Shown here: one piece after another, positions 1-64,000 of the stretch
Position numbering within the stretch: the first letter of the stretch is position 1
How the letters are laid out: each line of letters opens with the position of its first letter
Virus record (IMG/VR): IMGVR_UViG_3300028581_000012
Length of the DNA stretch: 64,000 nucleotides
Origin: a virus
Direction: 5' to 3' (one strand)
Position numbers and translations under genes: made by a program
The notes under the pieces: model-generated
Seen by the model: only the letters and a program-made list of their open reading frames with translations
Told to the model about the DNA's origin: nothing
The model's database searches: none

Positions 1-2
1 AG

Positions 3-28
3 TTTTTCTGTTCCATTTTCAATATCTT
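3..28. repeat. Direct repeat (25/26 nt identical) of 845..870, the 3' end of the metallophosphoesterase gene; flanks the HNH cassette
   Basis: tttttctgttccattttcaatatctt (3-28) vs tttttcagttccattttcaatatctt (845-870); both encode DIENGTEK on the minus strand. Confidence 0.85.
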
Positions 29-645
29 TTTTCTAAATTTTCAAACCACCATAAAGGTTGTAAATTCGTATAATGACATAAGTCATATATTTCATCTTGT
101 GTTTTACCACTTATGAGTGGAATAATATGGTCAATGTGCCACCCATTTAGACCATAGTTTTCCCAACTCATCCCTTCTTTGAATTGTTTTTCAAGGTGTT
201 CTTTTAATTTAATTGGTTCACACCCAACTATGTCAAATGTTGAGTTACTTTTTGTTATGTTTTTACTTTTTAAAAAATTCTTAATCCTACTTCTAACATT
301 ACACCTTATTTTAAAAACATCGTCATATTTTTTTCTCTCTTTAGCGTAATTATTAATTTTTTCTTTATTATTTTCTCGATATTTTTTAGCTCGTATTTTT
401 TGTTCGTCTTTAGTTTTTTCTCTGTATTTTTTCTTAGTCTCTTTGTGTTTTTTAAGATTTCTGAAATACGTTTCTTTGTTCCAATTGTTAATTTTTTCTT
501 TATTTATTTTTCTGTAAGAATTAATTCTAATTCTTGTGCAAATTTTACATTCATTTCTTACACCATCTTTTGAGTCTTTTCTTAAATGAAAATCATTTAA
601 GGTTTTTTCAATATTACAAATGTTACAAATCTTTGTATTTTTCAT
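19..645 (-). CDS. HNH-type homing endonuclease with N-terminal Cys4 zinc-ribbon and basic helical linker
   Basis: CNIC...CKIC at the N-terminus, K/R-rich helical repeats, then GMSWENYG..WHIDHIIP...CHYTNLQPLW..NLEK (HNH/endonuclease VII-like core). Confidence 0.8.
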   Translation of the reverse strand: MKNTKICNICNIEKTLNDFHLRKDSKDGVRNECKICTRIRINSYRKINKEKINNWNKETYFRNLKKHKETKKKYREKTKDEQKIRAKKYRENNKEKINNYAKERKKYDDVFKIRCNVRSRIKNFLKSKNITKSNSTFDIVGCEPIKLKEHLEKQFKEGMSWENYGLNGWHIDHIIPLISGKTQDEIYDLCHYTNLQPLWWFENLEKRY

Positions 646-784
646 TTTTATAATCTTTAAGAAGTTTATTTACTAATGAAGACAAGTTAATGTGTAAAGA
701 ACGATAAAATTTTAATAATTCAGGTTCAAGCGCAACCGATACTTTTGTTTTTTTATCTTCATCTTTTATTTTCAATCTTCCCAT
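623..784 (-). CDS. Small ribbon-helix-helix-like DNA-binding protein (53 aa, not in the ORF track)
   Basis: Manual translation MGRLKIKDEDKKTKVSVALEPELLKFYRSLHINLSSLVNKLLKDYKNEKYKDL; KVSVAL strand plus NLSSLVNKLL helix pattern; overlaps the HNH start; TATTTATA 4 nt upstream. Confidence 0.65.
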   Translation of the reverse strand: MGRLKIKDEDKKTKVSVALEPELLKFYRSLHINLSSLVNKLLKDYKNEKYKDL

Positions 785-788
785 ATAA

Positions 789-796
789 TATAAATA
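789..796 (-). promoter_or_regulatory. TATTTATA upstream motif (putative late promoter)
   Basis: 4 nt before ATG at 784; recurs in at least 13 intergenic gaps. Confidence 0.55.
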
Positions 797-829
797 TCTT
801 AATAAATTAAAAAGTGTGAATATTATTAA

Positions 830-1609
830 TTAAATATTTAATAATTTTTCAGTTCCATTTTCAATATCTTCAAATGAATTAATTGAAAATTTTAAAAAAG
901 GTTTAGGGTTTGGTAAATCGACATAAGAATATTCTTTTGTGTTAACATCATAAATTCCATAACCATGTCTTCCAATACTTTCTCCAATGTTCTGTTGAAT
1001 TGGTGAACCGACCATATATCCTTTTCCTGTTTTGAATTTGAACTCTTGTCTTTTGTGAATATCTCCACATAAGACAACTTCAAGACCATCAAACTTTTCA
1101 ACATCGTATGCTTCTTCACCAAAGTCAAACCCTAAATCAGTTTTCATTCCTTGTATTGGTCCGTGAAATAAACCAATTCTCACACCTTTAGCATCTGTAA
1201 TATCTGGTGGAATGTTTCCTTGAAATTGCGAATATACGCACCAACTAATATTGTCGTCCTCATAAACACCTCTATCTTTATAATAAACAATATTCTTACT
1301 ATTCAAGGAATTGATAATTGGTGATAACGCATCCAATCTATCTAAATTATTTAAAATTGCATCATGGTTTCCAGGTATAATAATTGTTTTACAAATAAAC
1401 GAACATTCAGTTAAAACCCATCTAACCATTTCAATAAGTTCAGGTGTCATTTGATTTTTAGAATGAACAAGGTCACCGGTAAAAATAATTCTATCGGGCC
1501 CCAATTCTTTCCATTGTTCAATTGCGTTTTCCAAAATTGACCTATACAAATCGTGGTCTTTGAAAAGACGAATATGTAAATCTGAAAAGTGAACTAGTTT
1601 TTTAATCAT
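830..1609 (-). CDS. Metallophosphoesterase, Mre11/SbcD/T4 gp47-like recombination nuclease subunit
   Basis: Calcineurin-like motifs SDLH, TGDL, PGNHD, FHG, GDIH, VGSP. Confidence 0.85.
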   Translation of the reverse strand: MIKKLVHFSDLHIRLFKDHDLYRSILENAIEQWKELGPDRIIFTGDLVHSKNQMTPELIEMVRWVLTECSFICKTIIIPGNHDAILNNLDRLDALSPIINSLNSKNIVYYKDRGVYEDDNISWCVYSQFQGNIPPDITDAKGVRIGLFHGPIQGMKTDLGFDFGEEAYDVEKFDGLEVVLCGDIHKRQEFKFKTGKGYMVGSPIQQNIGESIGRHGYGIYDVNTKEYSYVDLPNPKPFLKFSINSFEDIENGTEKLLNI

Positions 1610-1844
1610 TTAATTGTGTTTTATCTCCGCAGTATATTTCGTATGGTGGTTTGAATGGGTCATCATTTTTTGGAAAAGGGTTAATTGGTATTGGTACGCG
1701 GTATGGTTCAGTTATTCCAATCTTTGGTTCATCTTTTACTTCCCCCATTTTTTCCACAATAGGTGTGATATCTATGTGTTTGTTTTCAAGTTTACCGGTT
1801 AAATACCCTTCTAACCAAATATAAAATTCTTTATAACTTAACAT
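1602..1844 (-). CDS. Hypothetical protein, Pro-rich C-terminus
   Basis: 80 aa ORF overlapping both neighbours; EFYIWLEGYL N-terminus. Confidence 0.7.
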   Translation of the reverse strand: MLSYKEFYIWLEGYLTGKLENKHIDITPIVEKMGEVKDEPKIGITEPYRVPIPINPFPKNDDPFKPPYEIYCGDKTQLND

Positions 1845-1987
1845 AATTCTCTACAATAAAGGTTTGCCAATACAATTCTTGCGAACTTAAATTCTTTTGC
1901 TCTGTTTAATTTTAATCCATAAGCAAGTGCCACAGTTTTAAGGTGAGGATATGCTTGTGATACTGTCATTTTTCCTATTTCTATCAT
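1838..1987 (-). CDS. Small hypothetical protein (49 aa, not in the ORF track)
   Basis: MIEIGKMTVSQAYPHLKTVALAYGLKLNRAKEFKFARIVLANLYCRELC; ATGA overlap with the upstream stop; fills the gap exactly. Confidence 0.65.
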   Translation of the reverse strand: MIEIGKMTVSQAYPHLKTVALAYGLKLNRAKEFKFARIVLANLYCRELC

Positions 1988-2202
1988 TTTTCAAATAATT
2001 GTAAGTCTTTGTTAACGTGACCACAATCATTACACATATATGTTGGAAATGGTACAATCGTATCTTCGTGACTACCTGTTAGTAATTTTGAAACTTTTTT
2101 TAATAAAGTAATTTCTTTAAAGTATGTTGATTCACACTTTTCACACTTGACGGTTTCTTGCTGTCGTAAGTCTATTTTGGGTCTAATAATTTCTTCACTC
2201 AT
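1984..2202 (-). CDS. Small zinc-ribbon protein
   Basis: CEKC...CNDCGH. Confidence 0.75.
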   Translation of the reverse strand: MSEEIIRPKIDLRQQETVKCEKCESTYFKEITLLKKVSKLLTGSHEDTIVPFPTYMCNDCGHVNKDLQLFEK

Positions 2203-2205
2203 AAT

Positions 2206-2454
2206 TTAATAATTTACAATTTCTTCTTCCTCGTTGGAGTATTTTTGTTTTATCATTTCAGTATTGAATGTAAATTCATCCACTAAATTAGACTCAGAAC
2301 CACCTTCAATGGTTTCTTCATACATTATTTGATTGAAATGTTCAAGAATTTCTTCTTCACTTTTTCCTTGTAAGTTTGGATAATCCTCCAAATTAATTTC
2401 AATCGGCCCATAGGATTCAAAAACCGAATAAGTTTTGGTCATATAAATTTTCAT
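2206..2454 (-). CDS. Hypothetical acidic protein
   Basis: 82 aa Glu-rich ORF in operon order. Confidence 0.7.
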   Translation of the reverse strand: MKIYMTKTYSVFESYGPIEINLEDYPNLQGKSEEEILEHFNQIMYEETIEGGSESNLVDEFTFNTEMIKQKYSNEEEEIVNY

Positions 2455-2543
2455 TTGATTATATAATTAACGTTTATTTTAAATTTTATTAAATGGTCCC
2501 AACTTGTTGTTGTGTACCATAGTGGTGTAATATTTTTTTCCAT
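2451..2543 (-). CDS. Small hypothetical protein (30 aa, not in the ORF track)
   Basis: MEKNITPLWYTTTSWDHLIKFKINVNYIIK; its TGA overlaps the next ATG (ATGA). Confidence 0.5.
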   Translation of the reverse strand: MEKNITPLWYTTTSWDHLIKFKINVNYIIK

Positions 2544-2559
2544 ACTAAAAGATAATTTA

Positions 2560-3426
2560 TTAATTTATTTTTGTCAAATACTTTGTCATATCCATTTTTA
2601 AAATAATATCAACAACTTCTTTTGGAATGCGGTATTCTTTAAACTCAGTATCTTCTTTTAAATGCACAATTACCCCTCCAAGTAATGGTGTATTTTCATA
2701 TTTACTACCTTCTAACATTTTCAAAAGTAATTTACCATAAAAAGGTAATTGTGTGTTGTAATGTCCAAGAGCATTATTTGGAAGGTTTTCAAATGGTTTT
2801 TTCATAGGTTTTGTAAAATTATTAATCTCCATATTTTTTTCCTTATTTGTTTTCCAATCTGTAATCACAAACCCAAAACCGGTTTTTTGTTTATTAAACA
2901 TAATCCAAACCTTATCAGGTTGACCGGTATAACCAAGTTCGGGATGACCTAAAACAATTTCCGTATCAAGTAATACAGCACCTCTTTCTTCCATAAGTGA
3001 TAAAAACTTTTTACCACCCTTAATCATTTTATCCCCTTTCATAACAAGTTCCAAATCACATTCAAAAAGTGGTTGTCTAACTTCCTTATCAATTTTGAAT
3101 CTGTTTATTGTTTCCAATTCCAACTCATAGTGAACTCTACTTCCCATATTAGTTGATATTAAACCACTTTGTTTCCATTCTTCTAAATAGGTATGAGTCA
3201 AATATGGGTCACCTTTTGCCATTCTTCTTGCAACTTCCTCTGATGGAAATTCATCATAAAACAATTTCATAACTTTTGATACAGATGGAAAGTCGTCTCT
3301 TACTTCACCATTAATATCCAACATAGTATATCTATGTTTATCTTCTTCAAAAGTTAATTGAAACTCACTTTGTTTTTGAGTTATTATTTCTCTTATTTCT
3401 TTTGCTATTTTTTTTAAATCTATCAT
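2560..3426 (-). CDS. PD-(D/E)XK family exonuclease (Cas4/lambda-exonuclease-like)
   Basis: PSVS, GSRVH, E..L, GQPDKVW, DWKT, HYNTQLPFY motifs. Confidence 0.75.
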   Translation of the reverse strand: MIDLKKIAKEIREIITQKQSEFQLTFEEDKHRYTMLDINGEVRDDFPSVSKVMKLFYDEFPSEEVARRMAKGDPYLTHTYLEEWKQSGLISTNMGSRVHYELELETINRFKIDKEVRQPLFECDLELVMKGDKMIKGGKKFLSLMEERGAVLLDTEIVLGHPELGYTGQPDKVWIMFNKQKTGFGFVITDWKTNKEKNMEINNFTKPMKKPFENLPNNALGHYNTQLPFYGKLLLKMLEGSKYENTPLLGGVIVHLKEDTEFKEYRIPKEVVDIILKMDMTKYLTKIN

Positions 3427-4340
3427 TTGAATTCTACGTAATATTTTTCAATGTCACCTCTAAGGTCACATACATCTTTATCTTTTGGTAGTTTTACTAA
3501 CTTTACTCTATTGTAAAGTGCACCACCATTTAATTTATCATATAAGTTTTTTGCGTCAGTGTAAGCATCACCATCCAAACAAACTATTATATTCTTTTTT
3601 GCTTTGGTATATAATTTTTCCCAAAGATTGTCATTTAAAAACTTTCCTAATAAACAAATAGAATTATCTAAAAAGAAACTATCAAACACCCCCTCAACCA
3701 AGTATATGTCTTTTTTCCAATCAATTAAACTTTCATTAAAAATTAGAAAATCCTTTGATGCTTCGGGGTTTTTGTATTTTAATTTACTTCGTGGGTTCCA
3801 AGACCTTGATACAAAAAAGTTGAGTTCTCCTTTTTTATCAAACGAGGGGACTACTATTCTTCCTGCATATTCACCTTCCAAACAGAAACCAATTTGATAT
3901 TTTTCAATTATATAATCGGAAATTCCCCGTTTATGTAGGTAATTTATGGCTTCTTTTCTTGGAATATGGAGTGGGTGGACCTCATCAAACTTTTTGTATT
4001 CTTTTGGTAGTTCAAGTTTTTTATAAACCTTTTCTTTTTTTTCAAACTCATCGGGTCTGATTAACTTATAGATTTTTTTATCTTTTTTTGAACCAAACTT
4101 ATCAATAAGTTTTCCTAAATGTCCGTGAGTACCGTGTGTTTCAGAACAACCCCAGCATTTATAAACGTGTTGTTGATAATTGATTTCAAGATTACCTTTT
4201 CCATCTGTCTTATCCATTCCTTTTATCTCGTGTGAACATACAGGACAATCTACCGAAATTTGTCCTCTAATTTCATTTACCATCTTTGGTTCTCCAAAAA
4301 TGTTTGTTATAAGGTCTATGATTAATTCTTCAGCTTCCAC
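3423..4340 (-). CDS. dnaG: DNA primase (zinc finger + TOPRIM)
   Basis: CPVC...YKCWGC zinc finger; KYKNP; LVEGVFD and CLDGDA TOPRIM motifs; KDVCD; GTG start. Confidence 0.9.
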   Translation of the reverse strand: MEAEELIIDLITNIFGEPKMVNEIRGQISVDCPVCSHEIKGMDKTDGKGNLEINYQQHVYKCWGCSETHGTHGHLGKLIDKFGSKKDKKIYKLIRPDEFEKKEKVYKKLELPKEYKKFDEVHPLHIPRKEAINYLHKRGISDYIIEKYQIGFCLEGEYAGRIVVPSFDKKGELNFFVSRSWNPRSKLKYKNPEASKDFLIFNESLIDWKKDIYLVEGVFDSFFLDNSICLLGKFLNDNLWEKLYTKAKKNIIVCLDGDAYTDAKNLYDKLNGGALYNRVKLVKLPKDKDVCDLRGDIEKYYVEFK

Positions 4341-4346
4341 CCTTTA

Positions 4347-4374
4347 AAGATAAGAATTATAGGGTAAATGTCAA
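4347..4374 (-). promoter_or_regulatory. Putative host-RNAP (early/middle) promoter upstream of primase
   Basis: TTGACA-N16-TATCTTT, also readable as TTG-N19-TAnnTTT (Bacteroidota-like spacing); directly after a terminator. Confidence 0.5.
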
Positions 4375-4379
4375 TTAAC

Positions 4380-4407
4380 AAAAAAACCCACCTTTGAGGG
4401 GTGGGTT
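4380..4407 (-). terminator. Rho-independent terminator
   Basis: Minus strand AACCCACC-cctcaaa-GGTGGGTT followed by a T run. Confidence 0.8.
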
Positions 4408-4425
4408 ACTCTAATTTTATTTTAT

Positions 4426-4899
4426 TTACCTATTTCCATCAAAAAAAATCAATTCTTGTCTACAAAATAATTGATAATTTTTTTTCTTACCGTCAGTTTT
4501 AACCATTATTCTTTGTTCATAATCAACCCTACCATTCACGTCCATATTTTCTGTTGCAGTTCCCCCTTTTACTAATTTTTGTGTCGCCGTAAAACCAAAA
4601 GTTTGACCTGGTTGTACTACAAAAGGTAATTGTTTGTCAGGTCTAATTCTCATATTATCGTTCATAGGTTGAATATCGTATATTGTGATAGGTAATGACC
4701 CAGCATTTTTAACTCCTGTAAACTTAAAATCAATTGTGTCTCCAAATTCAACAAGAGTTTTACGTGGATTTATAACTTGCAATTGTCCCGTTAATGGTCC
4801 CGCATTTCCTCCCATCATTCCAGGATTAGATTGTTCTAAAACAATTCTTCTAACAATTCTTGTTAAATCTGATTCTGTTAATCTTACTATTCTTTTCAT
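4426..4899 (-). CDS. Leader-bearing protein with Ig-like (DUF1573-like) domain; putative virion internal protein
   Basis: MKRIVRLTESDLTRIVRRIVLE leader; FKF..VKNAGSLPITI...VVQPGQT pattern. Confidence 0.6.
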   Translation of the reverse strand: MKRIVRLTESDLTRIVRRIVLEQSNPGMMGGNAGPLTGQLQVINPRKTLVEFGDTIDFKFTGVKNAGSLPITIYDIQPMNDNMRIRPDKQLPFVVQPGQTFGFTATQKLVKGGTATENMDVNGRVDYEQRIMVKTDGKKKNYQLFCRQELIFFDGNR

Positions 4900-5326
4900 A
4901 CTAAAATATTTTTAATAATTCATTCCCCCTCTATCAGGTCGAATTTTATCTGCAATATATTGAAAGTTTTTAATAAATAAAGTAGCTAAAGTTGCAAAAG
5001 TAACAAGACCACCAACAGCAGCAATTTTGTCTGACTTTTTTGTTCTTCTTACTTCTCTTCTGATTTTTCTTCCCGTTCTTCTAAACCATTGAACTAATTT
5101 TTTTAACCATTTTGGTTTTCTTCTTGATAACTCCATTATGTAGTTTTCAGCTTCTTCTTCTGTCATATCTGCAAATAAATTATCTACACATCTTTCCATT
5201 GCCATATCATTGTTTTCGTCACAATTTTCTATAGCAACTTCAGCTTGCATATTTGTATTTTCGTTAACAATTCTTCTAACAATTCTTGTTAAATCTGATT
5301 CTGTTAATCTTACTATTCTTTTCATA
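4840..5326. repeat. 61-nt perfect direct repeat (4840..4900 and 5266..5326) encoding the shared leader MKRIVRLTESDLTRIVRRIV
   Basis: aacaattcttctaacaattcttgttaaatctgattctgttaatcttactattcttttcata occurs twice. Confidence 0.95.
4912..5325 (-). CDS. Leader-bearing protein with basic amphipathic helix and C-terminal hydrophobic segment
   Basis: Same 20-aa leader; KPKWLKKLVQWFRRTGRKIRREVRR; IAAVGGLVTFATLATLFI. Confidence 0.65.
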   Translation of the reverse strand: MKRIVRLTESDLTRIVRRIVNENTNMQAEVAIENCDENNDMAMERCVDNLFADMTEEEAENYIMELSRRKPKWLKKLVQWFRRTGRKIRREVRRTKKSDKIAAVGGLVTFATLATLFIKNFQYIADKIRPDRGGMNY

Positions 5327-5350
5327 ATTATTTTTTTTTAGTTATTTTAC

Positions 5351-5358
5351 TATAAATA
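5351..5358 (-). promoter_or_regulatory. TATTTATA upstream motif (putative late promoter)
   Basis: 25 nt before ATG at 5325. Confidence 0.55.
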
Positions 5359-5385
5359 CTTTACAAATACAAAAAAAACCAATCT

Positions 5386-5991
5386 TTACCAAATTTTTTT
5401 TTCTTTCATATAACCAAGAACACAAGTGTAAGAATCCGCCATATCAAAACATTCTTTTTTCAAAGTGTTATTCTTTGTGTAATGCCAAGTGATTTGAGGT
5501 TCTTTATCTGAAACTTTTTTCCAAATAATTTCTTTTTTATCTGCATCTTTTGGTAATCCACCAAACAATACAAATTTATCTTTGTCATTTTTTTGTATTA
5601 AATCAGGCCAAGCATATTTTCTTGAATTGTATGTTGAAATGTAGTTTGGAACAATACCCAAAATATCATAAATTGATTTTGTAATCATTGAATTATATCT
5701 TAAAAGTATCCCAACTGTCCATACATTGTTTGAATTTAATAATGGTTCCTCAATTACTACTTTAGTAATACCAAGGTTTCTGTAATTTTGAAGTTTTTCT
5801 TCAAATGAAACGACCTTTAATAATAACTCTTGGATTTTATCTTCAGGTTTAGGTTTTATCACTGGTGAAAAATGTGTTAATTCTAATAACTCTTTTGATT
5901 GAATGTCAAATAAAGACCACCCGATTGTTCGAGTTGATATGTCTAAGCCAAGAACTTTTGGTGAGTTCTTCAAATCTGATTTTGTCCCCAT
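5386..5991 (-). CDS. RuvC-like Holliday junction resolvase
   Basis: VLGLDISTRTIGWS (RNase H-fold strand 1 Asp), VVIEEP, C-terminal DMADS acidic pair. Confidence 0.75.
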   Translation of the reverse strand: MGTKSDLKNSPKVLGLDISTRTIGWSLFDIQSKELLELTHFSPVIKPKPEDKIQELLLKVVSFEEKLQNYRNLGITKVVIEEPLLNSNNVWTVGILLRYNSMITKSIYDILGIVPNYISTYNSRKYAWPDLIQKNDKDKFVLFGGLPKDADKKEIIWKKVSDKEPQITWHYTKNNTLKKECFDMADSYTCVLGYMKEKKIW

Positions 5992-5997
5992 ATAAAA

Positions 5998-8211
5998 TTA
6001 AAAATCGTACTTAATAGGATACTGTTGGACACCTTGTCTTTTTTCAGGTGATTGTATCTTAGAAATAACCATAAGTTCTTTGTCTGCATTGTAAAGTGCA
6101 ACTTCAGTAACATAAGGTGGTGTCGTACCATCCCAAGTTGGATTTGAAGAATCAAAGAATTGTGTTTGACCTAAATTACATAAGAAGTTCATAACATATA
6201 TAGTTGCTTGAATATCTGTTTCAATTGTACCAAAAAAGAAGAATTCACCACCAAAGTTTAATGTAACCCCCGTTTGATTTAATACAGGTAATGTTATATA
6301 ATCATTAAGGTCATATATTGGTGCAGTGTCATACATATTTTTTGTCAACTGTAAAGTTGTTCCAGTTAAACCTGTTACAGTTAGATAACCACCAACCGTT
6401 GTTGCTGATAACTGTGATGTGACATCAATTTCTCTCCATTGCGTTACATCAGGTCTTGTTGTTGCTGTTGTAACTTTTTGAGCCAATAACTTTATATCAT
6501 TTGCCGTAAATCCTGATGGTAATCCAACTGAAGGTACTTGTAAAAATGGGAACTCATTACCAAACCTAACAAGGATGTCAGAAGCGCCCGGTAATAAACT
6601 TTGGTCGTTTCCTGTGATTGTTTGGTAGTAATTACAATGAAGTGAATTTGTAAATGCTGAGTTATTAAATCTATATGTTAAAAACAAAGTTTCAGTATTT
6701 CCTGTTAACAATCCTTGAGTTCCACCTAAAACGCCACTAAATGTATTTGGTGTTACTAAACCTAATTTAGGTGCCGGTAAAGTCCAACTTCTATTTGATT
6801 TGTAATTTAATGCTGCAACTATTTCATCATCATCAAAAACAATAATTTTTAAATCAGGAAAAACCTTACCAACTCTATTTGGGATACCATTTGAATTTGC
6901 GTGAGTGTCCCAAAGATGATAATATCTTAAACCAGGAGCATTAAAGTTTATACTTTTTCTTGACTCAATATAATGTGGAGTAAATAAATTTAAACTAGTA
7001 AAACCTGATGGGTCTGTATATAATACTTCACCAGTTGTACCACTTGGATTTTTATGCCACATTAACCACGGAATTGAAAGTTTGAAGTTTATTGCTTGAC
7101 CTGTATTTCCCGGATTGTTTGCGTCAAAATCTTGCATTGCAAACTTTTCACCATAATAATTGTCTATTGCTTGATTTGTGTAATGTACAATCGCAATGGC
7201 CTTTTGTTCGGATGGTTTTAGAGTTATTTTTTCAGAAAATGAATTATAAAAATAAACTGAGTCAGTATCTGTTTGACCACTATCGGAATAGTAACCCAAA
7301 TATTCTTTAGAACCCGTATATCCTGTTGATGCGAATTGATTAAAGTCTTGGTTTACCGTATCAAAAATACCAGCCGGTGATTCTGTCCACGGAATGTTCA
7401 TATTCCAAACTTTAACATCATTTTGTGAAACATCACAATTAGTTTCAAAATTAAATACATTCGGATGCCAATAAGGTTCAGGTGTAAAAGAATCATAAAT
7501 AACAGTCATACCTGATGGGTAAAAAACAACTCTTGAGTCACCAGTATAACCCATTCCACTAAAGTTTGGTAGTTGTCTATCAACTTGTATATTTACGGTT
7601 GTCGCAGTAGATGTGTCACCTGTTACTCCAACCACAACATAACTAAATATCGGCGCCGCTCCTGTAAATGGTTGTATGTTATCCGTTCCAAATAAAAATA
7701 AAAACATTCCATTTGTAACTGTACCTGATACCGTTGGGTCAATACTTGAATATGTTAATGTTAATACATCTCCCGAGGTTACCGCCGAATTTGAAACAAT
7801 AAAATTTGGATTAATTGTATAGGCTGTTGAGGTGTATGCACTAAAAACAACGGGTGAGCCAGTTGACCCTGTGAAAAAACCACGAGGAGCTGCACTATTA
7901 AAAACATTATCTATGTAAGACGCATCAAATGGAACACCTAAAGTACTTCCTGATGTTGAGTCCACAAATAACGGGTATTTAACTTGCATTCTATTTTTTT
8001 CAGGAATTGGAGCTAAATTTTGTGCGTTGTATTGAGGCATTAAAACATTAAGTTGTACATAATCTGTATTACTTGTACAGTTATAACAAACTTCACTATC
8101 TCCTACCTCAAAATAAGAAATATCAAATTTACCTTGCGATATCTTTTTTCTTGCTGCGTCAGTGATTATGGTGTTAATTAACGCTGAGGTATTTTTGATT
8201 ATATATGACAT
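5998..8211 (-). CDS. Tail/baseplate structural protein
   Basis: Ser/Thr/Gly-rich; N-terminal ITDAARKKISQGKFDISYFEVGDSE and C-terminal YVTEVALYNADKELMVISK resemble tail-fibre/collar attachment proteins; located in the tail cluster. Confidence 0.6.
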   Translation of the reverse strand: MSYIIKNTSALINTIITDAARKKISQGKFDISYFEVGDSEVCYNCTSNTDYVQLNVLMPQYNAQNLAPIPEKNRMQVKYPLFVDSTSGSTLGVPFDASYIDNVFNSAAPRGFFTGSTGSPVVFSAYTSTAYTINPNFIVSNSAVTSGDVLTLTYSSIDPTVSGTVTNGMFLFLFGTDNIQPFTGAAPIFSYVVVGVTGDTSTATTVNIQVDRQLPNFSGMGYTGDSRVVFYPSGMTVIYDSFTPEPYWHPNVFNFETNCDVSQNDVKVWNMNIPWTESPAGIFDTVNQDFNQFASTGYTGSKEYLGYYSDSGQTDTDSVYFYNSFSEKITLKPSEQKAIAIVHYTNQAIDNYYGEKFAMQDFDANNPGNTGQAINFKLSIPWLMWHKNPSGTTGEVLYTDPSGFTSLNLFTPHYIESRKSINFNAPGLRYYHLWDTHANSNGIPNRVGKVFPDLKIIVFDDDEIVAALNYKSNRSWTLPAPKLGLVTPNTFSGVLGGTQGLLTGNTETLFLTYRFNNSAFTNSLHCNYYQTITGNDQSLLPGASDILVRFGNEFPFLQVPSVGLPSGFTANDIKLLAQKVTTATTRPDVTQWREIDVTSQLSATTVGGYLTVTGLTGTTLQLTKNMYDTAPIYDLNDYITLPVLNQTGVTLNFGGEFFFFGTIETDIQATIYVMNFLCNLGQTQFFDSSNPTWDGTTPPYVTEVALYNADKELMVISKIQSPEKRQGVQQYPIKYDF

Positions 8212-8215
8212 ATTT

Positions 8216-8223
8216 TATAAATA
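8216..8223 (-). promoter_or_regulatory. TATTTATA upstream motif (putative late promoter)
   Basis: 4 nt before ATG at 8211. Confidence 0.55.
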
Positions 8224-8243
8224 TATTTTTTTATAAATTTATT

Positions 8244-9818
8244 TTAAGAAAAACCTATTTTTTGTAAAGGCATAGTTTTAGGTGAACCGTTAACACTTAT
8301 ACCACTACAGGTTGATGGTGTTATAGTAACATTTGTAATTGAAACTGAATCCAATATATACCCTTCTAATTGACATCCTCTAAATTCTATAGTTGGTGTG
8401 TTAATAAATTGGGTAATTGTTCCGTTTATAAGTCCACCTGAAGATATTGTCGCAGTATAAGTATTTGTGTAAGAACTAAAGTTTATATAAGATGAAGCAC
8501 AAGAAGGTCTACTTAATCCTGTTGATGTGACAATTGAATTAACAGGTGAACTAAGTGTTGCACTACCAACAGTTGTTGCGGTTATTGAATTTGTAATTAC
8601 AGGAACGTTTGATGCGAATGTTTTACCTGTAAATCCAACGGCAGTATTAATTGTAAAGTTTACAGTTTTACCAGCAGGTAATGTAGGACTTACATTAATT
8701 TGATAGTACCAAGTTTTTGTTACGGTAGTCCCAACATTCACTTGATTAGCTAAAGGTGTCAAACTTAAATTTAAAACATAATTAGTAAATGCACTTTGTG
8801 GTGTTAGAGTTACTGATTGTGTTGTAACAGTATTATTGGTATCTTTAATATGAACTGTATAATTTCCAGCAACTAAACCTAAAAAGACATTTGACGCTTG
8901 GTAATTAACCCCATTTATTGAATAAGTGTAAGAAGGGACCCCACCATATCCTGTCACATTTAACACTCCATTACTTGTATTTGAGCAAGTTGGTTGGGTT
9001 GTTACAACAGATAATGTAAGTGGTGGTGTTGTGCAAACTCCTGTACTAACTAATACGGTTCCTTGATAAGTCCCTAACAATGACCAATTTCCTGTTGGTG
9101 GTGTTGTTGGTTGAAGTAGTGCGGGTACACCAGGATTAGTCCATCCACTTATTTCCCATCTTGTATTTCCTGTGTTGTAGTACATTGTTGTTGTTGAACT
9201 TGTCCAAGATGGGTATCCATTAATTGTTGAACCGCTTGTGTATGTGGTTAGATATGTGTTGTTTAATGAAGGAGTATATTCAAAACATAAATTTTGTGGG
9301 TAAACCGGTGTAGGTACTGGTGGTGGTAAACAATCTGAACAAGTATCAAATGGCCCTGTAGAAATTACTGCAAAATTATTTACATAGGATTGTCCCGTAT
9401 AAAGTGTTTGACCACTATGTGTCCAACAACCCGTTTGTGTTGTTAAACTATAAACTTTACCATCAACAAACTTAGATGGTAAATCGGCAACATAATAAAC
9501 AAAGTTTCCTGAATTTTGACAATCCTCAAATTGTTCCAAATAAAAACTATCATAGTCAACACTACAAGTTGTTCTTCCTGTAAAATCACCATAATAATCA
9601 ATAACCGTTGCGGTATAATCACCAGGTAGTAAGTTTGTTATTAAAGAACCTTGAGCTCCGTTGCTCCAAGAAATATTATATGGTGGTGTTCCTCCTGTAA
9701 CATAAAGAGTTATAAGACCATTTGTAGAATCAGGTGTTGACGCATTAATACTATCACAATCTAACCCCAATGGTAGAAGTGTTATTATATTACAACTATT
9801 TCCACTTAAAAGTCCCAT
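8244..9818 (-). CDS. Tail fibre/adhesin-like protein with SprB-like repeats
   Basis: NGLITLYVTGGTPPYNISWSNG...LLPGDYTATVID and TCSNTSNGVLNVTGYGGVPSYTYSING...LVAGNYTVHIKD. Confidence 0.7.
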   Translation of the reverse strand: MGLLSGNSCNIITLLPLGLDCDSINASTPDSTNGLITLYVTGGTPPYNISWSNGAQGSLITNLLPGDYTATVIDYYGDFTGRTTCSVDYDSFYLEQFEDCQNSGNFVYYVADLPSKFVDGKVYSLTTQTGCWTHSGQTLYTGQSYVNNFAVISTGPFDTCSDCLPPPVPTPVYPQNLCFEYTPSLNNTYLTTYTSGSTINGYPSWTSSTTTMYYNTGNTRWEISGWTNPGVPALLQPTTPPTGNWSLLGTYQGTVLVSTGVCTTPPLTLSVVTTQPTCSNTSNGVLNVTGYGGVPSYTYSINGVNYQASNVFLGLVAGNYTVHIKDTNNTVTTQSVTLTPQSAFTNYVLNLSLTPLANQVNVGTTVTKTWYYQINVSPTLPAGKTVNFTINTAVGFTGKTFASNVPVITNSITATTVGSATLSSPVNSIVTSTGLSRPSCASSYINFSSYTNTYTATISSGGLINGTITQFINTPTIEFRGCQLEGYILDSVSITNVTITPSTCSGISVNGSPKTMPLQKIGFS

Positions 9819-9819
9819 A

Positions 9820-11394
9820 TTACCAAGTTGCTCCGCTTATTCTTTTCCAACCTGTGTTGTCTTTATAGTAAAAATAACTATTGTCCCATCGTAAAGAACC
9901 GGGTTCTCCTAATGTGTCTAAACTACTTGTTGGTGTACCTGAATAAGCCAAAACAATGTTTGGAACATATACTGTATTTGATAATGTTGCAGTAATACCA
10001 GTCCCTCCTAAAATAACTGAACGAAATGTATTTACCGTATTTCCTGAACCACCAATAATTGCAGAATCATAAACTGGAGCTGAAGGTCCAGAACCCGTGA
10101 TGGTATTATATTTTCCTCCTAAAATTGTTGAGTTATCCGTATCACCACTCTGAATTAAATTAGAAATACCTCCTAATATCGCACCTTGTGAATTATTAAT
10201 TGTAGATTGTTTACTATAAACAAAAGATAATTCCCCGTTATTTATGTTGTCATTTCCCCCCGCAAAAGCTTTGTCTGAGTTAATTTGATTTGCTACCCCA
10301 ATAATAAATGAATTATTCCCTTCTATTTTGTTAGAGTCCCCAAAAGAAACTGAACTTGTTCCGACCACATAATTATTATTATTAAAAACACAAGAATTGA
10401 TGCCAAATACGGTGTTGGATTTTCCTTGTGCAAAAGTAGATTTACTTAATGCGTTATTAGTTTCATTTATAGCCATTGAAAAATCTCCCAAGGCTGCAGC
10501 ACTGCTACCTTTAGCGTTAGAAATGAATCCACCAACGTTTTGGTTACCATTCCAAGTAGAAACAGGCGCAGTATTTCCAACAACCGCAAATGAACTAGTA
10601 CTTGTTGAAATATCGTACAAATAAATTATTGTTTGACTTCCGTTAAAAGTTGCTCCTGATACTTTTCTATAGGTTTCAGTTAAAGTATTTGCATATGACA
10701 CATCATTTATATACACATAATCATCTGAAGTATATTCTGTTGTGATGTCACCATAAGAACTTGAAAGGTAAATAACTCCAGCAGTCAATCCTGTTGCTAA
10801 ATATCCTTTGTTTGTACCGGCCAAAGTTCTATAACCTTCAGCGTGTGAATAAGTACCTATTGCAATTGTAGTCTTACCTTCAGCGTGAGATGCATTTCCA
10901 AATGCAAGTGTGTTTTCACCTTCAGCGTGTGAAGTAATTCCTGACGCGATTGTACCTGAACCTTCAGCGTGTGTGTAATTACTTAACGCTTGTGTATTAT
11001 TACCAAACGCAAAAGATAAAGTCCCTTGAGCATCAGAACCTGTGGATTGAACTCTATTATGTACTGTTATTTCGTTTGAACAAGCATGAATATTTTCAGT
11101 GTAAAAACTTGTAATACAATTTCCCGAACCACCTGTAAATGGTGTTGTAAGACCTGAAACGGTAAAAGTTCCGCCAGTACTATTGGTAAAAGTTAATGTA
11201 CCTCCTGAAGAAACTGCAGTTCCACCTGTTAAATATACATCAGGTGAACCCCCAAATAAAGGTACCAACTGACTTAGTGATGCTTTATATGATGAACCAC
11301 TAGCACTTTGTGATGTATCACCTGTTATTACAATATGTATAAGGTCATTAAGTGAAGCCCCTGTGGCGAATGTCCTTGATGTTAAAGTTGCCAT
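9820..11394 (-). CDS. Tail fibre/receptor-binding protein with YadA-head-like repeats
   Basis: Four HAEG repeats of 14-aa period (e.g. SHAEGENTLAFGNA), beta-helix-like ILGG..N.I repeats, C-terminal GSLRWDNSYFYY...WKR. Confidence 0.75.
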   Translation of the reverse strand: MATLTSRTFATGASLNDLIHIVITGDTSQSASGSSYKASLSQLVPLFGGSPDVYLTGGTAVSSGGTLTFTNSTGGTFTVSGLTTPFTGGSGNCITSFYTENIHACSNEITVHNRVQSTGSDAQGTLSFAFGNNTQALSNYTHAEGSGTIASGITSHAEGENTLAFGNASHAEGKTTIAIGTYSHAEGYRTLAGTNKGYLATGLTAGVIYLSSSYGDITTEYTSDDYVYINDVSYANTLTETYRKVSGATFNGSQTIIYLYDISTSTSSFAVVGNTAPVSTWNGNQNVGGFISNAKGSSAAALGDFSMAINETNNALSKSTFAQGKSNTVFGINSCVFNNNNYVVGTSSVSFGDSNKIEGNNSFIIGVANQINSDKAFAGGNDNINNGELSFVYSKQSTINNSQGAILGGISNLIQSGDTDNSTILGGKYNTITGSGPSAPVYDSAIIGGSGNTVNTFRSVILGGTGITATLSNTVYVPNIVLAYSGTPTSSLDTLGEPGSLRWDNSYFYYKDNTGWKRISGATW

Positions 11395-11418
11395 TTTTTA
11401 TTTTATATATATCATAGT

Positions 11419-11709
11419 TTATTGAAAGTCGTATGGTATTCCGTCTTGGAATTCAAAACATATTAAATTTTCAAATTGTTTATATGTGCAAAAACTATCT
11501 GAACAGAATTCACATCCATTTGCATCTATTATTTTAATAACATAACTGTTCATTGATTCAAAGGAAACAGGTAAGGTAAATGAATATGGTACGGTAGTAA
11601 TTGTTGCAATATATTGACAAGTACCATATATACCACATTCATCGCAAACCCACACGTCGTATGGACTTGTTCCTGATATAATTGTGTTAAGTGTTACTAT
11701 TGTTGCCAT
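11419..11709 (-). CDS. Small Cys-rich tail-fibre adaptor-like protein (paralog family)
   Basis: SGTSPYDVWVCD...IKIIDANGC shared with 16282..16569 and 16573..16782; likely start MATIV (11709), track start 11718. Confidence 0.65.
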   Translation of the reverse strand: MATIVTLNTIISGTSPYDVWVCDECGIYGTCQYIATITTVPYSFTLPVSFESMNSYVIKIIDANGCEFCSDSFCTYKQFENLICFEFQDGIPYDFQ

Positions 11710-11711
11710 TT

Positions 11712-13322
11712 TTAACAAACTCCATTAACTGTGCAGAACTCAGTGATTACACCACTATTATCAACACTATAAATTTTATTTCCGTATCTTATATAATCAA
11801 TCGTCAAAGGATATAATAATGATGAATTACTATAAACTGTAACACCTGTTTGTATTTGATTAATTGAAGGGTGGGTATAGAATATTGTTTGAACTCCAAA
11901 GTTTGTTAATTGACATCCTGGACAATTAACTGAATATGCACCATTACCTATCCAAGTATTAAATGTACCAACGAGTGGTTCAACTTGTAAACATTCTGTG
12001 CAGTCAACATATGTTGTTGCTGTTGTCGCCGTAAATCTATCTTCATTTACCACAATATAACCTGAAGGTGGAACATAATTTATAAAGTATCCTACATAAC
12101 TATAACAATTTCCGGAATAATCCCTAATTACTTCTCCTGGGTCTAGATTTGTTGGTGGATATGCTGTTTGTGTAATCATAGATGTTGTCGTACAAGATGT
12201 GAACACAAAGTAAGTACCAGGGGCATATGTTGGTGTAGGTGTCGGCGTAGGTGTAGGTGTCGGAGTTGGTGTCGGAGTTGGTGTAGGTGTCGGAGTTGGC
12301 GCTGGACAAACAGTACATCCTGTGTACGCTGAAACAACAAGTTTAACTGTCGCGTTTGGACTAGCAGTTGTATCTTGTATGTAAGTTGCACATTTTAATT
12401 GGTCGTTAATGACACCCAAGAACGTCTGACCTGTTGTTATTGGTGTTCCTGATATATCTAAAGAACCTGAAACATAATAAGTGACGTTTTCATTACAATC
12501 TCTTAACTCTTTAACTCTAAAACATACAAAGTTTCCATCATCAATTGTAAATGTTACAGTTTCACCCGTTAAATTAATTGTTGGTGTCGGTGTTGGAGTT
12601 GGTGTAGGAGTTGGAGTTGGTGTAGGAGTTGTTCCACTAACTGTAATATCAACGGTAAACCCTGAACATATATCGGGTGTTGGTGATGGTGTCGGAGTTG
12701 GTGTGGGTGTTGGAGTTGGTGTGGGTGTTGGAGTTGGGGTTGGTGATACACATAACACATCAACTTCAAAATCAAATATATCACAAACAGGTGTTGGTGT
12801 TGGCGTTGGAGTAACACAAGAACCTGCGTAAAATAAATCCGTATATAAATTTGGACAAGTTGATAATGTTGGGTCTTGTCCAAAGAAATAACAACCTGTT
12901 CCAGGTGCTGTACCTAAACACCATTTTGTAGGTCCTTTATAAATGTATCCCGGTTGTGTTCCACCTGTAAAAAACGGTAAAGTATTATAACTTCCCGCCA
13001 CAACATAACTACCACTATATGCTGAAAAATTTACATCGTTAATTTGAACACAATACACATTTGAACAACATTCTCCCGTTGCGCAAAATGATGATGAGCA
13101 ACCTGATAGTTGTTGGGTGTATATTCCGTTAGGTACAATACTTGTTGCAGTGAATCCTGAAGTGAATGCAGATACTATAGTATAACATCCATTAACAACA
13201 ACACTATCATAAGTGACACTAAAAACTGTTGTAACAGCCGATGTTGCACCGGTCCAATTTGATTGGTCCGTATAATATTGTAATCCGGGATAACAACAAC
13301 TTTGTAAGAGTATATTCGCCAT
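11712..13322 (-). CDS. Cys-rich tail-fibre-like protein with mucin-like Pro-Thr linkers
   Basis: Four (PT)n tracts separating Cys-rich modules. Confidence 0.7.
12229..12812 (-). repeat. Pro-Thr dipeptide repeat tracts (about 12229-12303, 12580-12633, 12675-12745, 12788-12812)
   Basis: ggtgtaggtgtcggagttggtgt... synonymous-variant hexamer repeats. Confidence 0.9.
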
Positions 13323-13341
13323 TAAAAAATTAACTTTATAA

Positions 13342-13349
13342 TATAAATA
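13342..13349 (-). promoter_or_regulatory. TATTTATA upstream motif (putative late promoter)
   Basis: 19 nt before ATG at 13322. Confidence 0.55.
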
Positions 13350-13367
13350 AGCTTATGTTTATTTTAT

Positions 13368-14165
13368 TTACAACTCAAGGTCCGTTTCTTCAGGAAGATA
13401 GTTATAAAAGTGTTTATATGCGTGAATAAAAGCAACATCGGGCTGTTCTTCCATAGGTATTGACCAACCACTTTTATCCCACCAATTTCCTTTATTTTTT
13501 GAATCGTATTCTGCCCAATCATTCCAAACACCACTTGTATAACCAAAAAATTGAAAAAGAAATGAAAGTGTCGCATCACACCACTCGATTGGTCTTGAAT
13601 CCAACTGATATATTTCACCCCAAGGAACCTCGTTTAAATTATTATATATTTCAATAAATTTTTTACGATTGAATATTGCCCCTCCACACGCACCATAACC
13701 TTCTAATGAGCCAATCTCACTCCAATAATGTCGTGATTCGTCTGTTATATTGAATTTGTTTTTCAAATATTTGTAAAGTTCAGGAGTATACATAGGTCCG
13801 TTTGCTCCCGCAATATCAAAAGTCGGTGGTTTTGTTATTTCACATTTACACCAAACATCATCTTCATAATGTATTACCCAATCAACGTCTTTTAATGTTG
13901 TCACACAAGCATCATAAATTCTTTTTAACCAATCCAAAGGTCCATTTTCACCTAAAAAAACCCTACCCGAATGAGGATTATTAATTCCTTGTTGTTCAAT
14001 CCAAGTATAGTCACAATTAAATTTTTTTGCAACAGGCTCTAATAATTTAGAACCATCTTCATATAACGCAACTGGAATGTTTGGGTAAATTTTTCTTAAC
14101 TGTTCTAGCGCTTTATAACAAGCAACAAGTTTATGCCCTGATTGATAAAATGCACCTATTTTCAT
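13368..14165 (-). CDS. Glycosyltransferase, GT-A fold
   Basis: MKIGAFYQ...LRKIYPNIPVALYEDG, VIHYEDDVW (DxD-like), CGGAIF, WCDATLS, C-terminal FIHAYK. Confidence 0.7.
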   Translation of the reverse strand: MKIGAFYQSGHKLVACYKALEQLRKIYPNIPVALYEDGSKLLEPVAKKFNCDYTWIEQQGINNPHSGRVFLGENGPLDWLKRIYDACVTTLKDVDWVIHYEDDVWCKCEITKPPTFDIAGANGPMYTPELYKYLKNKFNITDESRHYWSEIGSLEGYGACGGAIFNRKKFIEIYNNLNEVPWGEIYQLDSRPIEWCDATLSFLFQFFGYTSGVWNDWAEYDSKNKGNWWDKSGWSIPMEEQPDVAFIHAYKHFYNYLPEETDLEL

Positions 14166-15403
14166 ATTTCACCTGTTATTTGTTTTATCCACCCATTTTC
14201 TTTATGGTGTAACCATATTGACCACGATTTAGCAGAATCATCAACCATAAAGGTTCTCTTAATTTGGACGTAGTCACTTTTAACACTATAACAAGTTTTT
14301 AATTCGTCTTCAGAGGCATCTTCTCTAAATATTTCACCACCAAATTCATCTAAAAATGAAACGGCCCAAAAATCATAATTATCTTCAGGTGCTTCAATTC
14401 TTGGAACAACTATATTGTATGTGAATTTATTTAGTTTTGTTTCAAACCAATTTGAGTCGTCGTTAATTGGCGGGTCAGTCCCTTTTAATGTTTCGGGGTG
14501 TAATCTTCTTTTTTTAAAATCAATACCAGCATATAACTCATAATCCCTATGAGACCTTACATCACCTAAACCAAATTCCCCTAAATCAATATTATTATCT
14601 TCTTCTTGTAACATATGTCTTAATCTAACCAACCCTTCTGAATTGATTACATGCCATTCTTTTTCAATTAGACCACTTTTTACATTTTCTTCATTAAAAT
14701 CATCCCAATGTTTAGTTCTACCTATTCTTGTATATTCATGCCAAACAACTGTCTTATGGGGGTGGAATAAATCATAACCCAAAGTATAAGACCTAATAGA
14801 TAGACTTATTTCATCACCTGCAAAATATATATTTGGGTCGTACTTGTACTCATCACAATGTTTACCTAATGTAAAAAAGAAATGACCGCTTACAAATCTT
14901 GCAGGTATAGGTTTTTCTAATTTTTGCCAATTTGGTATTTGTTCAGGATAAAAGAAAATTGTTCCATACTCTGAAAACTTTCTTGCAACACACTTGTATG
15001 GTTCTTCGTTTAATAACTTATTAGTTTTTGGTTCATACATACCTGCGTATGCGGTAATTATTGGTTTTTCAACACCAGTTAATTTCATCATTTCAATTAA
15101 TTCTACATCCCAATCTTGTAAAAAACGGTGATGTGAGTCTAATTGCATTGTGTATTCTTCACCCTTCCATAGTTTTTGAATAAGACTTCTAGCCCAACAT
15201 AAACCTTTACTTTTGGTCCAGTGATAGTCCAAAATTGTGAACCTTTCGTCTTTTTGAAACTCTTCTAAGGATTCATTTTCGTCTCTTTGCCAACAAAGAC
15301 CGAATGTTAGATTTTCAGGATATTTTGCTTTATTAATACAATCTCTAATTGTTGGTAAGAGTTCGGGGTCGCGATAAGATGCGATTTGAACAAATATTTT
15401 CAT
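14162..15403 (-). CDS. Glycosyltransferase resembling GT60 (Skp1-hydroxyproline/polypeptide alpha-GlcNAc transferase, 'GlcNAc' family)
   Basis: IFVQIASYRDPEL, SKGLCWAR, QLDSHHRF..WD, FVSGHFFF, YDPNIYFAGDEISLSIRSYTLGYDLFHP, WHEYTR. Confidence 0.85.
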   Translation of the reverse strand: MKIFVQIASYRDPELLPTIRDCINKAKYPENLTFGLCWQRDENESLEEFQKDERFTILDYHWTKSKGLCWARSLIQKLWKGEEYTMQLDSHHRFLQDWDVELIEMMKLTGVEKPIITAYAGMYEPKTNKLLNEEPYKCVARKFSEYGTIFFYPEQIPNWQKLEKPIPARFVSGHFFFTLGKHCDEYKYDPNIYFAGDEISLSIRSYTLGYDLFHPHKTVVWHEYTRIGRTKHWDDFNEENVKSGLIEKEWHVINSEGLVRLRHMLQEEDNNIDLGEFGLGDVRSHRDYELYAGIDFKKRRLHPETLKGTDPPINDDSNWFETKLNKFTYNIVVPRIEAPEDNYDFWAVSFLDEFGGEIFREDASEDELKTCYSVKSDYVQIKRTFMVDDSAKSWSIWLHHKENGWIKQITGEI

Positions 15404-15451
15404 AAAGAAAAATTATCAAATAAAGTATACAAATAAACATTTTTTTAAAAA

Positions 15452-16258
15452 TTAATTCCACACTTGGATATAACCTAAATAAGATGTAAATGAGTTAGTT
15501 GTTCCTCCACTCATTATTAATTGAAAATCTCCTCCCGTAAAACCAGAAACCGTTACGGGGGTCGACGCATCTGAAAGTGCATATCTTTTAAAATCACCAT
15601 TATTGTCACACCATCCAATAGAATAACAACCGATTGCTGTACCACCACTAAAAACAATTTCACCAAATATTTCGGATGGATGGTTATTTGCTTGGGCGGT
15701 AGACGCACCAAGGATAGTATAACTAATTAATGTGTCTGAACCAAATTTTGTAACCATTTCAATAGTAGGTGAGTTGTCCAAAGACCCCCATATACCCGTT
15801 ACCCTAAAATGTATAATTTTTGAAATATAATTAACACTATCAGTAAAAAATTGAGTTGTAAAATTTTTTGAGCCAAAATTTGTTGCCCCACTAAATAAAT
15901 CAGCACTTGACCCAACTCCATATGTAATAACATTATTTCTAGTATAAATAGTTCTCATTGCAACTCCACCCAAAATATCTGTATTCCCACTTATTGAGTT
16001 TAGTGATGGTGAAGTACCTGATGTTCCGTTTGTGCCGCTAGTTCCGTTTGTACCTGAAGTACCATTCGTACCACTTGACCCTGAGGAACCACTAGTCCCA
16101 CTACTACCTGAAGTTCCAGCAATTGATGCTGTTATCGCACTAAAAGGTACCGCCTCAGTTCTACCACTTGTAATTGGTGTGTAATTAACAATAACTAATA
16201 ATGAATTGGCGTATCCTGTGGTTGCTGCCGGTAAGGAGGATATTGGTAAATCTGGCAT
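15452..16258 (-). CDS. Short fibre protein with Gly-X-Y (GTS/GSS/GTN) collagen-like repeat
   Basis: N-terminal MPDLPISSLPAATT; about 12 G-X-Y triplets GTSGSSGTSGSSGSSGTNGTSGTNGTSGTNGTSGTS. Confidence 0.7.
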   Translation of the reverse strand: MPDLPISSLPAATTGYANSLLVIVNYTPITSGRTEAVPFSAITASIAGTSGSSGTSGSSGSSGTNGTSGTNGTSGTNGTSGTSPSLNSISGNTDILGGVAMRTIYTRNNVITYGVGSSADLFSGATNFGSKNFTTQFFTDSVNYISKIIHFRVTGIWGSLDNSPTIEMVTKFGSDTLISYTILGASTAQANNHPSEIFGEIVFSGGTAIGCYSIGWCDNNGDFKRYALSDASTPVTVSGFTGGDFQLIMSGGTTNSFTSYLGYIQVWN

Positions 16259-16265
16259 AGGTTTT

Positions 16266-16273
16266 TATAAATA
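16266..16273 (-). promoter_or_regulatory. TATTTATA upstream motif (putative late promoter)
   Basis: 7 nt before ATG at 16258. Confidence 0.55.
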
Positions 16274-16281
16274 AATATTTG

Positions 16282-16569
16282 TTATGTTATTTTGATTCTA
16301 AATCCATCTTCTTGTAATATATAAAAACCATCTTCTTGTAATAAATAACTTCCACAATCAATTTGTATTTCTCTTATACACCCATCCGCAGTTATAACTT
16401 TAATATAAACAATGTCTTCATTTGGAAAAAAAACTGATGAATCTATTACGACATTTGGTGGGATAGAAGTGACCCCTGATACATAAAAACAAGATACGTT
16501 TGTTGGGTCACATATATAAACATCATATGGACTTGTGCCACTTGTTACTCCAGTAATTTCTATTATCAT
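16282..16569 (-). CDS. Small Cys-rich adaptor-like protein with LQEDG repeats
   Basis: SGTSPYDVYICD...IKVITADGC; C-terminal YLLQEDGFYILQEDGFRI. Confidence 0.65.
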   Translation of the reverse strand: MIIEITGVTSGTSPYDVYICDPTNVSCFYVSGVTSIPPNVVIDSSVFFPNEDIVYIKVITADGCIREIQIDCGSYLLQEDGFYILQEDGFRIKIT

Positions 16570-16572
16570 AAT

Positions 16573-16782
16573 TTAACAATTTACTTCTTGAAATGTTTCA
16601 CAACCGTTATCATCAATAGCCTTTATAACTAATGAACTCGCACCACTGTAATATGCACTTAAAACATAAGTACCAAGTGAAGTACCAAGAAGTGAGCAGT
16701 TGTTACCATTTTGGTCACAAACATAATAATCAATTGGAGGCGTTCCTCCTGTTAAACCCGTTATGTCTATAGAATAAGGCAT
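16573..16782 (-). CDS. Small Cys-rich protein (paralog family)
   Basis: TGGTPPIDYYVCD...IKAIDDNGC. Confidence 0.65.
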   Translation of the reverse strand: MPYSIDITGLTGGTPPIDYYVCDQNGNNCSLLGTSLGTYVLSAYYSGASSLVIKAIDDNGCETFQEVNC

Positions 16783-19089
16783 CTACGTGTTACAGGTTAC
16801 ATCATACTCTATTGTTAATTCCAATGTAAAATTGGCATCTGATAATGGGTCAAAATCACCTTCACAATTTGATTCAATATGTATTGTATTATCAGTTAAA
16901 CTTATTGTGTAAAGACTAATATCTGTAATACCACTTAAGACACCCTCTATTGTTGATTGCCATAATGTGTCTTGTGGAACGTCGTTTAATGTTGTGGCAG
17001 TATAGAATGGTTGTGTGAAACCTGAACCATTTATATCTAACTCAAGTATGAATTCTGCAGTATTTAAACTACAACCCGTATATCCACTTGTAACGTCAAT
17101 ATAACCTTCATTTAACATTTCTAAAAAGCCTCTTTTTGCGCCAACTGTTGTTGTAAACACATCATTACATAATGAAACGACAGAATAAGTTGTCACGTTA
17201 TTTCCTGAACACGTAATTGTAAAATTGTGAGTTTGTGAACAACCACTACTATCCACAACTTCAACTGAGTAAGTGCCGGCAGTTAATCCTGAAATTGTGG
17301 AACCTGTTTGTCCTGATGGTATGTTGTCAGACCAATCATAAGTAAATGTTGGTTCGCCATCGTAAATTAAAACTTCGGCAGTGCCATTTTGACCATTATA
17401 ACATTGTGTTGTAGAAATTGCTGAAATTAAACTACCTCCTGTTGAAATGGTTATTGATTCTCTTATTTCGCAACCTTCTCCATCGACTATTGTTAATATA
17501 TAACTTCCAGCCGTTAAGTTATTAAATGTATATGCCGTTGCAGATGTATCAATCACTGACTGACCATCACTTAAGATGTAATCTAATGGTAAAGTATAAC
17601 CTGTACTAACTTCAATATATAGTACACCATCAGTTTGCGAACAAGTTGAACCAGTTGTTAATGTTGTTGCACTAAACTTATCCGTTGAAGAAACTGTAAA
17701 TGTTGTTGTATACTCACAATTAGTTCCTGTTGCCGATATTGTTAAGTCATAAGTATCGTTAGTCAAACCTGAAAATGAACTTGTTAAACTTTGTGTTGTA
17801 TTTGTATAAACTTGCCCATTGGTTTGTCCTGATAAACTGTAAGTATAAAAGTTGTTTGACCCTTGTAATGAAATTGAAACTGAACCTAGTTGTTGACTAC
17901 AATTCGAATTTGATACTTGTGTATCAACAACAAAAAATGAGTTAGTAGCATTTATAAATGCACTTATAGTTTCCTTACAAAAATTACCATCAGTAATTTC
18001 TAAATTGTAATTACCGCTTGATAAACCTGAAAGTGTTAGTGTATTACTAAGTGTATATCCAACTTGTGAAGTACTTGCCGAATAGTAATATGGAACACTA
18101 CCACCTGTAATTGTGAAAGTTATACTCCCATCTGATGAAAAACAACTTGGATTGTTTGATGTGACAATACCTAAACCTAATGGTTCGGCTTGACCTATGG
18201 TTTCACTTTTAGTGGTACTACACCCATTTGAGTCTGTAACGGTACAACTATATGTGCCTATTGTTAGACCAGTAATTGTTTGACCGGTTTCACCATTACT
18301 CCAAAGATATGTATATGGTGCGGTTCCTGTTACGCCAGTGACTGAAAGTTTGCCTTGATTTATCACACAAGTCGACGCATCTACTTTCCAAAATCCAAAG
18401 TCTAATGCAGTACTTGCAGAAATAATAGCATTCGCAGTTGTGGCGGTTGACAACCCGTAATCAACAACTTCAACAAAATAAGTATCCGCAGATAAATTTG
18501 TGAACGTATAGGGAAAAAGTGTAGTATTTTGTGATTGTATTGTACCACCACTTGTCTTTAAAAACAAAACATAAGGTGATGATTGTGAATTTGCACTTAC
18601 AGTTAAAGTACCATCGTTTGAGCCACAAAAAGTTCCTGTGACTTCAATAATATCTGTGTAGAAACAACCAGTGATTATTACATTAACATATAATTCATTA
18701 TTTTCATACCCCAATGAATCATTTAATCTAAATACATAAGTGTCCGCAGTTAACCCTGTAAAGGTTATTGGACTTGAGGATGTTTGAGCGGTAATCCCTC
18801 CTGGTATGACATTATCAATAGTGTATGGTGGTATTCCTCCAAAGGGTGAAAATGTAACCGAACCTGTTGGGTCTGAACAAGTTCCTGTTACCGAAAATGA
18901 TAATCCAATTGGTTGTTCTTCGCAAGTTGGGTCGCAAGAACTATCCTCATCAATATATATACCATATGACGACCCAGAGTATACGCCATCTACACAAATA
19001 CTTTCACCTAAAGATGCCCCTGTTCTGGTGACACCACAACAGTCAATATAATAATATACACCATCCGTTAATCCTGTATAACAAGCCAT
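16783..19089 (-). CDS. SprB-like repeat-containing tail protein
   Basis: Multiple C...DG.I.....GG..PY.Y.WSNG......GL..G.Y...V.D..GC repeats. Confidence 0.8.
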   Translation of the reverse strand: MACYTGLTDGVYYYIDCCGVTRTGASLGESICVDGVYSGSSYGIYIDEDSSCDPTCEEQPIGLSFSVTGTCSDPTGSVTFSPFGGIPPYTIDNVIPGGITAQTSSSPITFTGLTADTYVFRLNDSLGYENNELYVNVIITGCFYTDIIEVTGTFCGSNDGTLTVSANSQSSPYVLFLKTSGGTIQSQNTTLFPYTFTNLSADTYFVEVVDYGLSTATTANAIISASTALDFGFWKVDASTCVINQGKLSVTGVTGTAPYTYLWSNGETGQTITGLTIGTYSCTVTDSNGCSTTKSETIGQAEPLGLGIVTSNNPSCFSSDGSITFTITGGSVPYYYSASTSQVGYTLSNTLTLSGLSSGNYNLEITDGNFCKETISAFINATNSFFVVDTQVSNSNCSQQLGSVSISLQGSNNFYTYSLSGQTNGQVYTNTTQSLTSSFSGLTNDTYDLTISATGTNCEYTTTFTVSSTDKFSATTLTTGSTCSQTDGVLYIEVSTGYTLPLDYILSDGQSVIDTSATAYTFNNLTAGSYILTIVDGEGCEIRESITISTGGSLISAISTTQCYNGQNGTAEVLIYDGEPTFTYDWSDNIPSGQTGSTISGLTAGTYSVEVVDSSGCSQTHNFTITCSGNNVTTYSVVSLCNDVFTTTVGAKRGFLEMLNEGYIDVTSGYTGCSLNTAEFILELDINGSGFTQPFYTATTLNDVPQDTLWQSTIEGVLSGITDISLYTISLTDNTIHIESNCEGDFDPLSDANFTLELTIEYDVTCNT

Positions 19090-22037
19090 TAATTACAATT
19101 TATACTAGCGTTTATACCTATATTTAAGTAGAGTTTTTTGTTTGTGAAGTCATCATAACAAGTTGAGTTACTAATTATTAAAGTTTTACCTGCAAAATAG
19201 TAGTTCAAACCTTGGTTATACAACCCTACTAATTTGTTATCGATTTCCGTTATAATTTGAGCAACTGTAGGAACGTCATAGAACCCATACCCCGTATAGA
19301 ATTGTTCTTGTACTAATATTGTATTATCCAATCTACAATCAACAAACCATTCCGAAACTATACTAGTTAAATCACAATTCGCCTGTGTATATCCACTTTG
19401 AGCGACAACTGCACTCAACACTTGAGTTAAATATGTTTGAGGGCTTTGGAAATTCAATTCACAAGATAGGGTTTGGTCAATACAATCATAACCAAATAAC
19501 TGACCGTCGAATGTACAAGGTACACATTCAACTTGAATAAATTGGCATCCTCTTTGTCTTCTCCATACAAACTTTTGTCTATGGAAAATTGAATTCTCCA
19601 TTTTTTGACCCGTTAACCAAAGAGTTGTTGCTGGAACCAATTGTTCCAATAATCTTTGCCAATAATCACCAATACCTAAAGTATAATCAATCATTTTTTG
19701 ATATGTGAATTGATTAGAAGGTATACCTACGGTTTGTTGTGACTGAAGATATTTCCAATATATTGATTGGAGTGTTGGATATCCCCCTGTTTTACCATCA
19801 AAAATAGTTTGTCTATTACGAACATTAATCATATTCATAAAGAATGATTGTGCAAACTCAAAGAAAGTTTTTTGTTTTGGTTTTGGATTAACAAATGTCC
19901 AATCAATTGCACCAGGATATGGGTAAGGTGATGTAAGACCTGAGTTTGGAATTGGGTAGTCATATTTAACACACATATCCCAAACGTCATAAACTAACCC
20001 TTGACCCATATTAATGTTTAGTTCAATATTTTTAGAGTTAATAATTTGCTTATCACTCGTTACTGTATAATCAACTCCATTAAAATTTGAGTCGTTTTTT
20101 CTATTACCAATATCATCAACTGACCAAGACTTTTGATTATCAAATATTTTTGTAATAGTATAACCTTCATTTAGATATGGAAACTTTGTAAATCGGTTTA
20201 AGTATTCTTGACCGTATGAAGGTGCTTGTAACTTTGTTAGAACACTAGGAACATTTTGATTAAGTTGTGAATTTTCTAAATCAACAACTTGAGGTGCCCT
20301 ATGTTTAGGACTTGACTCAAACCAACCTGAACCTTTTTGATAAAAATAATCATCAGTTTGTTGAGGAGCTTTTGGGTATCCGTCGTCAGATATGCCGTAG
20401 TCATTTAAAGTTGTTGTTACCGTTTCGACTCTTCCATCAGTAGTAAAACCTGTATAAGTAACACCATGCACCGAAAAAGTATTTGTTGGGTCTAATGCCG
20501 GTCTTTCAACATATACTGTCCCACCACTAATTTTAGCATAGTTTTCTTTAAATTGCTCAACATTAATTTTAGAATCCACTAAATAAACAACCTCGTTAAA
20601 TTCTGTAATTGCTTCAGGTGCCCCAATAAGTCTCATTATGTATTCTAAAGAATTTCTTGTACCTTTAGATTTGAACATATAGGCAGAATTTAAAATTACG
20701 TTTCTATAATATTGATAATTTAACTCTGATGGTGTTTGGTCTTGAGCCTGACCTGTATAAATTTGTTCAGAACTTGTACTAAATACTGCCTCTAATAATT
20801 GGTCATTATTAATCGGTGATATGTTGGTATTTACTCCGAGTGTTTGCGCTAAATTGACCAAAAGTTGTGATGGTATATCATTTCCAACTTTATAATTAAC
20901 GGAGTTCATATTAGCCAATGCGTCAATAAACTTTTTAACCTCATCAAAACTTCTACCGTAAATTTGTAGAATTTTTTCCATTTTTTGGTCTTGGGTGTCA
21001 AAGTCTTTAAATGCCCCTGTTGTTAAAAATCTAGATATTAAATTTGTTTTATATTCATCTAAATTTAATGATATATTACTTAACTTATCTAAGTAATTGT
21101 CAAAATTTGATGATACTATATCTAAATTCCAAGTCCCATCTAAAAACCAAGTAACACTTTCAATTTTTAAAGTAAAATCACCATTAGAGTCATAGTAAGG
21201 ATACTGAAAAGTTGATGTATATTTAGGTTGACTATTTCTATTTAAAATAAAATCCTCAACTTCATCAAATTCATCTTGAAATATTTCTGCCGTTTTTTGT
21301 GTATTGGGTTTTATAATTAAATTATCAGTTGATGCGGTTACCCCTGAAAAAGGGTCTCCAATTACTGTCATCGTGATGGTACCTGCAGTTAAAGTTGTTG
21401 AGGGTATAAAATCAACTAAAGGATATTCTGTAGTAACACTTGAAAAGTATAAACTAAAATCTTGATAATTGTTTGTTATATCTCGGTATTTAGAAACTTT
21501 GATTGGTCTAACTTGTAAGTTTCTTCTTGCATTTGTAGAAAAATCAATGTCAAATGGATTTGTAATCCACGGAACATTAACATCAAAAGTTGTTAAATTT
21601 TCTATTGGGTCAAAAGTAATGTTAATAGCCGTATAACCCGTTGTTAATGACAATGTTTGGTTTCTTACATCAAGAGCCGCTGGATAATAACTAATTATTT
21701 TTGTTACAGATGCCGATAATCTTTTTTGTAGTGAACCATACAAGGTAAAACTTGTGACTTGTGAAATATCAAAATTTGGATAAACTGAAAAATTCTTTTG
21801 TATTATTTTTTTGGTTTGCTCAATATCTTCAATATTAAGATTTTCCAAATTATAAAGTTGTGAAAATACACCTAAATCAAAATTTCTGTTTACCTTTTCA
21901 TAAATGGCAGTTGTAAATTCAAAATTTCCTTGTGTTAAACCACCACCAGTAACCAACTGAAATCCAACAATATTGTTAAAAGCAGTAGAACTACCTACAG
22001 GGGGAGCCGGTGGATATCTAAAAATTTGTTTTGCCAT
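19089..22037 (-). CDS. Baseplate wedge protein (gp7/P2 gpI-like)
   Basis: IPSQLLVNLAQTLG and YMFKSKGTRNSLEYIMRLIG motifs typical of wedge/tail-I proteins; position downstream of the gp6-like gene. Confidence 0.6.
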   Translation of the reverse strand: MAKQIFRYPPAPPVGSSTAFNNIVGFQLVTGGGLTQGNFEFTTAIYEKVNRNFDLGVFSQLYNLENLNIEDIEQTKKIIQKNFSVYPNFDISQVTSFTLYGSLQKRLSASVTKIISYYPAALDVRNQTLSLTTGYTAINITFDPIENLTTFDVNVPWITNPFDIDFSTNARRNLQVRPIKVSKYRDITNNYQDFSLYFSSVTTEYPLVDFIPSTTLTAGTITMTVIGDPFSGVTASTDNLIIKPNTQKTAEIFQDEFDEVEDFILNRNSQPKYTSTFQYPYYDSNGDFTLKIESVTWFLDGTWNLDIVSSNFDNYLDKLSNISLNLDEYKTNLISRFLTTGAFKDFDTQDQKMEKILQIYGRSFDEVKKFIDALANMNSVNYKVGNDIPSQLLVNLAQTLGVNTNISPINNDQLLEAVFSTSSEQIYTGQAQDQTPSELNYQYYRNVILNSAYMFKSKGTRNSLEYIMRLIGAPEAITEFNEVVYLVDSKINVEQFKENYAKISGGTVYVERPALDPTNTFSVHGVTYTGFTTDGRVETVTTTLNDYGISDDGYPKAPQQTDDYFYQKGSGWFESSPKHRAPQVVDLENSQLNQNVPSVLTKLQAPSYGQEYLNRFTKFPYLNEGYTITKIFDNQKSWSVDDIGNRKNDSNFNGVDYTVTSDKQIINSKNIELNINMGQGLVYDVWDMCVKYDYPIPNSGLTSPYPYPGAIDWTFVNPKPKQKTFFEFAQSFFMNMINVRNRQTIFDGKTGGYPTLQSIYWKYLQSQQTVGIPSNQFTYQKMIDYTLGIGDYWQRLLEQLVPATTLWLTGQKMENSIFHRQKFVWRRQRGCQFIQVECVPCTFDGQLFGYDCIDQTLSCELNFQSPQTYLTQVLSAVVAQSGYTQANCDLTSIVSEWFVDCRLDNTILVQEQFYTGYGFYDVPTVAQIITEIDNKLVGLYNQGLNYYFAGKTLIISNSTCYDDFTNKKLYLNIGINASINCN

Positions 22038-22945
22038 TATTCAACTATGTTCGTAAAGTTTTTACTATAATCAATGTTATTATTTCTATCTTGTCTAACT
22101 TCATAAAGAAGCTCATTGAATGTATCTCTAATTTCAAACAAGTTGTATTGTTTGTAGATGTTGCCAGCACTATCGTAAAGAGTGTAAATACCATCTTCAA
22201 TACTTTTAGTTTGGTTCCCATAAAGAGCAATTGCCAACGTATCAATATCGTATTCAGCCATTTGAATATCGATAGTTATCGGATTGAAAAATGTATTAGT
22301 TATTATAATGTTTTGATTTGGTTGTCCAATAAATGGTATTGCGTTTGGTTTATTAGACGGTGATGAAGACGGTGAAACAGTACAAAAAATTAAATCTGTT
22401 GGGTTATCAACATATCTATATCTTATGGCCTTTTGTGATGTATTAACTTGTTCTGTCACCACGGGTTCACAATAAAATGATGAGGTTACTATTCTATAAA
22501 AATTTGGGATTTTGGTGCCGTCAGAATTTAAATACTCAATTCTAAACCCAACGAGTCCTTGGTTAACAAACTTGTTTCTATACTGTGAAGGAACACTGTT
22601 AATATCAATAATGATACCTTTAACGTTTGGTAGTGCAGATAGAACACCACAATCGGTAATTGTTGTTCTAATTTCTGCAGGTCTTATCATTAAAGTATAT
22701 ATTCCTAATCTACTAAACTCTGTTGCCGGTAGTTTAAGATTGTATAATCCTCCTAATATTTCTACATTATTGTTTCCACCAGTGTCGGAATTATGGAAGT
22801 ATGGTGTTAAAATATTTGCAGCATTTAATTTTTTCAATAAAAAATTATCTGTCACATCTCGTGAAGGTGTATAGTGAAGAATGATTTCAACATCTTCAGG
22901 TGATACGTCAGCGGGTCTAGTTATGCCGTATGTGCCAAGTGCCAT
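22037..22945 (-). CDS. Hypothetical structural protein
   Basis: 302 aa ORF in the tail cluster, TATTTATA upstream, TAATG overlap with the next gene. Confidence 0.65.
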   Translation of the reverse strand: MALGTYGITRPADVSPEDVEIILHYTPSRDVTDNFLLKKLNAANILTPYFHNSDTGGNNNVEILGGLYNLKLPATEFSRLGIYTLMIRPAEIRTTITDCGVLSALPNVKGIIIDINSVPSQYRNKFVNQGLVGFRIEYLNSDGTKIPNFYRIVTSSFYCEPVVTEQVNTSQKAIRYRYVDNPTDLIFCTVSPSSSPSNKPNAIPFIGQPNQNIIITNTFFNPITIDIQMAEYDIDTLAIALYGNQTKSIEDGIYTLYDSAGNIYKQYNLFEIRDTFNELLYEVRQDRNNNIDYSKNFTNIVE

Positions 22946-22955
22946 TTTTTTATTT

Positions 22956-22963
22956 TATAAATA
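22956..22963 (-). promoter_or_regulatory. TATTTATA upstream motif (putative late promoter)
   Basis: 10 nt before ATG at 22945. Confidence 0.55.
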
Positions 22964-22977
22964 GTTTATGTAATTTT

Positions 22978-24066
22978 TTATGTTTGATTAATTTTATAAT
23001 ATCCGTATCCATACCTAACCATATCACCTATATTATCAACTTCATTTAATCTTTGTAAAGGTTCAAAGGCACTATACTTACCTCTTTCAATGTAAACATC
23101 ACTTTGAACTTCGGGGTCCATAACAAAGTCTAATAGATATTCATTTTTTGTTATTGCCGAAAATAAAAGGTCGTTTTGGGTAAATCCTGAACTTTGAAGT
23201 AGGTATAATGTTTGCCCATTTGGAAAATCGTAATACGTAATGTCATTAATTGTGTATGAGGTATACCCTGAAGTTATTGAATTTATTTGACCGTATGGGA
23301 CTCCATTTTTTATAAAAGTATATCCAACAGTATATGGGTTAGGTCCCCATCTTTTTACGTCAGTTAATTTAGATTTAGTGAACCCCGATACAGGAAAAGG
23401 TACTGTCGTATAAGAACTTGATATTTGTGACGCTACGTTGTTTTGTGAATCACCTGTTGCAATAAAATCATAACTAACAGGTATTCCTGACCAAATACCA
23501 CCTTGTGGTGTAAAAGTAAAATTACCTTGTAAATTGGAAATGGTCACACCCGTCAAAGGGACAGTAATTGGTTTTTGAATAACCGTCATTCCAAATGTGT
23601 TTTGACCTGAAAAGGTTATAGTATAATCACCAGGTGTTGTCGGATATAAATGATTTAGTGGTTGGTTTGAAACTTGTTGTGTTGGGCTACCGTCCCCCCA
23701 ATCAACAAAGTAATTTGAAAGACTTATAAAAGATATTTCAATATCCCCCGATGTGTTATAGAAATATACATCATACGGACTTAAAGTATTTGCAGAAAAA
23801 ACAAAGTTTGCTAATACATCTTTTTGTAATAATAATCCGTCAAATTCACTATAAAATCCAATGTCATTCATTGTTTGGGTTAACATTATAGGAATTGTTA
23901 ACCCTGTAAGTAAAGAAGTTCCACCTGTACCACCACTTAAAATATAAGACATACCAGAATAGACACCAAACGTTTCAAGTCCTGTGTCACCACTATAAGT
24001 TTCTGTAAAAATATCTGATAAGATATTTTCAGGAGAAACAACTATTGAATATTTTTCAGCCTCCAT
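22978..24066 (-). CDS. Structural protein with PKD-like domain
   Basis: YFVDWGDGS...HLY..PGDYTITFSG. Confidence 0.65.
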   Translation of the reverse strand: MEAEKYSIVVSPENILSDIFTETYSGDTGLETFGVYSGMSYILSGGTGGTSLLTGLTIPIMLTQTMNDIGFYSEFDGLLLQKDVLANFVFSANTLSPYDVYFYNTSGDIEISFISLSNYFVDWGDGSPTQQVSNQPLNHLYPTTPGDYTITFSGQNTFGMTVIQKPITVPLTGVTISNLQGNFTFTPQGGIWSGIPVSYDFIATGDSQNNVASQISSSYTTVPFPVSGFTKSKLTDVKRWGPNPYTVGYTFIKNGVPYGQINSITSGYTSYTINDITYYDFPNGQTLYLLQSSGFTQNDLLFSAITKNEYLLDFVMDPEVQSDVYIERGKYSAFEPLQRLNEVDNIGDMVRYGYGYYKINQT

Positions 24067-24917
24067 TATGGGTTTCCGTATTCATACCATTTTATGACAT
24101 TAGTCGTATCACCAACTCTTAATAATGTTGGTGCTTGGTTTTGTTGTGGAATTTCTTTATAAACTTGGTATTCATAATTTGTAAAATCTAACTCCACTTT
24201 GTAGTAAAAGTATTGGGATTTATTAAAGTTAAATTCATTTCCTGCAGAAAATGTAGATTGTGGTTCATTCATAAATCTAACAAACTGACCGGTTTTTGCG
24301 TTAAAAAACTTTGCAGTCATATAAAATTCTGTAATATTAATAAAATCTCTTTCTTTTAACCAATAGATAAAAAACCCCTCTTTATCAGCCCCTGTGTAAT
24401 CTAACTTAAACTTTGGTTTTTTAACATTTACTTGGGTTTGATTATTTAAAGGACCTAAAAACCCAACTCTTGTTTGTCCTTGTTGTGTTGGAATTACAAC
24501 ACTAAAATATGCTTTTTGATTTTCATTTGTTTTTGTATCATAAAAATCTAATTTGAAAAAACTACCTTTAAAAGAGTTTACAAAATAATATAATTCAGGG
24601 TCTGTAAATGTTGCATTTGCATAATCAACGGACCAATCACTTGAAGTTGCTGAGGTAACTTGTACGGTTGAATCTAAAAAATAAAACTCATAGTTTATAT
24701 CAGTTTTATCGGGTGTTTGTAAGTAAGATGTATTTGCAAATCTTGTAGTTTCAAAATCATCAATACCATTTATCAAATCTTGTAATATATCTTTTTCAAA
24801 TTCAACTATACCATCATTTCTTCCTGCCATATCAAAACTTATTTCAACAGGAATATTAAAAAATGTGTCTTCCGGTGTTACACTAAATCTATAGTAGTTA
24901 TTATTCACAATCGTCAT
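24066..24917 (-). CDS. Hypothetical structural protein
   Basis: 283 aa aromatic-rich ORF overlapping neighbours in the tail cluster. Confidence 0.65.
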   Translation of the reverse strand: MTIVNNNYYRFSVTPEDTFFNIPVEISFDMAGRNDGIVEFEKDILQDLINGIDDFETTRFANTSYLQTPDKTDINYEFYFLDSTVQVTSATSSDWSVDYANATFTDPELYYFVNSFKGSFFKLDFYDTKTNENQKAYFSVVIPTQQGQTRVGFLGPLNNQTQVNVKKPKFKLDYTGADKEGFFIYWLKERDFINITEFYMTAKFFNAKTGQFVRFMNEPQSTFSAGNEFNFNKSQYFYYKVELDFTNYEYQVYKEIPQQNQAPTLLRVGDTTNVIKWYEYGNP

Positions 24918-26616
24918 TTATTATCTGTTGATATTCATTAGAGAATGTATTGTTGTTTCTTAGTATTGGGTACTGTAAAAATATGCAGTTTAAAAATGGG
25001 TAATGGGAACCATTTATAAATGGATTATTAACACCAATACCATCACTATCAATAAACCCATAGGTGTATAAATCCCTCCAAAACCATTTATTATTGTATT
25101 GACTAAACCAAGAATATCCAGGTATTCCTACTACAGATTTTTTATCACCATTTTCAATATAATCACTAAACGCTCTAATTGGTATAGAATAGTGTGGATT
25201 ATACAAGTAACCATCAGGATAGTTTTGATTACCTGTTGTTAAAAACAATATGTCATTAAATGAGTACTTATGAACCATTCTTGATAAAACATATTCTTTT
25301 TGTTCTATATAGTTGTACTCACAAAAATCCCCTGAAATAACATCACCCTGATTTAATATATCGTTATAATAAAAAGTTTGACCGTTATATAAATAAGAAG
25401 AAGTGGGAATGTTATCTTTATTCAAACTACTACTGTGATTCCACCACGTATCTATTGAGTTTTCTAAAAAGTTAAAGTTCCAACCAATATCAATACCACT
25501 TGGTATACTATTTTGATTTGGGAATGGTTTATTAAACCACCCCATATAACCTCGGTTAATAATGGTAAAAAACAATTCGGTGATTGGTTTTCCATTATTG
25601 TCAATATACCCCCCAATTTTAACATCCTTATCAAATGTGAATGAAAAACTTTGTGAATTATTTTTTACCGAAACTCTTTGTACTTGGTTTGGTGTAAGTG
25701 CTGAGTATTCTAATTTTTTATCAATTGCAAAAGGGTTATTTTCAAATCCAACTTTACCTACATTGCATTGCTCACTATTTTTTATTATTTTATGTAATCT
25801 TACATAATATATTGATTTTGTTTCCGCAGAGTTTGCAGGTTCAGTTATTCTTTTTAGGTTTCCGTAAATACCTGTCTGAACATCAATGGTAGGGTATTTT
25901 AAATCATAAATTGTAAAAACTTTTTCTTCTGAATTAATAGTACCATCACCCAAAGAATAAACTTGAAATACTGTTTTGTTATTTATTGGTGTTGATAGTT
26001 CAACGTATTGACCCACTTGTAAGTTATGAATTGTACCACAATAAAAATATACAAGTTGTTTTCCATTAAATTTACCTGTTGTTAATACATAAGGTATTCC
26101 ATCACCCGCCAAAAAACCACTATTAGTAACACCAAACTTTTCATCAGTATATGACATAGTTTGAGCCGTTGTACTTGAAAATGCATAACTCATATAAAAC
26201 GACCAATTATATGATGATGCACTTTTAGTGACAAACGGAATATGTCCAGTAATCCCACTAACTCTTACCATAGAAAACTCATCAAATTGAGGATTTCCTT
26301 CCCAAAAGTTTGCGTTATTTGTTGCATTTGCAATAGCATTTGTATAATACAAATAATTTTTAAATGGGGTATATGAAGTTTTACCTGTTACTGTATTATC
26401 AAACACATTTGTGATTTTACCTGCAACTCTAAACTTATCACTTGATTGTCTTTCTTGGTCAAAAATATTTTGTTGGTTTACAAGAATACTTCTATCCCCT
26501 TCAATTAACTCCCTTCTATCCCCAATTAAAGGTGGTTGTATCCAAACATCTCTGTCAACACTTCCGGCACTTCTTTCAGACCCAAGTACAATTCTTATTT
26601 CACTTTCGTTAGACAT
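24901..26616 (-). CDS. Hypothetical structural protein
   Basis: 571 aa ORF overlapping neighbours in the tail cluster. Confidence 0.65.
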   Translation of the reverse strand: MSNESEIRIVLGSERSAGSVDRDVWIQPPLIGDRRELIEGDRSILVNQQNIFDQERQSSDKFRVAGKITNVFDNTVTGKTSYTPFKNYLYYTNAIANATNNANFWEGNPQFDEFSMVRVSGITGHIPFVTKSASSYNWSFYMSYAFSSTTAQTMSYTDEKFGVTNSGFLAGDGIPYVLTTGKFNGKQLVYFYCGTIHNLQVGQYVELSTPINNKTVFQVYSLGDGTINSEEKVFTIYDLKYPTIDVQTGIYGNLKRITEPANSAETKSIYYVRLHKIIKNSEQCNVGKVGFENNPFAIDKKLEYSALTPNQVQRVSVKNNSQSFSFTFDKDVKIGGYIDNNGKPITELFFTIINRGYMGWFNKPFPNQNSIPSGIDIGWNFNFLENSIDTWWNHSSSLNKDNIPTSSYLYNGQTFYYNDILNQGDVISGDFCEYNYIEQKEYVLSRMVHKYSFNDILFLTTGNQNYPDGYLYNPHYSIPIRAFSDYIENGDKKSVVGIPGYSWFSQYNNKWFWRDLYTYGFIDSDGIGVNNPFINGSHYPFLNCIFLQYPILRNNNTFSNEYQQIINDDCE

Positions 26617-29600
26617 CTTGGTTTAATATATACGCTTTAATGTATCTGTTAATGGCACTTTTACCTTTATTCAAACCAAAATAAAAATGGTTTGGTCCCC
26701 CAACAATAAATGACTGTTGTGTACCTGCCGGCCAGTTTGGATTTGCCAATCCTTGTGGTGTTTGATTGTAAATATAACCTCGTCTTCCTGTTGTTGATGG
26801 ATTAAAGTATGGTGTTGTTGGGGGGTTAAAACTAAAGTTTTGGTATAGTTGTGAGTAAAACCCACCATTAGATAAAACATTAGTATTCCAATCATTTGTA
26901 TCTGAACCAAATATTGATGATGTTGTGGTTGATGACCATTGATATGTTGGTACTAGTTGGGTATTTGGATACCCAAAATAATTTGTAAGTGTTGGTGTAA
27001 ATGTTTGAATACCAGGACTCAATGTTAATCTATTAACGGTATTTGAACTAAAGAATATACCCATTAAAGCATCACCTGTACCAAGGTATAATTCATTATC
27101 TGAATAATTATCTTCATCAAATTCTTCAATCCCATATTCAGAATTTATTGAAAACATTTGTGCAACATCCCCATCAATTCTGTCTTCACTTCTTGAAAAC
27201 ATTCTGTTTATTGATGCATCACCTAAACCTAAAACTTGTCCCCAAAAGTTTGAATTTATCAATCTTGAAATAATGAATAACTGTAAAATTTCAGAAGTGT
27301 CATTATACGATGTACTTTTTATTGACTCAATTAAATAACCTTCAAAGTTAGGGTTAGTACAAATTTCTTTTGTAAATTCATCTCTTGGTCCTAAATCCAT
27401 TATGGTTGTAGGGAAAAATAAATTACGAACATTCATTCCCTTAAAGTTTGCATCTTGCAAAGTTGGGCTTGCAAATGTTCCTTGTCTTGGTTTTTGACCA
27501 ATAAATTTAGTTCCATCGTAAATCGCACTTCTATAAAAAAGTGAATTCGTTGTTCCACGAGTATAAAATATTGGTCCTTGATATGGTCTTAATGTACTAT
27601 CAGGTGTTCCACAAAACTTATACTTTTTTGGTTGTCCTGTAATATTGAAAATTGTTTGTTTTTTTAACGAAAACATATATAGTGAACCATTCACCCAATT
27701 GTTTTGAAACACTTGTGAAAATATACCTCTACACGCAGCAAACACCATTCTAAATCTTGTCTTCCATTCAAAGAAGTAAGTAATGTCTTTTGGTATTGAA
27801 ACAATAAGTGGGTTATCAACAAACTTATAACATCCCCCCGACATTCTTTTGCCGTTAGGGTTTTCACTACAAGGATTTTGAACAGAAAATGAGGTTCCTC
27901 CCCCTTGATAACATTTAAGTACTGTCATATTTTCACAACTTAATGAAGCCAAGACTGTACTTGAAACTTGACTTGGAGTATCTCCTGTCAAATCTTGAGC
28001 ATTGTTTGTGGTATCACCGGGCCCATTTGTTGTTGGCGCCAACGCCGTTCCACCTTCTTCATCAACAGCATAAACTGAAAAGTTGTCATTTAAAAATAAA
28101 CTAAATGAACTATTACCACTTACTTCTGTTATATCTGAAGTTGGTAATCTATCAGACCTAAATACAATGTTTAATGAGTTAGATACTGATATATTAGAAA
28201 CCGCTGTTGTGTGGTAAGCCGGGGAATAAACTCTTGTTGTTGTAGTTGCAACATTTATTGGGGAACCTGGAGTTGCATTTGAAGCAATTAATGAACCACC
28301 TTCAATATTACCTTGAGGACTTAATACCCCATTTGTCCATTGGAACGCCAACTTATTGTTACCAACACTTGGTTGAATATTAGAGTACACACCAGGTGTT
28401 GATGTAAAATACCCTAAATTAACAACGTCACTGTTATAAGACTTAAATGAACTTTGTGATTTATCGGTTGAGTTGTAGTAATATGGTGCATTGTTTGTAA
28501 ATGCAGTAAATAATGTACTATCAGGTGTAAAACCAAAAGGTGGGTGATAAAGAGTCGCATTATTGTTATTTGATACTGAATGTGATTCAGGGGTTTTATA
28601 GTCATTAAACCATGCACCACTTCCTGAGTTTTGTTGTATTGGGACGTTCAAGTAATAACTTCCTTCAACAAAAGGACCTGTACCTAAGTTAAAACCAAAA
28701 ATTTTAGATAAGTCGTATTTAATATTTTGTTTTTCGGTGTATGGGTCAGTACCTCTTGTCAAAAATATTACTTCATAATTTGCAAAATCATCAATGAACT
28801 TAATTGGGAATACATAATCACATTGTTGTGGTAAAATTCCATAACAGAACCTTTGTGTTTTTTTGAATAGGTATTTGTTTAATAAACCACCAGTTGTATT
28901 TGTAAGTCCTGAAAACTGTGTTACAGTCCCCCCTGTAATTACTTGGAAATATTCAACACCGGCAGGGAATTTGTAATCTTTACCATCTTCAGATATTTTC
29001 AACTTTAAGTTTACGGTTTGCTGTGTACCTCCTTGTGTTATATAATTAACAGGGACTGTAACTAAACTTGAGGCATTGTAAGGTGTTGTACCTGTAATAC
29101 TATTAGTATTAAATTGATTTGAATTTGTAATTCCCGTTAAGTTAGGGTCATTGATTGAATCAGTGTCTTGGAATGTTAAAAGTTGTCCAGGTGGTAACCC
29201 ATTGAATGTTCCACTATCAACAAATAACATCATAATACTATCTGTAAACGGCTGTGACGCATCTACTGTTGTCGTGTTAGGTATTGTGTTTCTAACTGTT
29301 GTTTGAATTAAGTTATCCCCATCAAAATACCTTTGTCTTATATTTGCCAAGTTTAACGATTGGGATAATGTAACATCGTTTGCTAAAAATTTTATCCCTC
29401 CTTGAGCAGGAAACTCAGATATTGGAGTTTTTACTAATTTATCATTATCATTTCCAAGATTTTGATATTGATATCCAGCCATAGCTTGAGCAATACCATT
29501 GTTAAATGCCGCTGGGTCGTTTGATGTGGACGATAAAATAGAATTGTACGTACTATAACTTACTGTTGAATTAGTATCACCCAAAGGACTATTATTTTCT

Positions 29601-31462
29601 GATGATATTGATACATTAGCACTTTGTGCAAATCCACTTTGTGTATCATCTTCAGGTAAAGTTTCATCGGTACAAGGACACGCCTCACAATCAGGATATG
29701 ATAACATTGGTAAAGATATTCTTTTAAAAATATTTTCTTTACCTAACTTTTTTATCGCTTCTTTTTTACATCCACCTTGTGGTCTAGCACCAAAAGTTAT
29801 TGCTCTTATGGCTAAACAAATACCATAGATAACAACGTTTATTACCCATATTAATAAATTTATGATGATTCTTAATATTGGGTAGATAAACGCCAATACG
29901 TGTAAAAGTATTATAAGAATTATAAAAGTAGGGGTTATAATTATTGTTAATAAACTAAATAAAAAGAATATAAAATCAAAATTTCTAACACCGTCATTAA
30001 CAGGGAATCTATTTGTTGTTGTTGTACACCTTCTATCTGTTATTTCTTTTATCCCTAAATGACGACTTCTATTGAACCCCCATTTCCATCTATCTATAAA
30101 ATTTGCAACAGTATAAACTTTATTAAAATTAAATTCATAGAATTTATCATCACAATTAACGGCCTCTTGAATCATTTGTTGACCAATAGTTGTGTTTACA
30201 TCACCGTAGTCATCCCAATCAAGACTAAACGCATATGAATTTAACTGAGCTGTTAGGTCAGTAGGTGCATTCACATTTGCCGTTGTCCATCCCCATTCTT
30301 TTACATTAGGAACAAGATAATCGGCGCGTAATATACTGGCGTTCATACCATCTTCATTTTGGTATTGAATTCTAAATCTATATTTACCTTTTGTTGGTAT
30401 ACCCACGTTTGGGTCTGTTGAAAGTACTTGTTCTCCAAATTCATTTGTGGTTACGTAGTCTAAATTCATTGGCACGTTTGCCAACCAAGTACCATTATCG
30501 TCAATTATTTTTCCGCCTTCAGGTAAAGAGTACTGTTCTAAAGCGGGTCTACCGTTAATGTCGTAATTAATTGTTTGTCTGATTGCTAAAATTCTACCTT
30601 GACCTGTTACTAAATCACATAAATTACCTGAATCTTTTTTTGGTTTACAGTTTGATTTTAAAAAGTCTTCTTCACTTGTTGAAAATAAAGAACCCATAAA
30701 AACGGCCTGTGGTGTGATTTCTATACCTAAATCTCTTAAATCAAAATCAACTCTTGTAATACCAACATTACAAATGTTTTCTTCACCCCAAAAAGATGCA
30801 ACATCAATATCTTTTTTCTGACCAACTATTTGTGGTAATGAGTCCAAATCTGTTGATGCTTTAAGTTGGTCCCCATCAAATTGTTCAGAAGTCCCACGAC
30901 CCAATCTAATTAAGTCTGCAGGTCTTAGTGAAAAACACCCAATATTAGAAAGGTCTAAATCTAAAACCGCTGTTTGAATTCCTAACGGAACCCCTACAAT
31001 CATAAAGTCACCACTTTCATTTGTTTTGACAGTGTACTTATAATACTTTTCATAAACTTCTAATACTTCTTTTCGTTTCAGAACATCTTCAACATCAGGA
31101 AATGTACCTGTTGGGGTGTGACCTCCGTATTCTTTAACGTATGGAAGTAAATTATATCTAAACCCATCTTCATTTTTTTGGTCAGGTCTTTTGTATGGAT
31201 ATAATGTAGACACTATAGGGTCATTTTCATCAACAGCGTCTAAAGGTACGAATATTGAAACATTCGCATTTGGTACTCCGTAACCACCATTAACAATAAC
31301 TCGGCCAGCAACAACACCATAATCGGCACAGAATCTTGTGTACACATCTTCTTGTCTTAATTTTAGGGAAAGTATTTCCAAAAAATCGAAGTCTTGTGTG
31401 ACGTTGATTCTTAGATTTTGGTCTTTTAGTGGTTGAGCCTTTAGTCTGTACGTCTTGGTCAT
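26609..31462 (-). CDS. Large baseplate-associated protein with N-terminal beta-sandwich and internal hydrophobic (membrane-like) hairpin
   Basis: GVVAGRVIVNGGYGVPNANVSIF...TNESGDFMIVGVPLG (carboxypeptidase-regulatory-like); about 60-aa hydrophobic stretch. Confidence 0.6.
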   Translation of the reverse strand: MTKTYRLKAQPLKDQNLRINVTQDFDFLEILSLKLRQEDVYTRFCADYGVVAGRVIVNGGYGVPNANVSIFVPLDAVDENDPIVSTLYPYKRPDQKNEDGFRYNLLPYVKEYGGHTPTGTFPDVEDVLKRKEVLEVYEKYYKYTVKTNESGDFMIVGVPLGIQTAVLDLDLSNIGCFSLRPADLIRLGRGTSEQFDGDQLKASTDLDSLPQIVGQKKDIDVASFWGEENICNVGITRVDFDLRDLGIEITPQAVFMGSLFSTSEEDFLKSNCKPKKDSGNLCDLVTGQGRILAIRQTINYDINGRPALEQYSLPEGGKIIDDNGTWLANVPMNLDYVTTNEFGEQVLSTDPNVGIPTKGKYRFRIQYQNEDGMNASILRADYLVPNVKEWGWTTANVNAPTDLTAQLNSYAFSLDWDDYGDVNTTIGQQMIQEAVNCDDKFYEFNFNKVYTVANFIDRWKWGFNRSRHLGIKEITDRRCTTTTNRFPVNDGVRNFDFIFFLFSLLTIIITPTFIILIILLHVLAFIYPILRIIINLLIWVINVVIYGICLAIRAITFGARPQGGCKKEAIKKLGKENIFKRISLPMLSYPDCEACPCTDETLPEDDTQSGFAQSANVSISSENNSPLGDTNSTVSYSTYNSILSSTSNDPAAFNNGIAQAMAGYQYQNLGNDNDKLVKTPISEFPAQGGIKFLANDVTLSQSLNLANIRQRYFDGDNLIQTTVRNTIPNTTTVDASQPFTDSIMMLFVDSGTFNGLPPGQLLTFQDTDSINDPNLTGITNSNQFNTNSITGTTPYNASSLVTVPVNYITQGGTQQTVNLKLKISEDGKDYKFPAGVEYFQVITGGTVTQFSGLTNTTGGLLNKYLFKKTQRFCYGILPQQCDYVFPIKFIDDFANYEVIFLTRGTDPYTEKQNIKYDLSKIFGFNLGTGPFVEGSYYLNVPIQQNSGSGAWFNDYKTPESHSVSNNNNATLYHPPFGFTPDSTLFTAFTNNAPYYYNSTDKSQSSFKSYNSDVVNLGYFTSTPGVYSNIQPSVGNNKLAFQWTNGVLSPQGNIEGGSLIASNATPGSPINVATTTTRVYSPAYHTTAVSNISVSNSLNIVFRSDRLPTSDITEVSGNSSFSLFLNDNFSVYAVDEEGGTALAPTTNGPGDTTNNAQDLTGDTPSQVSSTVLASLSCENMTVLKCYQGGGTSFSVQNPCSENPNGKRMSGGCYKFVDNPLIVSIPKDITYFFEWKTRFRMVFAACRGIFSQVFQNNWVNGSLYMFSLKKQTIFNITGQPKKYKFCGTPDSTLRPYQGPIFYTRGTTNSLFYRSAIYDGTKFIGQKPRQGTFASPTLQDANFKGMNVRNLFFPTTIMDLGPRDEFTKEICTNPNFEGYLIESIKSTSYNDTSEILQLFIISRLINSNFWGQVLGLGDASINRMFSRSEDRIDGDVAQMFSINSEYGIEEFDEDNYSDNELYLGTGDALMGIFFSSNTVNRLTLSPGIQTFTPTLTNYFGYPNTQLVPTYQWSSTTTSSIFGSDTNDWNTNVLSNGGFYSQLYQNFSFNPPTTPYFNPSTTGRRGYIYNQTPQGLANPNWPAGTQQSFIVGGPNHFYFGLNKGKSAINRYIKAYILNQDV

Positions 31463-31536
31463 TTATCGTTTTAAAATAAATAGATAATTTAGGTTTTTTA
31501 TTAAAAACTAATAACCTTAAAAATAAAATAAAGGAT

Positions 31537-33375
31537 TTAGTAGAAGTCTACAGTTCTTAGTTGTTTTACTCGAACATTAATATCTCTTGAATCAAACCTA
31601 ATTTGATAAATTTGGTCCGGTTCTGCAAAGATAGTGTCGTCAATTAAAAGTATCTCTTTTGTATCTTTATTAGAATATCTTTGTGAAGTTTCAGATGAAG
31701 AATATTGACCACCAACTCTATTATAAATTTTAAGTTCGGTTAATGTACTAACCCCTGCAGTATTTTGTATTATCCTTCTTATATCAGACACATTCACATT
31801 TTGACCTAAGTCTCTATTTTGTGGGTTCATATATGTTGACACTTGGTCAATAATTTGTGTAATAATTTGACTTTGAGCTGTGTTATTTTCTATAACTACC
31901 GAAATTTCAAACTCTAAATCAATTACTTTAGCAACATCGATTGATATGTAGTCATTAATCATTCTGTATTTAGAAAGATAGGTTGCTAAATTTGTTTTCA
32001 ATGCGTTTGGTACTGTTTGAGTTAAATTACCTTCAGAGTCGTAAGATAAAATTTGTACAGTAACTTTATTATTATTTTCGGTAATTGCAACCTTTGCAGG
32101 TGCTCCAAATTTACCAGGCATTGTATCAATCAATGATTTATAATCATTTACAGTTACCGCTCTTTTTTGGGATGCAAAATTAAACGAAACCATATTTCTT
32201 ACTTCTTCAACGGTTGGTTGGTTAGCACCCCCAACAGCACTTGTAATATTATTAACTTTCAGTGATTGTATAACACTTTGATTAATTTGTGTTGACGGTC
32301 CATTTACTGCGAAATCTATTAAACCAACTTGATTTATTGCACCAACTCCAACATTTGATGCAGTTCCACCACCCACACGATATTGAACAAATAGTGTTGA
32401 ATTAGGTGTTACTGTTAACCCCAATCCAATGTTATTTTGGTAATTTTGTATTTTAAGTGGAGTTCCTAAATTTGCAAATAGTTGTAACTGTTGGTTTGGT
32501 GTGGTTGTTGCCGCTCCAAATTGTATTTTCATATACCCTTCAGGTGTATATTCACTAATAAATCTATTATCTGTTTTAATGTATCTACCAACTTTTATAC
32601 CTGCGTTATCTATAGGTTTAGTTGTATCTTCAATAAAAATAGTATCTTCGGCTAACGCATCAACTTCGTACCATTTATTATTACTTGTGATAAACTCCGC
32701 ATTTGTTGGTGTTGATTGGTATTGCGTTCCGTCTTTTTGAATAATTGTTGTTATTGACAATACATTTTTTTCAGGTAGAAAAAAGTTATAAAAAGGGACC
32801 ACGTCAGCAGCATTAACAACCTGTTTATAAACTTTTGTTGCACCATTAACAACAACTTCTCTTTTGGTGATAATATAACTTATTATTTTGTTGTTCGCAT
32901 CAAATACGGGCACTTTCGTTCTATTGTTAAATCCTTCGTTATTATATTGTGTTGAAAAATCAATGTCGTACACTGTTTCAAAAATTTGACCTCCACCATT
33001 AAATTGAGCACCTGTTCTTAAAATACCCAAATATCTACTATCTTCATTGTCACCAAAAGCGGGAACTTGAATTGATACCTCAACTAAAGCAACAGAGGGT
33101 CTAAATCCTGGTATTTTTAAACCGTATGTTCTTGCGATATTGAATACCGAAGACCTTTGTTGAGCGTATTGTAATACTGTTTCTTGTATACTTCGGTCTA
33201 TGTGAAAATGTAAGTTATCTCCAATGGCAGCATTTAAATCCATCAACACTGAAAATATTGATGCATCATTAAAGTTTTGAATTATATCTGGATAATATTG
33301 TTGGGTATAATTTATTAGGTCCTTTCTTAGACTTTCAAAATCCCTACTTGTATAATTAATTTTTTGTGTAGCCAT
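31537..33375 (-). CDS. Baseplate wedge protein, T4 gp6 / baseplate J-like
   Basis: INYTSRDFESLR..L, DFS/NDAS, YRVGGG..SNV, GGANQPTVEEVR...SQKRAVTVNDY. Confidence 0.9.
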   Translation of the reverse strand: MATQKINYTSRDFESLRKDLINYTQQYYPDIIQNFNDASIFSVLMDLNAAIGDNLHFHIDRSIQETVLQYAQQRSSVFNIARTYGLKIPGFRPSVALVEVSIQVPAFGDNEDSRYLGILRTGAQFNGGGQIFETVYDIDFSTQYNNEGFNNRTKVPVFDANNKIISYIITKREVVVNGATKVYKQVVNAADVVPFYNFFLPEKNVLSITTIIQKDGTQYQSTPTNAEFITSNNKWYEVDALAEDTIFIEDTTKPIDNAGIKVGRYIKTDNRFISEYTPEGYMKIQFGAATTTPNQQLQLFANLGTPLKIQNYQNNIGLGLTVTPNSTLFVQYRVGGGTASNVGVGAINQVGLIDFAVNGPSTQINQSVIQSLKVNNITSAVGGANQPTVEEVRNMVSFNFASQKRAVTVNDYKSLIDTMPGKFGAPAKVAITENNNKVTVQILSYDSEGNLTQTVPNALKTNLATYLSKYRMINDYISIDVAKVIDLEFEISVVIENNTAQSQIITQIIDQVSTYMNPQNRDLGQNVNVSDIRRIIQNTAGVSTLTELKIYNRVGGQYSSSETSQRYSNKDTKEILLIDDTIFAEPDQIYQIRFDSRDINVRVKQLRTVDFY

Positions 33376-33376
33376 A

Positions 33377-33841
33377 TTATATGTTAATTATTATAAATTC
33401 TCTTGAACCAAAAGAATTATTATCATCAGTGTAATCAATAGTTAGTTTCGCCGTATATTCTTGAGTTTCTTTTCCGGGTATTTTATATATATCACTTGTT
33501 CCAAGTAATTCTTGATTTATTTCACCAGGTGCTTCATCAGATTGCAAATATGGAACAACACTAATATCGTTTATTGTTAGGTTTGGTATATATTTTTCAA
33601 CCTGTTGTTGTATTTCAGATTTTATCCCATCAAAAGTTTCACCATCTAATGGGTCAAATATAAATTCATATATTCTAGTCCCAAAGTCAGGATTATAGTA
33701 TCTACTACCTTTAGCAGTTAATATTAGATGTAATAAATTAGTCCTGATTTCATCACCAGCATTTTCAGTTAAATCAAAGTAATAAGATTTTGGGCTATCC
33801 CTAAACGGGAAAGTAACACCATATGTTCTACCATCTGCCAT
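33377..33841 (-). CDS. Baseplate wedge/sheath initiator, T4 gp25-like
   Basis: IRTNLLHLILTAKGSRYYNPDFGTRIYEFIFDP; second ATG (33841) preferred over track start 33847 because the upstream motif overlaps the first. Confidence 0.9.
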   Translation of the reverse strand: MADGRTYGVTFPFRDSPKSYYFDLTENAGDEIRTNLLHLILTAKGSRYYNPDFGTRIYEFIFDPLDGETFDGIKSEIQQQVEKYIPNLTINDISVVPYLQSDEAPGEINQELLGTSDIYKIPGKETQEYTAKLTIDYTDDNNSFGSREFIIINI

Positions 33842-33884
33842 ATTCAATAAATATAATATCGAATATTTTTAGTTAAATAGAATA

Positions 33885-33915
33885 AAACAAAAAATACGAG
33901 TAGTAACTCGGATTG
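33885..33915 (-). terminator. Probable Rho-independent terminator after nrdA
   Basis: Minus strand AATCCGAG-ttacta-CTCGTATT (one mismatch) then TTTTGTTTT. Confidence 0.5.
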
Positions 33916-33919
33916 ATTT

Positions 33920-36346
33920 TTAAGAAGAACAACCAAAACACTCAAATTCAGAATCAGACGGTCTTGTAGGTAAAACACCTTCTATAATTATCCTATCAAC
34001 AGGTGGGGGTGGAGGTGGTACTTGTTTTTTAGACGTATCAAGTGCCAAGTGTTTTGCTCCCGTTGAAATTGCTTTAGTTCTAACATAATAACATAAAGTT
34101 TTCAAACCACTTTCCCATCCGTAAAAATGTGATGATGTTATTTTTGAAAGTGTTGGGTTAGACATATAGATATTCATTGATTGTGATTGGTCAATAAATG
34201 GTGCTCTTTCTGCCGCCATATCAATCAGTTGTTTTTGTGAAATCTCCCAAATGGTTTTGTATTTAGGAATCAAATGTTCAATTCTTTTAACTTTTTTATT
34301 GTAGTTTTTGTCTTCAGGGTCCAAATAGTTATTGAAGTTAATATTTTGAATTGAACCTTCATTCATAATAATTTCATTTTTTAAATCTTCAGACCAAATA
34401 CCAATTTTTTCAAAGTCATTAATTAGGTATTTGTTTACAATCATTATTTCACCACCAACAACACGTCTATTAAATAATGCAGAATGTGCTGGTTCAGTCA
34501 TTTCAAACGACCCTGTAATCTTAGCAGAAGATGCCACAGGCATTTGTGCGGTAAATAAAGAATTACAAATACCATATTTTTTTACATTTTCTTTAAGTGT
34601 ATTCCAATCCCACATACCTGATAAATTATTTTCAGTCAATCCCCACATATCGTATTGGAAAACTCCATTTGACATCGGTGAACCATTAAAAAAATCATAT
34701 GGTTTGTACTTACCTTCAATACATAGTTGGTTGCTTTCGTAAACAGCCGCGTAGTAGATTGTTTCAAAAATCTCTTTGTTTAATTTTTTAGCCTCATCTG
34801 ATGTGAAAATATAATCCATTAAATAAAATACATCCGCCAATCCTTGTGTACCGATAGCAATTGCTCTTTGTTCTAAACCACCTTTTAACCCCTTTTGTGT
34901 GGAGTAGTTGTTAGTATCAACAACTTTATTTAGGGCTCTAACAACTTTTCTTACTTCATTAAAAAGTTTTTCAAAGTCAAATTTGTTTCCATTAACAAAG
35001 TTTTTTAAAACCATAGATGATAATGTACATATGGCCGTAGTTTTCTCATCAGTATATTGATAAATTTCATTACACAGATTTGATTGTTTGATGACACCAA
35101 TATTTTGGTGATTAGTTTTCTTATTAGCACTATCTTTAGAACAAAGATATGGGACACCTGTTTCAACTTGTGACTCAATAATTTTAGACCAAATTGTTTG
35201 GGATGAAACTTTTTTACCTAATCCCATCTGAACCGCTTGATTATACGTTTGTTCGTATTCATCACCATAACTTTCTTGAAGTGATTTTAATCCCGCCTTT
35301 TTAATATCATTAGGACAGAACAAATACCAATCACCATTATTTTTAACGGCTCTCATAAAGTTGTCAGGAATCCAAAGAGCGGTAAATAAATCACGAGCAC
35401 GTAATTCTTCGGCACCTGTATTCTTTTTAATATCAAGTAAATCAAAAATATCTTTGTGCCAAGGTTCTAAATAAATCGCTGCCGACCCAGGTCTTCTACC
35501 TTGTTGGTTAAAAAACCTTAATGACTCGTTTACAATTTTTAAATACTTTAATAGTCCTCCAGCATAACCTCCCGATGTAGAAATTCTACTTTCTTTACTT
35601 CTAATATTAGACATTGATAGTCCAATTCCTGCGGCATCAGAAGAAAATGTAGATATATCATTAAGAGTACCTAAAAGACCTTCTCTTGAATCAGAATCAT
35701 TATAATGTAAAACACAAGATGCCAACTGAGGAACTTTAGTACCTGAGTTAATCATTATTGGCGTTGCCTTAGAAATTAACTGATTAGATAAAGATTTATA
35801 ATATTCAACAGCAGTTTCAAATGTATCGGTGACCCATAATGCAACTCGCATATACATATGTTGTGGTCTTTCAATAACTTTACCGTTTGGTTTTTTTAAC
35901 AAATACATTTCTTGTAATGACCTCCAAGCAAAATAGTCAAAGTTGTAATCGTTATCGTGATTAATTACAGCATCAATTAAATTTTCACCATATTCATCAA
36001 TTTTTTTAATCAATTCTTTATGTACTACACCATCTTCATATAACTCTCTCATTGTCTGTGAAAAACTATCTAAAGTTTCTTTGTGGTAAGATGATATTGC
36101 AACTGATGATGCCAATCTTGAATAATCGTGATGACTACCAGTATACGCAGCAGCAATTTCATAAATTAACTTATCTAACTCTTTAGTTGTTACTTCACCT
36201 TCAGTTGGTACTGATGTAATAACTTTGATGAATATTTCATCAGAATTAACATTAAGTCCTTTTGATGAACGTTTTACTCTGTTATAAATTTTTTGGGGGT
36301 TGAATGCGGCATTGTCCCCAACTCTTTTAATAATTTTTAATGACAT
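33920..36346 (-). CDS. nrdA: Ribonucleoside-diphosphate reductase alpha subunit (class Ia) with N-terminal ATP cone
   Basis: IIKR ATP-cone start, ERPQHM, QLASC, QSNLCNEI, ICTLSS, MPVASS, IDQSQS, LKTLCYY, C-terminal CFGC. Confidence 0.97.
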   Translation of the reverse strand: MSLKIIKRVGDNAAFNPQKIYNRVKRSSKGLNVNSDEIFIKVITSVPTEGEVTTKELDKLIYEIAAAYTGSHHDYSRLASSVAISSYHKETLDSFSQTMRELYEDGVVHKELIKKIDEYGENLIDAVINHDNDYNFDYFAWRSLQEMYLLKKPNGKVIERPQHMYMRVALWVTDTFETAVEYYKSLSNQLISKATPIMINSGTKVPQLASCVLHYNDSDSREGLLGTLNDISTFSSDAAGIGLSMSNIRSKESRISTSGGYAGGLLKYLKIVNESLRFFNQQGRRPGSAAIYLEPWHKDIFDLLDIKKNTGAEELRARDLFTALWIPDNFMRAVKNNGDWYLFCPNDIKKAGLKSLQESYGDEYEQTYNQAVQMGLGKKVSSQTIWSKIIESQVETGVPYLCSKDSANKKTNHQNIGVIKQSNLCNEIYQYTDEKTTAICTLSSMVLKNFVNGNKFDFEKLFNEVRKVVRALNKVVDTNNYSTQKGLKGGLEQRAIAIGTQGLADVFYLMDYIFTSDEAKKLNKEIFETIYYAAVYESNQLCIEGKYKPYDFFNGSPMSNGVFQYDMWGLTENNLSGMWDWNTLKENVKKYGICNSLFTAQMPVASSAKITGSFEMTEPAHSALFNRRVVGGEIMIVNKYLINDFEKIGIWSEDLKNEIIMNEGSIQNINFNNYLDPEDKNYNKKVKRIEHLIPKYKTIWEISQKQLIDMAAERAPFIDQSQSMNIYMSNPTLSKITSSHFYGWESGLKTLCYYVRTKAISTGAKHLALDTSKKQVPPPPPPVDRIIIEGVLPTRPSDSEFECFGCSS

Positions 36347-36357
36347 ATTTTTTAAAT

Positions 36358-37305
36358 TTAAAAATCCTCTGTAAATGTTATAGTTTCGTTTAATTTAGCT
36401 TTTTGATATTCAACCGTTCTTGATTCAAAGAAATTACCTTTTGTTTCAACAGCAATTTGTTCCATAAACTTAAATGGTTGTTCTACGTTAAAATGTTTAG
36501 TACAACCCATTTTAACTAATAAACCATCAACTACAAACTCTAAGTATTGTTTCATTAAATTTGAATTCATACCAATTAAAGAAACAGGTAAAGATTCAGT
36601 TATAAATTCTTTTTCAATTTCAAGGGCCGATAATACAATTTCTTTGATTCGTTTTTCAGATGGCCTTTCTTCCAAGTGATTATTTAATAGGTGAATTGCA
36701 AAATCACAATGTAAGTTTTCATCTTTAAATATCAGTGAATTAGCATTACATAGACCTTGCATAATTCCTCTTGATTTCATCCAAAAAATAGAACAAAAAG
36801 ACCCTGAAAAAAAGATACCCTCAACGGCAGCAAAAGCTACCAATCTTTCAGCAAAAGATGAATTTTCAATCCACTCCAATGCCCATTTTGCCTTTTTCTG
36901 TACTGCAGGTAATCTATCAATAGCGTTAAAACATTCATCTTTTTCTTTCGGGTTATTGATATATGTATCAATTAATAATGAATACATAAGTGAATGGATG
37001 TTTTCCATCGCCAATTGTATTCCATAAAAGAATTTTGCCTCAGGATATTGTACTTCACGATAGAAGTTTTCCGCCAAGTTTTCATTTACAATTCCATCAG
37101 AAGCTGCAAAAAATGACAAAACATTTTTTATAAAATACTTTTCATTATCGGTTAGGTTTTCCCAATCTCTAATGTCATTTGTTAAGTCGACTTCTTCTGC
37201 TGTCCAAAACGCAGCTTGGTGTTGTTTATAATATTCCCAAATATCGTTATGTTCAATCGGGAAGATGACAAAGCGGCCAGGGTTTTCTGTTAATATTTTT
37301 TCCAT
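36358..37305 (-). CDS. nrdB: Ribonucleoside-diphosphate reductase beta subunit (class Ia)
   Basis: [30 protein letters not shown] (radical Tyr), [19 protein letters not shown]. Confidence 0.97.
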
Positions 37306-37318
37306 AGTTTTTAATTAA

Positions 37319-38698
37319 TTAAGATTGTTGTTCTTTTAACCTCTTTTTTTCTAAGAGTTCTTTGACACGATTTTTGTTTCTTTCTTCTTTTTGTTCTTCC
37401 AAACCTAAAAAAGTCATACTTTGTTCGGTATCTATTTCAAGCAGTGCATTATCAAATTTACAATTTTCAAATACAATTCCATCTTTTCCTATCCTTGATT
37501 TTGTGATGGCAATGGTCGCTAAATTCATTTCTTTTTGTTGTAAACTTTTGGCTACCGTAATAATAACGTGACCAACTTGGGCTTTTTTAATTGACCCACC
37601 CATTTGGTCTGTAGTTACAACTTCAGATGAAATTGAATTACGATTACCTTGTGTTGCGGTCCATCCAGCAATGTCTAGTTCGTGACACATAGCCTCAAAT
37701 CCTCTCATAACTGAACCTTCACTTTTCCATTCATCACTTAACATTTTATCAGGAACAACACAATCAATGTAGTCCAAGATAATCATATCTATTCTTGTAC
37801 CTTCAGCCATCATTTTTCTAACTTGGGTTTTAATCTGACTAATAGTTACAGTATCTGATGCGAGTTTTTTCATAATCAACTTATTCTTTCTTGATGTTTG
37901 AATGTGTTTTACTTTTTCTAAAACCTCATTTTTATTTTCAGTTAAATCATCGGGATGAATTCCAGTCCATAAAGTGATGTGTTTTCTTTGAATAATTTTT
38001 GGGTTATCCTCAAAAAATATTTGTAATACATTATAACCAAGATTAAAAGCATGATTTGCAATCTTTGTTGTAAATGTTGACTTTCCTACTCCTGTGGGGG
38101 CTAAGATAACACCAATTTCTCCTTTTGCCAAACCACCACGAAGAAGATTATCAATTCCGGGTATTCCTATTGGAATTGGATGTCTATAGTCATCATCTAA
38201 GACCTCATCAAGATTTGAAAATACATCTGCAGTACCTTTATCTATTTCACCAACTTGTAAAGCTCCTCTTACCATTTCTTCCAAATGGTCGTAACTTTCA
38301 AAATCACCTTTATCAATAATAGATTGAGCTTTGGTCATTACTTTTTGTAATTCTTGTTGTTTACAAAACTTAAGTGATTTTTCTTGAACAAATAATGAAC
38401 CTTCGTCAGAAACATTTTTTACCTGTTCAATTGTATCTAAAATATTTTTTTGAGCCATAGGTGAACTAATTTCTGACTTTGTCAGTTGTTCTAAAGTATC
38501 AAAAGTTGGTGTATGCTCGTACTTGGAATAGTACTCCTTTACCATTTGACAAATAATACGAAAATATTGATTATCAAAATAATGCGGGTCAATTACTTCG
38601 AGGATAGAATTCGAAAAATCTTTGTATAAAATAATATTATTTAATAACTGTATTTGAAACGTATTTCCTAAGTATCCGAAGTTTTTTTTGTCTGACAT
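37319..38698 (-). CDS. dnaB: Replicative DNA helicase (DnaB / T4 gp41-like)
   Basis: Walker A APTGVGKST, IILDYID, WTATQGNR, KSRIG. Confidence 0.93.
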   Translation of the reverse strand: MSDKKNFGYLGNTFQIQLLNNIILYKDFSNSILEVIDPHYFDNQYFRIICQMVKEYYSKYEHTPTFDTLEQLTKSEISSPMAQKNILDTIEQVKNVSDEGSLFVQEKSLKFCKQQELQKVMTKAQSIIDKGDFESYDHLEEMVRGALQVGEIDKGTADVFSNLDEVLDDDYRHPIPIGIPGIDNLLRGGLAKGEIGVILAPTGVGKSTFTTKIANHAFNLGYNVLQIFFEDNPKIIQRKHITLWTGIHPDDLTENKNEVLEKVKHIQTSRKNKLIMKKLASDTVTISQIKTQVRKMMAEGTRIDMIILDYIDCVVPDKMLSDEWKSEGSVMRGFEAMCHELDIAGWTATQGNRNSISSEVVTTDQMGGSIKKAQVGHVIITVAKSLQQKEMNLATIAITKSRIGKDGIVFENCKFDNALLEIDTEQSMTFLGLEEQKEERNKNRVKELLEKKRLKEQQS

Positions 38699-38736
38699 AT
38701 TATATGATTTTTTCTTTTTGTATTTGATAAATATGA

Positions 38737-39189
38737 TTAAGCGAACGAATAATTAAGGTACCGATAAGATAAATTTTTAGCTGAAAAAATGTCAGTTAAG
38801 TCTTTCAGTATGGTTTTTATTGTTGGTCGTATATCCAGGGTGTATCTAGCCTTTGGCGGGTACAGTTTAGCATCGATTTGTCTATGACAAATTGTCTCAT
38901 TTCCAATACGAATAATTAGGTTGAACACTTCAGGTCCATCGGTATTTGCCGTATCTAAAATACTTGGGTCTTCTTCAATTTGGAATCGGTTTTCCAACAT
39001 GTAAAATACCGACTTGTTTCTTAATTTTGTTTGTAAATCATATGACAACTCATTCATATAATTTAAAAGCTCAAGACTGTTTTTGGCTTTTTGGTTCATA
39101 CTTCTGACATTGAAAAATCTTTGTACAACGAAGTTGTCATTTAATGTGATTAAAAACTCAACTTTAGTAATGTCGTGATTCTCTTTCAT
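38737..39189 (-). CDS. Hypothetical protein
   Basis: 150 aa ORF in the replication block. Confidence 0.7.
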   Translation of the reverse strand: MKENHDITKVEFLITLNDNFVVQRFFNVRSMNQKAKNSLELLNYMNELSYDLQTKLRNKSVFYMLENRFQIEEDPSILDTANTDGPEVFNLIIRIGNETICHRQIDAKLYPPKARYTLDIRPTIKTILKDLTDIFSAKNLSYRYLNYSFA

Positions 39190-39193
39190 AATT

Positions 39194-40201
39194 TTAATTT
39201 TTTCTTTTAAATTTTGTTTTTTCTTTTCTTGTTAGTTTTAAAAATGGTTTTAGAAAGTACGTCCAATTATCATCAGTTTTAGGTAAAAACTTAAACAATC
39301 CATCTTCCATCATCATTCTTATTAAATTTCTATATCCTCTACCATCAGGGTCCAAGCTCTCAGAATAGTAAAGGTGTACCATTTCTTTACCATATTCATT
39401 TATTAAAGGGTTATCCAAATCTACGAGTTTTTCATTAATTTCAAAAAACTCTTGACCAAAAACACCTTCTTTTGTTTTACCACTTAACAGATTTTGAAGT
39501 GCAATATTGTCTTTATTTTCTTTTAACAATATTTCACCCTTTGTTAAAATATCGGTGAAGTTAACTTCTTTTTCAAGTAACTCAGGAAAAAATTTAATTA
39601 ATGTTTTTTCCCCAAGATAAAATATACCATCAATATTATCTGACCCATCACCTGTTAAAATTTTTAAAGTTTTAACATTATAGTGCGGGATTAGATTTTC
39701 ATAAAGTTTTATTTTATCCCCTAATTTGAAGTATGACTTGTTGGATGGTGAATATATAGTAACTTTGTCTGAAATGAGCTGTGTGAGGTCCCTATCACTT
39801 GAGAATATTGTTTTTTGTTCGTCTTCAGATATTTTACAATAATATGCAATCAAATCGTCTGCCTCTGAATGCTCAACTTCAAGTTGTCTTACAAACATTT
39901 CTTCCAAATATTGTTTAACTCTTTGTTTTTGAATATTAAACGATTCTTCTTTTAGTTCGTTATCTGAACTTTTTCTATTTAACTTATACTTTGGGTAAAT
40001 AAGTCTTCTTTGTGATGTACTTGTATTACTATCCCAAAAAACAACTACTTTGTCAAAATTAGACTCTTCTAAAAATTTACGTAGAGTGTTTAGAAAGTGC
40101 CAAATACCTCCGACGTGTTTCCCTTCGTGATAAAATTCTCTAACACCGTGAAAACCAATTTTCAATAAATTATTTCCGTCTACAAGTAATGTCTTTGACA
40201 C
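39194..40201 (-). CDS. 5'-3' exonuclease / flap endonuclease (T4 RNase H-like)
   Basis: LLVDGNNL, VVFWD, YPKYKLNR, EADDLIA, SSDRDLTQL, LTGDGSDNIDGI..LGEKT. Confidence 0.93.
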   Translation of the reverse strand: MSKTLLVDGNNLLKIGFHGVREFYHEGKHVGGIWHFLNTLRKFLEESNFDKVVVFWDSNTSTSQRRLIYPKYKLNRKSSDNELKEESFNIQKQRVKQYLEEMFVRQLEVEHSEADDLIAYYCKISEDEQKTIFSSDRDLTQLISDKVTIYSPSNKSYFKLGDKIKLYENLIPHYNVKTLKILTGDGSDNIDGIFYLGEKTLIKFFPELLEKEVNFTDILTKGEILLKENKDNIALQNLLSGKTKEGVFGQEFFEINEKLVDLDNPLINEYGKEMVHLYYSESLDPDGRGYRNLIRMMMEDGLFKFLPKTDDNWTYFLKPFLKLTRKEKTKFKRKN

Positions 40202-40231
40202 TCCCTAAAAATTAAATTGTTACTACTCTAC

Positions 40232-41230
40232 TTATTCTTTTTCTTCTTTCAAATCAAAATCACCATCCACCCCAATTATGTCTTTCCAATAATCTGCGTA
40301 TTCTTTTTTGTATTTTTCTATATTTGTTTTTTCTTCAGTTGTGTCTTTGCCAGCAATAAAACCATGCGGTGTTACAATTATTTTACCATCATCATATCCA
40401 AGACCATTTATGTGATTTTTCATCACAGACACTTTAGTTCTTGATGCAAACTTTACGGTTCTTTTGTCTTTTGTTGCTGTTATTTTTGTTGTTCCCGCCC
40501 CTTTTTGATTTCCAAATAAAAATACTAAAGATGAGTTCAACCAAATAGCTTCACCGCCTTTAGCTTTGATTTTAGGTTGTCCAAATGGATTATCAGGTAG
40601 TTCAACCCAAGGTTGGTTTACAATAATTAAAGTATTTTCATATTTGGAATCCGATTTACGAGACCCTGAAATTCTTTGATTTATTCCCATACCAATTTTG
40701 TCTGCCAGTGCAGCTGCGTTATGTTGTTTTCCACCGCGACCTTCATATGTCATTTTACAGGGAACAGAACCTACGGAGTCCCACATTATACATAATGAAT
40801 AGTCTAATTCACCTTTTTCTTGAGCATCTAACAAACTATTAATATAATCAGTAATTTGTTCAATGTACTCAAAGTTATTGTTAAAGATAAAAAATCCATC
40901 CCAATCAACTTCACCTGTTTCTTCATCAACCACTTCCTCACATTCAAAACCCATTAGTTTTGCGTGTTCAAAAGACCATTTCTGTTCTGTAATAATGAAA
41001 ACGGGTAGAATACCTTTCTTTTGTGCATCAACCGCAGTTTTGACTAAGGCTGTTGTTTTTCCTGTATCGGAGTGACCCAAAAACATATTAAGGTGTCCGA
41101 TTGCAGGGCCAGGTAATCCAACCGCATCCAAAAAGTCTGACCCTAAATCAAAAAACCTTTGTGGTTTGTACTTAGCTGAAGTTGAAAACTTCTTTTTTAA
41201 TGAACTAAAATCATTCTTTTTGATTGCCAT
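40232..41230 (-). CDS. recA: RecA/UvsX-like recombinase
   Basis: Walker A GHSDTGKTT, WDSVG, IIVNQ, KGGEA, KNH. Confidence 0.85.
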   Translation of the reverse strand: MAIKKNDFSSLKKKFSTSAKYKPQRFFDLGSDFLDAVGLPGPAIGHLNMFLGHSDTGKTTALVKTAVDAQKKGILPVFIITEQKWSFEHAKLMGFECEEVVDEETGEVDWDGFFIFNNNFEYIEQITDYINSLLDAQEKGELDYSLCIMWDSVGSVPCKMTYEGRGGKQHNAAALADKIGMGINQRISGSRKSDSKYENTLIIVNQPWVELPDNPFGQPKIKAKGGEAIWLNSSLVFLFGNQKGAGTTKITATKDKRTVKFASRTKVSVMKNHINGLGYDDGKIIVTPHGFIAGKDTTEEKTNIEKYKKEYADYWKDIIGVDGDFDLKEEKE

Positions 41231-41232
41231 TA

Positions 41233-41451
41233 TTATTCGTAAATTTTGAAATTATTAATTGTTTCCAATTTATCTTTTGCATTTGCTAGTTGTTCAACCA
41301 AGTTGTCCATTTCTTCTGTATGTTGTGGGTGTTCACCAATACCAACAGGATTTGTAAAATAAACATATAGTCTTGCTTCAGCGTCTGCGATTTCTGCCTC
41401 ATATTTTTTTACAAGAGCATCTTTTAATTTTTCTGCGATAAACGACTTCAT
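41233..41451 (-). CDS. Conserved small phage protein
   Basis: NPVGIGEHP motif between two helices. Confidence 0.75.
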   Translation of the reverse strand: MKSFIAEKLKDALVKKYEAEIADAEARLYVYFTNPVGIGEHPQHTEEMDNLVEQLANAKDKLETINNFKIYE

Positions 41452-41474
41452 TTTTTGTTTTTTTAAAAGTTAAT

Positions 41475-41502
41475 AAAAATCGGGCCCATTTACCGAGCCC
41501 GA
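41475..41502 (-). terminator. Rho-independent terminator after ssb
   Basis: Minus strand TCGGGCTC-ggtaaat-GGGCCCGA (one G-U pair) then TTTTT. Confidence 0.7.
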
Positions 41503-41519
41503 GTAAATAAAAGTTTGGA

Positions 41520-42374
41520 TTAGAATGGTAAATCTTCTGCAGGTTCGTCATTTGCCTGTGGGTCAACAATAGGAGCCGTTTCTTGTTTTGAACCACCAAG
41601 TGAAATTTCGGCAGATTCTCCATAAACATACTTTTTAAGTTCTGAACTCCAAATTGGAGTTTCACCAACCGCAACCGCATCTAAGTACTCAACAGGTTTT
41701 TTAGAATAAACATCATTCCAAGTTAATTCATCCTGTACCCATCCTTCCATAATTCCTTTATCTTCGTGAAGTGGTTGTGGGTCATCATACATAATAGTTT
41801 GGATGACGGTATACTCTTTTCCCTGTGGGGTTTTCGCCTTTGTAAGTTCAATGATTAAATCACGACCTTTTTCAGCGTCTGTAACGTCACCTTTAGCTTT
41901 CCAAATAGGTAAGATTTTATCTAACACACCTTCTTGTTTGTAGTTGTGTTTGAATCGCCAAAATTTAACACCATCTTGTTCGTTATCACGGTCAATAACT
42001 TTTACAATGTAAAATAAACGTGAACGATATTGTGACGCCAATTCTTTATCTTCTTTTCTACCTGTAGAAATAAGTTCATTATAAACTTCTGTAAGTGGTG
42101 AACGTTCGTTGTCATTTTTGTCAGGGTCATACAACTTTACCCATTGCCCATTTACTTGAATTTCGTGATACCATACTTCAGTAAATGGTGATGAACCATC
42201 TTTTGTAGGTAAAATACGAATTCTTCGTGATGCGGACTTTTCATTTTTTTGAAGAATCGCTGAAAAATACTTTTTCAATCTGTCCTCTTGTGAAATGTTT
42301 GTTTTTTGTGAACTCGTTGATGTTGAGTTCTTTTCGTACTGCGCAAGTACTGAATCTAATACTGAATTTGCCAT
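41520..42374 (-). CDS. ssb: Single-stranded DNA-binding protein, T4 gp32-like
   Basis: IRILP, WYH, VIDRD...GVKFWRF, D...GRDL.I, acidic tail EDLPF; start reassigned to MANSVLD (42374). Confidence 0.85.
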   Translation of the reverse strand: MANSVLDSVLAQYEKNSTSTSSQKTNISQEDRLKKYFSAILQKNEKSASRRIRILPTKDGSSPFTEVWYHEIQVNGQWVKLYDPDKNDNERSPLTEVYNELISTGRKEDKELASQYRSRLFYIVKVIDRDNEQDGVKFWRFKHNYKQEGVLDKILPIWKAKGDVTDAEKGRDLIIELTKAKTPQGKEYTVIQTIMYDDPQPLHEDKGIMEGWVQDELTWNDVYSKKPVEYLDAVAVGETPIWSSELKKYVYGESAEISLGGSKQETAPIVDPQANDEPAEDLPF

Positions 42375-42410
42375 AAATAAATTTTTAATTATTACTCTTT
42401 TATCTATGAA

Positions 42411-42440
42411 AAATATAGGTGAATTTTTGTGTTTGTCAAA
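42411..42440 (-). promoter_or_regulatory. Putative host-RNAP promoter driving the replication block
   Basis: TTTGACA-N16-TATATTT (equivalently TTTG-N19-TAnnTTT), directly after a terminator. Confidence 0.55.
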
Positions 42441-42441
42441 T

Positions 42442-42465
42442 AAAAAAGGGAAGATAATTCTTCCA
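42442..42465 (-). terminator. Rho-independent terminator
   Basis: Minus strand GGAAGA-atta-TCTTCC then CTTTTTT. Confidence 0.6.
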
Positions 42466-42490
42466 TTAAAATTCAATATTATAATTAATT

Positions 42491-43183
42491 TTAGAATGTA
42501 TTTTCATCATCGTCTTGGTCAAAAATACCAAAAGTTTTTTTAACTTCGTTTGGTGAAAAGTTTTCAACATCATCTGAAGTTAAAATGTATTCATCTTTTC
42601 CTTGTTTTTCAAAGTCTTCTTTTTTGTCTTCAAAATAATCAGTAAGTTTTTGATTATATGGATAAGAATCTAAAGAACGTAACATAAGTTTTTCTTCAGG
42701 ACTTTTAGTTCTATATTTTTCAACTTTACTTTCAATTGAATCAATTTTAGACATAATTTGGTCCATTTGATTTAATTTGGTTTCCAAATCATTTATTTTT
42801 TGAAACATTCCGTCCATAAACTCTTCTTGTTTTGACTTGATTTCTTCTTGAGCCGTAACCAAATCAGTAATATCTAATTCTTCAGTCCCTCCCTCTTCTT
42901 TGTCTTTTTTAGTATCAACCTCTTCAACATCAGGGTCAGACTCCACATCTACAGGTTCAGGTATTGCATCAGCCCCTCCTGCATCAGGTGCCGGTGGTGC
43001 TCCTGCTTCAGGTGCCGGTGGTGTTCCTGCTTCAGGTGCCGGTGGTGACCCCGCTTCGGGTGCTGGTGGTGTTCCTGCTTCAGGTGCAGGTAAAGCCTCT
43101 TGTTCATTAATATAACCTGTGATTTGATTGAATCTTTTTAATTCCTCAAGAATTTGTTTTTCTATATTCATTTTTTTATCCAT
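42491..43183 (-). CDS. Acidic protein with PAPEAG repeats and coiled coil; possible head-internal/scaffold-like protein
   Basis: ILEELKRF..I..YINEQ leader, five 8-aa repeats, D/E-rich, heptad region. Confidence 0.7.
   Translation of the reverse strand: MDKKMNIEKQILEELKRFNQITGYINEQEALPAPEAGTPPAPEAGSPPAPEAGTPPAPEAGAPPAPDAGGADAIPEPVDVESDPDVEEVDTKKDKEEGGTEELDITDLVTAQEEIKSKQEEFMDGMFQKINDLETKLNQMDQIMSKIDSIESKVEKYRTKSPEEKLMLRSLDSYPYNQKLTDYFEDKKEDFEKQGKDEYILTSDDVENFSPNEVKKTFGIFDQDDDENTF
42977..43090 (-). repeat. Five tandem 24-nt repeats encoding PAPEAGxP
   Basis: cctgcttcaggtgccggtggtg(tt/ct/ac) units. Confidence 0.9.
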
Positions 43184-43400
43184 TTAATAATGTTTTAACT
43201 CCTGTTGGAGTTTCAACTTTTAATGTTCTGTTTGTTTTCATAGTGTTGTCTACTCTTTCAATTAAACCATCTTTCATTCTAACTGTGTAACAATCACCTG
43301 TATCCAAATCGCAAACTTCTTGATATCCATTACCTTTATCTCTTTGGGTAATTTTAGTATCTTTTCTTAGATAATTATCTAATAACATTTTAATTTCCAT
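43176..43400 (-). CDS. Hypothetical protein
   Basis: 74 aa, CDLDTGDCY motif, TATTTATA upstream. Confidence 0.7.
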   Translation of the reverse strand: MEIKMLLDNYLRKDTKITQRDKGNGYQEVCDLDTGDCYTVRMKDGLIERVDNTMKTNRTLKVETPTGVKTLLNG

Positions 43401-43411
43401 AGTTTTTTTTA

Positions 43412-43419
43412 TATAAATA
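43412..43419 (-). promoter_or_regulatory. TATTTATA upstream motif (putative late promoter)
   Basis: 11 nt before ATG at 43400. Confidence 0.55.
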
Positions 43420-43424
43420 TTATG

Positions 43425-46400
43425 TTATGGGAAAAACAATTTGTAACTGCTTTCAAATAGTTGTTTATACCTATTATAAATATCAAGTATATCCGAAAAA
43501 CCTGGATTTACTTTTTCGGCCTTTCTAAGTGTAAAATCGGCGAAGGTTTCAGGTAGTGTTGTGTAAAGCTGTGGACCACCCGATGGACTAACAAAACGAC
43601 CATCAACTCTAAACAATGTATAAACACTGTAAGCGTCAGCATATTTTTTAGCATCAGTAGTTTCTGTACTCGCATTTTTCAAACTTTCTATTATTGGAAG
43701 AAAAGCTTGGTTTTGAAGATTAAAAAACTCGAGTCCCGCATCAAAACTAGCAAAAGCTGCGTATGGTCTTGATACACTCGTATCTTCCAAAGCAGTCGTC
43801 GTACAAACTTGTTGACTTATTAATCCATTTAAACTTCCACCATAATTATTAGATGTTGATATTTCATACAAGTTGTAATTTGGAGCACTACAAACAACTT
43901 GGTCAATTTTATTATTAAGTCTAGAAAATGCAACTCCATAATATAGTGGTCTTAATTTTTCTAACGATGCTGATATTTTACTATTCAACAAAGTCTGAAG
44001 TTCACTTGAAGTTATTGGAGTTAGATTTATTGAAACAAATGGTGTTGTAGTAAATGTTGTAGCAGATAAACAAATATTTTCAGGAGCTTGTAATGAACCA
44101 GCTTGTACTGTTCCTTGTTGGGTATCAACATTAGTAATCGCTTCTGAAGTTTTGGAAGTTTTTAAAATTTGTTCTTTGTAGTAATTTAAATAATTTTGAT
44201 TAACTGTATCTATAAGACTATTTGGTTGTGGTAAACTATATCTTGAAATTCTAGGTCCTTCTATTGTCGTTGAAAACCCATTAGTATTAATTTTGTGACT
44301 AACACTCATAATCATATATGGTCCATAAAATAAAGGAACGTGTCTTAAATTCAAATACATTGTTGGTTGCATCATAGCATTACCCATCATTTCTATTGTT
44401 GCGGTATAACTTCTACTTTTGTAGATACTATATAATGAAACTGTTTGTTGTGCTACTTTGTCACCACTAACCGAAGCTCCCATTTGAGCATATATTCTAT
44501 TAGATTCTGCAGTGTTTTTCTTTTCTGACATATCAATAGACACACTTTTAAAGATACTTTGGTTTTGAGTACCGTAGTCAACACTAAACCCTACTACTCT
44601 ATTTTTTTTAGAATAATCTTCATCGGGACTTGATGGAACACGCAAAGGATTATCAGATGATTTTCTTAAATCAAAAGTATCACTGGCAAATTTAGAATAA
44701 GCAGCATTTGTTGCAACGTGTTCTGATGGTTTTCCAACATACATAAGTAAAAACTTCGGTGTTGCCTTTATATAATCAACATCCAAAAAAGTACCAAACA
44801 AAGTTTCAGTGGCATCAACAGGAATTGGTTCACTTTTAGCGACCGCCTGTTGTATACCATAAAAGTTAACATATGCAGGAAGTGCAAAAAACACCATATT
44901 GTTATCCCCACAAATATTACTTATAATCGCTAACATATTTTGGTTGTCGTTACCTTTTAGATATCCTTTAATTTTTTCTAAATCAATTGTAATTTCATTA
45001 CCAACATCTCTAGCCGCTTTATCTTGAAATAAAAAGTCTTCAAAAATGGTTTTATTTAAAAAGTCTGTACCCGCAATCCACTTGTCGTTCATTGTTTTTA
45101 ATAAAGAATAGGTGTCTAACTTTGAAACATTACCTGCCGTTGCGTTTTTAATTGGTGGTGTATTCTGTTTGATTGTTGGTAAGTCTGCATTTAATTTTAA
45201 AAAAGTTTGTGTTAAATTTTCTGAGTTAAATGTTTGTTGTTGTAGTAAAAAATTATTTAAATTTTGTTGAAATCTAGTTTTATTCAGTGTTGGGTCTTCT
45301 AACTTTTGTTTTGCAAATAGTCTTATAATAGGGTAATATGTTTCTATATTTGACACAGTAAACTCAATGTCCATACCATTATTAGCAGTAAAAAAATCAG
45401 TTATAGTACTACCACTATCAGCATACTTAATACCATTTTGAGTAAATTCTCCAACATATTTTTTAAGTGCCGCCCACTCTAATGGGTTACTTGTTGTACT
45501 TTGTAATAATGTTGGAGCTGATACAGTACCATCGTTTGGTAATGTTCCTACAACATAAGGACTTACCGTTAATGGGTTAAGTGGTTGAAAAGCGGGGTTA
45601 TTACTAAAATAATTAAATACCCTTCTTTTGAAGTTACCAGGATTTCCCATTTTTAAAACACAATCAAAATTTAAAAATTCAACAAGTTTAGGAAAAAAGT
45701 TGGATATTTGTTTTTGAGCTAATAAGACACCGTCTTGTGATTCATCGTCTAACAATGTCAAACTGTTTTTTGGAACCATAAACAAATTTTCAATTTGATT
45801 GTATAGTCTTTTTTCTTTAACGTTTCTTACACCACCAACTGTAGTGTAGTTTGAATTAGTTTGTTCTTCTTCTAACACTAAATCAGATACAGAAGGTGTT
45901 GGGTTACAAAAACTTAAAAATAATTCTTCAAATTTATCTAATATTTCAGGTTCAAATACTGAAAAAATTTCTTCTATATTTGAATAAGTTGATGTTGTAT
46001 TTCTTAATTCAAAATCTAAATTTTTAGAGTTGTCGGTATAAATTGTTTTAAGATACTCATTATATAATGGTTTTCTAATAAGTGAGTTGTTAAAATACCC
46101 AAACTGTGAAACTCCCCATAAAGGTCTAACACTACCATTATAAACAGACTTATTGTTAAAAACTTCTTCAGTAATTTTACCTAAAGAATTAAAACATTCA
46201 AAGTTTGTTTGGTTTATATTTATACCACCTGAAGAAGGTACTAGTAGAAAATTTTGACTGTTTTCAGGATTGTCAAAGAAAGTGTAATAATTTTTATTTA
46301 CCAAAGAACGATTTGGATTTGTTAAATCAAAACTGAAGTTATAATATTTTCCTGAAGTTTGGTTATTAGCAACTCTAAATCCATTATTATTATATGAATC

Positions 46401-49400
46401 TAAAAATGATTGGTATGTCGGTGAATTTAACAAAGACAAATCTTTGTTATAGAAAAATCTATAGACATTATTTATAACCTTTGGGTAAAATCCTAATGAT
46501 ATGTTATCTAAGGTTTGAGTTGGGTTGGTTACTAATGGTGTGGTTGTTTGTAATTGAATATCTACTTGTGTGGTACCGCCCGTATATGCAGGAACAACCA
46601 TTTTCAAAGCGGTACTTGGTGTTGAACCTGTTGTATCGTAACTTTTTAAATAATCAAAATTATTCCATATTTTATTATCTAAAATATCATTTCCAGTTTC
46701 TACATATTTTTTGTACCTATGCCAAATACTACCATACTTTAAAACCCAAGCATATGGTAATCTATGTATTGATGAAAATTTATTAAAAGTTGATGCTAAA
46801 TAATCTAAATCAGTTGGTATTGAACTTGTTTCATCAAAACTTTTTATTTTTTCTCTTGTTGTAATTAAAGGAAGTGAATTCAAATATAAATAACCTAACG
46901 CAACATAAGGGTCTGTTACATTATTTTTTTGATTTTCAACACCTTCAACCATCGCATTAACAAAATAAGGAGTATTAATTAATGATGTTGTTTGAATTTT
47001 TGTACCAACTTGCCCACTATAACTATTTCCGTAATCAAAAATACTTTCAGTTAGATAAAGGTCTTTTTCTTTTCTTGTTGAATAAAAACTACCTAAAGAT
47101 ATTTGTGATGTGATTGGCACGTTAGTATTAACATCGGTCATAAATGGTTGGGTGAAGTTTTTGAACCCGTATTTAGAAACTAAAGCATTTATACTTTTAA
47201 TAGTTTCTGTTTCGTTAACTCTACCAATCGTTTTTTTATCATCTAAATAAACGTAAGTTTGTGTTTTATTGAAATCATTTACCGTTGAAACACTTTGTCC
47301 GTTTTGTAAGTTTGTTTTTAACCAATTAACATTTGTAATTGGGTAATTATCTAAAAAGTATGTGTCTGTTGCTGGAACACCATTAATAAAATTCTTGATT
47401 GAATCAGGAAGCGGTATTGCTGTATCAATAGCTATTGAGCTATTTGATAACGTATCTATACTATACACATTATTGTAAACATCTACAGGTCCACTACCAC
47501 CATCTAATTCCAAAAGATTTTTAATATATTCTGTAACAAAAATAGAATCAGAATATAAAGTCCAATTAGTCCCTGTTCCATTATTAGATATTTTTCGTAG
47601 TGTTTGTAAAAAAGTATTATAAGTAAATCTAAATTCTTTTAATAACTGAGTAAGTGAAGTATTATTTAATGCCGTTTTTGTGATATTTGATGATTCTAAG
47701 TTACCTAAAAATATGGATATATTTTCTATGTTATATCCTGTTCTATTCATTTTTGCATAATGAGCACCTAAATAACTTCTTTCAAAAATTTCATATAAGT
47801 AACTTTGTTCTTGTGTGTTTATATATGGTGTTACTTTGAATGGATACTCAACAGCATTTATTGAAAGAACGTTACTAAGAGTTTGTGGATTTGTGTACGC
47901 GTTTTGTGTTGGTGGAATAGTTTTTTGATTAGCAGCATAAATAAATTCTTCAGTAAACGCAATTTCAGGCCAAACAACACTATCAAATCCTTTTGTTGTG
48001 TTTATAACTGAAGCATCCCCCGGATACTTTATAACATAAATTTCTGAACCATCTTTTTGTGTTTCATTTGTAAAATATTGTGGCCAAGGATATACAACAT
48101 TCAAATCGTTTAATTGGTTAGTACCGTTTACTAAATTTTTAGAGTCAACTCCAAAGTTTTTTGATGATGGTATTATTGACTCTAAACGAATCGGGTTTGT
48201 TCTTTGGTTCCAAGCTCTAGCATGTGTATCCTCCATTAACCTATAAAAACCATCTAACCCCGCAAAAATAACCGCCATAACGTTTCTTATTGTTGGTACA
48301 AACCCTAAAGCCTTAGGGTTATTAATAATTTGGTCACTTAAAAACTTAGTTAACGCTTGTTCTATTTCCTGATTTTTTTTATTTAGTTCATCACTTGCTT
48401 TTTGAATCTTATCAAGAAAACTGTTTAAAACATAGTTTTGAGCGTTACCCACTTTATCCCCAAACTTATAACATTCAGGGAATCCATTTACTACTTGATT
48501 AGTCTGTTCGTTATATAAGAAATTTGGATTTAAACTTTTAAAATCTGAGATATACTTATTTAATTGGTTATCGGTTGGGTTAGCCCCATAGTTAATAACA
48601 TAACTTTGTCTAAAGTCATCATCAGTTAATGTATTAAAATCTATTTGTTCAAAAACGTCATTAATAGAAAATTTAACGGGTATTTCACCACTTATAGTAC
48701 CTTTGTCAGGTAATTTGTATTGACCATTTGTTCCAAAACTTGCATTTGCTTTAAGTGCTGCAACATATGTATTTATATCAGTTTCAACTCTTTGTTTGTA
48801 AGTTTGTCTGTCAGCAAATGATATATTTTCTTTATATGGGTAATAAACTTGACCTTTAAATATTTTTTCAGATACATCTAAAAAATCACTTATAGAATTA
48901 GCAAAAACAGAATTTCTTAATTTATTCAAGTTAGTTTGAAAATCCGAAACATCGTTAAACACAGTAAACCCTGCCTTATCCGCCTCTTGTTTTAACAACG
49001 TTTGTAAATTTTCTATTCTTGCTGAAAACTCTTCTAAAGTAATTTCAGGAAAATCTTGTGCAATTAATCCCTTACTTTTGTATATTGAGTAAACTTCTTT
49101 CAGTTTTTGAAGACCAACAGACTCAACTACTGTTGTAACATTATTAGTATTTACACCATTATTTGAAGAGTTAGAACTACTTGGCGTAATTAAAGTTTCA
49201 GTTTGAAACATTTTAGGTGAATTTTTAGCATATGCTAAAATACTATCTGCTAATATTGCGGTATTTCTACTAAGTAGTTTTAAAGTTATTTTAAAATTAC
49301 CACTATCAGGTTCAAAACTAGCATTGAACTCGGTTAGGTTTAATTGGTATCTAATGGCCTTTCCATAATAACCCTTTAAGATTAAAAAAAATGGAGGATA

Positions 49401-50000
49401 TGGTAAATTAAAAAAAACAGAATATAAAGAGTTATCCCCTTGTTCAAATAAGGCTCTTCCTCTAATATCAACTAAGGTTATTGAAACTTCAGTGACGTTT
49501 GCGGGTTTTATACTTACAGTTATATCTGTCATACCTAATGTTTGGGTATCTTCATAGTTTAAAACTTTTTGTTTAAAACTTGTATTACCGTCTTGATTTA
49601 CAGTATATTCTGCGTTTTGATTCGCTCCTCTTCCTTGTCTAACACCTCTACCTGTATACTCATCAGACCAACTTGTGTCAAACGCCTTTTTTCCTTTAGG
49701 TCTAAGAAAGTTGAGTTTTAAATCATCAGGAAAATTAGAAAGTGATGCAATTTGAGAATTTATTACAGGACTATCAAAGTTATCACCAATTGCTAATTTT
49801 GTTCTTGGAATAATTTGAGTTTCCAAATTGGCATACATAACAAGATTTTCTTGTTGTATATATCTATCTTTTACATTGTTGTTTTCATCAACAACTTTGT
49901 TTGGGTCAATTAAAATAATATTATCGTAGTCTGCTTCGACATAGATATTATTTTCTTTATTATAAATTTGTCTGAATTTTGTTGGGTCATTAACGGCCAT
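43425..50000 (-). CDS. Giant baseplate hub protein (gp27/VgrG/late-control-D-like termini)
   Basis: N-terminal LGMTDI.V...ITLVDIRGRALF..PYPPFFLILKGYYGKAIRY; C-terminal SYTATIEMMGNAMMQPTMYLNL...YMIMSVSHKI..GFSTTIEG; follows the gp53-like gene. Confidence 0.7.
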   Translation of the reverse strand: MAVNDPTKFRQIYNKENNIYVEADYDNIILIDPNKVVDENNNVKDRYIQQENLVMYANLETQIIPRTKLAIGDNFDSPVINSQIASLSNFPDDLKLNFLRPKGKKAFDTSWSDEYTGRGVRQGRGANQNAEYTVNQDGNTSFKQKVLNYEDTQTLGMTDITVSIKPANVTEVSITLVDIRGRALFEQGDNSLYSVFFNLPYPPFFLILKGYYGKAIRYQLNLTEFNASFEPDSGNFKITLKLLSRNTAILADSILAYAKNSPKMFQTETLITPSSSNSSNNGVNTNNVTTVVESVGLQKLKEVYSIYKSKGLIAQDFPEITLEEFSARIENLQTLLKQEADKAGFTVFNDVSDFQTNLNKLRNSVFANSISDFLDVSEKIFKGQVYYPYKENISFADRQTYKQRVETDINTYVAALKANASFGTNGQYKLPDKGTISGEIPVKFSINDVFEQIDFNTLTDDDFRQSYVINYGANPTDNQLNKYISDFKSLNPNFLYNEQTNQVVNGFPECYKFGDKVGNAQNYVLNSFLDKIQKASDELNKKNQEIEQALTKFLSDQIINNPKALGFVPTIRNVMAVIFAGLDGFYRLMEDTHARAWNQRTNPIRLESIIPSSKNFGVDSKNLVNGTNQLNDLNVVYPWPQYFTNETQKDGSEIYVIKYPGDASVINTTKGFDSVVWPEIAFTEEFIYAANQKTIPPTQNAYTNPQTLSNVLSINAVEYPFKVTPYINTQEQSYLYEIFERSYLGAHYAKMNRTGYNIENISIFLGNLESSNITKTALNNTSLTQLLKEFRFTYNTFLQTLRKISNNGTGTNWTLYSDSIFVTEYIKNLLELDGGSGPVDVYNNVYSIDTLSNSSIAIDTAIPLPDSIKNFINGVPATDTYFLDNYPITNVNWLKTNLQNGQSVSTVNDFNKTQTYVYLDDKKTIGRVNETETIKSINALVSKYGFKNFTQPFMTDVNTNVPITSQISLGSFYSTRKEKDLYLTESIFDYGNSYSGQVGTKIQTTSLINTPYFVNAMVEGVENQKNNVTDPYVALGYLYLNSLPLITTREKIKSFDETSSIPTDLDYLASTFNKFSSIHRLPYAWVLKYGSIWHRYKKYVETGNDILDNKIWNNFDYLKSYDTTGSTPSTALKMVVPAYTGGTTQVDIQLQTTTPLVTNPTQTLDNISLGFYPKVINNVYRFFYNKDLSLLNSPTYQSFLDSYNNNGFRVANNQTSGKYYNFSFDLTNPNRSLVNKNYYTFFDNPENSQNFLLVPSSGGININQTNFECFNSLGKITEEVFNNKSVYNGSVRPLWGVSQFGYFNNSLIRKPLYNEYLKTIYTDNSKNLDFELRNTTSTYSNIEEIFSVFEPEILDKFEELFLSFCNPTPSVSDLVLEEEQTNSNYTTVGGVRNVKEKRLYNQIENLFMVPKNSLTLLDDESQDGVLLAQKQISNFFPKLVEFLNFDCVLKMGNPGNFKRRVFNYFSNNPAFQPLNPLTVSPYVVGTLPNDGTVSAPTLLQSTTSNPLEWAALKKYVGEFTQNGIKYADSGSTITDFFTANNGMDIEFTVSNIETYYPIIRLFAKQKLEDPTLNKTRFQQNLNNFLLQQQTFNSENLTQTFLKLNADLPTIKQNTPPIKNATAGNVSKLDTYSLLKTMNDKWIAGTDFLNKTIFEDFLFQDKAARDVGNEITIDLEKIKGYLKGNDNQNMLAIISNICGDNNMVFFALPAYVNFYGIQQAVAKSEPIPVDATETLFGTFLDVDYIKATPKFLLMYVGKPSEHVATNAAYSKFASDTFDLRKSSDNPLRVPSSPDEDYSKKNRVVGFSVDYGTQNQSIFKSVSIDMSEKKNTAESNRIYAQMGASVSGDKVAQQTVSLYSIYKSRSYTATIEMMGNAMMQPTMYLNLRHVPLFYGPYMIMSVSHKINTNGFSTTIEGPRISRYSLPQPNSLIDTVNQNYLNYYKEQILKTSKTSEAITNVDTQQGTVQAGSLQAPENICLSATTFTTTPFVSINLTPITSSELQTLLNSKISASLEKLRPLYYGVAFSRLNNKIDQVVCSAPNYNLYEISTSNNYGGSLNGLISQQVCTTTALEDTSVSRPYAAFASFDAGLEFFNLQNQAFLPIIESLKNASTETTDAKKYADAYSVYTLFRVDGRFVSPSGGPQLYTTLPETFADFTLRKAEKVNPGFSDILDIYNRYKQLFESSYKLFFP

Positions 50001-50307
50001 AATAAAAAATATGTGTATCTAACGCACTTTTGTAGCCTTGTAAGGCACTAATTAATGGATATGGTATTATTAGAACAGCCCCATCAGGTATGTTTGTTTC
50101 CAATCCACCATAAATTGGGTTTGCGGTTAAAATTAACCAACCAAAATATGGGGTTCCGTATTTTTCATAACTAATTTTATCTAATCTACTTTTATTTTTA
50201 AGATAAATGTATCTTTGGTCTGATGGTCTTTGTGGTAAACTTACAAAAGGTACAACAGTTTGTTGACCATTTATTAAAAAATTTTGGTATCTGTTATAGT
50301 ACTGCAT
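49990..50307 (-). CDS. Baseplate wedge subunit, T4 gp53 / LysM (tail X)-like
   Basis: RLDKISYEKYGTPYFGWLILTANP...IPDGAVLIIP. Confidence 0.85.
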   Translation of the reverse strand: MQYYNRYQNFLINGQQTVVPFVSLPQRPSDQRYIYLKNKSRLDKISYEKYGTPYFGWLILTANPIYGGLETNIPDGAVLIIPYPLISALQGYKSALDTHIFYYGR

Positions 50308-50308
50308 T

Positions 50309-53300
50309 TTAATTAAAAGATACTTTTAAATTATATTCATCTCCTGTAGAATTTACAGAAGAATTTATGGCTTTCATATTGTCAACCTCAATCTGATTTG
50401 GAAATAAAACTTGTGAAAAATTCATTTTTCTTTCTTTATCTTTATTTATATCATAACTACAAGTTGCACAAAAAACAGAGTTGTAATAATTTGTTTCAAA
50501 ACTTTCAAATCTTTTGTCCACAAAATCTTTTGATGATTTATATTGAGCAACTATTCCCGTTGGGAGTTCTGAACCGTCTTGAGGATTAATACCTAAGTTA
50601 CTTTTTAAGTAATTTGTCCATTCAGTTTTTCTTTCATTATTGTTAACCACATCAACAACTTCATTAACAAACTTATTATAATCGTCTATTATTTCTTTTC
50701 CAAAAACCATAAAAAATCTATTTTCTTCGGGAGATATTGCTAACGGGTCTGAATCAATAAATGTGTTAAATTGAAAATTATCATTATAAACTTCTTCATT
50801 ATCTGTAGGTATTAGACTATACGTTTCTAAATTATTTGTAAATGCTGAAAGTTTACTTCCGACAATTTGTAAATCCCCTCGTAGTTCATCTAATGTATTT
50901 GCGTAAGAAGTGTTGGACGCATCTACAGGTGTTGTTCCAGTTAAAGAAAAAACTAAAATTTCATTTTTGTCATTAGCGTAACCATCAAATGCATTACACA
51001 CATAATTTAATTGGTCCAAAACATCAATCATTTTTGTTTCATTAACCTCACTATTAACTATGTTGTTAGACGCATCACTAAGAACCGATAGATAAGTTGA
51101 TTGTCTACTTTCTATCATATCTTTGAGTTTTCTTTTTATTTTTCTTGTTGAAATGTTTGTAAAATTTTGTAGATTCAAACTCGCAAGAATTGGACTTGTT
51201 TCATTTTCAATATCATCTTTTGCCCCAGAAAAAAGTAAATTAACTTTTTCTTCGTACTCACTTTTTCCAAAAATTTTAACTAAATTTGTTGCAGGTTGAT
51301 TAATGTTATTAAAATAACCATTTTGATATTTCCTATCTTTTGTGAAAATTAATATTCCACCGATTAGTAGTTTAGAATTAATGTTCTTTAAATTTTGTAA
51401 TACGTTTTGAGAATAGTCTTTAGTTAAGTCTATAAAATTTTTCATATTTTCTTTATATGAAAGAACTCCCGTAAACCCACTTAATGTTGTATCATATTTA
51501 TACGTATCTTGTTTACCTATGGTAGTACCAATTTTATTTTGTTGTAATTGTTGTGGTTTAGCCAAAGGGTTTGTTCTTATTGCTTCAAAAAATTCTGCAT
51601 CATATTGTGATGTAACGTCTTCAGTTATTGTTGCCCTTTCATCATACATTTCTGTATTAGCGTAATAATTAAAAGATAGTGCATTTTGTAGTTCAGCAAC
51701 AGGACCCGCAAGACCGTGACCTCCAATCATATCAAAACTTAAACTAATATTTGCAACCATCGGTTGTACTCCAATACCTTCGGGGTTTAAGTCAAAAAGA
51801 GCACCTGCCTGATTAGAATAAGATATTGATAAATCTTTAGGTATTATTTTTGTATGATAAAAATCGCCAACTCTTAATACCAAAATAGGTGGTGAACCAA
51901 ATGCACTATTGAATGCATCACTATAATCTAACTTAAAGTTACCTCCCGCAGTTTGTGATACGGTTGGTATAGTGTCTCCAGGTCTCATACATTGTTGTAA
52001 AAAAACTAATCGTGAATTCAAACCTTCAGGAGTGATTGAGTGAAATACTGGATTAAAATATTGAAACTTACTTCTAATATTATCATAGACAATAGGATTT
52101 TCCTCTTTAATCATTTGGAAATAATTACATTCCGTCAAAAGTCTTCTAATAATTTTTTTAGCCAAATCCTTATATTGTGGGGTTTGTTTGAAATTATTAA
52201 TAATCTCATTCTGAGGTGTTGGTTTTGGTGTAGTAGTTTCTGCTGCCGTTGGGTTCGGGGTTGTTGATTCTGTTTGTGCAGGTGGTGTTTGGGATTGAAC
52301 AGGTGGTGCAGGTTTAAAAGTTATATTTCCAATTTTAGTTCTTCTACAGGCCATTGCTTGGACTGAATATATACCTTCCTCATATGGTGATTTAAAAGCT
52401 TTATTACATTCTATTTCTGAGTATTTAGGGTCTTTAATTGTCCCGCTAGACCCTTCTGCCTTTTTAGTTATTCTTAATTTGGGAGGGTTACTTTCTGTGA
52501 ATGTTTTCAAAGTTTTATCATTAACTTTAAAATTTTCTATAAATTTTAAAACAGAGTCATTTCTTCTTTCTGATAAATTTTGATTACCACTTGTATTTGT
52601 TGAACTAGCAGTCCCTAACAAGTCAAAACTTACTTCACCCCCACCATTAAGTATATTAAACACTTCACCTAAAAATTCTTTAAGGTCTTGAAATTCTGTT
52701 TCAATATTTGAGAAAAACCCACCAACTGTTTCTTTTCTAGCATCAACATATTCTTTTAATGAAAAGTTAGGTGTTGTAGTTGTATTCAAAGCCACTTTAT
52801 TTGCGTCCGAATACTTGAATACTTTATTAAGTGGTTTAACTGTTGTGTAATTATTTTTATCTGCAACATACTGATTATACCAATATTCAAAATCTTTACT
52901 TGTTGATGTTCCTGATGAGTCATTTGGTTGAGCGTTTTCAAAAAATAAAAATATTTCTTCAAATTTAGGGTCTGAAATTTTATCATTTGATGCTGGAGGT
53001 GTTGATTTAACTTCTTCGGTTTTTGTTGGCTCGGGTTCAGGTGTTTCTTTTACAATTGTTGTTGCCTGTTCGGGATATTTAATTAAATTAATTGCGGTTT
53101 GTATATCTTGTGGTGCTAAAAATGCAAATCTTCTTGTTAAGGTATATAAATCATATTTAAGACAACCTGCAAAAAATGAGTCCATAACTTTTGTCATTTC
53201 AGATTCAGGTCTTATATCTTTGAATTCTTGGTCTACTAAAAGATTTGAAATAGAAGGGTGGTCAACAATAATGTCAAAATCAAGTTTTCCACTTCTTTCA

Positions 53301-56300
53301 GTATTCTTATATGTGTAAATTTTTTCGGGTCTACCAATAAAAGAATTGTCACCAAAGTCAGCCCTTGTAGAATCAGAAAAATCTAAGTTATAAGGTGGAA
53401 ACCACATAATTCGACCACCATTAGGTCCTCTTTCACAAGCAGGTAAATCTTCAGTGGTAAATCCAGGTTTGTTAGATGTTCTCCAAGCTAAATTTTCCAA
53501 AGACAACATGTATTTTTTTACTTGCCCATCAATAATGTTTGTTGACTGACCATTCTTGTCATTGTGTGGAACAATATTCAAATTATATGTATTATCAAAA
53601 ACAGAATAAGTATAGTTTCTAATATTACCTTCAGTTTTCTGTAGTTGTGAATAAGTTAAAAAAGGAGTATCCTTTGTGAATAATCTACAATATTCAAAAC
53701 CTTTCAATGAGCTACTACTACTGTCAATTGAATTTTTTGTTGTATATCTAATAACCCTTGAACCCTTAGTCATTTCAACATAACCGTCATTAAATACTTT
53801 TGATATTTGGTTTATTGCAGTACCAACATGTTCTAATTTTTTTATTCCACTTCTATCTGCAGAATCTACTAATTTTTGTGTGGTGTCTAATATTGAACCA
53901 TCCCTCCAAACATTATTTTCTTCTATTTTCCAAGATTCAGTATCTTTAAAGGCTGATTCAAAGTTTTTTGTAAACACATCATTAGTACCAAATCTTTGTA
54001 GACCGCCAGGTCCTGCCAATTCACCAACTTTAAAATATCCTCTTTTTGATGCCCAAGTAAATCCTCCACCAATAGTCGTTGTACCATCAGAATAACTTCT
54101 TGTATTTAATCCAAATTTAAATTTTTGAAAATTTTCACCTTCATAGTATTTTCCTATTTCACCAACAGAATAAACGGGAGCACCACTTGGTTCTCCATTT
54201 TTATCTAAAGGTTGAGCATTTGCAGGTGAAATTAAACTTGAAAAAATATCATCAGAATCTCCACCTCCATAAAAATTTGGTTTGGGTGCAAATAAAGTTG
54301 GTCTTCTTAATGTTAACCCGCTGTAGTCGGGTCTATAAGTATTATAAAAAAGTTGTCCAAACAATAAACTTCTTGTCGCGTTTGAAGTGTTTGCCAACAT
54401 CAACTTTGAACCTCTTTTGTTTTTTTGTCCTGTGATAGTTCTTATAGCTCCCATGACTGTACTTGTTAAAACTTCAACAGGATTTTCAACAAGTCTATTT
54501 AACATTCTTTTATCGGGGTAGTCAAAGTACTCGCCAGGGATTATTGAATATGGTGAATATAATCCTCCAAGTTTTGCTGTAAAATTTAAAGCCCTACCAA
54601 TTAATGATTCAGGTGAAGTGATAACATAATTTCTTGCCAATAATGGAATATTTCCCGATATAATACCGGCAGCATCAAATGGATTTAAATTTGGTTTAAC
54701 TGAAACACCCCCACTATCAGGGTCAATTTCAGAATCAAGAGCGTTTATTCTACCCAAAGTTTGGGATACTAACTCACTTGCGATTCTATATCTATATTCT
54801 CTTCTTAATTGTCTTGCACCTATAAACGCTAAAGCGGAATCTTGGGATAGACTACCATTGGAGCCTGCCGGATTATCACTTAATAAAATATTAATAGGTT
54901 TATAGGTTGATGGTATAAAGTTAATTGGTGTTAATGAATTAGCATAGGCATTACCATAACTTGTTGGTATAATGTCGTCTATTGTGATTAAATCATAGTT
55001 TCCGTCACCAGTTACATACTTGTTGTTTATGTAAGCCTCATTTTCTTTTTTAGACCCCACAACTTCCAACTCAGAACCTTTAGTACTTAAATAATTATAT
55101 TCACCACCATTAGATAATTTTCCATTATTAACGTTTATGTCAACAGTATTTATCGGTGTGTTTTGCGGTGTGTATTCATTAAGTGGAATTAAATCGGTTC
55201 TAAAAGAGTTAGCATCTTGTTCTAATTCACTATTAATGGTATCACCATAATCATAGTTTCCTTCGTTACTATTTGTTTGAACATTGTTATTTATTGAAAC
55301 TTCGCTTTGTGATTGTCCATTTACAGGACCATATTGATTAATAGGAAACAAGGTAAGTCTAATAGTTTCAGCCTCAGTTTCTAATTTACTATTTATCGCA
55401 TCACTTGGGTCATATTCTTCTTCATTTGGGTTTGTTTGATAGTTGTTCCAAGGAAATACTGAAATTGTGTAGCCAGCAACTGGACCATATTGATTAAGTG
55501 GATATAAAACATTTCTTTCACTGATACCTTCCAATTCTAATTCACTACCAACGGTATCTGAAAAGTCATATTCACCTTCATTTGAACCTAATGATAATAT
55601 ATTATTAATAGAGTATTTTGTTGAACCGTATCCTGGAGCCGAAGTTGCTGGTGTATATTTATTAATAACCCTCATCAGAACTTCTTGTTCATTACCTTTT
55701 GTTTCTAAATAACTTCCTATAGTGTCTGAAATATTATACACTCCAGAACCAACGGTTTGTACCACTTGGTTGTTTTGTATCCAATAAACGGGAAAACCAA
55801 AACCTGTAGTTGTTGGCTTATATACATTTAAAACTTTTAATTCAATTTCTTTTTGGTTACCAATTGAATTTAAATAACTGTTAACTGTATCGGCAACTGA
55901 ATATTCTCCTTGTCCATTTGTTAAAATGTTTTTTAAATTGTTAATCCAATAAACGGGGAACCCAAAGTCAGGCCCTGTACTTTTATAAACATTTCTTACT
56001 TTAGATAAAATTTCTTGTTCGTTACCAATTGAATTTAAAAAACTATTTTGTGTGTCTGAAATTGTATATTCACCTTCACCTCTTGATTGGATTGTTTGAT
56101 TATTATTTATAAACCAAACAGTATCACCAAAACCTCTATCATTTCTATTAAGTGGTTTGTATAAATTTGTAACAATTAATTCTTTTTCTTTTGTATCACC
56201 AATTTTTTCTAATTCGCTACCAATCGCTAAAGGATAACCATATTTACCTTTATTTGTTTCTTGTTGTAAATTTTTGTTAATTTCGACCGTATCCCCATAT

Positions 56301-56869
56301 GAAGTTGAAAATTCAGTTGGTCCATAGATGTTATTAACAAAAAGAATTTTTTCTTGACCATCCCCAATTTTTTCTAAGTCACTACCAATCGCTAAAGGAT
56401 AACCATATTTACCTTTATTTGTTTCTTGTTGTAAATTTTTGTTAATTTCAACGGTATTCCCATATGAAGTGGAAAATTCAGGTGGTCCATATATGTTATT
56501 TACAAAAAGAAGTTTTTCTTGACCGTCTCCAATTTTTTCTAACTGTGAACCTATTGAGTTTTTAAATCCATAAAGACCAAAATTGGATTCAACATTTAAA
56601 TTAACATTTATTTGAACAGTATCACCGTAGGTTGAACTTGAATTTTCAGGTCCGTATTTATTTTGTTTGTAGAGTTCTTTTTCTTGTACGTTACCAATAG
56701 TTGATACCTCAACGGAGTCTTTTACAGCATAATCAACAATTTGAAACTCTTTATTTTGAGCAACGTCTCCAAAACTAAAAGAATCGTCAACACGGTATGG
56801 TTTAAGATTTCTTGTCAGTAATCTTTTTCTAAAATTTTCAGAAGAATTAAATGAAAGTGGACTATCCAT
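50309..56869 (-). CDS. Giant tail-tube initiator/baseplate protein with N-terminal ~55-aa repeats and OmpA-like insertion
   Basis: FIGRPEKIYTYKNTERSGKLDF and PPILVLRVGDFY...PMVANISLSF (tube-initiator-like); NQNLSERRNDSV; lies between the tape measure and gp53-like genes. Confidence 0.65.
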   Translation of the reverse strand: MDSPLSFNSSENFRKRLLTRNLKPYRVDDSFSFGDVAQNKEFQIVDYAVKDSVEVSTIGNVQEKELYKQNKYGPENSSSTYGDTVQINVNLNVESNFGLYGFKNSIGSQLEKIGDGQEKLLFVNNIYGPPEFSTSYGNTVEINKNLQQETNKGKYGYPLAIGSDLEKIGDGQEKILFVNNIYGPTEFSTSYGDTVEINKNLQQETNKGKYGYPLAIGSELEKIGDTKEKELIVTNLYKPLNRNDRGFGDTVWFINNNQTIQSRGEGEYTISDTQNSFLNSIGNEQEILSKVRNVYKSTGPDFGFPVYWINNLKNILTNGQGEYSVADTVNSYLNSIGNQKEIELKVLNVYKPTTTGFGFPVYWIQNNQVVQTVGSGVYNISDTIGSYLETKGNEQEVLMRVINKYTPATSAPGYGSTKYSINNILSLGSNEGEYDFSDTVGSELELEGISERNVLYPLNQYGPVAGYTISVFPWNNYQTNPNEEEYDPSDAINSKLETEAETIRLTLFPINQYGPVNGQSQSEVSINNNVQTNSNEGNYDYGDTINSELEQDANSFRTDLIPLNEYTPQNTPINTVDINVNNGKLSNGGEYNYLSTKGSELEVVGSKKENEAYINNKYVTGDGNYDLITIDDIIPTSYGNAYANSLTPINFIPSTYKPINILLSDNPAGSNGSLSQDSALAFIGARQLRREYRYRIASELVSQTLGRINALDSEIDPDSGGVSVKPNLNPFDAAGIISGNIPLLARNYVITSPESLIGRALNFTAKLGGLYSPYSIIPGEYFDYPDKRMLNRLVENPVEVLTSTVMGAIRTITGQKNKRGSKLMLANTSNATRSLLFGQLFYNTYRPDYSGLTLRRPTLFAPKPNFYGGGDSDDIFSSLISPANAQPLDKNGEPSGAPVYSVGEIGKYYEGENFQKFKFGLNTRSYSDGTTTIGGGFTWASKRGYFKVGELAGPGGLQRFGTNDVFTKNFESAFKDTESWKIEENNVWRDGSILDTTQKLVDSADRSGIKKLEHVGTAINQISKVFNDGYVEMTKGSRVIRYTTKNSIDSSSSSLKGFEYCRLFTKDTPFLTYSQLQKTEGNIRNYTYSVFDNTYNLNIVPHNDKNGQSTNIIDGQVKKYMLSLENLAWRTSNKPGFTTEDLPACERGPNGGRIMWFPPYNLDFSDSTRADFGDNSFIGRPEKIYTYKNTERSGKLDFDIIVDHPSISNLLVDQEFKDIRPESEMTKVMDSFFAGCLKYDLYTLTRRFAFLAPQDIQTAINLIKYPEQATTIVKETPEPEPTKTEEVKSTPPASNDKISDPKFEEIFLFFENAQPNDSSGTSTSKDFEYWYNQYVADKNNYTTVKPLNKVFKYSDANKVALNTTTTPNFSLKEYVDARKETVGGFFSNIETEFQDLKEFLGEVFNILNGGGEVSFDLLGTASSTNTSGNQNLSERRNDSVLKFIENFKVNDKTLKTFTESNPPKLRITKKAEGSSGTIKDPKYSEIECNKAFKSPYEEGIYSVQAMACRRTKIGNITFKPAPPVQSQTPPAQTESTTPNPTAAETTTPKPTPQNEIINNFKQTPQYKDLAKKIIRRLLTECNYFQMIKEENPIVYDNIRSKFQYFNPVFHSITPEGLNSRLVFLQQCMRPGDTIPTVSQTAGGNFKLDYSDAFNSAFGSPPILVLRVGDFYHTKIIPKDLSISYSNQAGALFDLNPEGIGVQPMVANISLSFDMIGGHGLAGPVAELQNALSFNYYANTEMYDERATITEDVTSQYDAEFFEAIRTNPLAKPQQLQQNKIGTTIGKQDTYKYDTTLSGFTGVLSYKENMKNFIDLTKDYSQNVLQNLKNINSKLLIGGILIFTKDRKYQNGYFNNINQPATNLVKIFGKSEYEEKVNLLFSGAKDDIENETSPILASLNLQNFTNISTRKIKRKLKDMIESRQSTYLSVLSDASNNIVNSEVNETKMIDVLDQLNYVCNAFDGYANDKNEILVFSLTGTTPVDASNTSYANTLDELRGDLQIVGSKLSAFTNNLETYSLIPTDNEEVYNDNFQFNTFIDSDPLAISPEENRFFMVFGKEIIDDYNKFVNEVVDVVNNNERKTEWTNYLKSNLGINPQDGSELPTGIVAQYKSSKDFVDKRFESFETNYYNSVFCATCSYDINKDKERKMNFSQVLFPNQIEVDNMKAINSSVNSTGDEYNLKVSFN
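55000..56750 (-). repeat. About ten degenerate 53-55 aa repeats; two near-identical copies 165 nt apart (boundaries approximate)
   Basis: LEKIGDGQEK.LFVNNIYGP.EFSTSYG.TVEINKNLQQETNKGKYGYPLAIGS repeated; caatcgctaaaggataacc at 56221 and 56386. Confidence 0.85.
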
Positions 56870-56883
56870 TTATTTGTTTATTT

Positions 56884-56891
56884 TATAAATA
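56884..56891 (-). promoter_or_regulatory. TATTTATA upstream motif (putative late promoter)
   Basis: 14 nt before ATG at 56869. Confidence 0.55.
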
Positions 56892-56906
56892 GATATTTTT
56901 TTATTT

Positions 56907-58967
56907 TTATCCTCGTTTTTGAGTAATTAATGCATTCGATAGTTTGTCAGAAAATTCTGCACTTAATCTTGTATTCACTGTATTCATAATTGTTTCTTTA
57001 AGTTGTGAAGCATCTAACACCTGACTTATTAAGTTTTGTGGAATATTTGTATTAATATTTAAAGTAACTTCAGTTTTACCACCAATTTCAACGGTTTGTT
57101 TAACTTCCATAGGTGGTTGTGAAATTGTTCCGATTTTACTCATCAAGTCTGTTATAGAAGGTGTTGGTGCTGCAACAGCATTTTGATACTCCAAGTTTGT
57201 TATGGAAGATGTGGGTGTAGCACTTGCGTTTTTATACATCATAGATAAATCACCACCTTTAGGTATTCCAATCTCTTGAAGTCTTTTTTCAGATTCATTG
57301 TATTTTGCAAAGAAATCACTTATACCAGGACTAAATAACATTTCATCAGCGGTGTTAGGTAATAATTGCCCAAAATCTGTTTTCACCATACCGCTTCCAC
57401 CTGAAGGTATAAATGCATCGTTGATTGTAGCCGCAGGACCTGCTGGTGTTGGTAGTGGTATACTTCCGACCAATAATGATATACTATCAACCAAAGTTGC
57501 AATGCTATTTGTTAATGTTGTTAAGTAAGTTTGAACTACAGTAGAAAAGTTTTGGTAGGCTACAACTATAGCGTCACCTCCAGCTTGATATTGTTTTTGG
57601 AACTCGGCAAACATTTTATCGTATGTTGGTGCAATTTTCCCATACATTGTTTCATCTTCACCAGATTTAACAATTTTTTGACCTCTATCTAATCCCATAC
57701 CAAAAATACCTTGGTTTTGAATTGTCTGTAAAGTTAATAACATTTTGTCTGAAGTACTTAACTGATTTTGAGCATTTGTATACATAGCCAGTTGTAAGGC
57801 TGCTGGGTCATTTGAAATTTTTAAATCTTCACCATACTTATTCAATGCATCCATAAAGCCCGGATTATTCATTGCTGTTTGTAAATCTTGGACTCCGCCT
57901 TCAAACCCAGGTAAGTCAATTTTTACTGAACCCCCTGGACCAATTTCTGCTAAACTTGCTACCAAATTTTTCTGTTCTTCAGAAATTGTTGAGGGGAATG
58001 TTATTCTTGATGCAATTTCTTGCTCCTTTCTCATATTAATCGCACCCTTAGCTACATCTTCATATGATAATCCTAAAATGTCAGCCTGTTGTCTTAATCT
58101 TAACATTTCTTCACCAGAAATTTTAAAATCACCGGTTGTTTCATTAAATTGAACGGCAGATGCAGAAGCATTAATTATTTGGTCTTGAAGACCTTCCATA
58201 TCATACTGAGCCATATGAATTAATTGAAATGGGTCACCCAGAGCTCCTATGTTTCCTCCAAGTGCCTGTAATTGACTAGCCATTTCTATGGCCCTTTCAG
58301 GTCCCCCATCCAAAATTTTATTTGCGGTTACTTGAGCTTTTTCTAATGAAAATCCAACTCTTTGAGCCTGTGCTGCCATTTTAGTTAATCCATCCACACC
58401 ATTTCTAAATCCATAAATCTGTGTTTTGTATAAATCCTTTGAAACCGCCGAGGTTAATTTACTAGCATTCAGTCCTGAGGCCTTTGCGGTGGCGGCGACT
58501 TTGTTCATTATTTCTACAGATTTAGACTGAGTTACACCATAAGCTGTCATATTTGAAATTAATTCTCCAACCACTTCAGGTGTTGCTCCAATTGTCTTTC
58601 CGAATATAAGAGCGTCTTTAGTTGTTTGGGCGTTAATTGGTACCAAACGTTCCATTGCGGTACCAACTTTATCTAAATATTTTCCAGTATCATTAAACGC
58701 AATTCCAAATTCTAAACCACCTTTATAAACATCATAAATAACTTGTTCAAACTTTTTGGCACTAGTTGCCATTCCATTACCTAAAGTTGTATTAAACTTT
58801 TTAGCATTACTTTCTAAAGTTAAAAAGAAATCTTCAATTCTTTGTAAAGATGTAGCATCGTTGAATGCTTGATTAACTTTTTGTGCAAAGTTAGAAACTA
58901 ATTGGTCTTCGGTATATAAACCTGGCGTAGTAGATTTAAATGGGTCAGTAGTTTGTAAAAGCCACAT
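56907..58967 (-). CDS. Tail tape measure protein
   Basis: Ala/Gln-rich helical protein (GLTKMAAQAQRVG, AIEMASQLQALGG) directly downstream of the tube and chaperone genes. Confidence 0.8.
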   Translation of the reverse strand: MWLLQTTDPFKSTTPGLYTEDQLVSNFAQKVNQAFNDATSLQRIEDFFLTLESNAKKFNTTLGNGMATSAKKFEQVIYDVYKGGLEFGIAFNDTGKYLDKVGTAMERLVPINAQTTKDALIFGKTIGATPEVVGELISNMTAYGVTQSKSVEIMNKVAATAKASGLNASKLTSAVSKDLYKTQIYGFRNGVDGLTKMAAQAQRVGFSLEKAQVTANKILDGGPERAIEMASQLQALGGNIGALGDPFQLIHMAQYDMEGLQDQIINASASAVQFNETTGDFKISGEEMLRLRQQADILGLSYEDVAKGAINMRKEQEIASRITFPSTISEEQKNLVASLAEIGPGGSVKIDLPGFEGGVQDLQTAMNNPGFMDALNKYGEDLKISNDPAALQLAMYTNAQNQLSTSDKMLLTLQTIQNQGIFGMGLDRGQKIVKSGEDETMYGKIAPTYDKMFAEFQKQYQAGGDAIVVAYQNFSTVVQTYLTTLTNSIATLVDSISLLVGSIPLPTPAGPAATINDAFIPSGGSGMVKTDFGQLLPNTADEMLFSPGISDFFAKYNESEKRLQEIGIPKGGDLSMMYKNASATPTSSITNLEYQNAVAAPTPSITDLMSKIGTISQPPMEVKQTVEIGGKTEVTLNINTNIPQNLISQVLDASQLKETIMNTVNTRLSAEFSDKLSNALITQKRG

Positions 58968-58987
58968 ATTCTTTTATTTGATAAATA

Positions 58988-59167
58988 CTATTTTGGTTGA
59001 TTTTCTTCAACAAGTTTATTTATAAAGTACTTTCTTTCAAATGTGGGCATTTGTGTGACATCTCGGTATGAAAATCTACCGTACTTAACCAAATAATAAA
59101 TTTCGTCCAATAAATATTTTTGATAATCAGAAGAAAGGGCGAAAAAACTCCACCCCAAAAGTAACAT
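58988..59167 (-). CDS. T4 gp51-like / tail chaperone C-terminal module (59 aa, not in the ORF track), in the +1 frame of the upstream gene
   Basis: MLLLGWSFFALSSDYQKYLLDEIYYLVKYGRFSYRDVTQMPTFERKYFINKLVEENQPK; the FSY.D...MP.FERKYF motif is typical of this module. Confidence 0.75.
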   Translation of the reverse strand: MLLLGWSFFALSSDYQKYLLDEIYYLVKYGRFSYRDVTQMPTFERKYFINKLVEENQPK

Positions 59168-59879
59168 CGATAGTCACTTTTTCTCCAGACGGGGTTTGAA
59201 TTACTTTTTGTAAATCTATTTTTGGTTCGCATTTATTTGAAAATTTTCTAAGGTCCTTCGCATCTGATATTGGCATTTGATTTATAAATTTAGTTATTTC
59301 TAAAGTATCTTTAACTCCATCTATTTCAACTATTTGTTTTTCCAACCTTTTTGTTGCGATAGGTGCCGTCATACCTTTTGGATATTGTGAAACAATTTTA
59401 TCAATTTCTTTTTGGTCACCAATTGTTAGAAGTTTAAATTTAACCATTTTTTTTGACTTCGGAAGAAGGTATGAAAATAACCCTTCAAAATCAGGATTAT
59501 GTTCCATTTCTTTATAATCCAAAGAGTCCAACAAAACTGTTGTTTCAAATGTTTTTTGTGTATTTGGGTCGGTAACCGTAAAATTATATTCAGGTCCAAA
59601 CGCAGTGTTTCTAAGAAAAATTAATACAGCCTGAACGTCACAATCTAACATATCGTTAATATTAAATCCTGGTTCATAAATTTTTTGTCTTAGTAACGTA
59701 TAGATAATTCCTTCCTTATCATTGTTTTGTGACATTAAAGTGTTTTCATCATTAGCCGTTAAATAACCAACTTTAATAGAATCTCTTTTTGGTTTGTAAA
59801 AAACACCTTTTGATGGTAATTTTATTACATCGTGTGGTAATGAAAAATTTTCCTGACCATATTTTATATTATCTTCCAT
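59127..59879 (-). CDS. Tail assembly chaperone / baseplate hub assembly protein, T4 gp26-like
   Basis: LPSKGVFY, YLTANDENTL, D..AVLIFLRNTAFG..Y, LPKSKK.VKFKLLT.GD, ends FGVEFFRPFF. Confidence 0.8.
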   Translation of the reverse strand: MEDNIKYGQENFSLPHDVIKLPSKGVFYKPKRDSIKVGYLTANDENTLMSQNNDKEGIIYTLLRQKIYEPGFNINDMLDCDVQAVLIFLRNTAFGPEYNFTVTDPNTQKTFETTVLLDSLDYKEMEHNPDFEGLFSYLLPKSKKMVKFKLLTIGDQKEIDKIVSQYPKGMTAPIATKRLEKQIVEIDGVKDTLEITKFINQMPISDAKDLRKFSNKCEPKIDLQKVIQTPSGEKVTIDVTFGVEFFRPFF

Positions 59880-59922
59880 AGTTTTTTAATAAAAAAATAC
59901 TTTACAAAATACGTTAGTAAAT

Positions 59923-59952
59923 AAAAAATCCCATCATATTGACGGGATTTTT
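59923..59952. terminator. Rho-independent (possibly bidirectional) terminator after the tail tube gene
   Basis: AAAAATCCC-atcatattgac-GGGATTTTT inverted repeat. Confidence 0.75.
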
Positions 59953-59973
59953 ATAAAAATTTGAATTATTTTT

Positions 59974-60462
59974 TTAGTAAACTAATATACATCTATCAGG
60001 TTGCAATTTTATTTCTACTGTTGATAAGTCCGCACTACCATAATCGGCACCATCAAAAGATGCACTTGTTATAAGACAGTTTTGAAGAATCCATTTTTCT
60101 ACTGCAACTCCTGTAGGGTCTAACATTTCTAAATCAACGTCTTTTTTATAACCAGCAGCGTAACCCATACGACCAGTAACTGACTCAGCATGTAAACGTA
60201 CCCATTCCATTACTGCCTGTGTCGCAGAAGGACCAATTGGGTCTCTAAATTTAACTGTGATTTCACCCCATTTAAAGTTAGTTGATACGTAAGTTTCGGT
60301 GTTCAAAAATTTAATTTCTTTTTTATCAATTGTAATTGAAGGTTTACCTGAACTTTCAACATACCAAGAGTTAATCCCCAATGATGAAGGGAATGTTAAT
60401 ATAAAACGATTTTTTAATTTCGGTTCATACTGAAAGGGCATTCTCATTAATAAATCAGCCAT
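59974..60462 (-). CDS. Tail tube protein, T4 gp19-like
   Basis: YEPKLKNRF, WGEITVKFRDPI.PS..QAVMEW, YKKDVDLEMLDPTGVAVEKWIL. Confidence 0.92.
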   Translation of the reverse strand: MADLLMRMPFQYEPKLKNRFILTFPSSLGINSWYVESSGKPSITIDKKEIKFLNTETYVSTNFKWGEITVKFRDPIGPSATQAVMEWVRLHAESVTGRMGYAAGYKKDVDLEMLDPTGVAVEKWILQNCLITSASFDGADYGSADLSTVEIKLQPDRCILVY

Positions 60463-60493
60463 ATCTTTTGTTTTTTGTTTTTTTTATTTTTAT

Positions 60494-60501
60494 TATAAAT
60501 A
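60494..60501 (-). promoter_or_regulatory. TATTTATA upstream motif (putative late promoter)
   Basis: 31 nt before the tail tube ATG at 60462. Confidence 0.55.
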
Positions 60502-60562
60502 TCTGTAAATTAATTTTTTCTATTTACTTTGAATTTTTTTAAAGTTATCCTATAACTAGAAC

Positions 60563-61453
60563 TTAATATCTAGTTTTATTACCTCCTTTAGTTAAATATA
60601 AGTTTACTGGCGATTCTTCATATTCTTTTGATATTAATTCTTTAATTTTTTCAATATTTCTTAAATCGTCATCTGAAAAACCTATATATGGTTCCCAAGA
60701 AGCGTTAAACTCCAAATCATTTTTAAACATTGGATTACCGTCCACCCCATACTTACTTTTTAATTCACTTGCCAAACTTCTACAATAAGATACAAAGTTT
60801 TTGAGTGCATCAAACTTTGCTTGTTCAGGGTTAGCTGCATTATTTGCCCCATAAGATACGGGTTCAAATTTACACATATCTAAATACTCGTTAAGTTCTG
60901 CCGGTGACAAAGACTTTACGGTTTTATCACTACTCACTTTGTTTCCTATATCTCTATATTTATGAAGGTTTTTTGCCAATTCTCTTGAATCCAAACCATT
61001 TTTATTACTCATTATAAGATTATAAACAGCCTCTCTTAAAGTTTTTGGACTATGACCTCTAGCGGTAATAATAGCAAATATAGACCCACCATTAATACAC
61101 TCCACAAAATCAGGCCAAGCAGGTCCCGTTTTTGCAATCATAGAGTCAATAATAAATCTTTTATTACCCGGTTCTCTAAAGTTTTTAAATGCACCAATAG
61201 AATATGCAACTATTCTTTTTCCCTTATAATTAAAAGATTCAAAACCAATTTTTTCACGATATTCAGCAAAGTCTTCAGTTGACATTTGAACTTCATTTTC
61301 ATCTTCATCCATAACAAGAATTGAAGTTGGCATAAACATAATATTGTCATCCCAATCAAACGCATAATATTTTAAGTCGGGTCTACCTACATCATCAAAA
61401 CCTTCGTTCAATCTTTGTCGAACAAATTTTCTAACATACCCTTTTATATCCAT
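60563..61453 (-). CDS. HAD-superfamily phosphatase-like protein
   Basis: Motif I AFDWDDNI, motif II IITARG, Lys motif AKFDAL, motif IV FSDDDLRN. Confidence 0.75.
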   Translation of the reverse strand: MDIKGYVRKFVRQRLNEGFDDVGRPDLKYYAFDWDDNIMFMPTSILVMDEDENEVQMSTEDFAEYREKIGFESFNYKGKRIVAYSIGAFKNFREPGNKRFIIDSMIAKTGPAWPDFVECINGGSIFAIITARGHSPKTLREAVYNLIMSNKNGLDSRELAKNLHKYRDIGNKVSSDKTVKSLSPAELNEYLDMCKFEPVSYGANNAANPEQAKFDALKNFVSYCRSLASELKSKYGVDGNPMFKNDLEFNASWEPYIGFSDDDLRNIEKIKELISKEYEESPVNLYLTKGGNKTRY

Positions 61454-61590
61454 TACTTTTGAAGTTTTTCTAAAAGTTTTTCTAACTGACTTTCAGTTAC
61501 AATTACGTTTTGTTTTTTTGTTGAGTAAGTAGAATCGGATGTTTGTCTTATTCCGACAGATTCTTTAATAACTTTCTTTTTAATTTTCAT
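61453..61590 (-). CDS. Small basic protein (45 aa, not in the ORF track)
   Basis: MKIKKKVIKESVGIRQTSDSTYSTKKQNVIVTESQLEKLLEKLQK; TAATG overlap with the next gene. Confidence 0.7.
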   Translation of the reverse strand: MKIKKKVIKESVGIRQTSDSTYSTKKQNVIVTESQLEKLLEKLQK

Positions 61591-61607
61591 TTTTTTAAAA
61601 TTTTAAA

Positions 61608-61630
61608 AATAAGTAGGGGTTTCCCCCCAC
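61608..61630 (-). terminator. Hairpin/terminator after the sheath gene
   Basis: Minus strand GTGGGGG-GAAA-CCCCTAC then TTATTTT. Confidence 0.65.
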
Positions 61631-61635
61631 ATTTA

Positions 61636-64000
61636 TTATACATTATCAAATGATGCTCCTGTAGGTGTAATAACAAATTCAATGTCAATATATTCAAGAG
61701 CTCTTGTTGGTTTTAGGTAAATTTTACCTGTTAGTGTATTTGAATCCAAATCTTCAGGTGTGTTTGATACCGTCACACGGAAATCAATTAAACCTCTATC
61801 TCTTCTTATTGAATCTAATATTGGGTTAACTGAATCAAGGAAGTCTTGTCTTACTTTATCATCGTTTTGTTCAAATAGTAATCTAATAGCTACCGCAGAA
61901 ATCAATTTACGAGCTTGTAACAATAATCTTCTAACATTAATTCTGTCAAGCGCAGACTCTCTAACTTGTAATGTTTTATTACCCCAAATCACTGTACCCA
62001 CGTCATTATATGTTGCAATTGGATTGACTCTACCTTTATAAAGAGTATCTCTATCTTCTTGTGTCAGTTTCTTTCTTGCTTGAATAGCATTTACAAGACC
62101 TCTTGTATAACCCGCAGATGCGAACCAAGGGAATGCAATATTATCCGTTAACGCCAAGTTTTTAGTTACTTCAGCGGTTGGTGGTAGATAAATTTGAGTG
62201 TTATTAACCGCATCCCGAGTAAGAACCCAAGGGTAGTAAGTTGCCGCGTAACTTGAATCAATACCTGTGTTTTCTAAATTATCTACAACCTCTTGTGGGT
62301 AAATTAATCCTTCGGTTATATTTTGGTAAGATGGTAAAAACAAATTAAAATCGGGTGTAGTTGTAATGTAAATTGAGTCGGCTCTATCTTCTTCAATCAT
62401 ATTAACCGCATCTTCAACAAGATTACTGTTATTTACATAATCAATTCCTGGTGTAACAAACACATTAATGTTAGTTGCTTCAGGGTTTGCAAATGTTGTT
62501 TGACCCCATTTGTATGCGTAAAAGTCAGTATTCGCCCAAGTTTCTTGGTTAGGCCCTGATATTTGTTTAAACGCTCCCCATCCTGATGCTGTTGGGTATG
62601 TTGCCGAAGCGGCTGCTCCAAATTTGTAACCTGTTTGACCAAGTGCGAATGTATCCGCATTTGTTCTATATTCTCTGTATATGTCCCATCCGTCAAAACC
62701 TCCGTAAGCATATAAAGTATATTTACGAGTATTCAATCTGTAATATGGATTATCAGAATCAAGTGGTTCACTTGAAAACGACCCCGTTCCAACTTCAAAT
62801 GCTGATTGACCTGATGTTACATAATTGTTAGATATTGTTACAATAGTCGCTCCACTATCTAAGTGGAAACCTTTTGTTACATAACCCCAATCAGGACCTG
62901 TTGTATCGGTTGCAATATTTGTTGGTAATTGTTTTCCTTTATAATCAAAGAAGTCATAATCAACTCCTGTGATATTTGAAATACCCAAATAAGCCCTTCT
63001 AACATTTTCACCTGAAGATATTCTAATGTTATCACCACCGTTAGCAGAACCAAAAGGTGGGTTATCAATTTGGTCACCAGGTTGTAAATATCTTGTTTTG
63101 TAATTAACAAATGGAGGTGTTGCGTTCGAGTATTCTCTCATAATGTAACCTTCAAAACCACAAGGAAGTGCGTTTGTAGGTGCCTCGTCAGCCATTTCAA
63201 TCATAATGTATTTTGACTTAACTTGATATTCACCGTTAGATGTACCGATTTTGTTAGCCACAAAGTTGTTTTGTGTTGGGTCTAATGAGCAGTTTGTAAA
63301 ACTTTCAACAACTCTAACATTTTGGTCAGTGTCAAAGAAGTCTCTTACAAATACATCAAATGTATTATTTGTAAATGATATATTACCGATAGAAAGTTTA
63401 ACCAATCGGTTAGCTGCGTTACCATCAGATATTAATACAAATCTAAATAATTTGTAAACTAAATTACCACGTAATTCAGACACTAAATAAGGTGTTTTAG
63501 GTGTTTGATATTGTTCTAAATAGAAACCAATTGTTTCAGTATTCAAAGATTCTGCACTGTCAAGTGCAATTAAATCACAAAATAAACCTCTAATTTTACT
63601 ATTATTGTATCCTGAATTTAATAAACTTGGGTAAATTTCCTCAACAAATAATGGAACTTCATTTCTATCTTTAGCAAAATTTGATTTACCAAACAAACTA
63701 GACATATAGTTAGAGTTTGTAGACTGCATCGAAGTTTCAAAACTAAATGTGTCAGAATCATATGTTATACCTGAAATTACAAATGTTGAATAAGGGTTGC
63801 TAGTTACAGCCGAGTATGTACCAGTACAAACCATTTGAACGTCACTTGTTCCTGTAACCCAATATTGTGGACCGTGTTGTGTTGAAGAATAACTTGTTAA
63901 ACCTCTTGAACGTAATGTTGAAACAACTAAATCATCCCATTCAGAATAAGGTGACCCTGAGTAGAATGTCATACCAATATTACATATACCTGAGAAAACT
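61636..64000 (-). CDS. Tail sheath protein (T4 gp18-like), 5' end beyond the window
   Basis: INVFVTPG, YAATYYPW, PWFASAGYTRG, RDTLY..RVNPI, IWGNKTL, ALDRINVRRLL, KPTRALEYI; frame stays open to the window edge upstream of the ATG at 63972. Confidence 0.96.
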   Translation of the reverse strand, partial: VFSGICNIGMTFYSGSPYSEWDDLVVSTLRSRGLTSYSSTQHGPQYWVTGTSDVQMVCTGTYSAVTSNPYSTFVISGITYDSDTFSFETSMQSTNSNYMSSLFGKSNFAKDRNEVPLFVEEIYPSLLNSGYNNSKIRGLFCDLIALDSAESLNTETIGFYLEQYQTPKTPYLVSELRGNLVYKLFRFVLISDGNAANRLVKLSIGNISFTNNTFDVFVRDFFDTDQNVRVVESFTNCSLDPTQNNFVANKIGTSNGEYQVKSKYIMIEMADEAPTNALPCGFEGYIMREYSNATPPFVNYKTRYLQPGDQIDNPPFGSANGGDNIRISSGENVRRAYLGISNITGVDYDFFDYKGKQLPTNIATDTTGPDWGYVTKGFHLDSGATIVTISNNYVTSGQSAFEVGTGSFSSEPLDSDNPYYRLNTRKYTLYAYGGFDGWDIYREYRTNADTFALGQTGYKFGAAASATYPTASGWGAFKQISGPNQETWANTDFYAYKWGQTTFANPEATNINVFVTPGIDYVNNSNLVEDAVNMIEEDRADSIYITTTPDFNLFLPSYQNITEGLIYPQEVVDNLENTGIDSSYAATYYPWVLTRDAVNNTQIYLPPTAEVTKNLALTDNIAFPWFASAGYTRGLVNAIQARKKLTQEDRDTLYKGRVNPIATYNDVGTVIWGNKTLQVRESALDRINVRRLLLQARKLISAVAIRLLFEQNDDKVRQDFLDSVNPILDSIRRDRGLIDFRVTVSNTPEDLDSNTLTGKIYLKPTRALEYIDIEFVITPTGASFDNV

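Follow-up and report, generated by a model that had tools for sequence, protein, structure and literature searches.

We analyzed a 64,000-nucleotide stretch of viral DNA (IMG/VR record IMGVR_UViG_3300028581_000012), referred to below as the window. Its minus strand carries a tail module with fibre-like, SprB-repeat and other tail proteins, a pair of predicted glycosyltransferases and a conserved 737-aa protein (Table 1). No named fold match for the 737-aa protein was found in Pfam, PHROGs, NCBIfam, Foldseek searches of PDB and BFVD, VIA-align wide or the ESM Atlas. The 536-aa (Pro-Thr)n protein is encoded directly downstream of the glycosyltransferase pair, and the 1617-aa gene is downstream of the gp6-like wedge gene, which is the place of gp7 in T4.

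Table 1. Genes of the tail module and the copies of [ST][GA]xT found and expected in their products
Feature	Coordinates	Strand	[ST][GA]xT copies and remarks
737-aa conserved protein, last gene of the tail module	5998..8211	-	20 vs 1.9 expected; no named fold
524-aa fibre-like protein, SprB repeat	8244..9818	-	9 vs 2.9 expected
524-aa fibre-like protein, YadA-head-like repeats	9820..11394	-	12 vs 3.5 expected
536-aa protein, four long (Pro-Thr)n tracts	11712..13322	-	14 vs 2.8 expected
265-aa predicted glycosyltransferase, GT-A fold (GT6/GT8/GT24-like, retaining type)	13368..14165	-	0
413-aa predicted GT60-family glycosyltransferase (PF11397 'GlcNAc')	14162..15403	-	0
268-aa collagen-like (Gly-Thr/Ser-Ser)n fibre protein	15452..16258	-	7 vs 2.0 expected
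768-aa SprB-repeat protein	16783..19089	-	26 vs 5.1 expected
982-aa tail or baseplate-periphery protein	19089..22037	-	8 vs 1.3 expected
362-aa tail protein	22978..24066	-	10 vs 0.9 expected
571-aa tail protein	24901..26616	-	5 vs 0.5 expected
1617-aa protein	26609..31462	-	6 vs 2.9 expected; p = 0.075, not significant

The ORF 14162-15403 matched PF11397 with 217 bits (cut-off 21, E = 6.3e-64) over profile positions 96-351 of 352, and phrog_24687 with E = 1.9e-104; by these profile matches it is a GT60-family glycosyltransferase. No solved relative was found for it by sequence. D89-S90-H91 is among the residues conserved without exception across seven diverse homologues, and these residues may have a catalytic role in metal or nucleotide-sugar binding. 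The adjacent ORF 13368-14165 begins just before the GT60-like gene ends, and no Pfam, PHROG or NCBIfam match was found for its product. Foldseek searches with the model of this protein (pLDDT 71.5) gave the blood-group GTA/GTB enzymes, alpha3GalT, BoGT6a and the UGGT catalytic domain, at E ~2e-7 and probability 1.0 with TM-scores of just 0.40-0.50, and E101-D102-D103, invariant among homologues, is an acidic D-x-D-type motif. Judged by its predicted structure, it is a glycosyltransferase of the GT-A fold.

Enrichment and residue rules of [ST][GA]xT

We detected 111 copies of [ST][GA]xT pooled over nine ORFs of the consecutive minus-strand tail module (5998-26616), compared with 21.0 expected from whole-protein shuffling, 23.3 from shuffling inside 30-residue blocks and 24.7 from shuffling inside 12-residue blocks (z of about 19, 19-20). 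Each of the nine ORFs was enriched singly (p <= 0.004, 1000 shuffles), the expectation by composition being 0.5-5 copies. A composition or low-complexity artefact is excluded by the shuffling inside the 12- and 30-residue blocks. The reversed pattern (34 observed/21 expected), shifted spacings and orders ([ST]x[GA]T 33/21, [GA][ST]xT 18/21, [ST][GA]T 32/21, [ST][GA]xxT 18/21) and Ser at position 4 ([ST]GxS, 24/12) are reported here as flat.

The preliminary description of this locus, made from the sequence alone, had counted the motif manually in the outer tail proteins. Its counts agree with Table 1, with 9 and 12 copies in the 524-aa proteins where 9-11 had been given, and the excess is stronger than it had estimated, with two further ORFs enriched (268 and 571 aa). 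It had extended the feature to 31462; the nine ORFs support this as far as 26616 and the 1617-aa ORF does not. All six copies of the latter are within residues 776-1159. Its observation that internal proteins are different was also borne out: no enrichment was found in NrdA, the helicase, the tail tube, the gp6-like protein and two ~2190-aa ORFs, and the UvsX/RecA-like ORF has one copy.

The residue specificity is the same in the window and in a set of 737-aa homologues (34 proteins, one per 50%-identity cluster). Counted from 0, the enriched residues are S/T at position 0, G/A at position 1 and T at position 3 only; position 0 is Ser in 60 and Thr in 51 of the 111 copies of the window. The x residue, previously taken as freely variable, prefers F/Y/L/Q, and Pro was found there 0 times vs 1.2 expected, too few for significance. 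The residue at -1 is hydrophobic in 62/111 copies. A signal at the DNA level was ruled out, as Ser is encoded by both TCN and AGY codons and the codon usage of the motif is that of the whole genes; this ordinary codon usage indicates that the signal resides in the peptide. The Bacteroidota motif D(S/T)(A/I/L/V/M/T), from which [ST][GA]xT had been distinguished earlier, is not enriched in the nine proteins (15 vs 20.6 +/- 4.1 expected).

Placement of the sites and distribution among homologues

A structural or physicochemical role of the unmodified motif has to be weighed against a modification signal. An [ST]-[GA] turn or N-cap would be followed by a strand with x buried and Thr exposed, and the clade would build its surfaces from uncharged S/T/G/A and not K/E/N/D, with solubility, low stickiness or freshwater stability as possible benefits. 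We consider such a role possible but somewhat unlikely. It agrees with the model of the 737-aa protein, a mediocre one (mean pLDDT 61) with a generic beta-barrel at residues 127-237 only (Z ~7), in which the confidently placed sites are at strand-loop junctions, and with the hydrophobic residues at x and -1, x being often conserved. Placement at strand boundaries and a conserved hydrophobic x are predicted equally by a structural role, a point against a sequon. The residue rules (positions counted from 1) argue the other way: Thr and not Ser is needed at position 4, and Ala serves as well as Gly at position 2, the latter fitting a requirement for a small residue more closely than a preference for turns.

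In two sheath proteins and one capsid protein, 18/18 motif copies are outside the conserved cores, with a chance of ~0.001 if copies were random along the three proteins (the cores are ~32% of residues, and the uneven composition of core and non-core is uncorrected). This core avoidance, the junction placement in the model and the K/N/D/E exchanges described below are indirect signs that the motif is probably confined to exposed parts of the virion.

The comparison with cellular proteins also speaks against a structural role. The 119 phage orthologues of the SprB-repeat protein have the motif at 4.6x (4.62x) of expectation and 120 cellular SprB-repeat proteins, the same fold family with similar S/T/G content, at 1.2x (1.19x); for [ST]AxT the values are 5.8x and 0.69x. 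The enrichment thus does not match that of cellular beta-sandwich homologues, a possibility that the preliminary description had raised. The baseplate, fibre, sheath and capsid proteins of T4 have 22 copies vs 21.8 expected (1.0x), and other S/T/G-rich phage proteins are likewise unenriched. The SprB/beta-sandwich fold and a generic property of fibres were excluded as explanations by the 120 cellular homologues, T4, G012, G013 and XacN1. The G012 contig, from an unrelated phage (G+C 0.51), has 25 motif copies vs 26.0 expected over 52 kb, G013, with 50 vs 45.1, is likewise flat, and so is the XacN1 region.

Among relatives of the window phage the enrichment recurs. One relative has a completeness score of 99%; we counted 121 copies in its tail module (31.8 expected) and 82 in the remaining ORFs (74.7 expected), four individually enriched ORFs and one 2919-aa outlier being left out of the latter count. 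The family of the 362-aa tail protein in relatives reaches 8.8x. No near relative was found among cultured phages. Across a large group of aquatic jumbo phages, [ST][GA]xT is ~5x as frequent in the exposed tail proteins as expected at random.

The family of the 737-aa protein comprises 816 representative clusters. Across 65 homologues, the motif is present in at least one homologue at 61 different alignment columns, and pairs at 50% identity have 6-10 sites in common and 2-9 private ones, where chance would give ~2. The sites are partly conserved, with S/T and G/A exchanges and turnover. Turnover together with sharing above chance suggests that selection acts on the pattern itself.

Some members of this family do without the motif: among 105 full-length homologues, 21 have at most two copies and 12 have none. 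The motif is therefore dispensable for the fold, which argues against a structural role. The motif-poor lineages have a lower G+C (0.24-0.29), and in 11 motif-poor homologues that were aligned K/N/D/E occupy the motif sites with x still hydrophobic. The lower G+C and the K/N/D/E residues also count in favor of a structural role. A de novo gapped-tripeptide scan for a substitute sequon in the motif-poor homologues detected conserved family blocks only. The motif-free lineages are represented by contigs of 4-69 kb. The density in the 737-aa homologue is weakly tied to that in its neighbours (rho = 0.26), which favors a structural role and counts against the sequon, and one lineage is motif-poor in either the 737-aa homologue or the neighbours and motif-rich in the other. 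Lineage-wide on/off covariation is thus weak only, with L146 and L275 as exceptions. An HtrL_YibB-like gene, considered as a marker of motif-free lineages, was dropped because motif-rich loci carry such a gene too.

Candidate glycosyltransferases

GT60 is a protein-directed family, and its characterised members (TcOGNT1, Skp1 Gnt1) act on Thr-rich mucin tracts or a single hydroxyproline and not on a four-residue motif; the ORF 14162-15403 is a strong PF11397 member, and the phage members are uncharacterised. TcOGNT1 from T. cruzi makes GlcNAc-alpha-O-Thr (PMC9472816). In full-text searches of the literature, we found no paper on such a motif or on GT60 enzymes in phages.

The preliminary description had proposed that the enzymes at 13368-15403 read the motif. 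Both are glycosyltransferases, as it had suggested, and their connection to the motif is weak. The GT60-like enzyme, extended by the GT-A one, as the glycosyltransferase for [ST][GA]xT is an improbable special case of the sequon reading. Action of TcOGNT1 on Thr and the need of the motif for Thr at position 4 are in its favor, as are the location of the pair inside the motif-rich module and the presence of a PF11397 gene in eight relatives (37% to 99% complete); searches of three further contigs, one 56% and two ~35% complete, gave no such gene. Against it, GT60 homologues are encoded in the motif-flat G012 (60% identical), G013 and XacN1, and an intact GT60 is also encoded in L211, a motif-poor lineage, with 64% identity to the enzyme of a motif-rich lineage.

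The surroundings of the cassette point to another target. The cassette adjoins (Pro-Thr)n proteins across unrelated phages, which agrees better with the known activity of GT60 on Thr-rich mucins. In the relative G007, PT tracts are present in 3/273 ORFs, and the two large ones flank the GT60 cassette; in G012, L015 and G013 the cassette likewise adjoins proteins with (Pro-Thr)n tracts, and in XacN1 the PT-tract ORFs are ~9 and ~12 kb away from the GT60 gene. Since the cassette repeatedly adjoins (Pro-Thr)n proteins and has homologues in motif-less phages, the (Pro-Thr)n tracts are the likelier target, and the GT60-like/GT-A pair more probably serves these flanking tracts than [ST][GA]xT.

The further suggestion that enzymes elsewhere in the genome could be readers is viable, as relatives encode a protein O-glycosyltransferase of the TibC/BAHT type. 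We detected a TibC-like domain in G007 (E = 8e-71 to PDB 4RAP), encoded outside the tail module at a distance of ~2 kb from the gene for a giant Gly-X-Y fibre, and TibC/BAHT-like genes also in G002, G008, G009, G016 and G017. The gene is present in 3/3 motif-rich relatives at least 96% complete, whereas G012 and G013 lack it; searches of the motif-rich contigs G015 and G003 (64-75% complete) did not find it. No clean genomic contrast ties any enzyme to the motif, because GT60 occurs without it and the BAHT-like gene was not found in these two motif-rich contigs. We consider the TibC/BAHT-like enzyme, or another one, a more likely reader than the GT60-like/GT-A pair.

The BAHT system (TibC, Aah acting on TibA/AIDA-I) performs cytoplasmic hyper-O-glycosylation at many sites of a beta-rich surface protein, as we propose for the phage. 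The TibC acceptors in TibA are Ser in short inter-strand loops followed by Gly or Ala (S313-G in NS313GGA, S322-A in TS322AAV; PMC4358343), and this S-[GA] core is the sole shared part. The known BAHT enzymes modify Ser only, do not require Thr at +3 and act on one beta-helix, whereas in the phage motif Ser and Thr are used equally at the first position, position 4 must be Thr, and the substrates have many unrelated folds. Ag43 is not enriched in the motif (9 vs 5.7 expected).

That the motif instead serves a fibre chaperone, a modifying enzyme of another kind or the binding of a ligand at the surface is very unlikely. The general argument that a sharp, surface-located and lineage-specific motif implies a trans-acting reader favors it, but we saw neither a kinase nor any other candidate in the window, whereas the clade has several protein-type glycosyltransferases.

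A candidate sequon and its significance

The best reading of [ST][GA]xT, to which we give about an even chance, is a glycosylation sequon; both the modification itself and the enzyme that reads the motif are inferred from sequence. [ST]-[GA]-x-T, usually with a hydrophobic residue at -1, is a peptide-level signal, probably kept by selection at solvent-exposed turn-to-strand junctions of outward-facing virion proteins. The carriers are aquatic jumbo myophages with genomes of ~290 kb that form a large clade, with hosts that are probably Bacteroidota, judging solely from SprB-type domains and low G+C. The motif would be the acceptor for a phage-encoded cytoplasmic protein O-glycosyltransferase, potentially decorating the distal tail with clearly more than 100 glycans, and protruding domains of the sheath and capsid with others.

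In its complete form the hypothesis is tentative, at somewhat below an even chance: a global jumbo-phage clade would use a so far undescribed O-sequon, Phi-[ST]-[GA]-x-T, read by a phage cytoplasmic glycosyltransferase (possibly TibC/BAHT-like, with relaxed Ser/Thr specificity), which would cover the distal tail and the protruding domains of the sheath and capsid densely with glycans, in parallel to a GT60 mucin-type system acting on (Pro-Thr)n linkers.

Phage virion glycosylation has been documented so far mainly in mycobacteriophages, and we know of no sequence rule for it. In mycobacteriophages, phage glycosyltransferases decorate virion proteins (Freeman et al. 2023, cited in PMC12619734), with glycans at the C-termini of capsid and tail-tube subunits, and no short internal sequon is described. 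The window phage differs in having a dispersed four-residue motif, mainly in distal tail proteins, which is a candidate only. The general O-glycosylation sequon of Bacteroidota, the presumed host phylum, is similar in being short and Ser/Thr-centred, but its sequence differs and its recognition takes place in the periplasm.

If the sequon is true, glycosylation sites on the virions of uncultured phages would be predictable directly from metagenomes, and the motif with its enzyme would provide a compact tag and enzyme pair for glyco-engineering in the bacterial cytoplasm. The surfaces of lake and ocean phages would be heavily sugar-coated, affecting adsorption, grazing, aggregation and recognition by host defence. 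Even without modification, selection for a four-residue pattern at over 100 surface sites in unrelated folds would be an unusual case of lineage-specific design of the virion surface.

Residue specificity of the motif

We detected 111 copies of [ST][GA]xT (positions 0 to 3, x at position 2), a candidate O-glycosylation sequon, in nine pooled proteins of the window, versus 21.0 +/- 4.4 in whole-protein shuffles, 23.3 in 30-aa block shuffles and 24.7 in 12-aa block shuffles. Our recount almost exactly equals the per-protein numbers of the preliminary description, and the enrichment it reported survives the shuffled controls. Control patterns (the reversed motif, [ST]x[GA]T, [GA][ST]xT, [ST][GA]T, [ST][GA]xxT) were at or near expectation in the nine proteins, and [ST]GxS reached just 24 copies versus 12 expected. 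A single-position scan of the window detected enrichment only for S/T at position 0, G/A at position 1 and T at position 3, and a set of 737-aa homologues (34 sequences, one per 50%-identity cluster) gave the same specificity. Of the 111 copies, 62 have a hydrophobic residue at position -1, Ala is common at +1 of the motif, and F, Y, L and Q are favoured at x, where Pro is absent (1.2 expected, numbers too small for significance). Codon choice for the motif Ser (TCA and AGT) matches that elsewhere in these genes, which places the signal at the peptide rather than the DNA level. The motif was flat in both glycosyltransferases, the 302-aa and 283-aa ORFs, all replication proteins, the gp6-like protein, the tube and the two giant ORFs; the 1617-aa ORF gave no significance (6 versus 2.9 expected).

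The window is part of a myophage genome (G+C about 0.31) with all ORFs of at least 200 aa on the minus strand. By position, the motif-rich run down to 5998 corresponds to the baseplate periphery and fibres. The two giant ORFs (2191 and 2186 aa), in which motif enrichment was not found, lie next to each other among the baseplate genes, with a gp25-like wedge gene in between. None of the cultured phages is close to the window; hundreds of relatives are found in IMG/VR and metagenomes, with contigs up to 295 kb.

Features of the window, in transcription order (glycosyltransferase and cassette rows set after their run), and of related or compared contigs, with motif copies observed and expected
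Feature	Coordinates	Strand	Copies	Expected	Remark
Tail sheath	61636-63972	-			first group
Tail tube	59974-60462	-			first group
Baseplate hub protein		-			first group
Two ORFs of about 2190 aa	50309-56869; 43425-50000	-			after first group
SSB, UvsX-like recombinase, exonuclease, DnaB-like helicase, NrdB, NrdA		-			replication/nucleotide metabolism, after giant ORFs
Baseplate wedge genes	31537-33375 (gp6-like)	-			after replication block
Large unannotated ORFs	ending at 5998	-			motif-rich run, after wedge genes
571 aa		-	5	0.5	
362 aa		-	10	0.9	
982 aa		-	8	1.3	
768 aa		-	26	5.1	
268 aa		-	7	2.0	
536 aa		-	14	2.8	
524 aa	9820-11394	-	12	3.5	
524 aa	8244-9818	-	9	2.9	
737 aa	5998-8211	-	20	1.9	
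GT60 ORF, 413 aa	14162-15403	-			
GT-A ORF, 265 aa	13368-14165	-			
Cassette with flanks	11712-16258				
RuvC-like resolvase, primase		-			last, past 5998
G007 tail module			121	31.8	
G007 remaining ORFs			82	74.7	minus four enriched ORFs and 2919-aa outlier
G007 cassette (L114)	60282-64512				
G007 TibC/BAHT-like and sugar O-methyltransferase fusion (L264)	176094-179393				also at L262
G007 Gly-X-Y fibre, 2919 aa	181308-190067				
HtrL_YibB-like locus L128	497-2811				
HtrL_YibB-like locus L211	6842-8515				
G013 GT60 fusion (L024)	9917-13126				

Homologues, site turnover and distribution over the virion

In the 119 phage orthologues of the 768-aa protein, which carries SprB repeats, we counted 2675 copies versus 579 expected (4.6x), whereas 120 cellular SprB-repeat proteins of similar S/T/G content (Bacteroidota T9SS, OmpA and gliding-motility proteins) have 1646 versus 1378 (1.19x, median 1.11), so the enrichment first described in the phage is not equalled in its cellular homologues. 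The [ST]AxT form is at 5.8x in the phage set versus 0.69x in the cellular set, so Ala stands in for Gly only in the phages. No enrichment was seen in 16 T4 proteins of the baseplate, fibres, sheath and capsid (22 versus 21.8 expected). The folds as such do not account for the motif enrichment.

The 737-aa protein, encoded by the final tail-module gene, is strongly conserved at both termini and gave no recognisable fold; its family is wholly uncharacterised and large (816 representative clusters at E <= 0.001). Its 64 non-identical relatives (46-98% identity) have 7-21 copies each versus about 2 expected. Single sites are retained in 5-97% of the family sequences, 61 alignment columns hold the motif in at least one sequence, and pairs about 50% identical have 6-10 sites in common and 2-9 private to each sequence, with frequent class-preserving swaps (TAYT/SAYT, SAFT/TAFT/TGFT, TATT/SGTT). 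Among 105 full-length representatives, at least 10 copies were found in 34, at most 2 in 21 and none in 12. K, N, D or E occupy the motif positions in 11 aligned motif-poor homologues, with x still M, Y, F or L (P-K-N-M-K versus P-S-G-M-T in motif-rich sequences); positions 0, 1 and 3 accept charged residues and are therefore presumably exposed, with x buried. The de novo pattern scan ranked SGxT and TGxT at the top in the motif-rich set (z = 32-33) and found no substitute pattern in the motif-poor set. The pattern itself is selected, and the fold works without the motif. Confidently placed sites in the AlphaFold model of the 737-aa protein, a mediocre model (mean pLDDT 61), lie at strand-loop junctions.

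Homologues low in S/T/G/A (P0252, P0255, P0300, P0313, P0320, P0348, P0362, P0367, P0373) are bimodal, some having 5-7 copies versus 0.5-0.8 expected and nine having none versus about 4.8 expected in total, a pattern suggestive of an on/off state and perhaps of motif avoidance.

The motif-rich relative G007 (292 kb, scored 99% complete; 737-aa homologue 76% identical to that of the window) has four enriched ORFs beyond its tail module, including a 644-aa ORF (14 versus 1.7) and the major capsid protein (5 versus 1.2). All five capsid copies precede the HK97-like core match, and the sheath copies are outside the conserved core (10/10 in G007, 3/3 in the window). For copies placed at random in these three proteins, where cores make up about 32% of residues, the probability that all 18 fall outside is about 0.001, a value in which core/non-core composition differences are uncontrolled. 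The contrast between outer and inner proteins drawn in the preliminary description is broadly right.

Candidate reader enzymes

The glycosyltransferases claimed earlier at 13368-15403 are supported: the 413-aa ORF is a strong PF11397 (CAZy GT60) member (E = 6e-64), and the 265-aa ORF, without a family match, yields a model of the GT-A retaining type matching blood-group transferases, alpha3GalT and the UGGT catalytic domain (E about 2e-7), with E-D-D invariant in its family. The module is thus predicted to encode an initiating-type and an elongating-type glycosyltransferase. Characterised GT60 enzymes have protein substrates: the target in Skp1 is hydroxyproline (Pfam description), and on T. 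cruzi mucins the product is GlcNAc-alpha-O-Thr (PMC9472816). PF11397 genes were detected in eight relatives (37% to 99% complete), whereas three further contigs, one 56% and two roughly 35% complete, yielded none.

The further claim, that this pair reads the motif, fared poorly. Unrelated phages carry the same GT60 gene (60-63% identity) within a GT60-GT2-GT8 cassette; in one of them, G012 (G+C 0.51; 25 copies versus 26.0 over 52 kb), the motif is at expectation, as it is in G013 (80% complete; 50 versus 45.1) and the XacN1 region. In L211, a motif-poor member of the clade whose homologue of the 737-aa protein has 2 copies versus 0.6 expected, an intact GT60 adjoins the tail genes; this GT60 is 64% identical to that of a motif-rich lineage, with every invariant residue retained. 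The link of the pair to the motif is weak, and its role as sequon reader, counted within the sequon reading, is improbable.

The likelier acceptor for the pair would be (Pro-Thr)n tracts, because GT60 has mucin-type activity. Long tract proteins recur beside the cassette (the 536-aa protein in the window). G007 has such tracts in 3 of 273 ORFs, and the two large ones, its sole large PT-tract ORFs, lie one on each side of the cassette; adjacency was also detected in the unrelated phages G012, L015 and G013, and in XacN1 distances of about 9 and 12 kb separate the PT-tract ORFs from GT60. In the window, the cassette has a (Pro-Thr)n protein as one neighbour and a (Gly-Thr/Ser-Ser)n protein as the other, the latter being replaced by a second PT-tract protein in G007. 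On the unrelated 125-kb G013 contig, a GT60-like domain lies inside a 1069-aa fusion protein adjoining a 1788-aa protein with Thr/Pro/Ser tracts. The cassette with its flanking tract genes looks like a mobile mucin-type glycosylation module.

The TibC/BAHT-like enzyme is a plausible but unproven second candidate reader. G007 encodes a 1497-aa protein in which a TibC-matching domain (PDB 4RAP, E = 8e-71) is joined to a MycF/CmcI-like methyltransferase; next to it is a GT9-like gene, and about 2 kb beyond comes the gene for a Ser/Thr-rich Gly-X-Y fibre. In this fibre [ST][GA]xT is far below composition expectation (18 versus 106). All 3 relatives with completeness of 96% or more have the domain, as do G008, G016 and G017; searches of G015 (75% complete) and G003 (64% complete) did not find it, and G012 and G013, which have GT60 but not the motif, lack it. 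TibC heptosylates TibA Ser-313 (N-S-G-G-A) and Ser-322 (T-S-A-A-V), the acceptor being Ser followed by Gly/Ala in a loop of a beta-rich protein, with Thr unmodified (PMC4358343). The [S]-[GA] core is common to the TibA sites and the phage motif, but the phage motif has Thr at position 0 and a required Thr at +3, both missing from the TibA sites. E. coli Ag43 showed no motif enrichment (9 versus 5.7 expected).

An HtrL_YibB-like (PF09612) protein of about 550 aa is frequent in the relatives' tail modules (also L197, L204, L212-L214, L234), accompanied at L128 by a rhamnosyl-O-methyltransferase-like gene, as another glycan-related enzyme set within fibre genes of motif-rich and motif-poor lineages alike.

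Sequon or surface motif

Full-text literature searches found no description of the motif, of GT60 in phages or of a phage virion glycosylation sequon. A 2025 paper on large aquatic Bacteroidota phages ('moraphages') lists several glycosyltransferases as core and refers to the glycosylation of mycobacteriophage virions, but describes no motif (PMC12619734).

That [ST][GA]xT is an unmodified structural or surface motif we consider rather unlikely. Its location at turn-to-strand junctions with hydrophobic neighbours is against or neutral to a trans-acting reader, as are the lower G+C of motif-poor lineages (0.24-0.29), the weak tracking of neighbours by the density in 737-aa homologues (rho = 0.26; L146 and L275 mixed) and the lack of a clean presence/absence match between the motif and any enzyme. 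On the other side, a trans-acting reader would fit the sharp, directional residue specificity, with Ala equivalent to Gly and Thr needed at the fourth residue, where Ser is not accepted. Such a reader would also fit the missing enrichment in cellular homologues and other phages, the turnover of sites with their count maintained, the apparent confinement of the motif to exposed parts and the unusual load of protein-type glycosyltransferases in this clade. Some other kind of reader takes the remaining probability. To a glycosylation sequon, whichever enzyme reads it, we give about even chances.

Follow-up and report, generated by a model that had tools for sequence, protein, structure and literature searches.

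Glycosylated repetitive fibres made with virus- or locus-encoded transferases include the structural proteins of giant viruses and the collagen-like BclA of Bacillus anthracis spores. To our knowledge, virion glycosylation has been established in giant viruses and a few actinobacteriophages, and in no tailed phage of aquatic bacteria. In mycobacteriophages, it is the capsid and tail-tube subunits that carry the glycans, at their C termini (Freeman et al. 2023, cited in PMC12619734); PMC12619734 also describes the 'Moraphages', large phages from aquatic habitats that have four core groups of glycosyltransferases. Published accounts class GT60 enzymes as polypeptide alpha-GlcNAc-transferases and relate them to GT27 (PMC8724618, PMC6939170). 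Here we describe a GT60-containing locus in an uncultured large freshwater phage, represented by a 64-kb stretch of DNA (64,000 nucleotides; the window).

Organization of the glycosyltransferase locus

Four minus-strand genes, for a collagen-like protein, a GT60 protein, a 265-aa GT-A protein and a 536-aa Pro-Thr (PT) protein, occupy positions 11712-16258 (Table 1), and the cassette sits inside the tail-fibre genes. The initial annotation had described two ATGA-overlapping glycosyltransferase genes between genes for (Pro-Thr)n and (Gly-Thr-Ser)n proteins, and this arrangement is confirmed, with all of the genes on the minus strand; the overlap lies at 14162-14165, where the ATG of the 265-aa gene overlaps the GT60 TGA, and the 265-aa gene is thus predicted to be translationally coupled to GT60. 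No intergenic terminators were found in the locus, whose genes lie on the same strand with gaps of 45-48 nt. Pfam and PHROG matches show that the surroundings are structural genes in a one-strand run, and the transferase pair is embedded in this structural module between fibre-like genes, in an order kept in relatives.

Table 1. Positions of the locus features and of neighbouring structural genes within the window.
Feature	Coordinates	Strand	Basis or remark
YadA-head repeat protein (fibre gene)	9820-11394		Same-strand structural run
SprB-repeat protein	8244-9818		Same-strand structural run
Small 99-aa protein, between PT protein and YadA-head fibre gene	11419..11718	-	Conserved in relatives
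Cys-rich modular protein, 536 aa, four (Pro-Thr)n linkers; proposed main acceptor	11712..13322	-	Translation, PT tracts
PT tract, 24 residues	12228-12299	-	536-aa protein
PT tract, 18 residues	12579-12632	-	536-aa protein
PT tract, 24 residues	12675-12746	-	536-aa protein
PT tract, 8 residues	12789-12812	-	536-aa protein
Second glycosyltransferase, 265 aa, predicted GT-A fold	13368..14165	-	Structure model, alignment, ATGA overlap
Exchangeable cassette (distal collagen-like gene, GT60, second transferase)	13369..16006	.	Comparison with L024
GT60 glycosyltransferase, 413 aa	14162..15403	-	PF11397, phrog_24687, model
Collagen-like fibre protein, 268 aa	15452..16258	-	Pfam Collagen, PHROG tail-fibre matches
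TATTTATAAAA, candidate promoter-like motif just upstream of collagen-like gene	16263..16273	-	Motif count
Small 95-aa protein, upstream of collagen-like gene	16282..16569	-	Paralog of 99-aa protein
SprB-repeat protein	16783-19089		Same-strand structural run
gp6-like baseplate wedge	31537-33375		Same-strand structural run

Assignment of the 413-aa protein to GT60, as first proposed, is firm: it matches PF11397 with 217.1 bits against a Pfam cut-off of 21 (E 6.3e-64) and phrog_24687 over its full length (E 1.9e-104), and contains the motifs IFVQIASYRD, LDSHHRF and FAGDEISLS. Modeling and alignment place the catalytic GT-A domain at residues 1-320, with the DxH metal-binding motif (D89-S90-H91) and downstream His that are seen in GT27 and GT60; D89, S90, H91, H214 and H222 are invariant across 20 homologs, down to 39% identity (alignment A2). 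There is no PDB match by sequence, and the nearest solved folds to the structure model (pLDDT 84) are those of mucin-type polypeptide GalNAc-transferases, which account for all of the 29 best PDB structures (Z 19-22.5, rmsd 3.2-3.9 over 262-284 residues); generic GT-A enzymes form the next tier, at Z ≤17.6. Residues 320-413 form an additional six-strand beta domain that could not be matched to a known fold, is common to the viral GT60 clusters and is also present in bacterial homologs. Pfam finds no ricin-type lectin domain in the protein. GT60 genes were found in more than 570 viral contigs and in 273 bacterial species.

The 265-aa protein had also been called a glycosyltransferase, a claim beyond the reach of sequence comparison: its family is confined to phages and has no Pfam model, and sequence searches of Pfam, NCBIfam, PHROG and PDB gave no match. 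The predicted structure bears the claim out. The model is confident (pLDDT 89) and supports a GT-A transferase, in that each of its 50 best structural matches is a nucleotide-sugar GT-A enzyme, many GT-A families being matched about equally, with TarP among them at Z 10.0. Residues E101-D102-D103 are invariant in the family. HtrL_YibB (PF09612), considered as an alternative identity, was rejected; there is no Pfam match, and hhalign comparison of alignment A1 with the HtrL-like alignment A4 gives a probability of 0.4%. The HtrL genes of relatives are replacements of the 265-aa gene, not orthologs.

The PT protein has no Pfam or PHROG match and no GenBank phage homolog, and its gene context marks it as a putative virion component. 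Synonymous codons are mixed within the PT tracts, so it is the protein sequence that is maintained, and the tracts do not represent a DNA microsatellite. The collagen-like protein carries GTSGSSGTSGSSGSSGTNGTSGTNGTSGTNGTSGTS, with (G-T/S-S/N)n repeats at residues about 47-84, and gives a weak Pfam Collagen match (E 3.8e-5) as well as PHROG tail-fibre matches. Among relatives, the distal part of its gene is hypervariable, and L004 and L005 lack the gene; because it is missing in L004, whose GT60 is 95% identical, the collagen-like protein is not required as a partner, and is possibly an optional acceptor. Of the glycosylation module as first read, the GT60 family, the second GT-A enzyme and the PT linkage therefore stand, but the collagen-like partner is dispensable.

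The small 95-aa and 99-aa proteins flanking the locus share 35% identity (E 4e-12). All four exact copies of TATTTATAAAA in the window lie just upstream of minus-strand genes, and copies with one mismatch are no more numerous than expected by chance.

Conservation and exchange of the cassette

With a conserved 737-aa neighbour as the anchor, we surveyed 59 distinct relatives; these phages have an estimated genome of about 290 kb and contain SprB repeats. Orthologs of the PT protein are present in 54 of the 59, nearly always directly after a sugar-gene island, and GT60 lies one to five genes upstream in 42 of the 54 PT-bearing distinct architectures (at one or two genes in 38 of these). The sugar genes in the slot before the PT protein vary: this island may hold GT60 alone, GT60 with a 265-aa-type GT-A gene, or GT60 with HtrL_YibB; slots without GT60 hold other sugar genes (GT29-like, GT10-like, HtrL_YibB, DUF3431, Galactosyl_T-like, UDP-galactopyranose mutase). 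The second gene is optional or replaced while GT60 beside the PT protein persists, with 40-95% identity to the window copy among relatives that keep it directly before the PT protein.

Exchange of the cassette is evident between phages that are about 92% identical in the flanking DNA. L024 matches the window at 92.5% nucleotide identity over 16007-23436 and 91.4% over 6123-13368, whereas between these flanks there are just patches of 67-77%, inside GT60; its second gene is HtrL_YibB, with no match to the 265-aa gene of the window.

Presence of GT60 and of PT tracts coincides in part. G012 (88% complete) and G013 lack both GT60 and the (PT)5 tract, G010 and G011 have GT60 and no (PT)5 tract, and in four relatives, all on contigs 10-18% complete, a GT29-like gene replaces GT60 and PT tracts of 13-62 residues are present. 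In G010 (98% complete), GT60 is 170 kb away from the fibre module, adjoining the gene of a virion structural protein of 1314 aa that contains an S/T/P-rich tract.

Loci of this lineage are not independent, since their GT60-PT linkage is largely inherited synteny. Outside the lineage, 11 of 56 GT60 loci have PT neighbours against 5.0 expected, an enrichment of about two-fold (binomial p 0.0096), and PT-rich proteins stand immediately beside GT60 in L018, L041, L043, L040 and L047. Among bacterial GT60 homologs, 17 of 71 loci have S/T/P-rich giant proteins as neighbours. The linkage anticipated in the initial annotation is thus found both in the lineage and, to this lesser degree, in unrelated contexts, but it is not general: 39 of the 56 outside loci have no mucin-like neighbour, and some homologs are near replication genes, such as the Xanthomonas and Stenotrophomonas jumbo-phage homologs (35-40% identity), which are near DNA polymerase, RNase H and carbamoyltransferase genes, and L020, whose cassette abuts a family B polymerase.

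Proposed function and alternative explanations

The position of GT60 and a second transferase inside the fibre genes, directly before the PT protein, suggests that the phage sugar-coats its own fibres. We regard as probable that this is a phage-encoded protein O-glycosylation cassette acting on the phage's own tail proteins, placing alpha-GlcNAc on Thr/Ser of fibre linkers and then extending it. The cassette genes would be transcribed late in infection together with the fibre genes, and the soluble, cytoplasmic GT60 enzyme would use its DxH motif to bind UDP-GlcNAc and Mn2+ and would add alpha-GlcNAc to Thr or Ser in the (Pro-Thr)n linkers of the adjacent 536-aa protein; other S/T-rich tracts, the collagen-like repeats for example, may be modified by it as well. 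The coupled GT-A enzyme would attach a second sugar. By analogy with mucins and the glycosylated Pro-Thr linkers of cellulases, glycosylation would probably make the linkers stiff, extended and resistant to proteases and would alter the surface; a benefit through stiffening, shielding or adhesion, and a glycan coat on the baseplate, are conjecture. Since the cassette is exchangeable, related phages probably carry different glycans.

The cassette could instead remodel a host surface glycan or glycoprotein during infection (lipopolysaccharide core, capsule, S-layer, pilin or flagellin), blocking superinfection or easing release, and the fibre location would then be an insertion-tolerant region. 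HtrL_YibB, GT25 and GT8 are best known in lipopolysaccharide loci, and envelope-glycan families are among the partners in the same slot (HtrL_YibB, GT25, GT8-like, GT10-like, GT29-like, FkbM and CmcI sugar methyltransferases, and UDP-galactopyranose mutase). The PHROG category of GT60 is 'moron, auxiliary metabolic gene', the cassette region is a recombination hot spot, and the majority of GT60 loci outside the lineage are without PT neighbours. We nonetheless consider host remodeling unlikely, in that the GT60 fold fits polypeptide transferases much better than GT-A enzymes that act on lipids or glycans, the scanned islands showed no flippase, polymerase or polyprenyl-phosphate transferase, the slot directly before the PT protein is held despite the divergence of GT60, and PT neighbours recur in unrelated contexts.

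Phage glycosyltransferases often modify DNA, and the polymerase-associated jumbo-phage and L020 loci are what would be expected if these enzymes glycosylated a hypermodified base for escape from restriction. The GT-A enzymes known to act on DNA are similar to JGT and TarP and are usually encoded in clusters that also contain 5mYOX, thymidylate-synthase-like or C5-methyltransferase genes (bioRxiv 10.1101/2023.12.21.572611). GT60 is unmentioned among the DNA transferases of that study, Pfam and PHROG searches of the scanned window proteins (most of the larger ORFs) found none of these three partners, PF00303 is in none of three related records, all incomplete fragments, and the GT60 gene is located within the fibre module; DNA modification is accordingly highly improbable. 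A different acceptor within the same linkers also seems very unlikely, namely hydroxyproline, modified by a Skp1-Gnt1-type reaction after prolyl hydroxylation: characterised GT60 Gnt1 enzymes do act on hydroxyproline (PMC6939170) and the PT repeats are half proline, but no prolyl hydroxylase was found among the window proteins scanned, and the 2OG-Fe(II) enzyme family PF13640 is in none of three related records, a weak indication at 84-120 kb and 29-41% completeness.

If protein O-glycosylation is correct, a common class of freshwater phages decorates the Pro-Thr linkers of its tail proteins, with consequences for adsorption, stability, grazing, protease resistance and antibody recognition, and mucin-like glycoproteins could usefully be made with a soluble polypeptide GlcNAc-transferase that functions in bacteria. 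Such a role would also bear on the origin of the eukaryotic GT60/GT27 enzymes. A broader and more doubtful idea, which we raise as a speculation, is that large aquatic phages perform true mucin-type O-glycosylation in the bacterial cytoplasm, that exchangeable GT60-headed multi-enzyme cassettes endow near-identical phages with differing fibre glycans, or glyco-serotypes, through an arms race, and that phage and bacterial GT60 genes are the prokaryotic reservoir of the GT60/GT27 lineage by which eukaryotes initiate mucin glycosylation.

Comparison with known systems

The protist GT60 enzymes, namely the pp-alphaGlcNAcTs of Dictyostelium and Trypanosoma cruzi and Gnt1 of the Skp1 pathway, share PF11397, the DxH motif and the GT-A domain with the phage enzyme, and neither has a ricin-type lectin domain; protist acceptors are Thr/Pro-rich mucin-like tracts (PMC8724618), and the same kind is proposed here. 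The phage enzyme differs in being phage-encoded, in having an extra C-terminal beta domain of about 95 residues, and in that, lacking a membrane anchor, it would work in the cytoplasm of a bacterium, where there is no Golgi. Among solved structures, animal GT27 ppGalNAc-Ts come nearest to it (Z up to 22.5 across ~280 residues) and offer a parallel to the proposed order of an initiating and then an extending GT-A enzyme, although identity is just 14-19% and the phage protein, lacking the ricin lectin domain, is not a GT27 member.

Giant viruses and BclA resemble this locus in having variable multi-enzyme cassettes that include sugar methyltransferases, but enzyme families and hosts differ and there is no link by descent. 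In mycobacteriophages, phage glycosyltransferases encoded with structural genes are thought to decorate the virion (Freeman et al. 2023, cited in PMC12619734); here, by contrast, the initiator is GT60, the glycans would probably be added to Pro-Thr linkers inside tail or fibre proteins, and the phages concerned are uncultured jumbo-type myoviruses from fresh water. By description, these phages recall the 'Moraphages', which are freshwater phages of about 200-307 kb with predicted Bacteroidota hosts and several glycosyltransferases, as the relatives studied here are estimated at ~290 kb and have SprB repeats; PMC12619734 contains no GT60 assignment and no link to a Pro-Thr protein. The literature searched contains no phage case using the enzyme family that initiates mucin-type glycans, in agreement with the initial annotation, which knew of no characterised GT60-based example.

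Gene content of the window and the block at 11712-16258

The source phage is an uncultured myovirus (~31% GC) with almost every window gene on the minus strand, and the window also encodes a ribonucleotide reductase, a DnaB-like helicase, a UvsX-like recombinase and an SSB. Related IMG/VR records of 84–120 kb are rated 29–41% complete, and relatives of up to 295 kb exist, so the genome is probably near 290 kb. Between the baseplate wedge gene and position 5998 the window carries a series of fibre-like genes whose products contain SprB, YadA-head and collagen-like repeats; the SprB repeats point to Bacteroidota as a possible host group. GenBank phages contain no counterpart of this region by megablast, and none of the 737-aa protein or the Pro-Thr (PT) protein by tblastn; homologs of the GT60 glycosyltransferase are limited there to four jumbo phages, which infect Xanthomonas and Stenotrophomonas.

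Coordinates of the features discussed
Feature	Coordinates	Strand	Remarks
Tail sheath	61636-63972		
gp6-like baseplate wedge	31537-33375		
2186-aa protein	50309-56869	-	S/T/P-rich tract TESTTPNPTAAETTTPKPTP at residues ~1533-1552
768-aa fibre-like protein	16783-19089		25 Cys
95-aa paralog	16282-16569	-	Precedes collagen-like gene
Collagen-like protein	15452-16258	-	First in transcription order of the block
GT60, 413 aa	14162-15403	-	Second
265-aa protein	13368-14165	-	Third; joined to GT60 by ATGA
Cys-rich PT protein, 536 aa	11712-13322	-	Last; four Pro-Thr tracts; 28 Cys
99-aa paralog	11419-11718	-	Precedes YadA-head fibre gene
737-aa protein	5998-8211		Four genes downstream; survey anchor
TATTTATAAAA	8213-8223, 16263-16273, 22953-22963, 56881-56891	-	Exact matches

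The initial annotation of the block was right in every detail, including its four genes, their coordinates, the ATGA overlap and the Pro-Thr tracts, which use mixed synonymous codons. The collagen-like protein and the 524-aa YadA-head fibre share no common N-terminal handle. Cysteine is high in the PT protein and the 768-aa protein; their Cys-rich modules alternate with linkers, an odd arrangement for folding in the bacterial cytoplasm. The small 95-aa and 99-aa paralogs (35% identity, E 4e-12) both begin TSGTSPYDV-x-x-CD and are kept in nearly all relatives.

Sites resembling promoters or terminators do not exceed their frequency in shuffled sequences. All four exact copies of TATTTATAAAA are intergenic and lie just upstream of structural genes, as a late-promoter-like element might. 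If one mismatch is allowed, the count rises to 29, which is not above the 19.7 expected from shuffles (sd 4.9).

The GT60 family assignment made initially is borne out by a PF11397 match of 217 bits, a phrog_24687 match spanning the full length, and the fold. The closest structures to its AlphaFold model (pLDDT 84) are polypeptide GalNAc-transferases, which make up all of the top 29 matches (Z 19–22.5, rmsd 3.2–3.9, 262–284 residues), followed by a tier of generic GT-A enzymes at Z ≤17.6. This fits the published description of GT60 as polypeptide alpha-GlcNAc-transferases related to GT27 but without its ricin domain (PMC8724618); Gnt1, also of GT60, acts on the hydroxyproline of Skp1 (PMC6939170). 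Residues D89-S90-H91, H214 and H222 never vary across 20 aligned homologs with identities down to 39%. Residues 320–413 form an extra beta domain outside the Pfam coverage; bacterial homologs and further viral GT60 clusters have it too. PDB sequence searches with either enzyme of the block or its profile gave no match, and fold comparison alone succeeded.

Pfam, NCBIfam and PHROGs offer no family for the 265-aa protein; it has 131 homologs, none of them annotated, with E101-D102-D103 invariant. Its confident model (pLDDT 89) is most similar to GT6 enzymes by Foldseek (E ~1e-8) and to GT31-type enzymes and LgtC by an independent structural aligner (Z 11.7–13.9). Judged from the model, the protein is predicted to be a GT-A glycosyltransferase of a phage-only family, in agreement with its initial annotation as a second transferase. 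A diverged HtrL_YibB protein was also considered and rejected, as the 265-aa protein shows no relationship to the HtrL proteins found in its place in relatives.

Exchange of the cassette and the sugar island before the PT gene

Comparison with the nearest related record, L024, shows DNA identities of 92.5% over 16007-23436 and 91.4% over 6123-13368, and the flanking proteins are 97–99% identical. Between these segments, at 13369-16006, only patches of 67–77% identity align, all inside GT60. The L024 GT60 is 52% identical at the protein level, and its second gene encodes HtrL_YibB. One boundary of the swap falls exactly at the stop codon of the second transferase and the other within the collagen-like gene. 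With near-identical flanks and a divergent interior, GT60 and the second enzyme thus behave as an exchangeable module in a hypervariable fibre region. Segments 10375-10918 (the centre of the 524-aa fibre) and 15404-16009 (the distal part of the collagen-like gene) align weakly or not at all, at 68% at best, even with relatives ~85–89% identical in the adjoining DNA, and are probably receptor-binding regions under diversification.

GT60 is widespread in viruses, with relatives encoded on >570 IMG/VR stretches and 6656 matches in a protein search. We anchored a survey of the lineage on the well-conserved 737-aa protein (alignment A3), which recovered 80 loci in 59 distinct architectures. A PT-protein ortholog is present in 54 of the 59, and in 42 of these 54 a GT60 gene lies one to five genes upstream of it (one or two in 38). 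Among the 12 apparent exceptions are L132 and L170, loci in which GT60 sits just beyond the stretch surveyed. What precedes the PT gene is an island of sugar genes whose content varies. GT60 occurs there by itself or with, among others, the window's GT-A enzyme; HtrL_YibB; DUF3431, HtrL_YibB and a pair of unknown genes; or a GT10-like gene and an HtrL fusion, both after GT60. Other islands have a GT29-like gene in reverse orientation, or combine an HtrL-DUF3431 fusion with a Galactosyl_T-like gene and UDP-galactopyranose mutase. The PT tracts are retained in four relatives with the GT29-like gene, on contigs 10–18% complete. In one relative (L154:4428-5531) the mutase gene immediately precedes the PT-protein ortholog, whose PT tract is 8 residues long, and this suggests galactofuranose in the glycan of that phage.

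GT60 contexts outside the lineage

Gene contexts were drawn from scans of IMG/VR and GTDB. The 106 GT60-anchored loci form 76 clusters at 85% GT60 identity, 56 of them outside the lineage. A protein with a (PT)4-or-longer tract lies within two genes of GT60 in 11 of the 56, against 5.0 expected (binomial p 0.0096), and an S/T/P-rich tract is nearby in 17, against 9.4 expected (p 0.0087); expectations were drawn from other genes of the same loci, and since the loci are non-independent the p values are rough. The linkage of GT60 to PT-repeat genes, initially suggested as a check, is common in the lineage and about two-fold enriched outside it; 39 of the 56 outside loci have no mucin-like neighbour. 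PT neighbours stand out in L018, with tracts of 149 and 120 residues, and in L041, L043 and L040. G010, a 98%-complete distant relative, has GT60 170 kb from its fibre module, yet directly after a 1314-aa protein that contains an S/T/P-rich tract and matches 'virion structural protein' in PHROGs, and about nine small genes follow. By pattern test G010 and a second genome, G011, carry GT60 and no (PT)5 tract, and a strict one-to-one rule between GT60 and long PT tracts was therefore dropped.

In other lineages GT60 is the first gene of cassettes with GT2, GT8-like, GT25 and sugar O-methyltransferase genes. In the jumbo phages of Xanthomonas and Stenotrophomonas, the GT60 homolog has a carbamoyltransferase gene as its neighbour; in Xanthomonas phages Xoo-sp13 and XacN1, the genes after GT60 encode a 765-aa carbamoyltransferase and conserved proteins of unknown function, a context unlike that of the window, and the target may differ too. 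At L027:7917-11126 GT60 is fused within a 1069-aa protein in which Pfam matches PF11397 in four stretches and GT2 weakly.

Full-length bacterial homologs (35–52% identity) occur in 273 species genomes of many phyla and adjoin S/T/P-rich proteins in 17 of 71 loci, as in a conserved Sphingomonas arrangement. On a 1.6-Mb contig of Sphingomonas sp. BE123 (L249), two tandem GT60 genes come after the gene of an S/T/P-rich protein (1186 aa) that has an Rv2525c-like glycoside-hydrolase-like domain, and the gene that follows them encodes an eCIS core domain (PF13699); the arrangement may link GT60 to phage-tail-like injection systems of bacteria.

Proposed targets of the enzymes and relation to known systems

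We favor, with some reserve, the reading that the cassette self-glycosylates linkers of the phage's own fibres. It would explain why the enzymes are of this class, why they keep a fixed place ahead of the PT gene, why PT neighbours recur in unrelated contexts and why the extending enzymes are exchanged. Points against it are the 39 outside loci without a mucin-like neighbour, the presence of GT60 without a (PT)5 tract in G010 and G011, the four relatives that pair PT tracts with a GT29-like gene, the replication-gene neighbours of some homologs, and the lipopolysaccharide-type partner families. We infer from position only that the PT protein, the proposed main acceptor, is part of the virion; the S/T/P-rich tract of the 2186-aa protein, far from the cassette, is a possible further acceptor candidate. 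Remodelling of the host envelope would account for the GT60 loci without PT neighbours and for the partner families, several of which are characteristic of lipopolysaccharide loci, but it leaves both the polypeptide-type fold and the PT linkage unexplained, and we consider it rather unlikely.

Hydroxyproline as the acceptor, a variant of fibre self-glycosylation, appears improbable; no prolyl hydroxylase was found in the incomplete relatives searched. Modification of DNA seems slightly more improbable still for this phage. The jumbo-phage homologs do lie near DNA polymerase and RNase H genes, and in one locus (L020) a family B polymerase gene directly adjoins the cassette; however, the GT-A enzymes known to act on DNA resemble JGT or TarP and have base-modifying enzymes encoded nearby (bioRxiv 10.1101/2023.12.21.572611), and no such enzyme occurs near the pair among the neighbours scanned. 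A search of the incomplete relatives found no thymidylate-synthase-like gene.

In the literature, GT60 or PF11397 together with phage yields only a CAZy family list from a virome, consistent with the initial remark that no GT60-based phage case has been characterised. New here are the anchor-based survey, which places a variable sugar island at a constant position ahead of the PT gene, the finding that near-identical phages have swapped exactly this cassette, the predicted fold of the second enzyme, the bacterial GT60 homologs and the limits of the PT rule. Large aquatic 'moraphages' have four core glycosyltransferase groups, for which virion glycosylation was given as one possibility, with neither family nor target specified (PMC12619734). 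Phage virion glycosylation is already known as a kind, and the cassette would belong there if fibre self-glycosylation is the correct reading.
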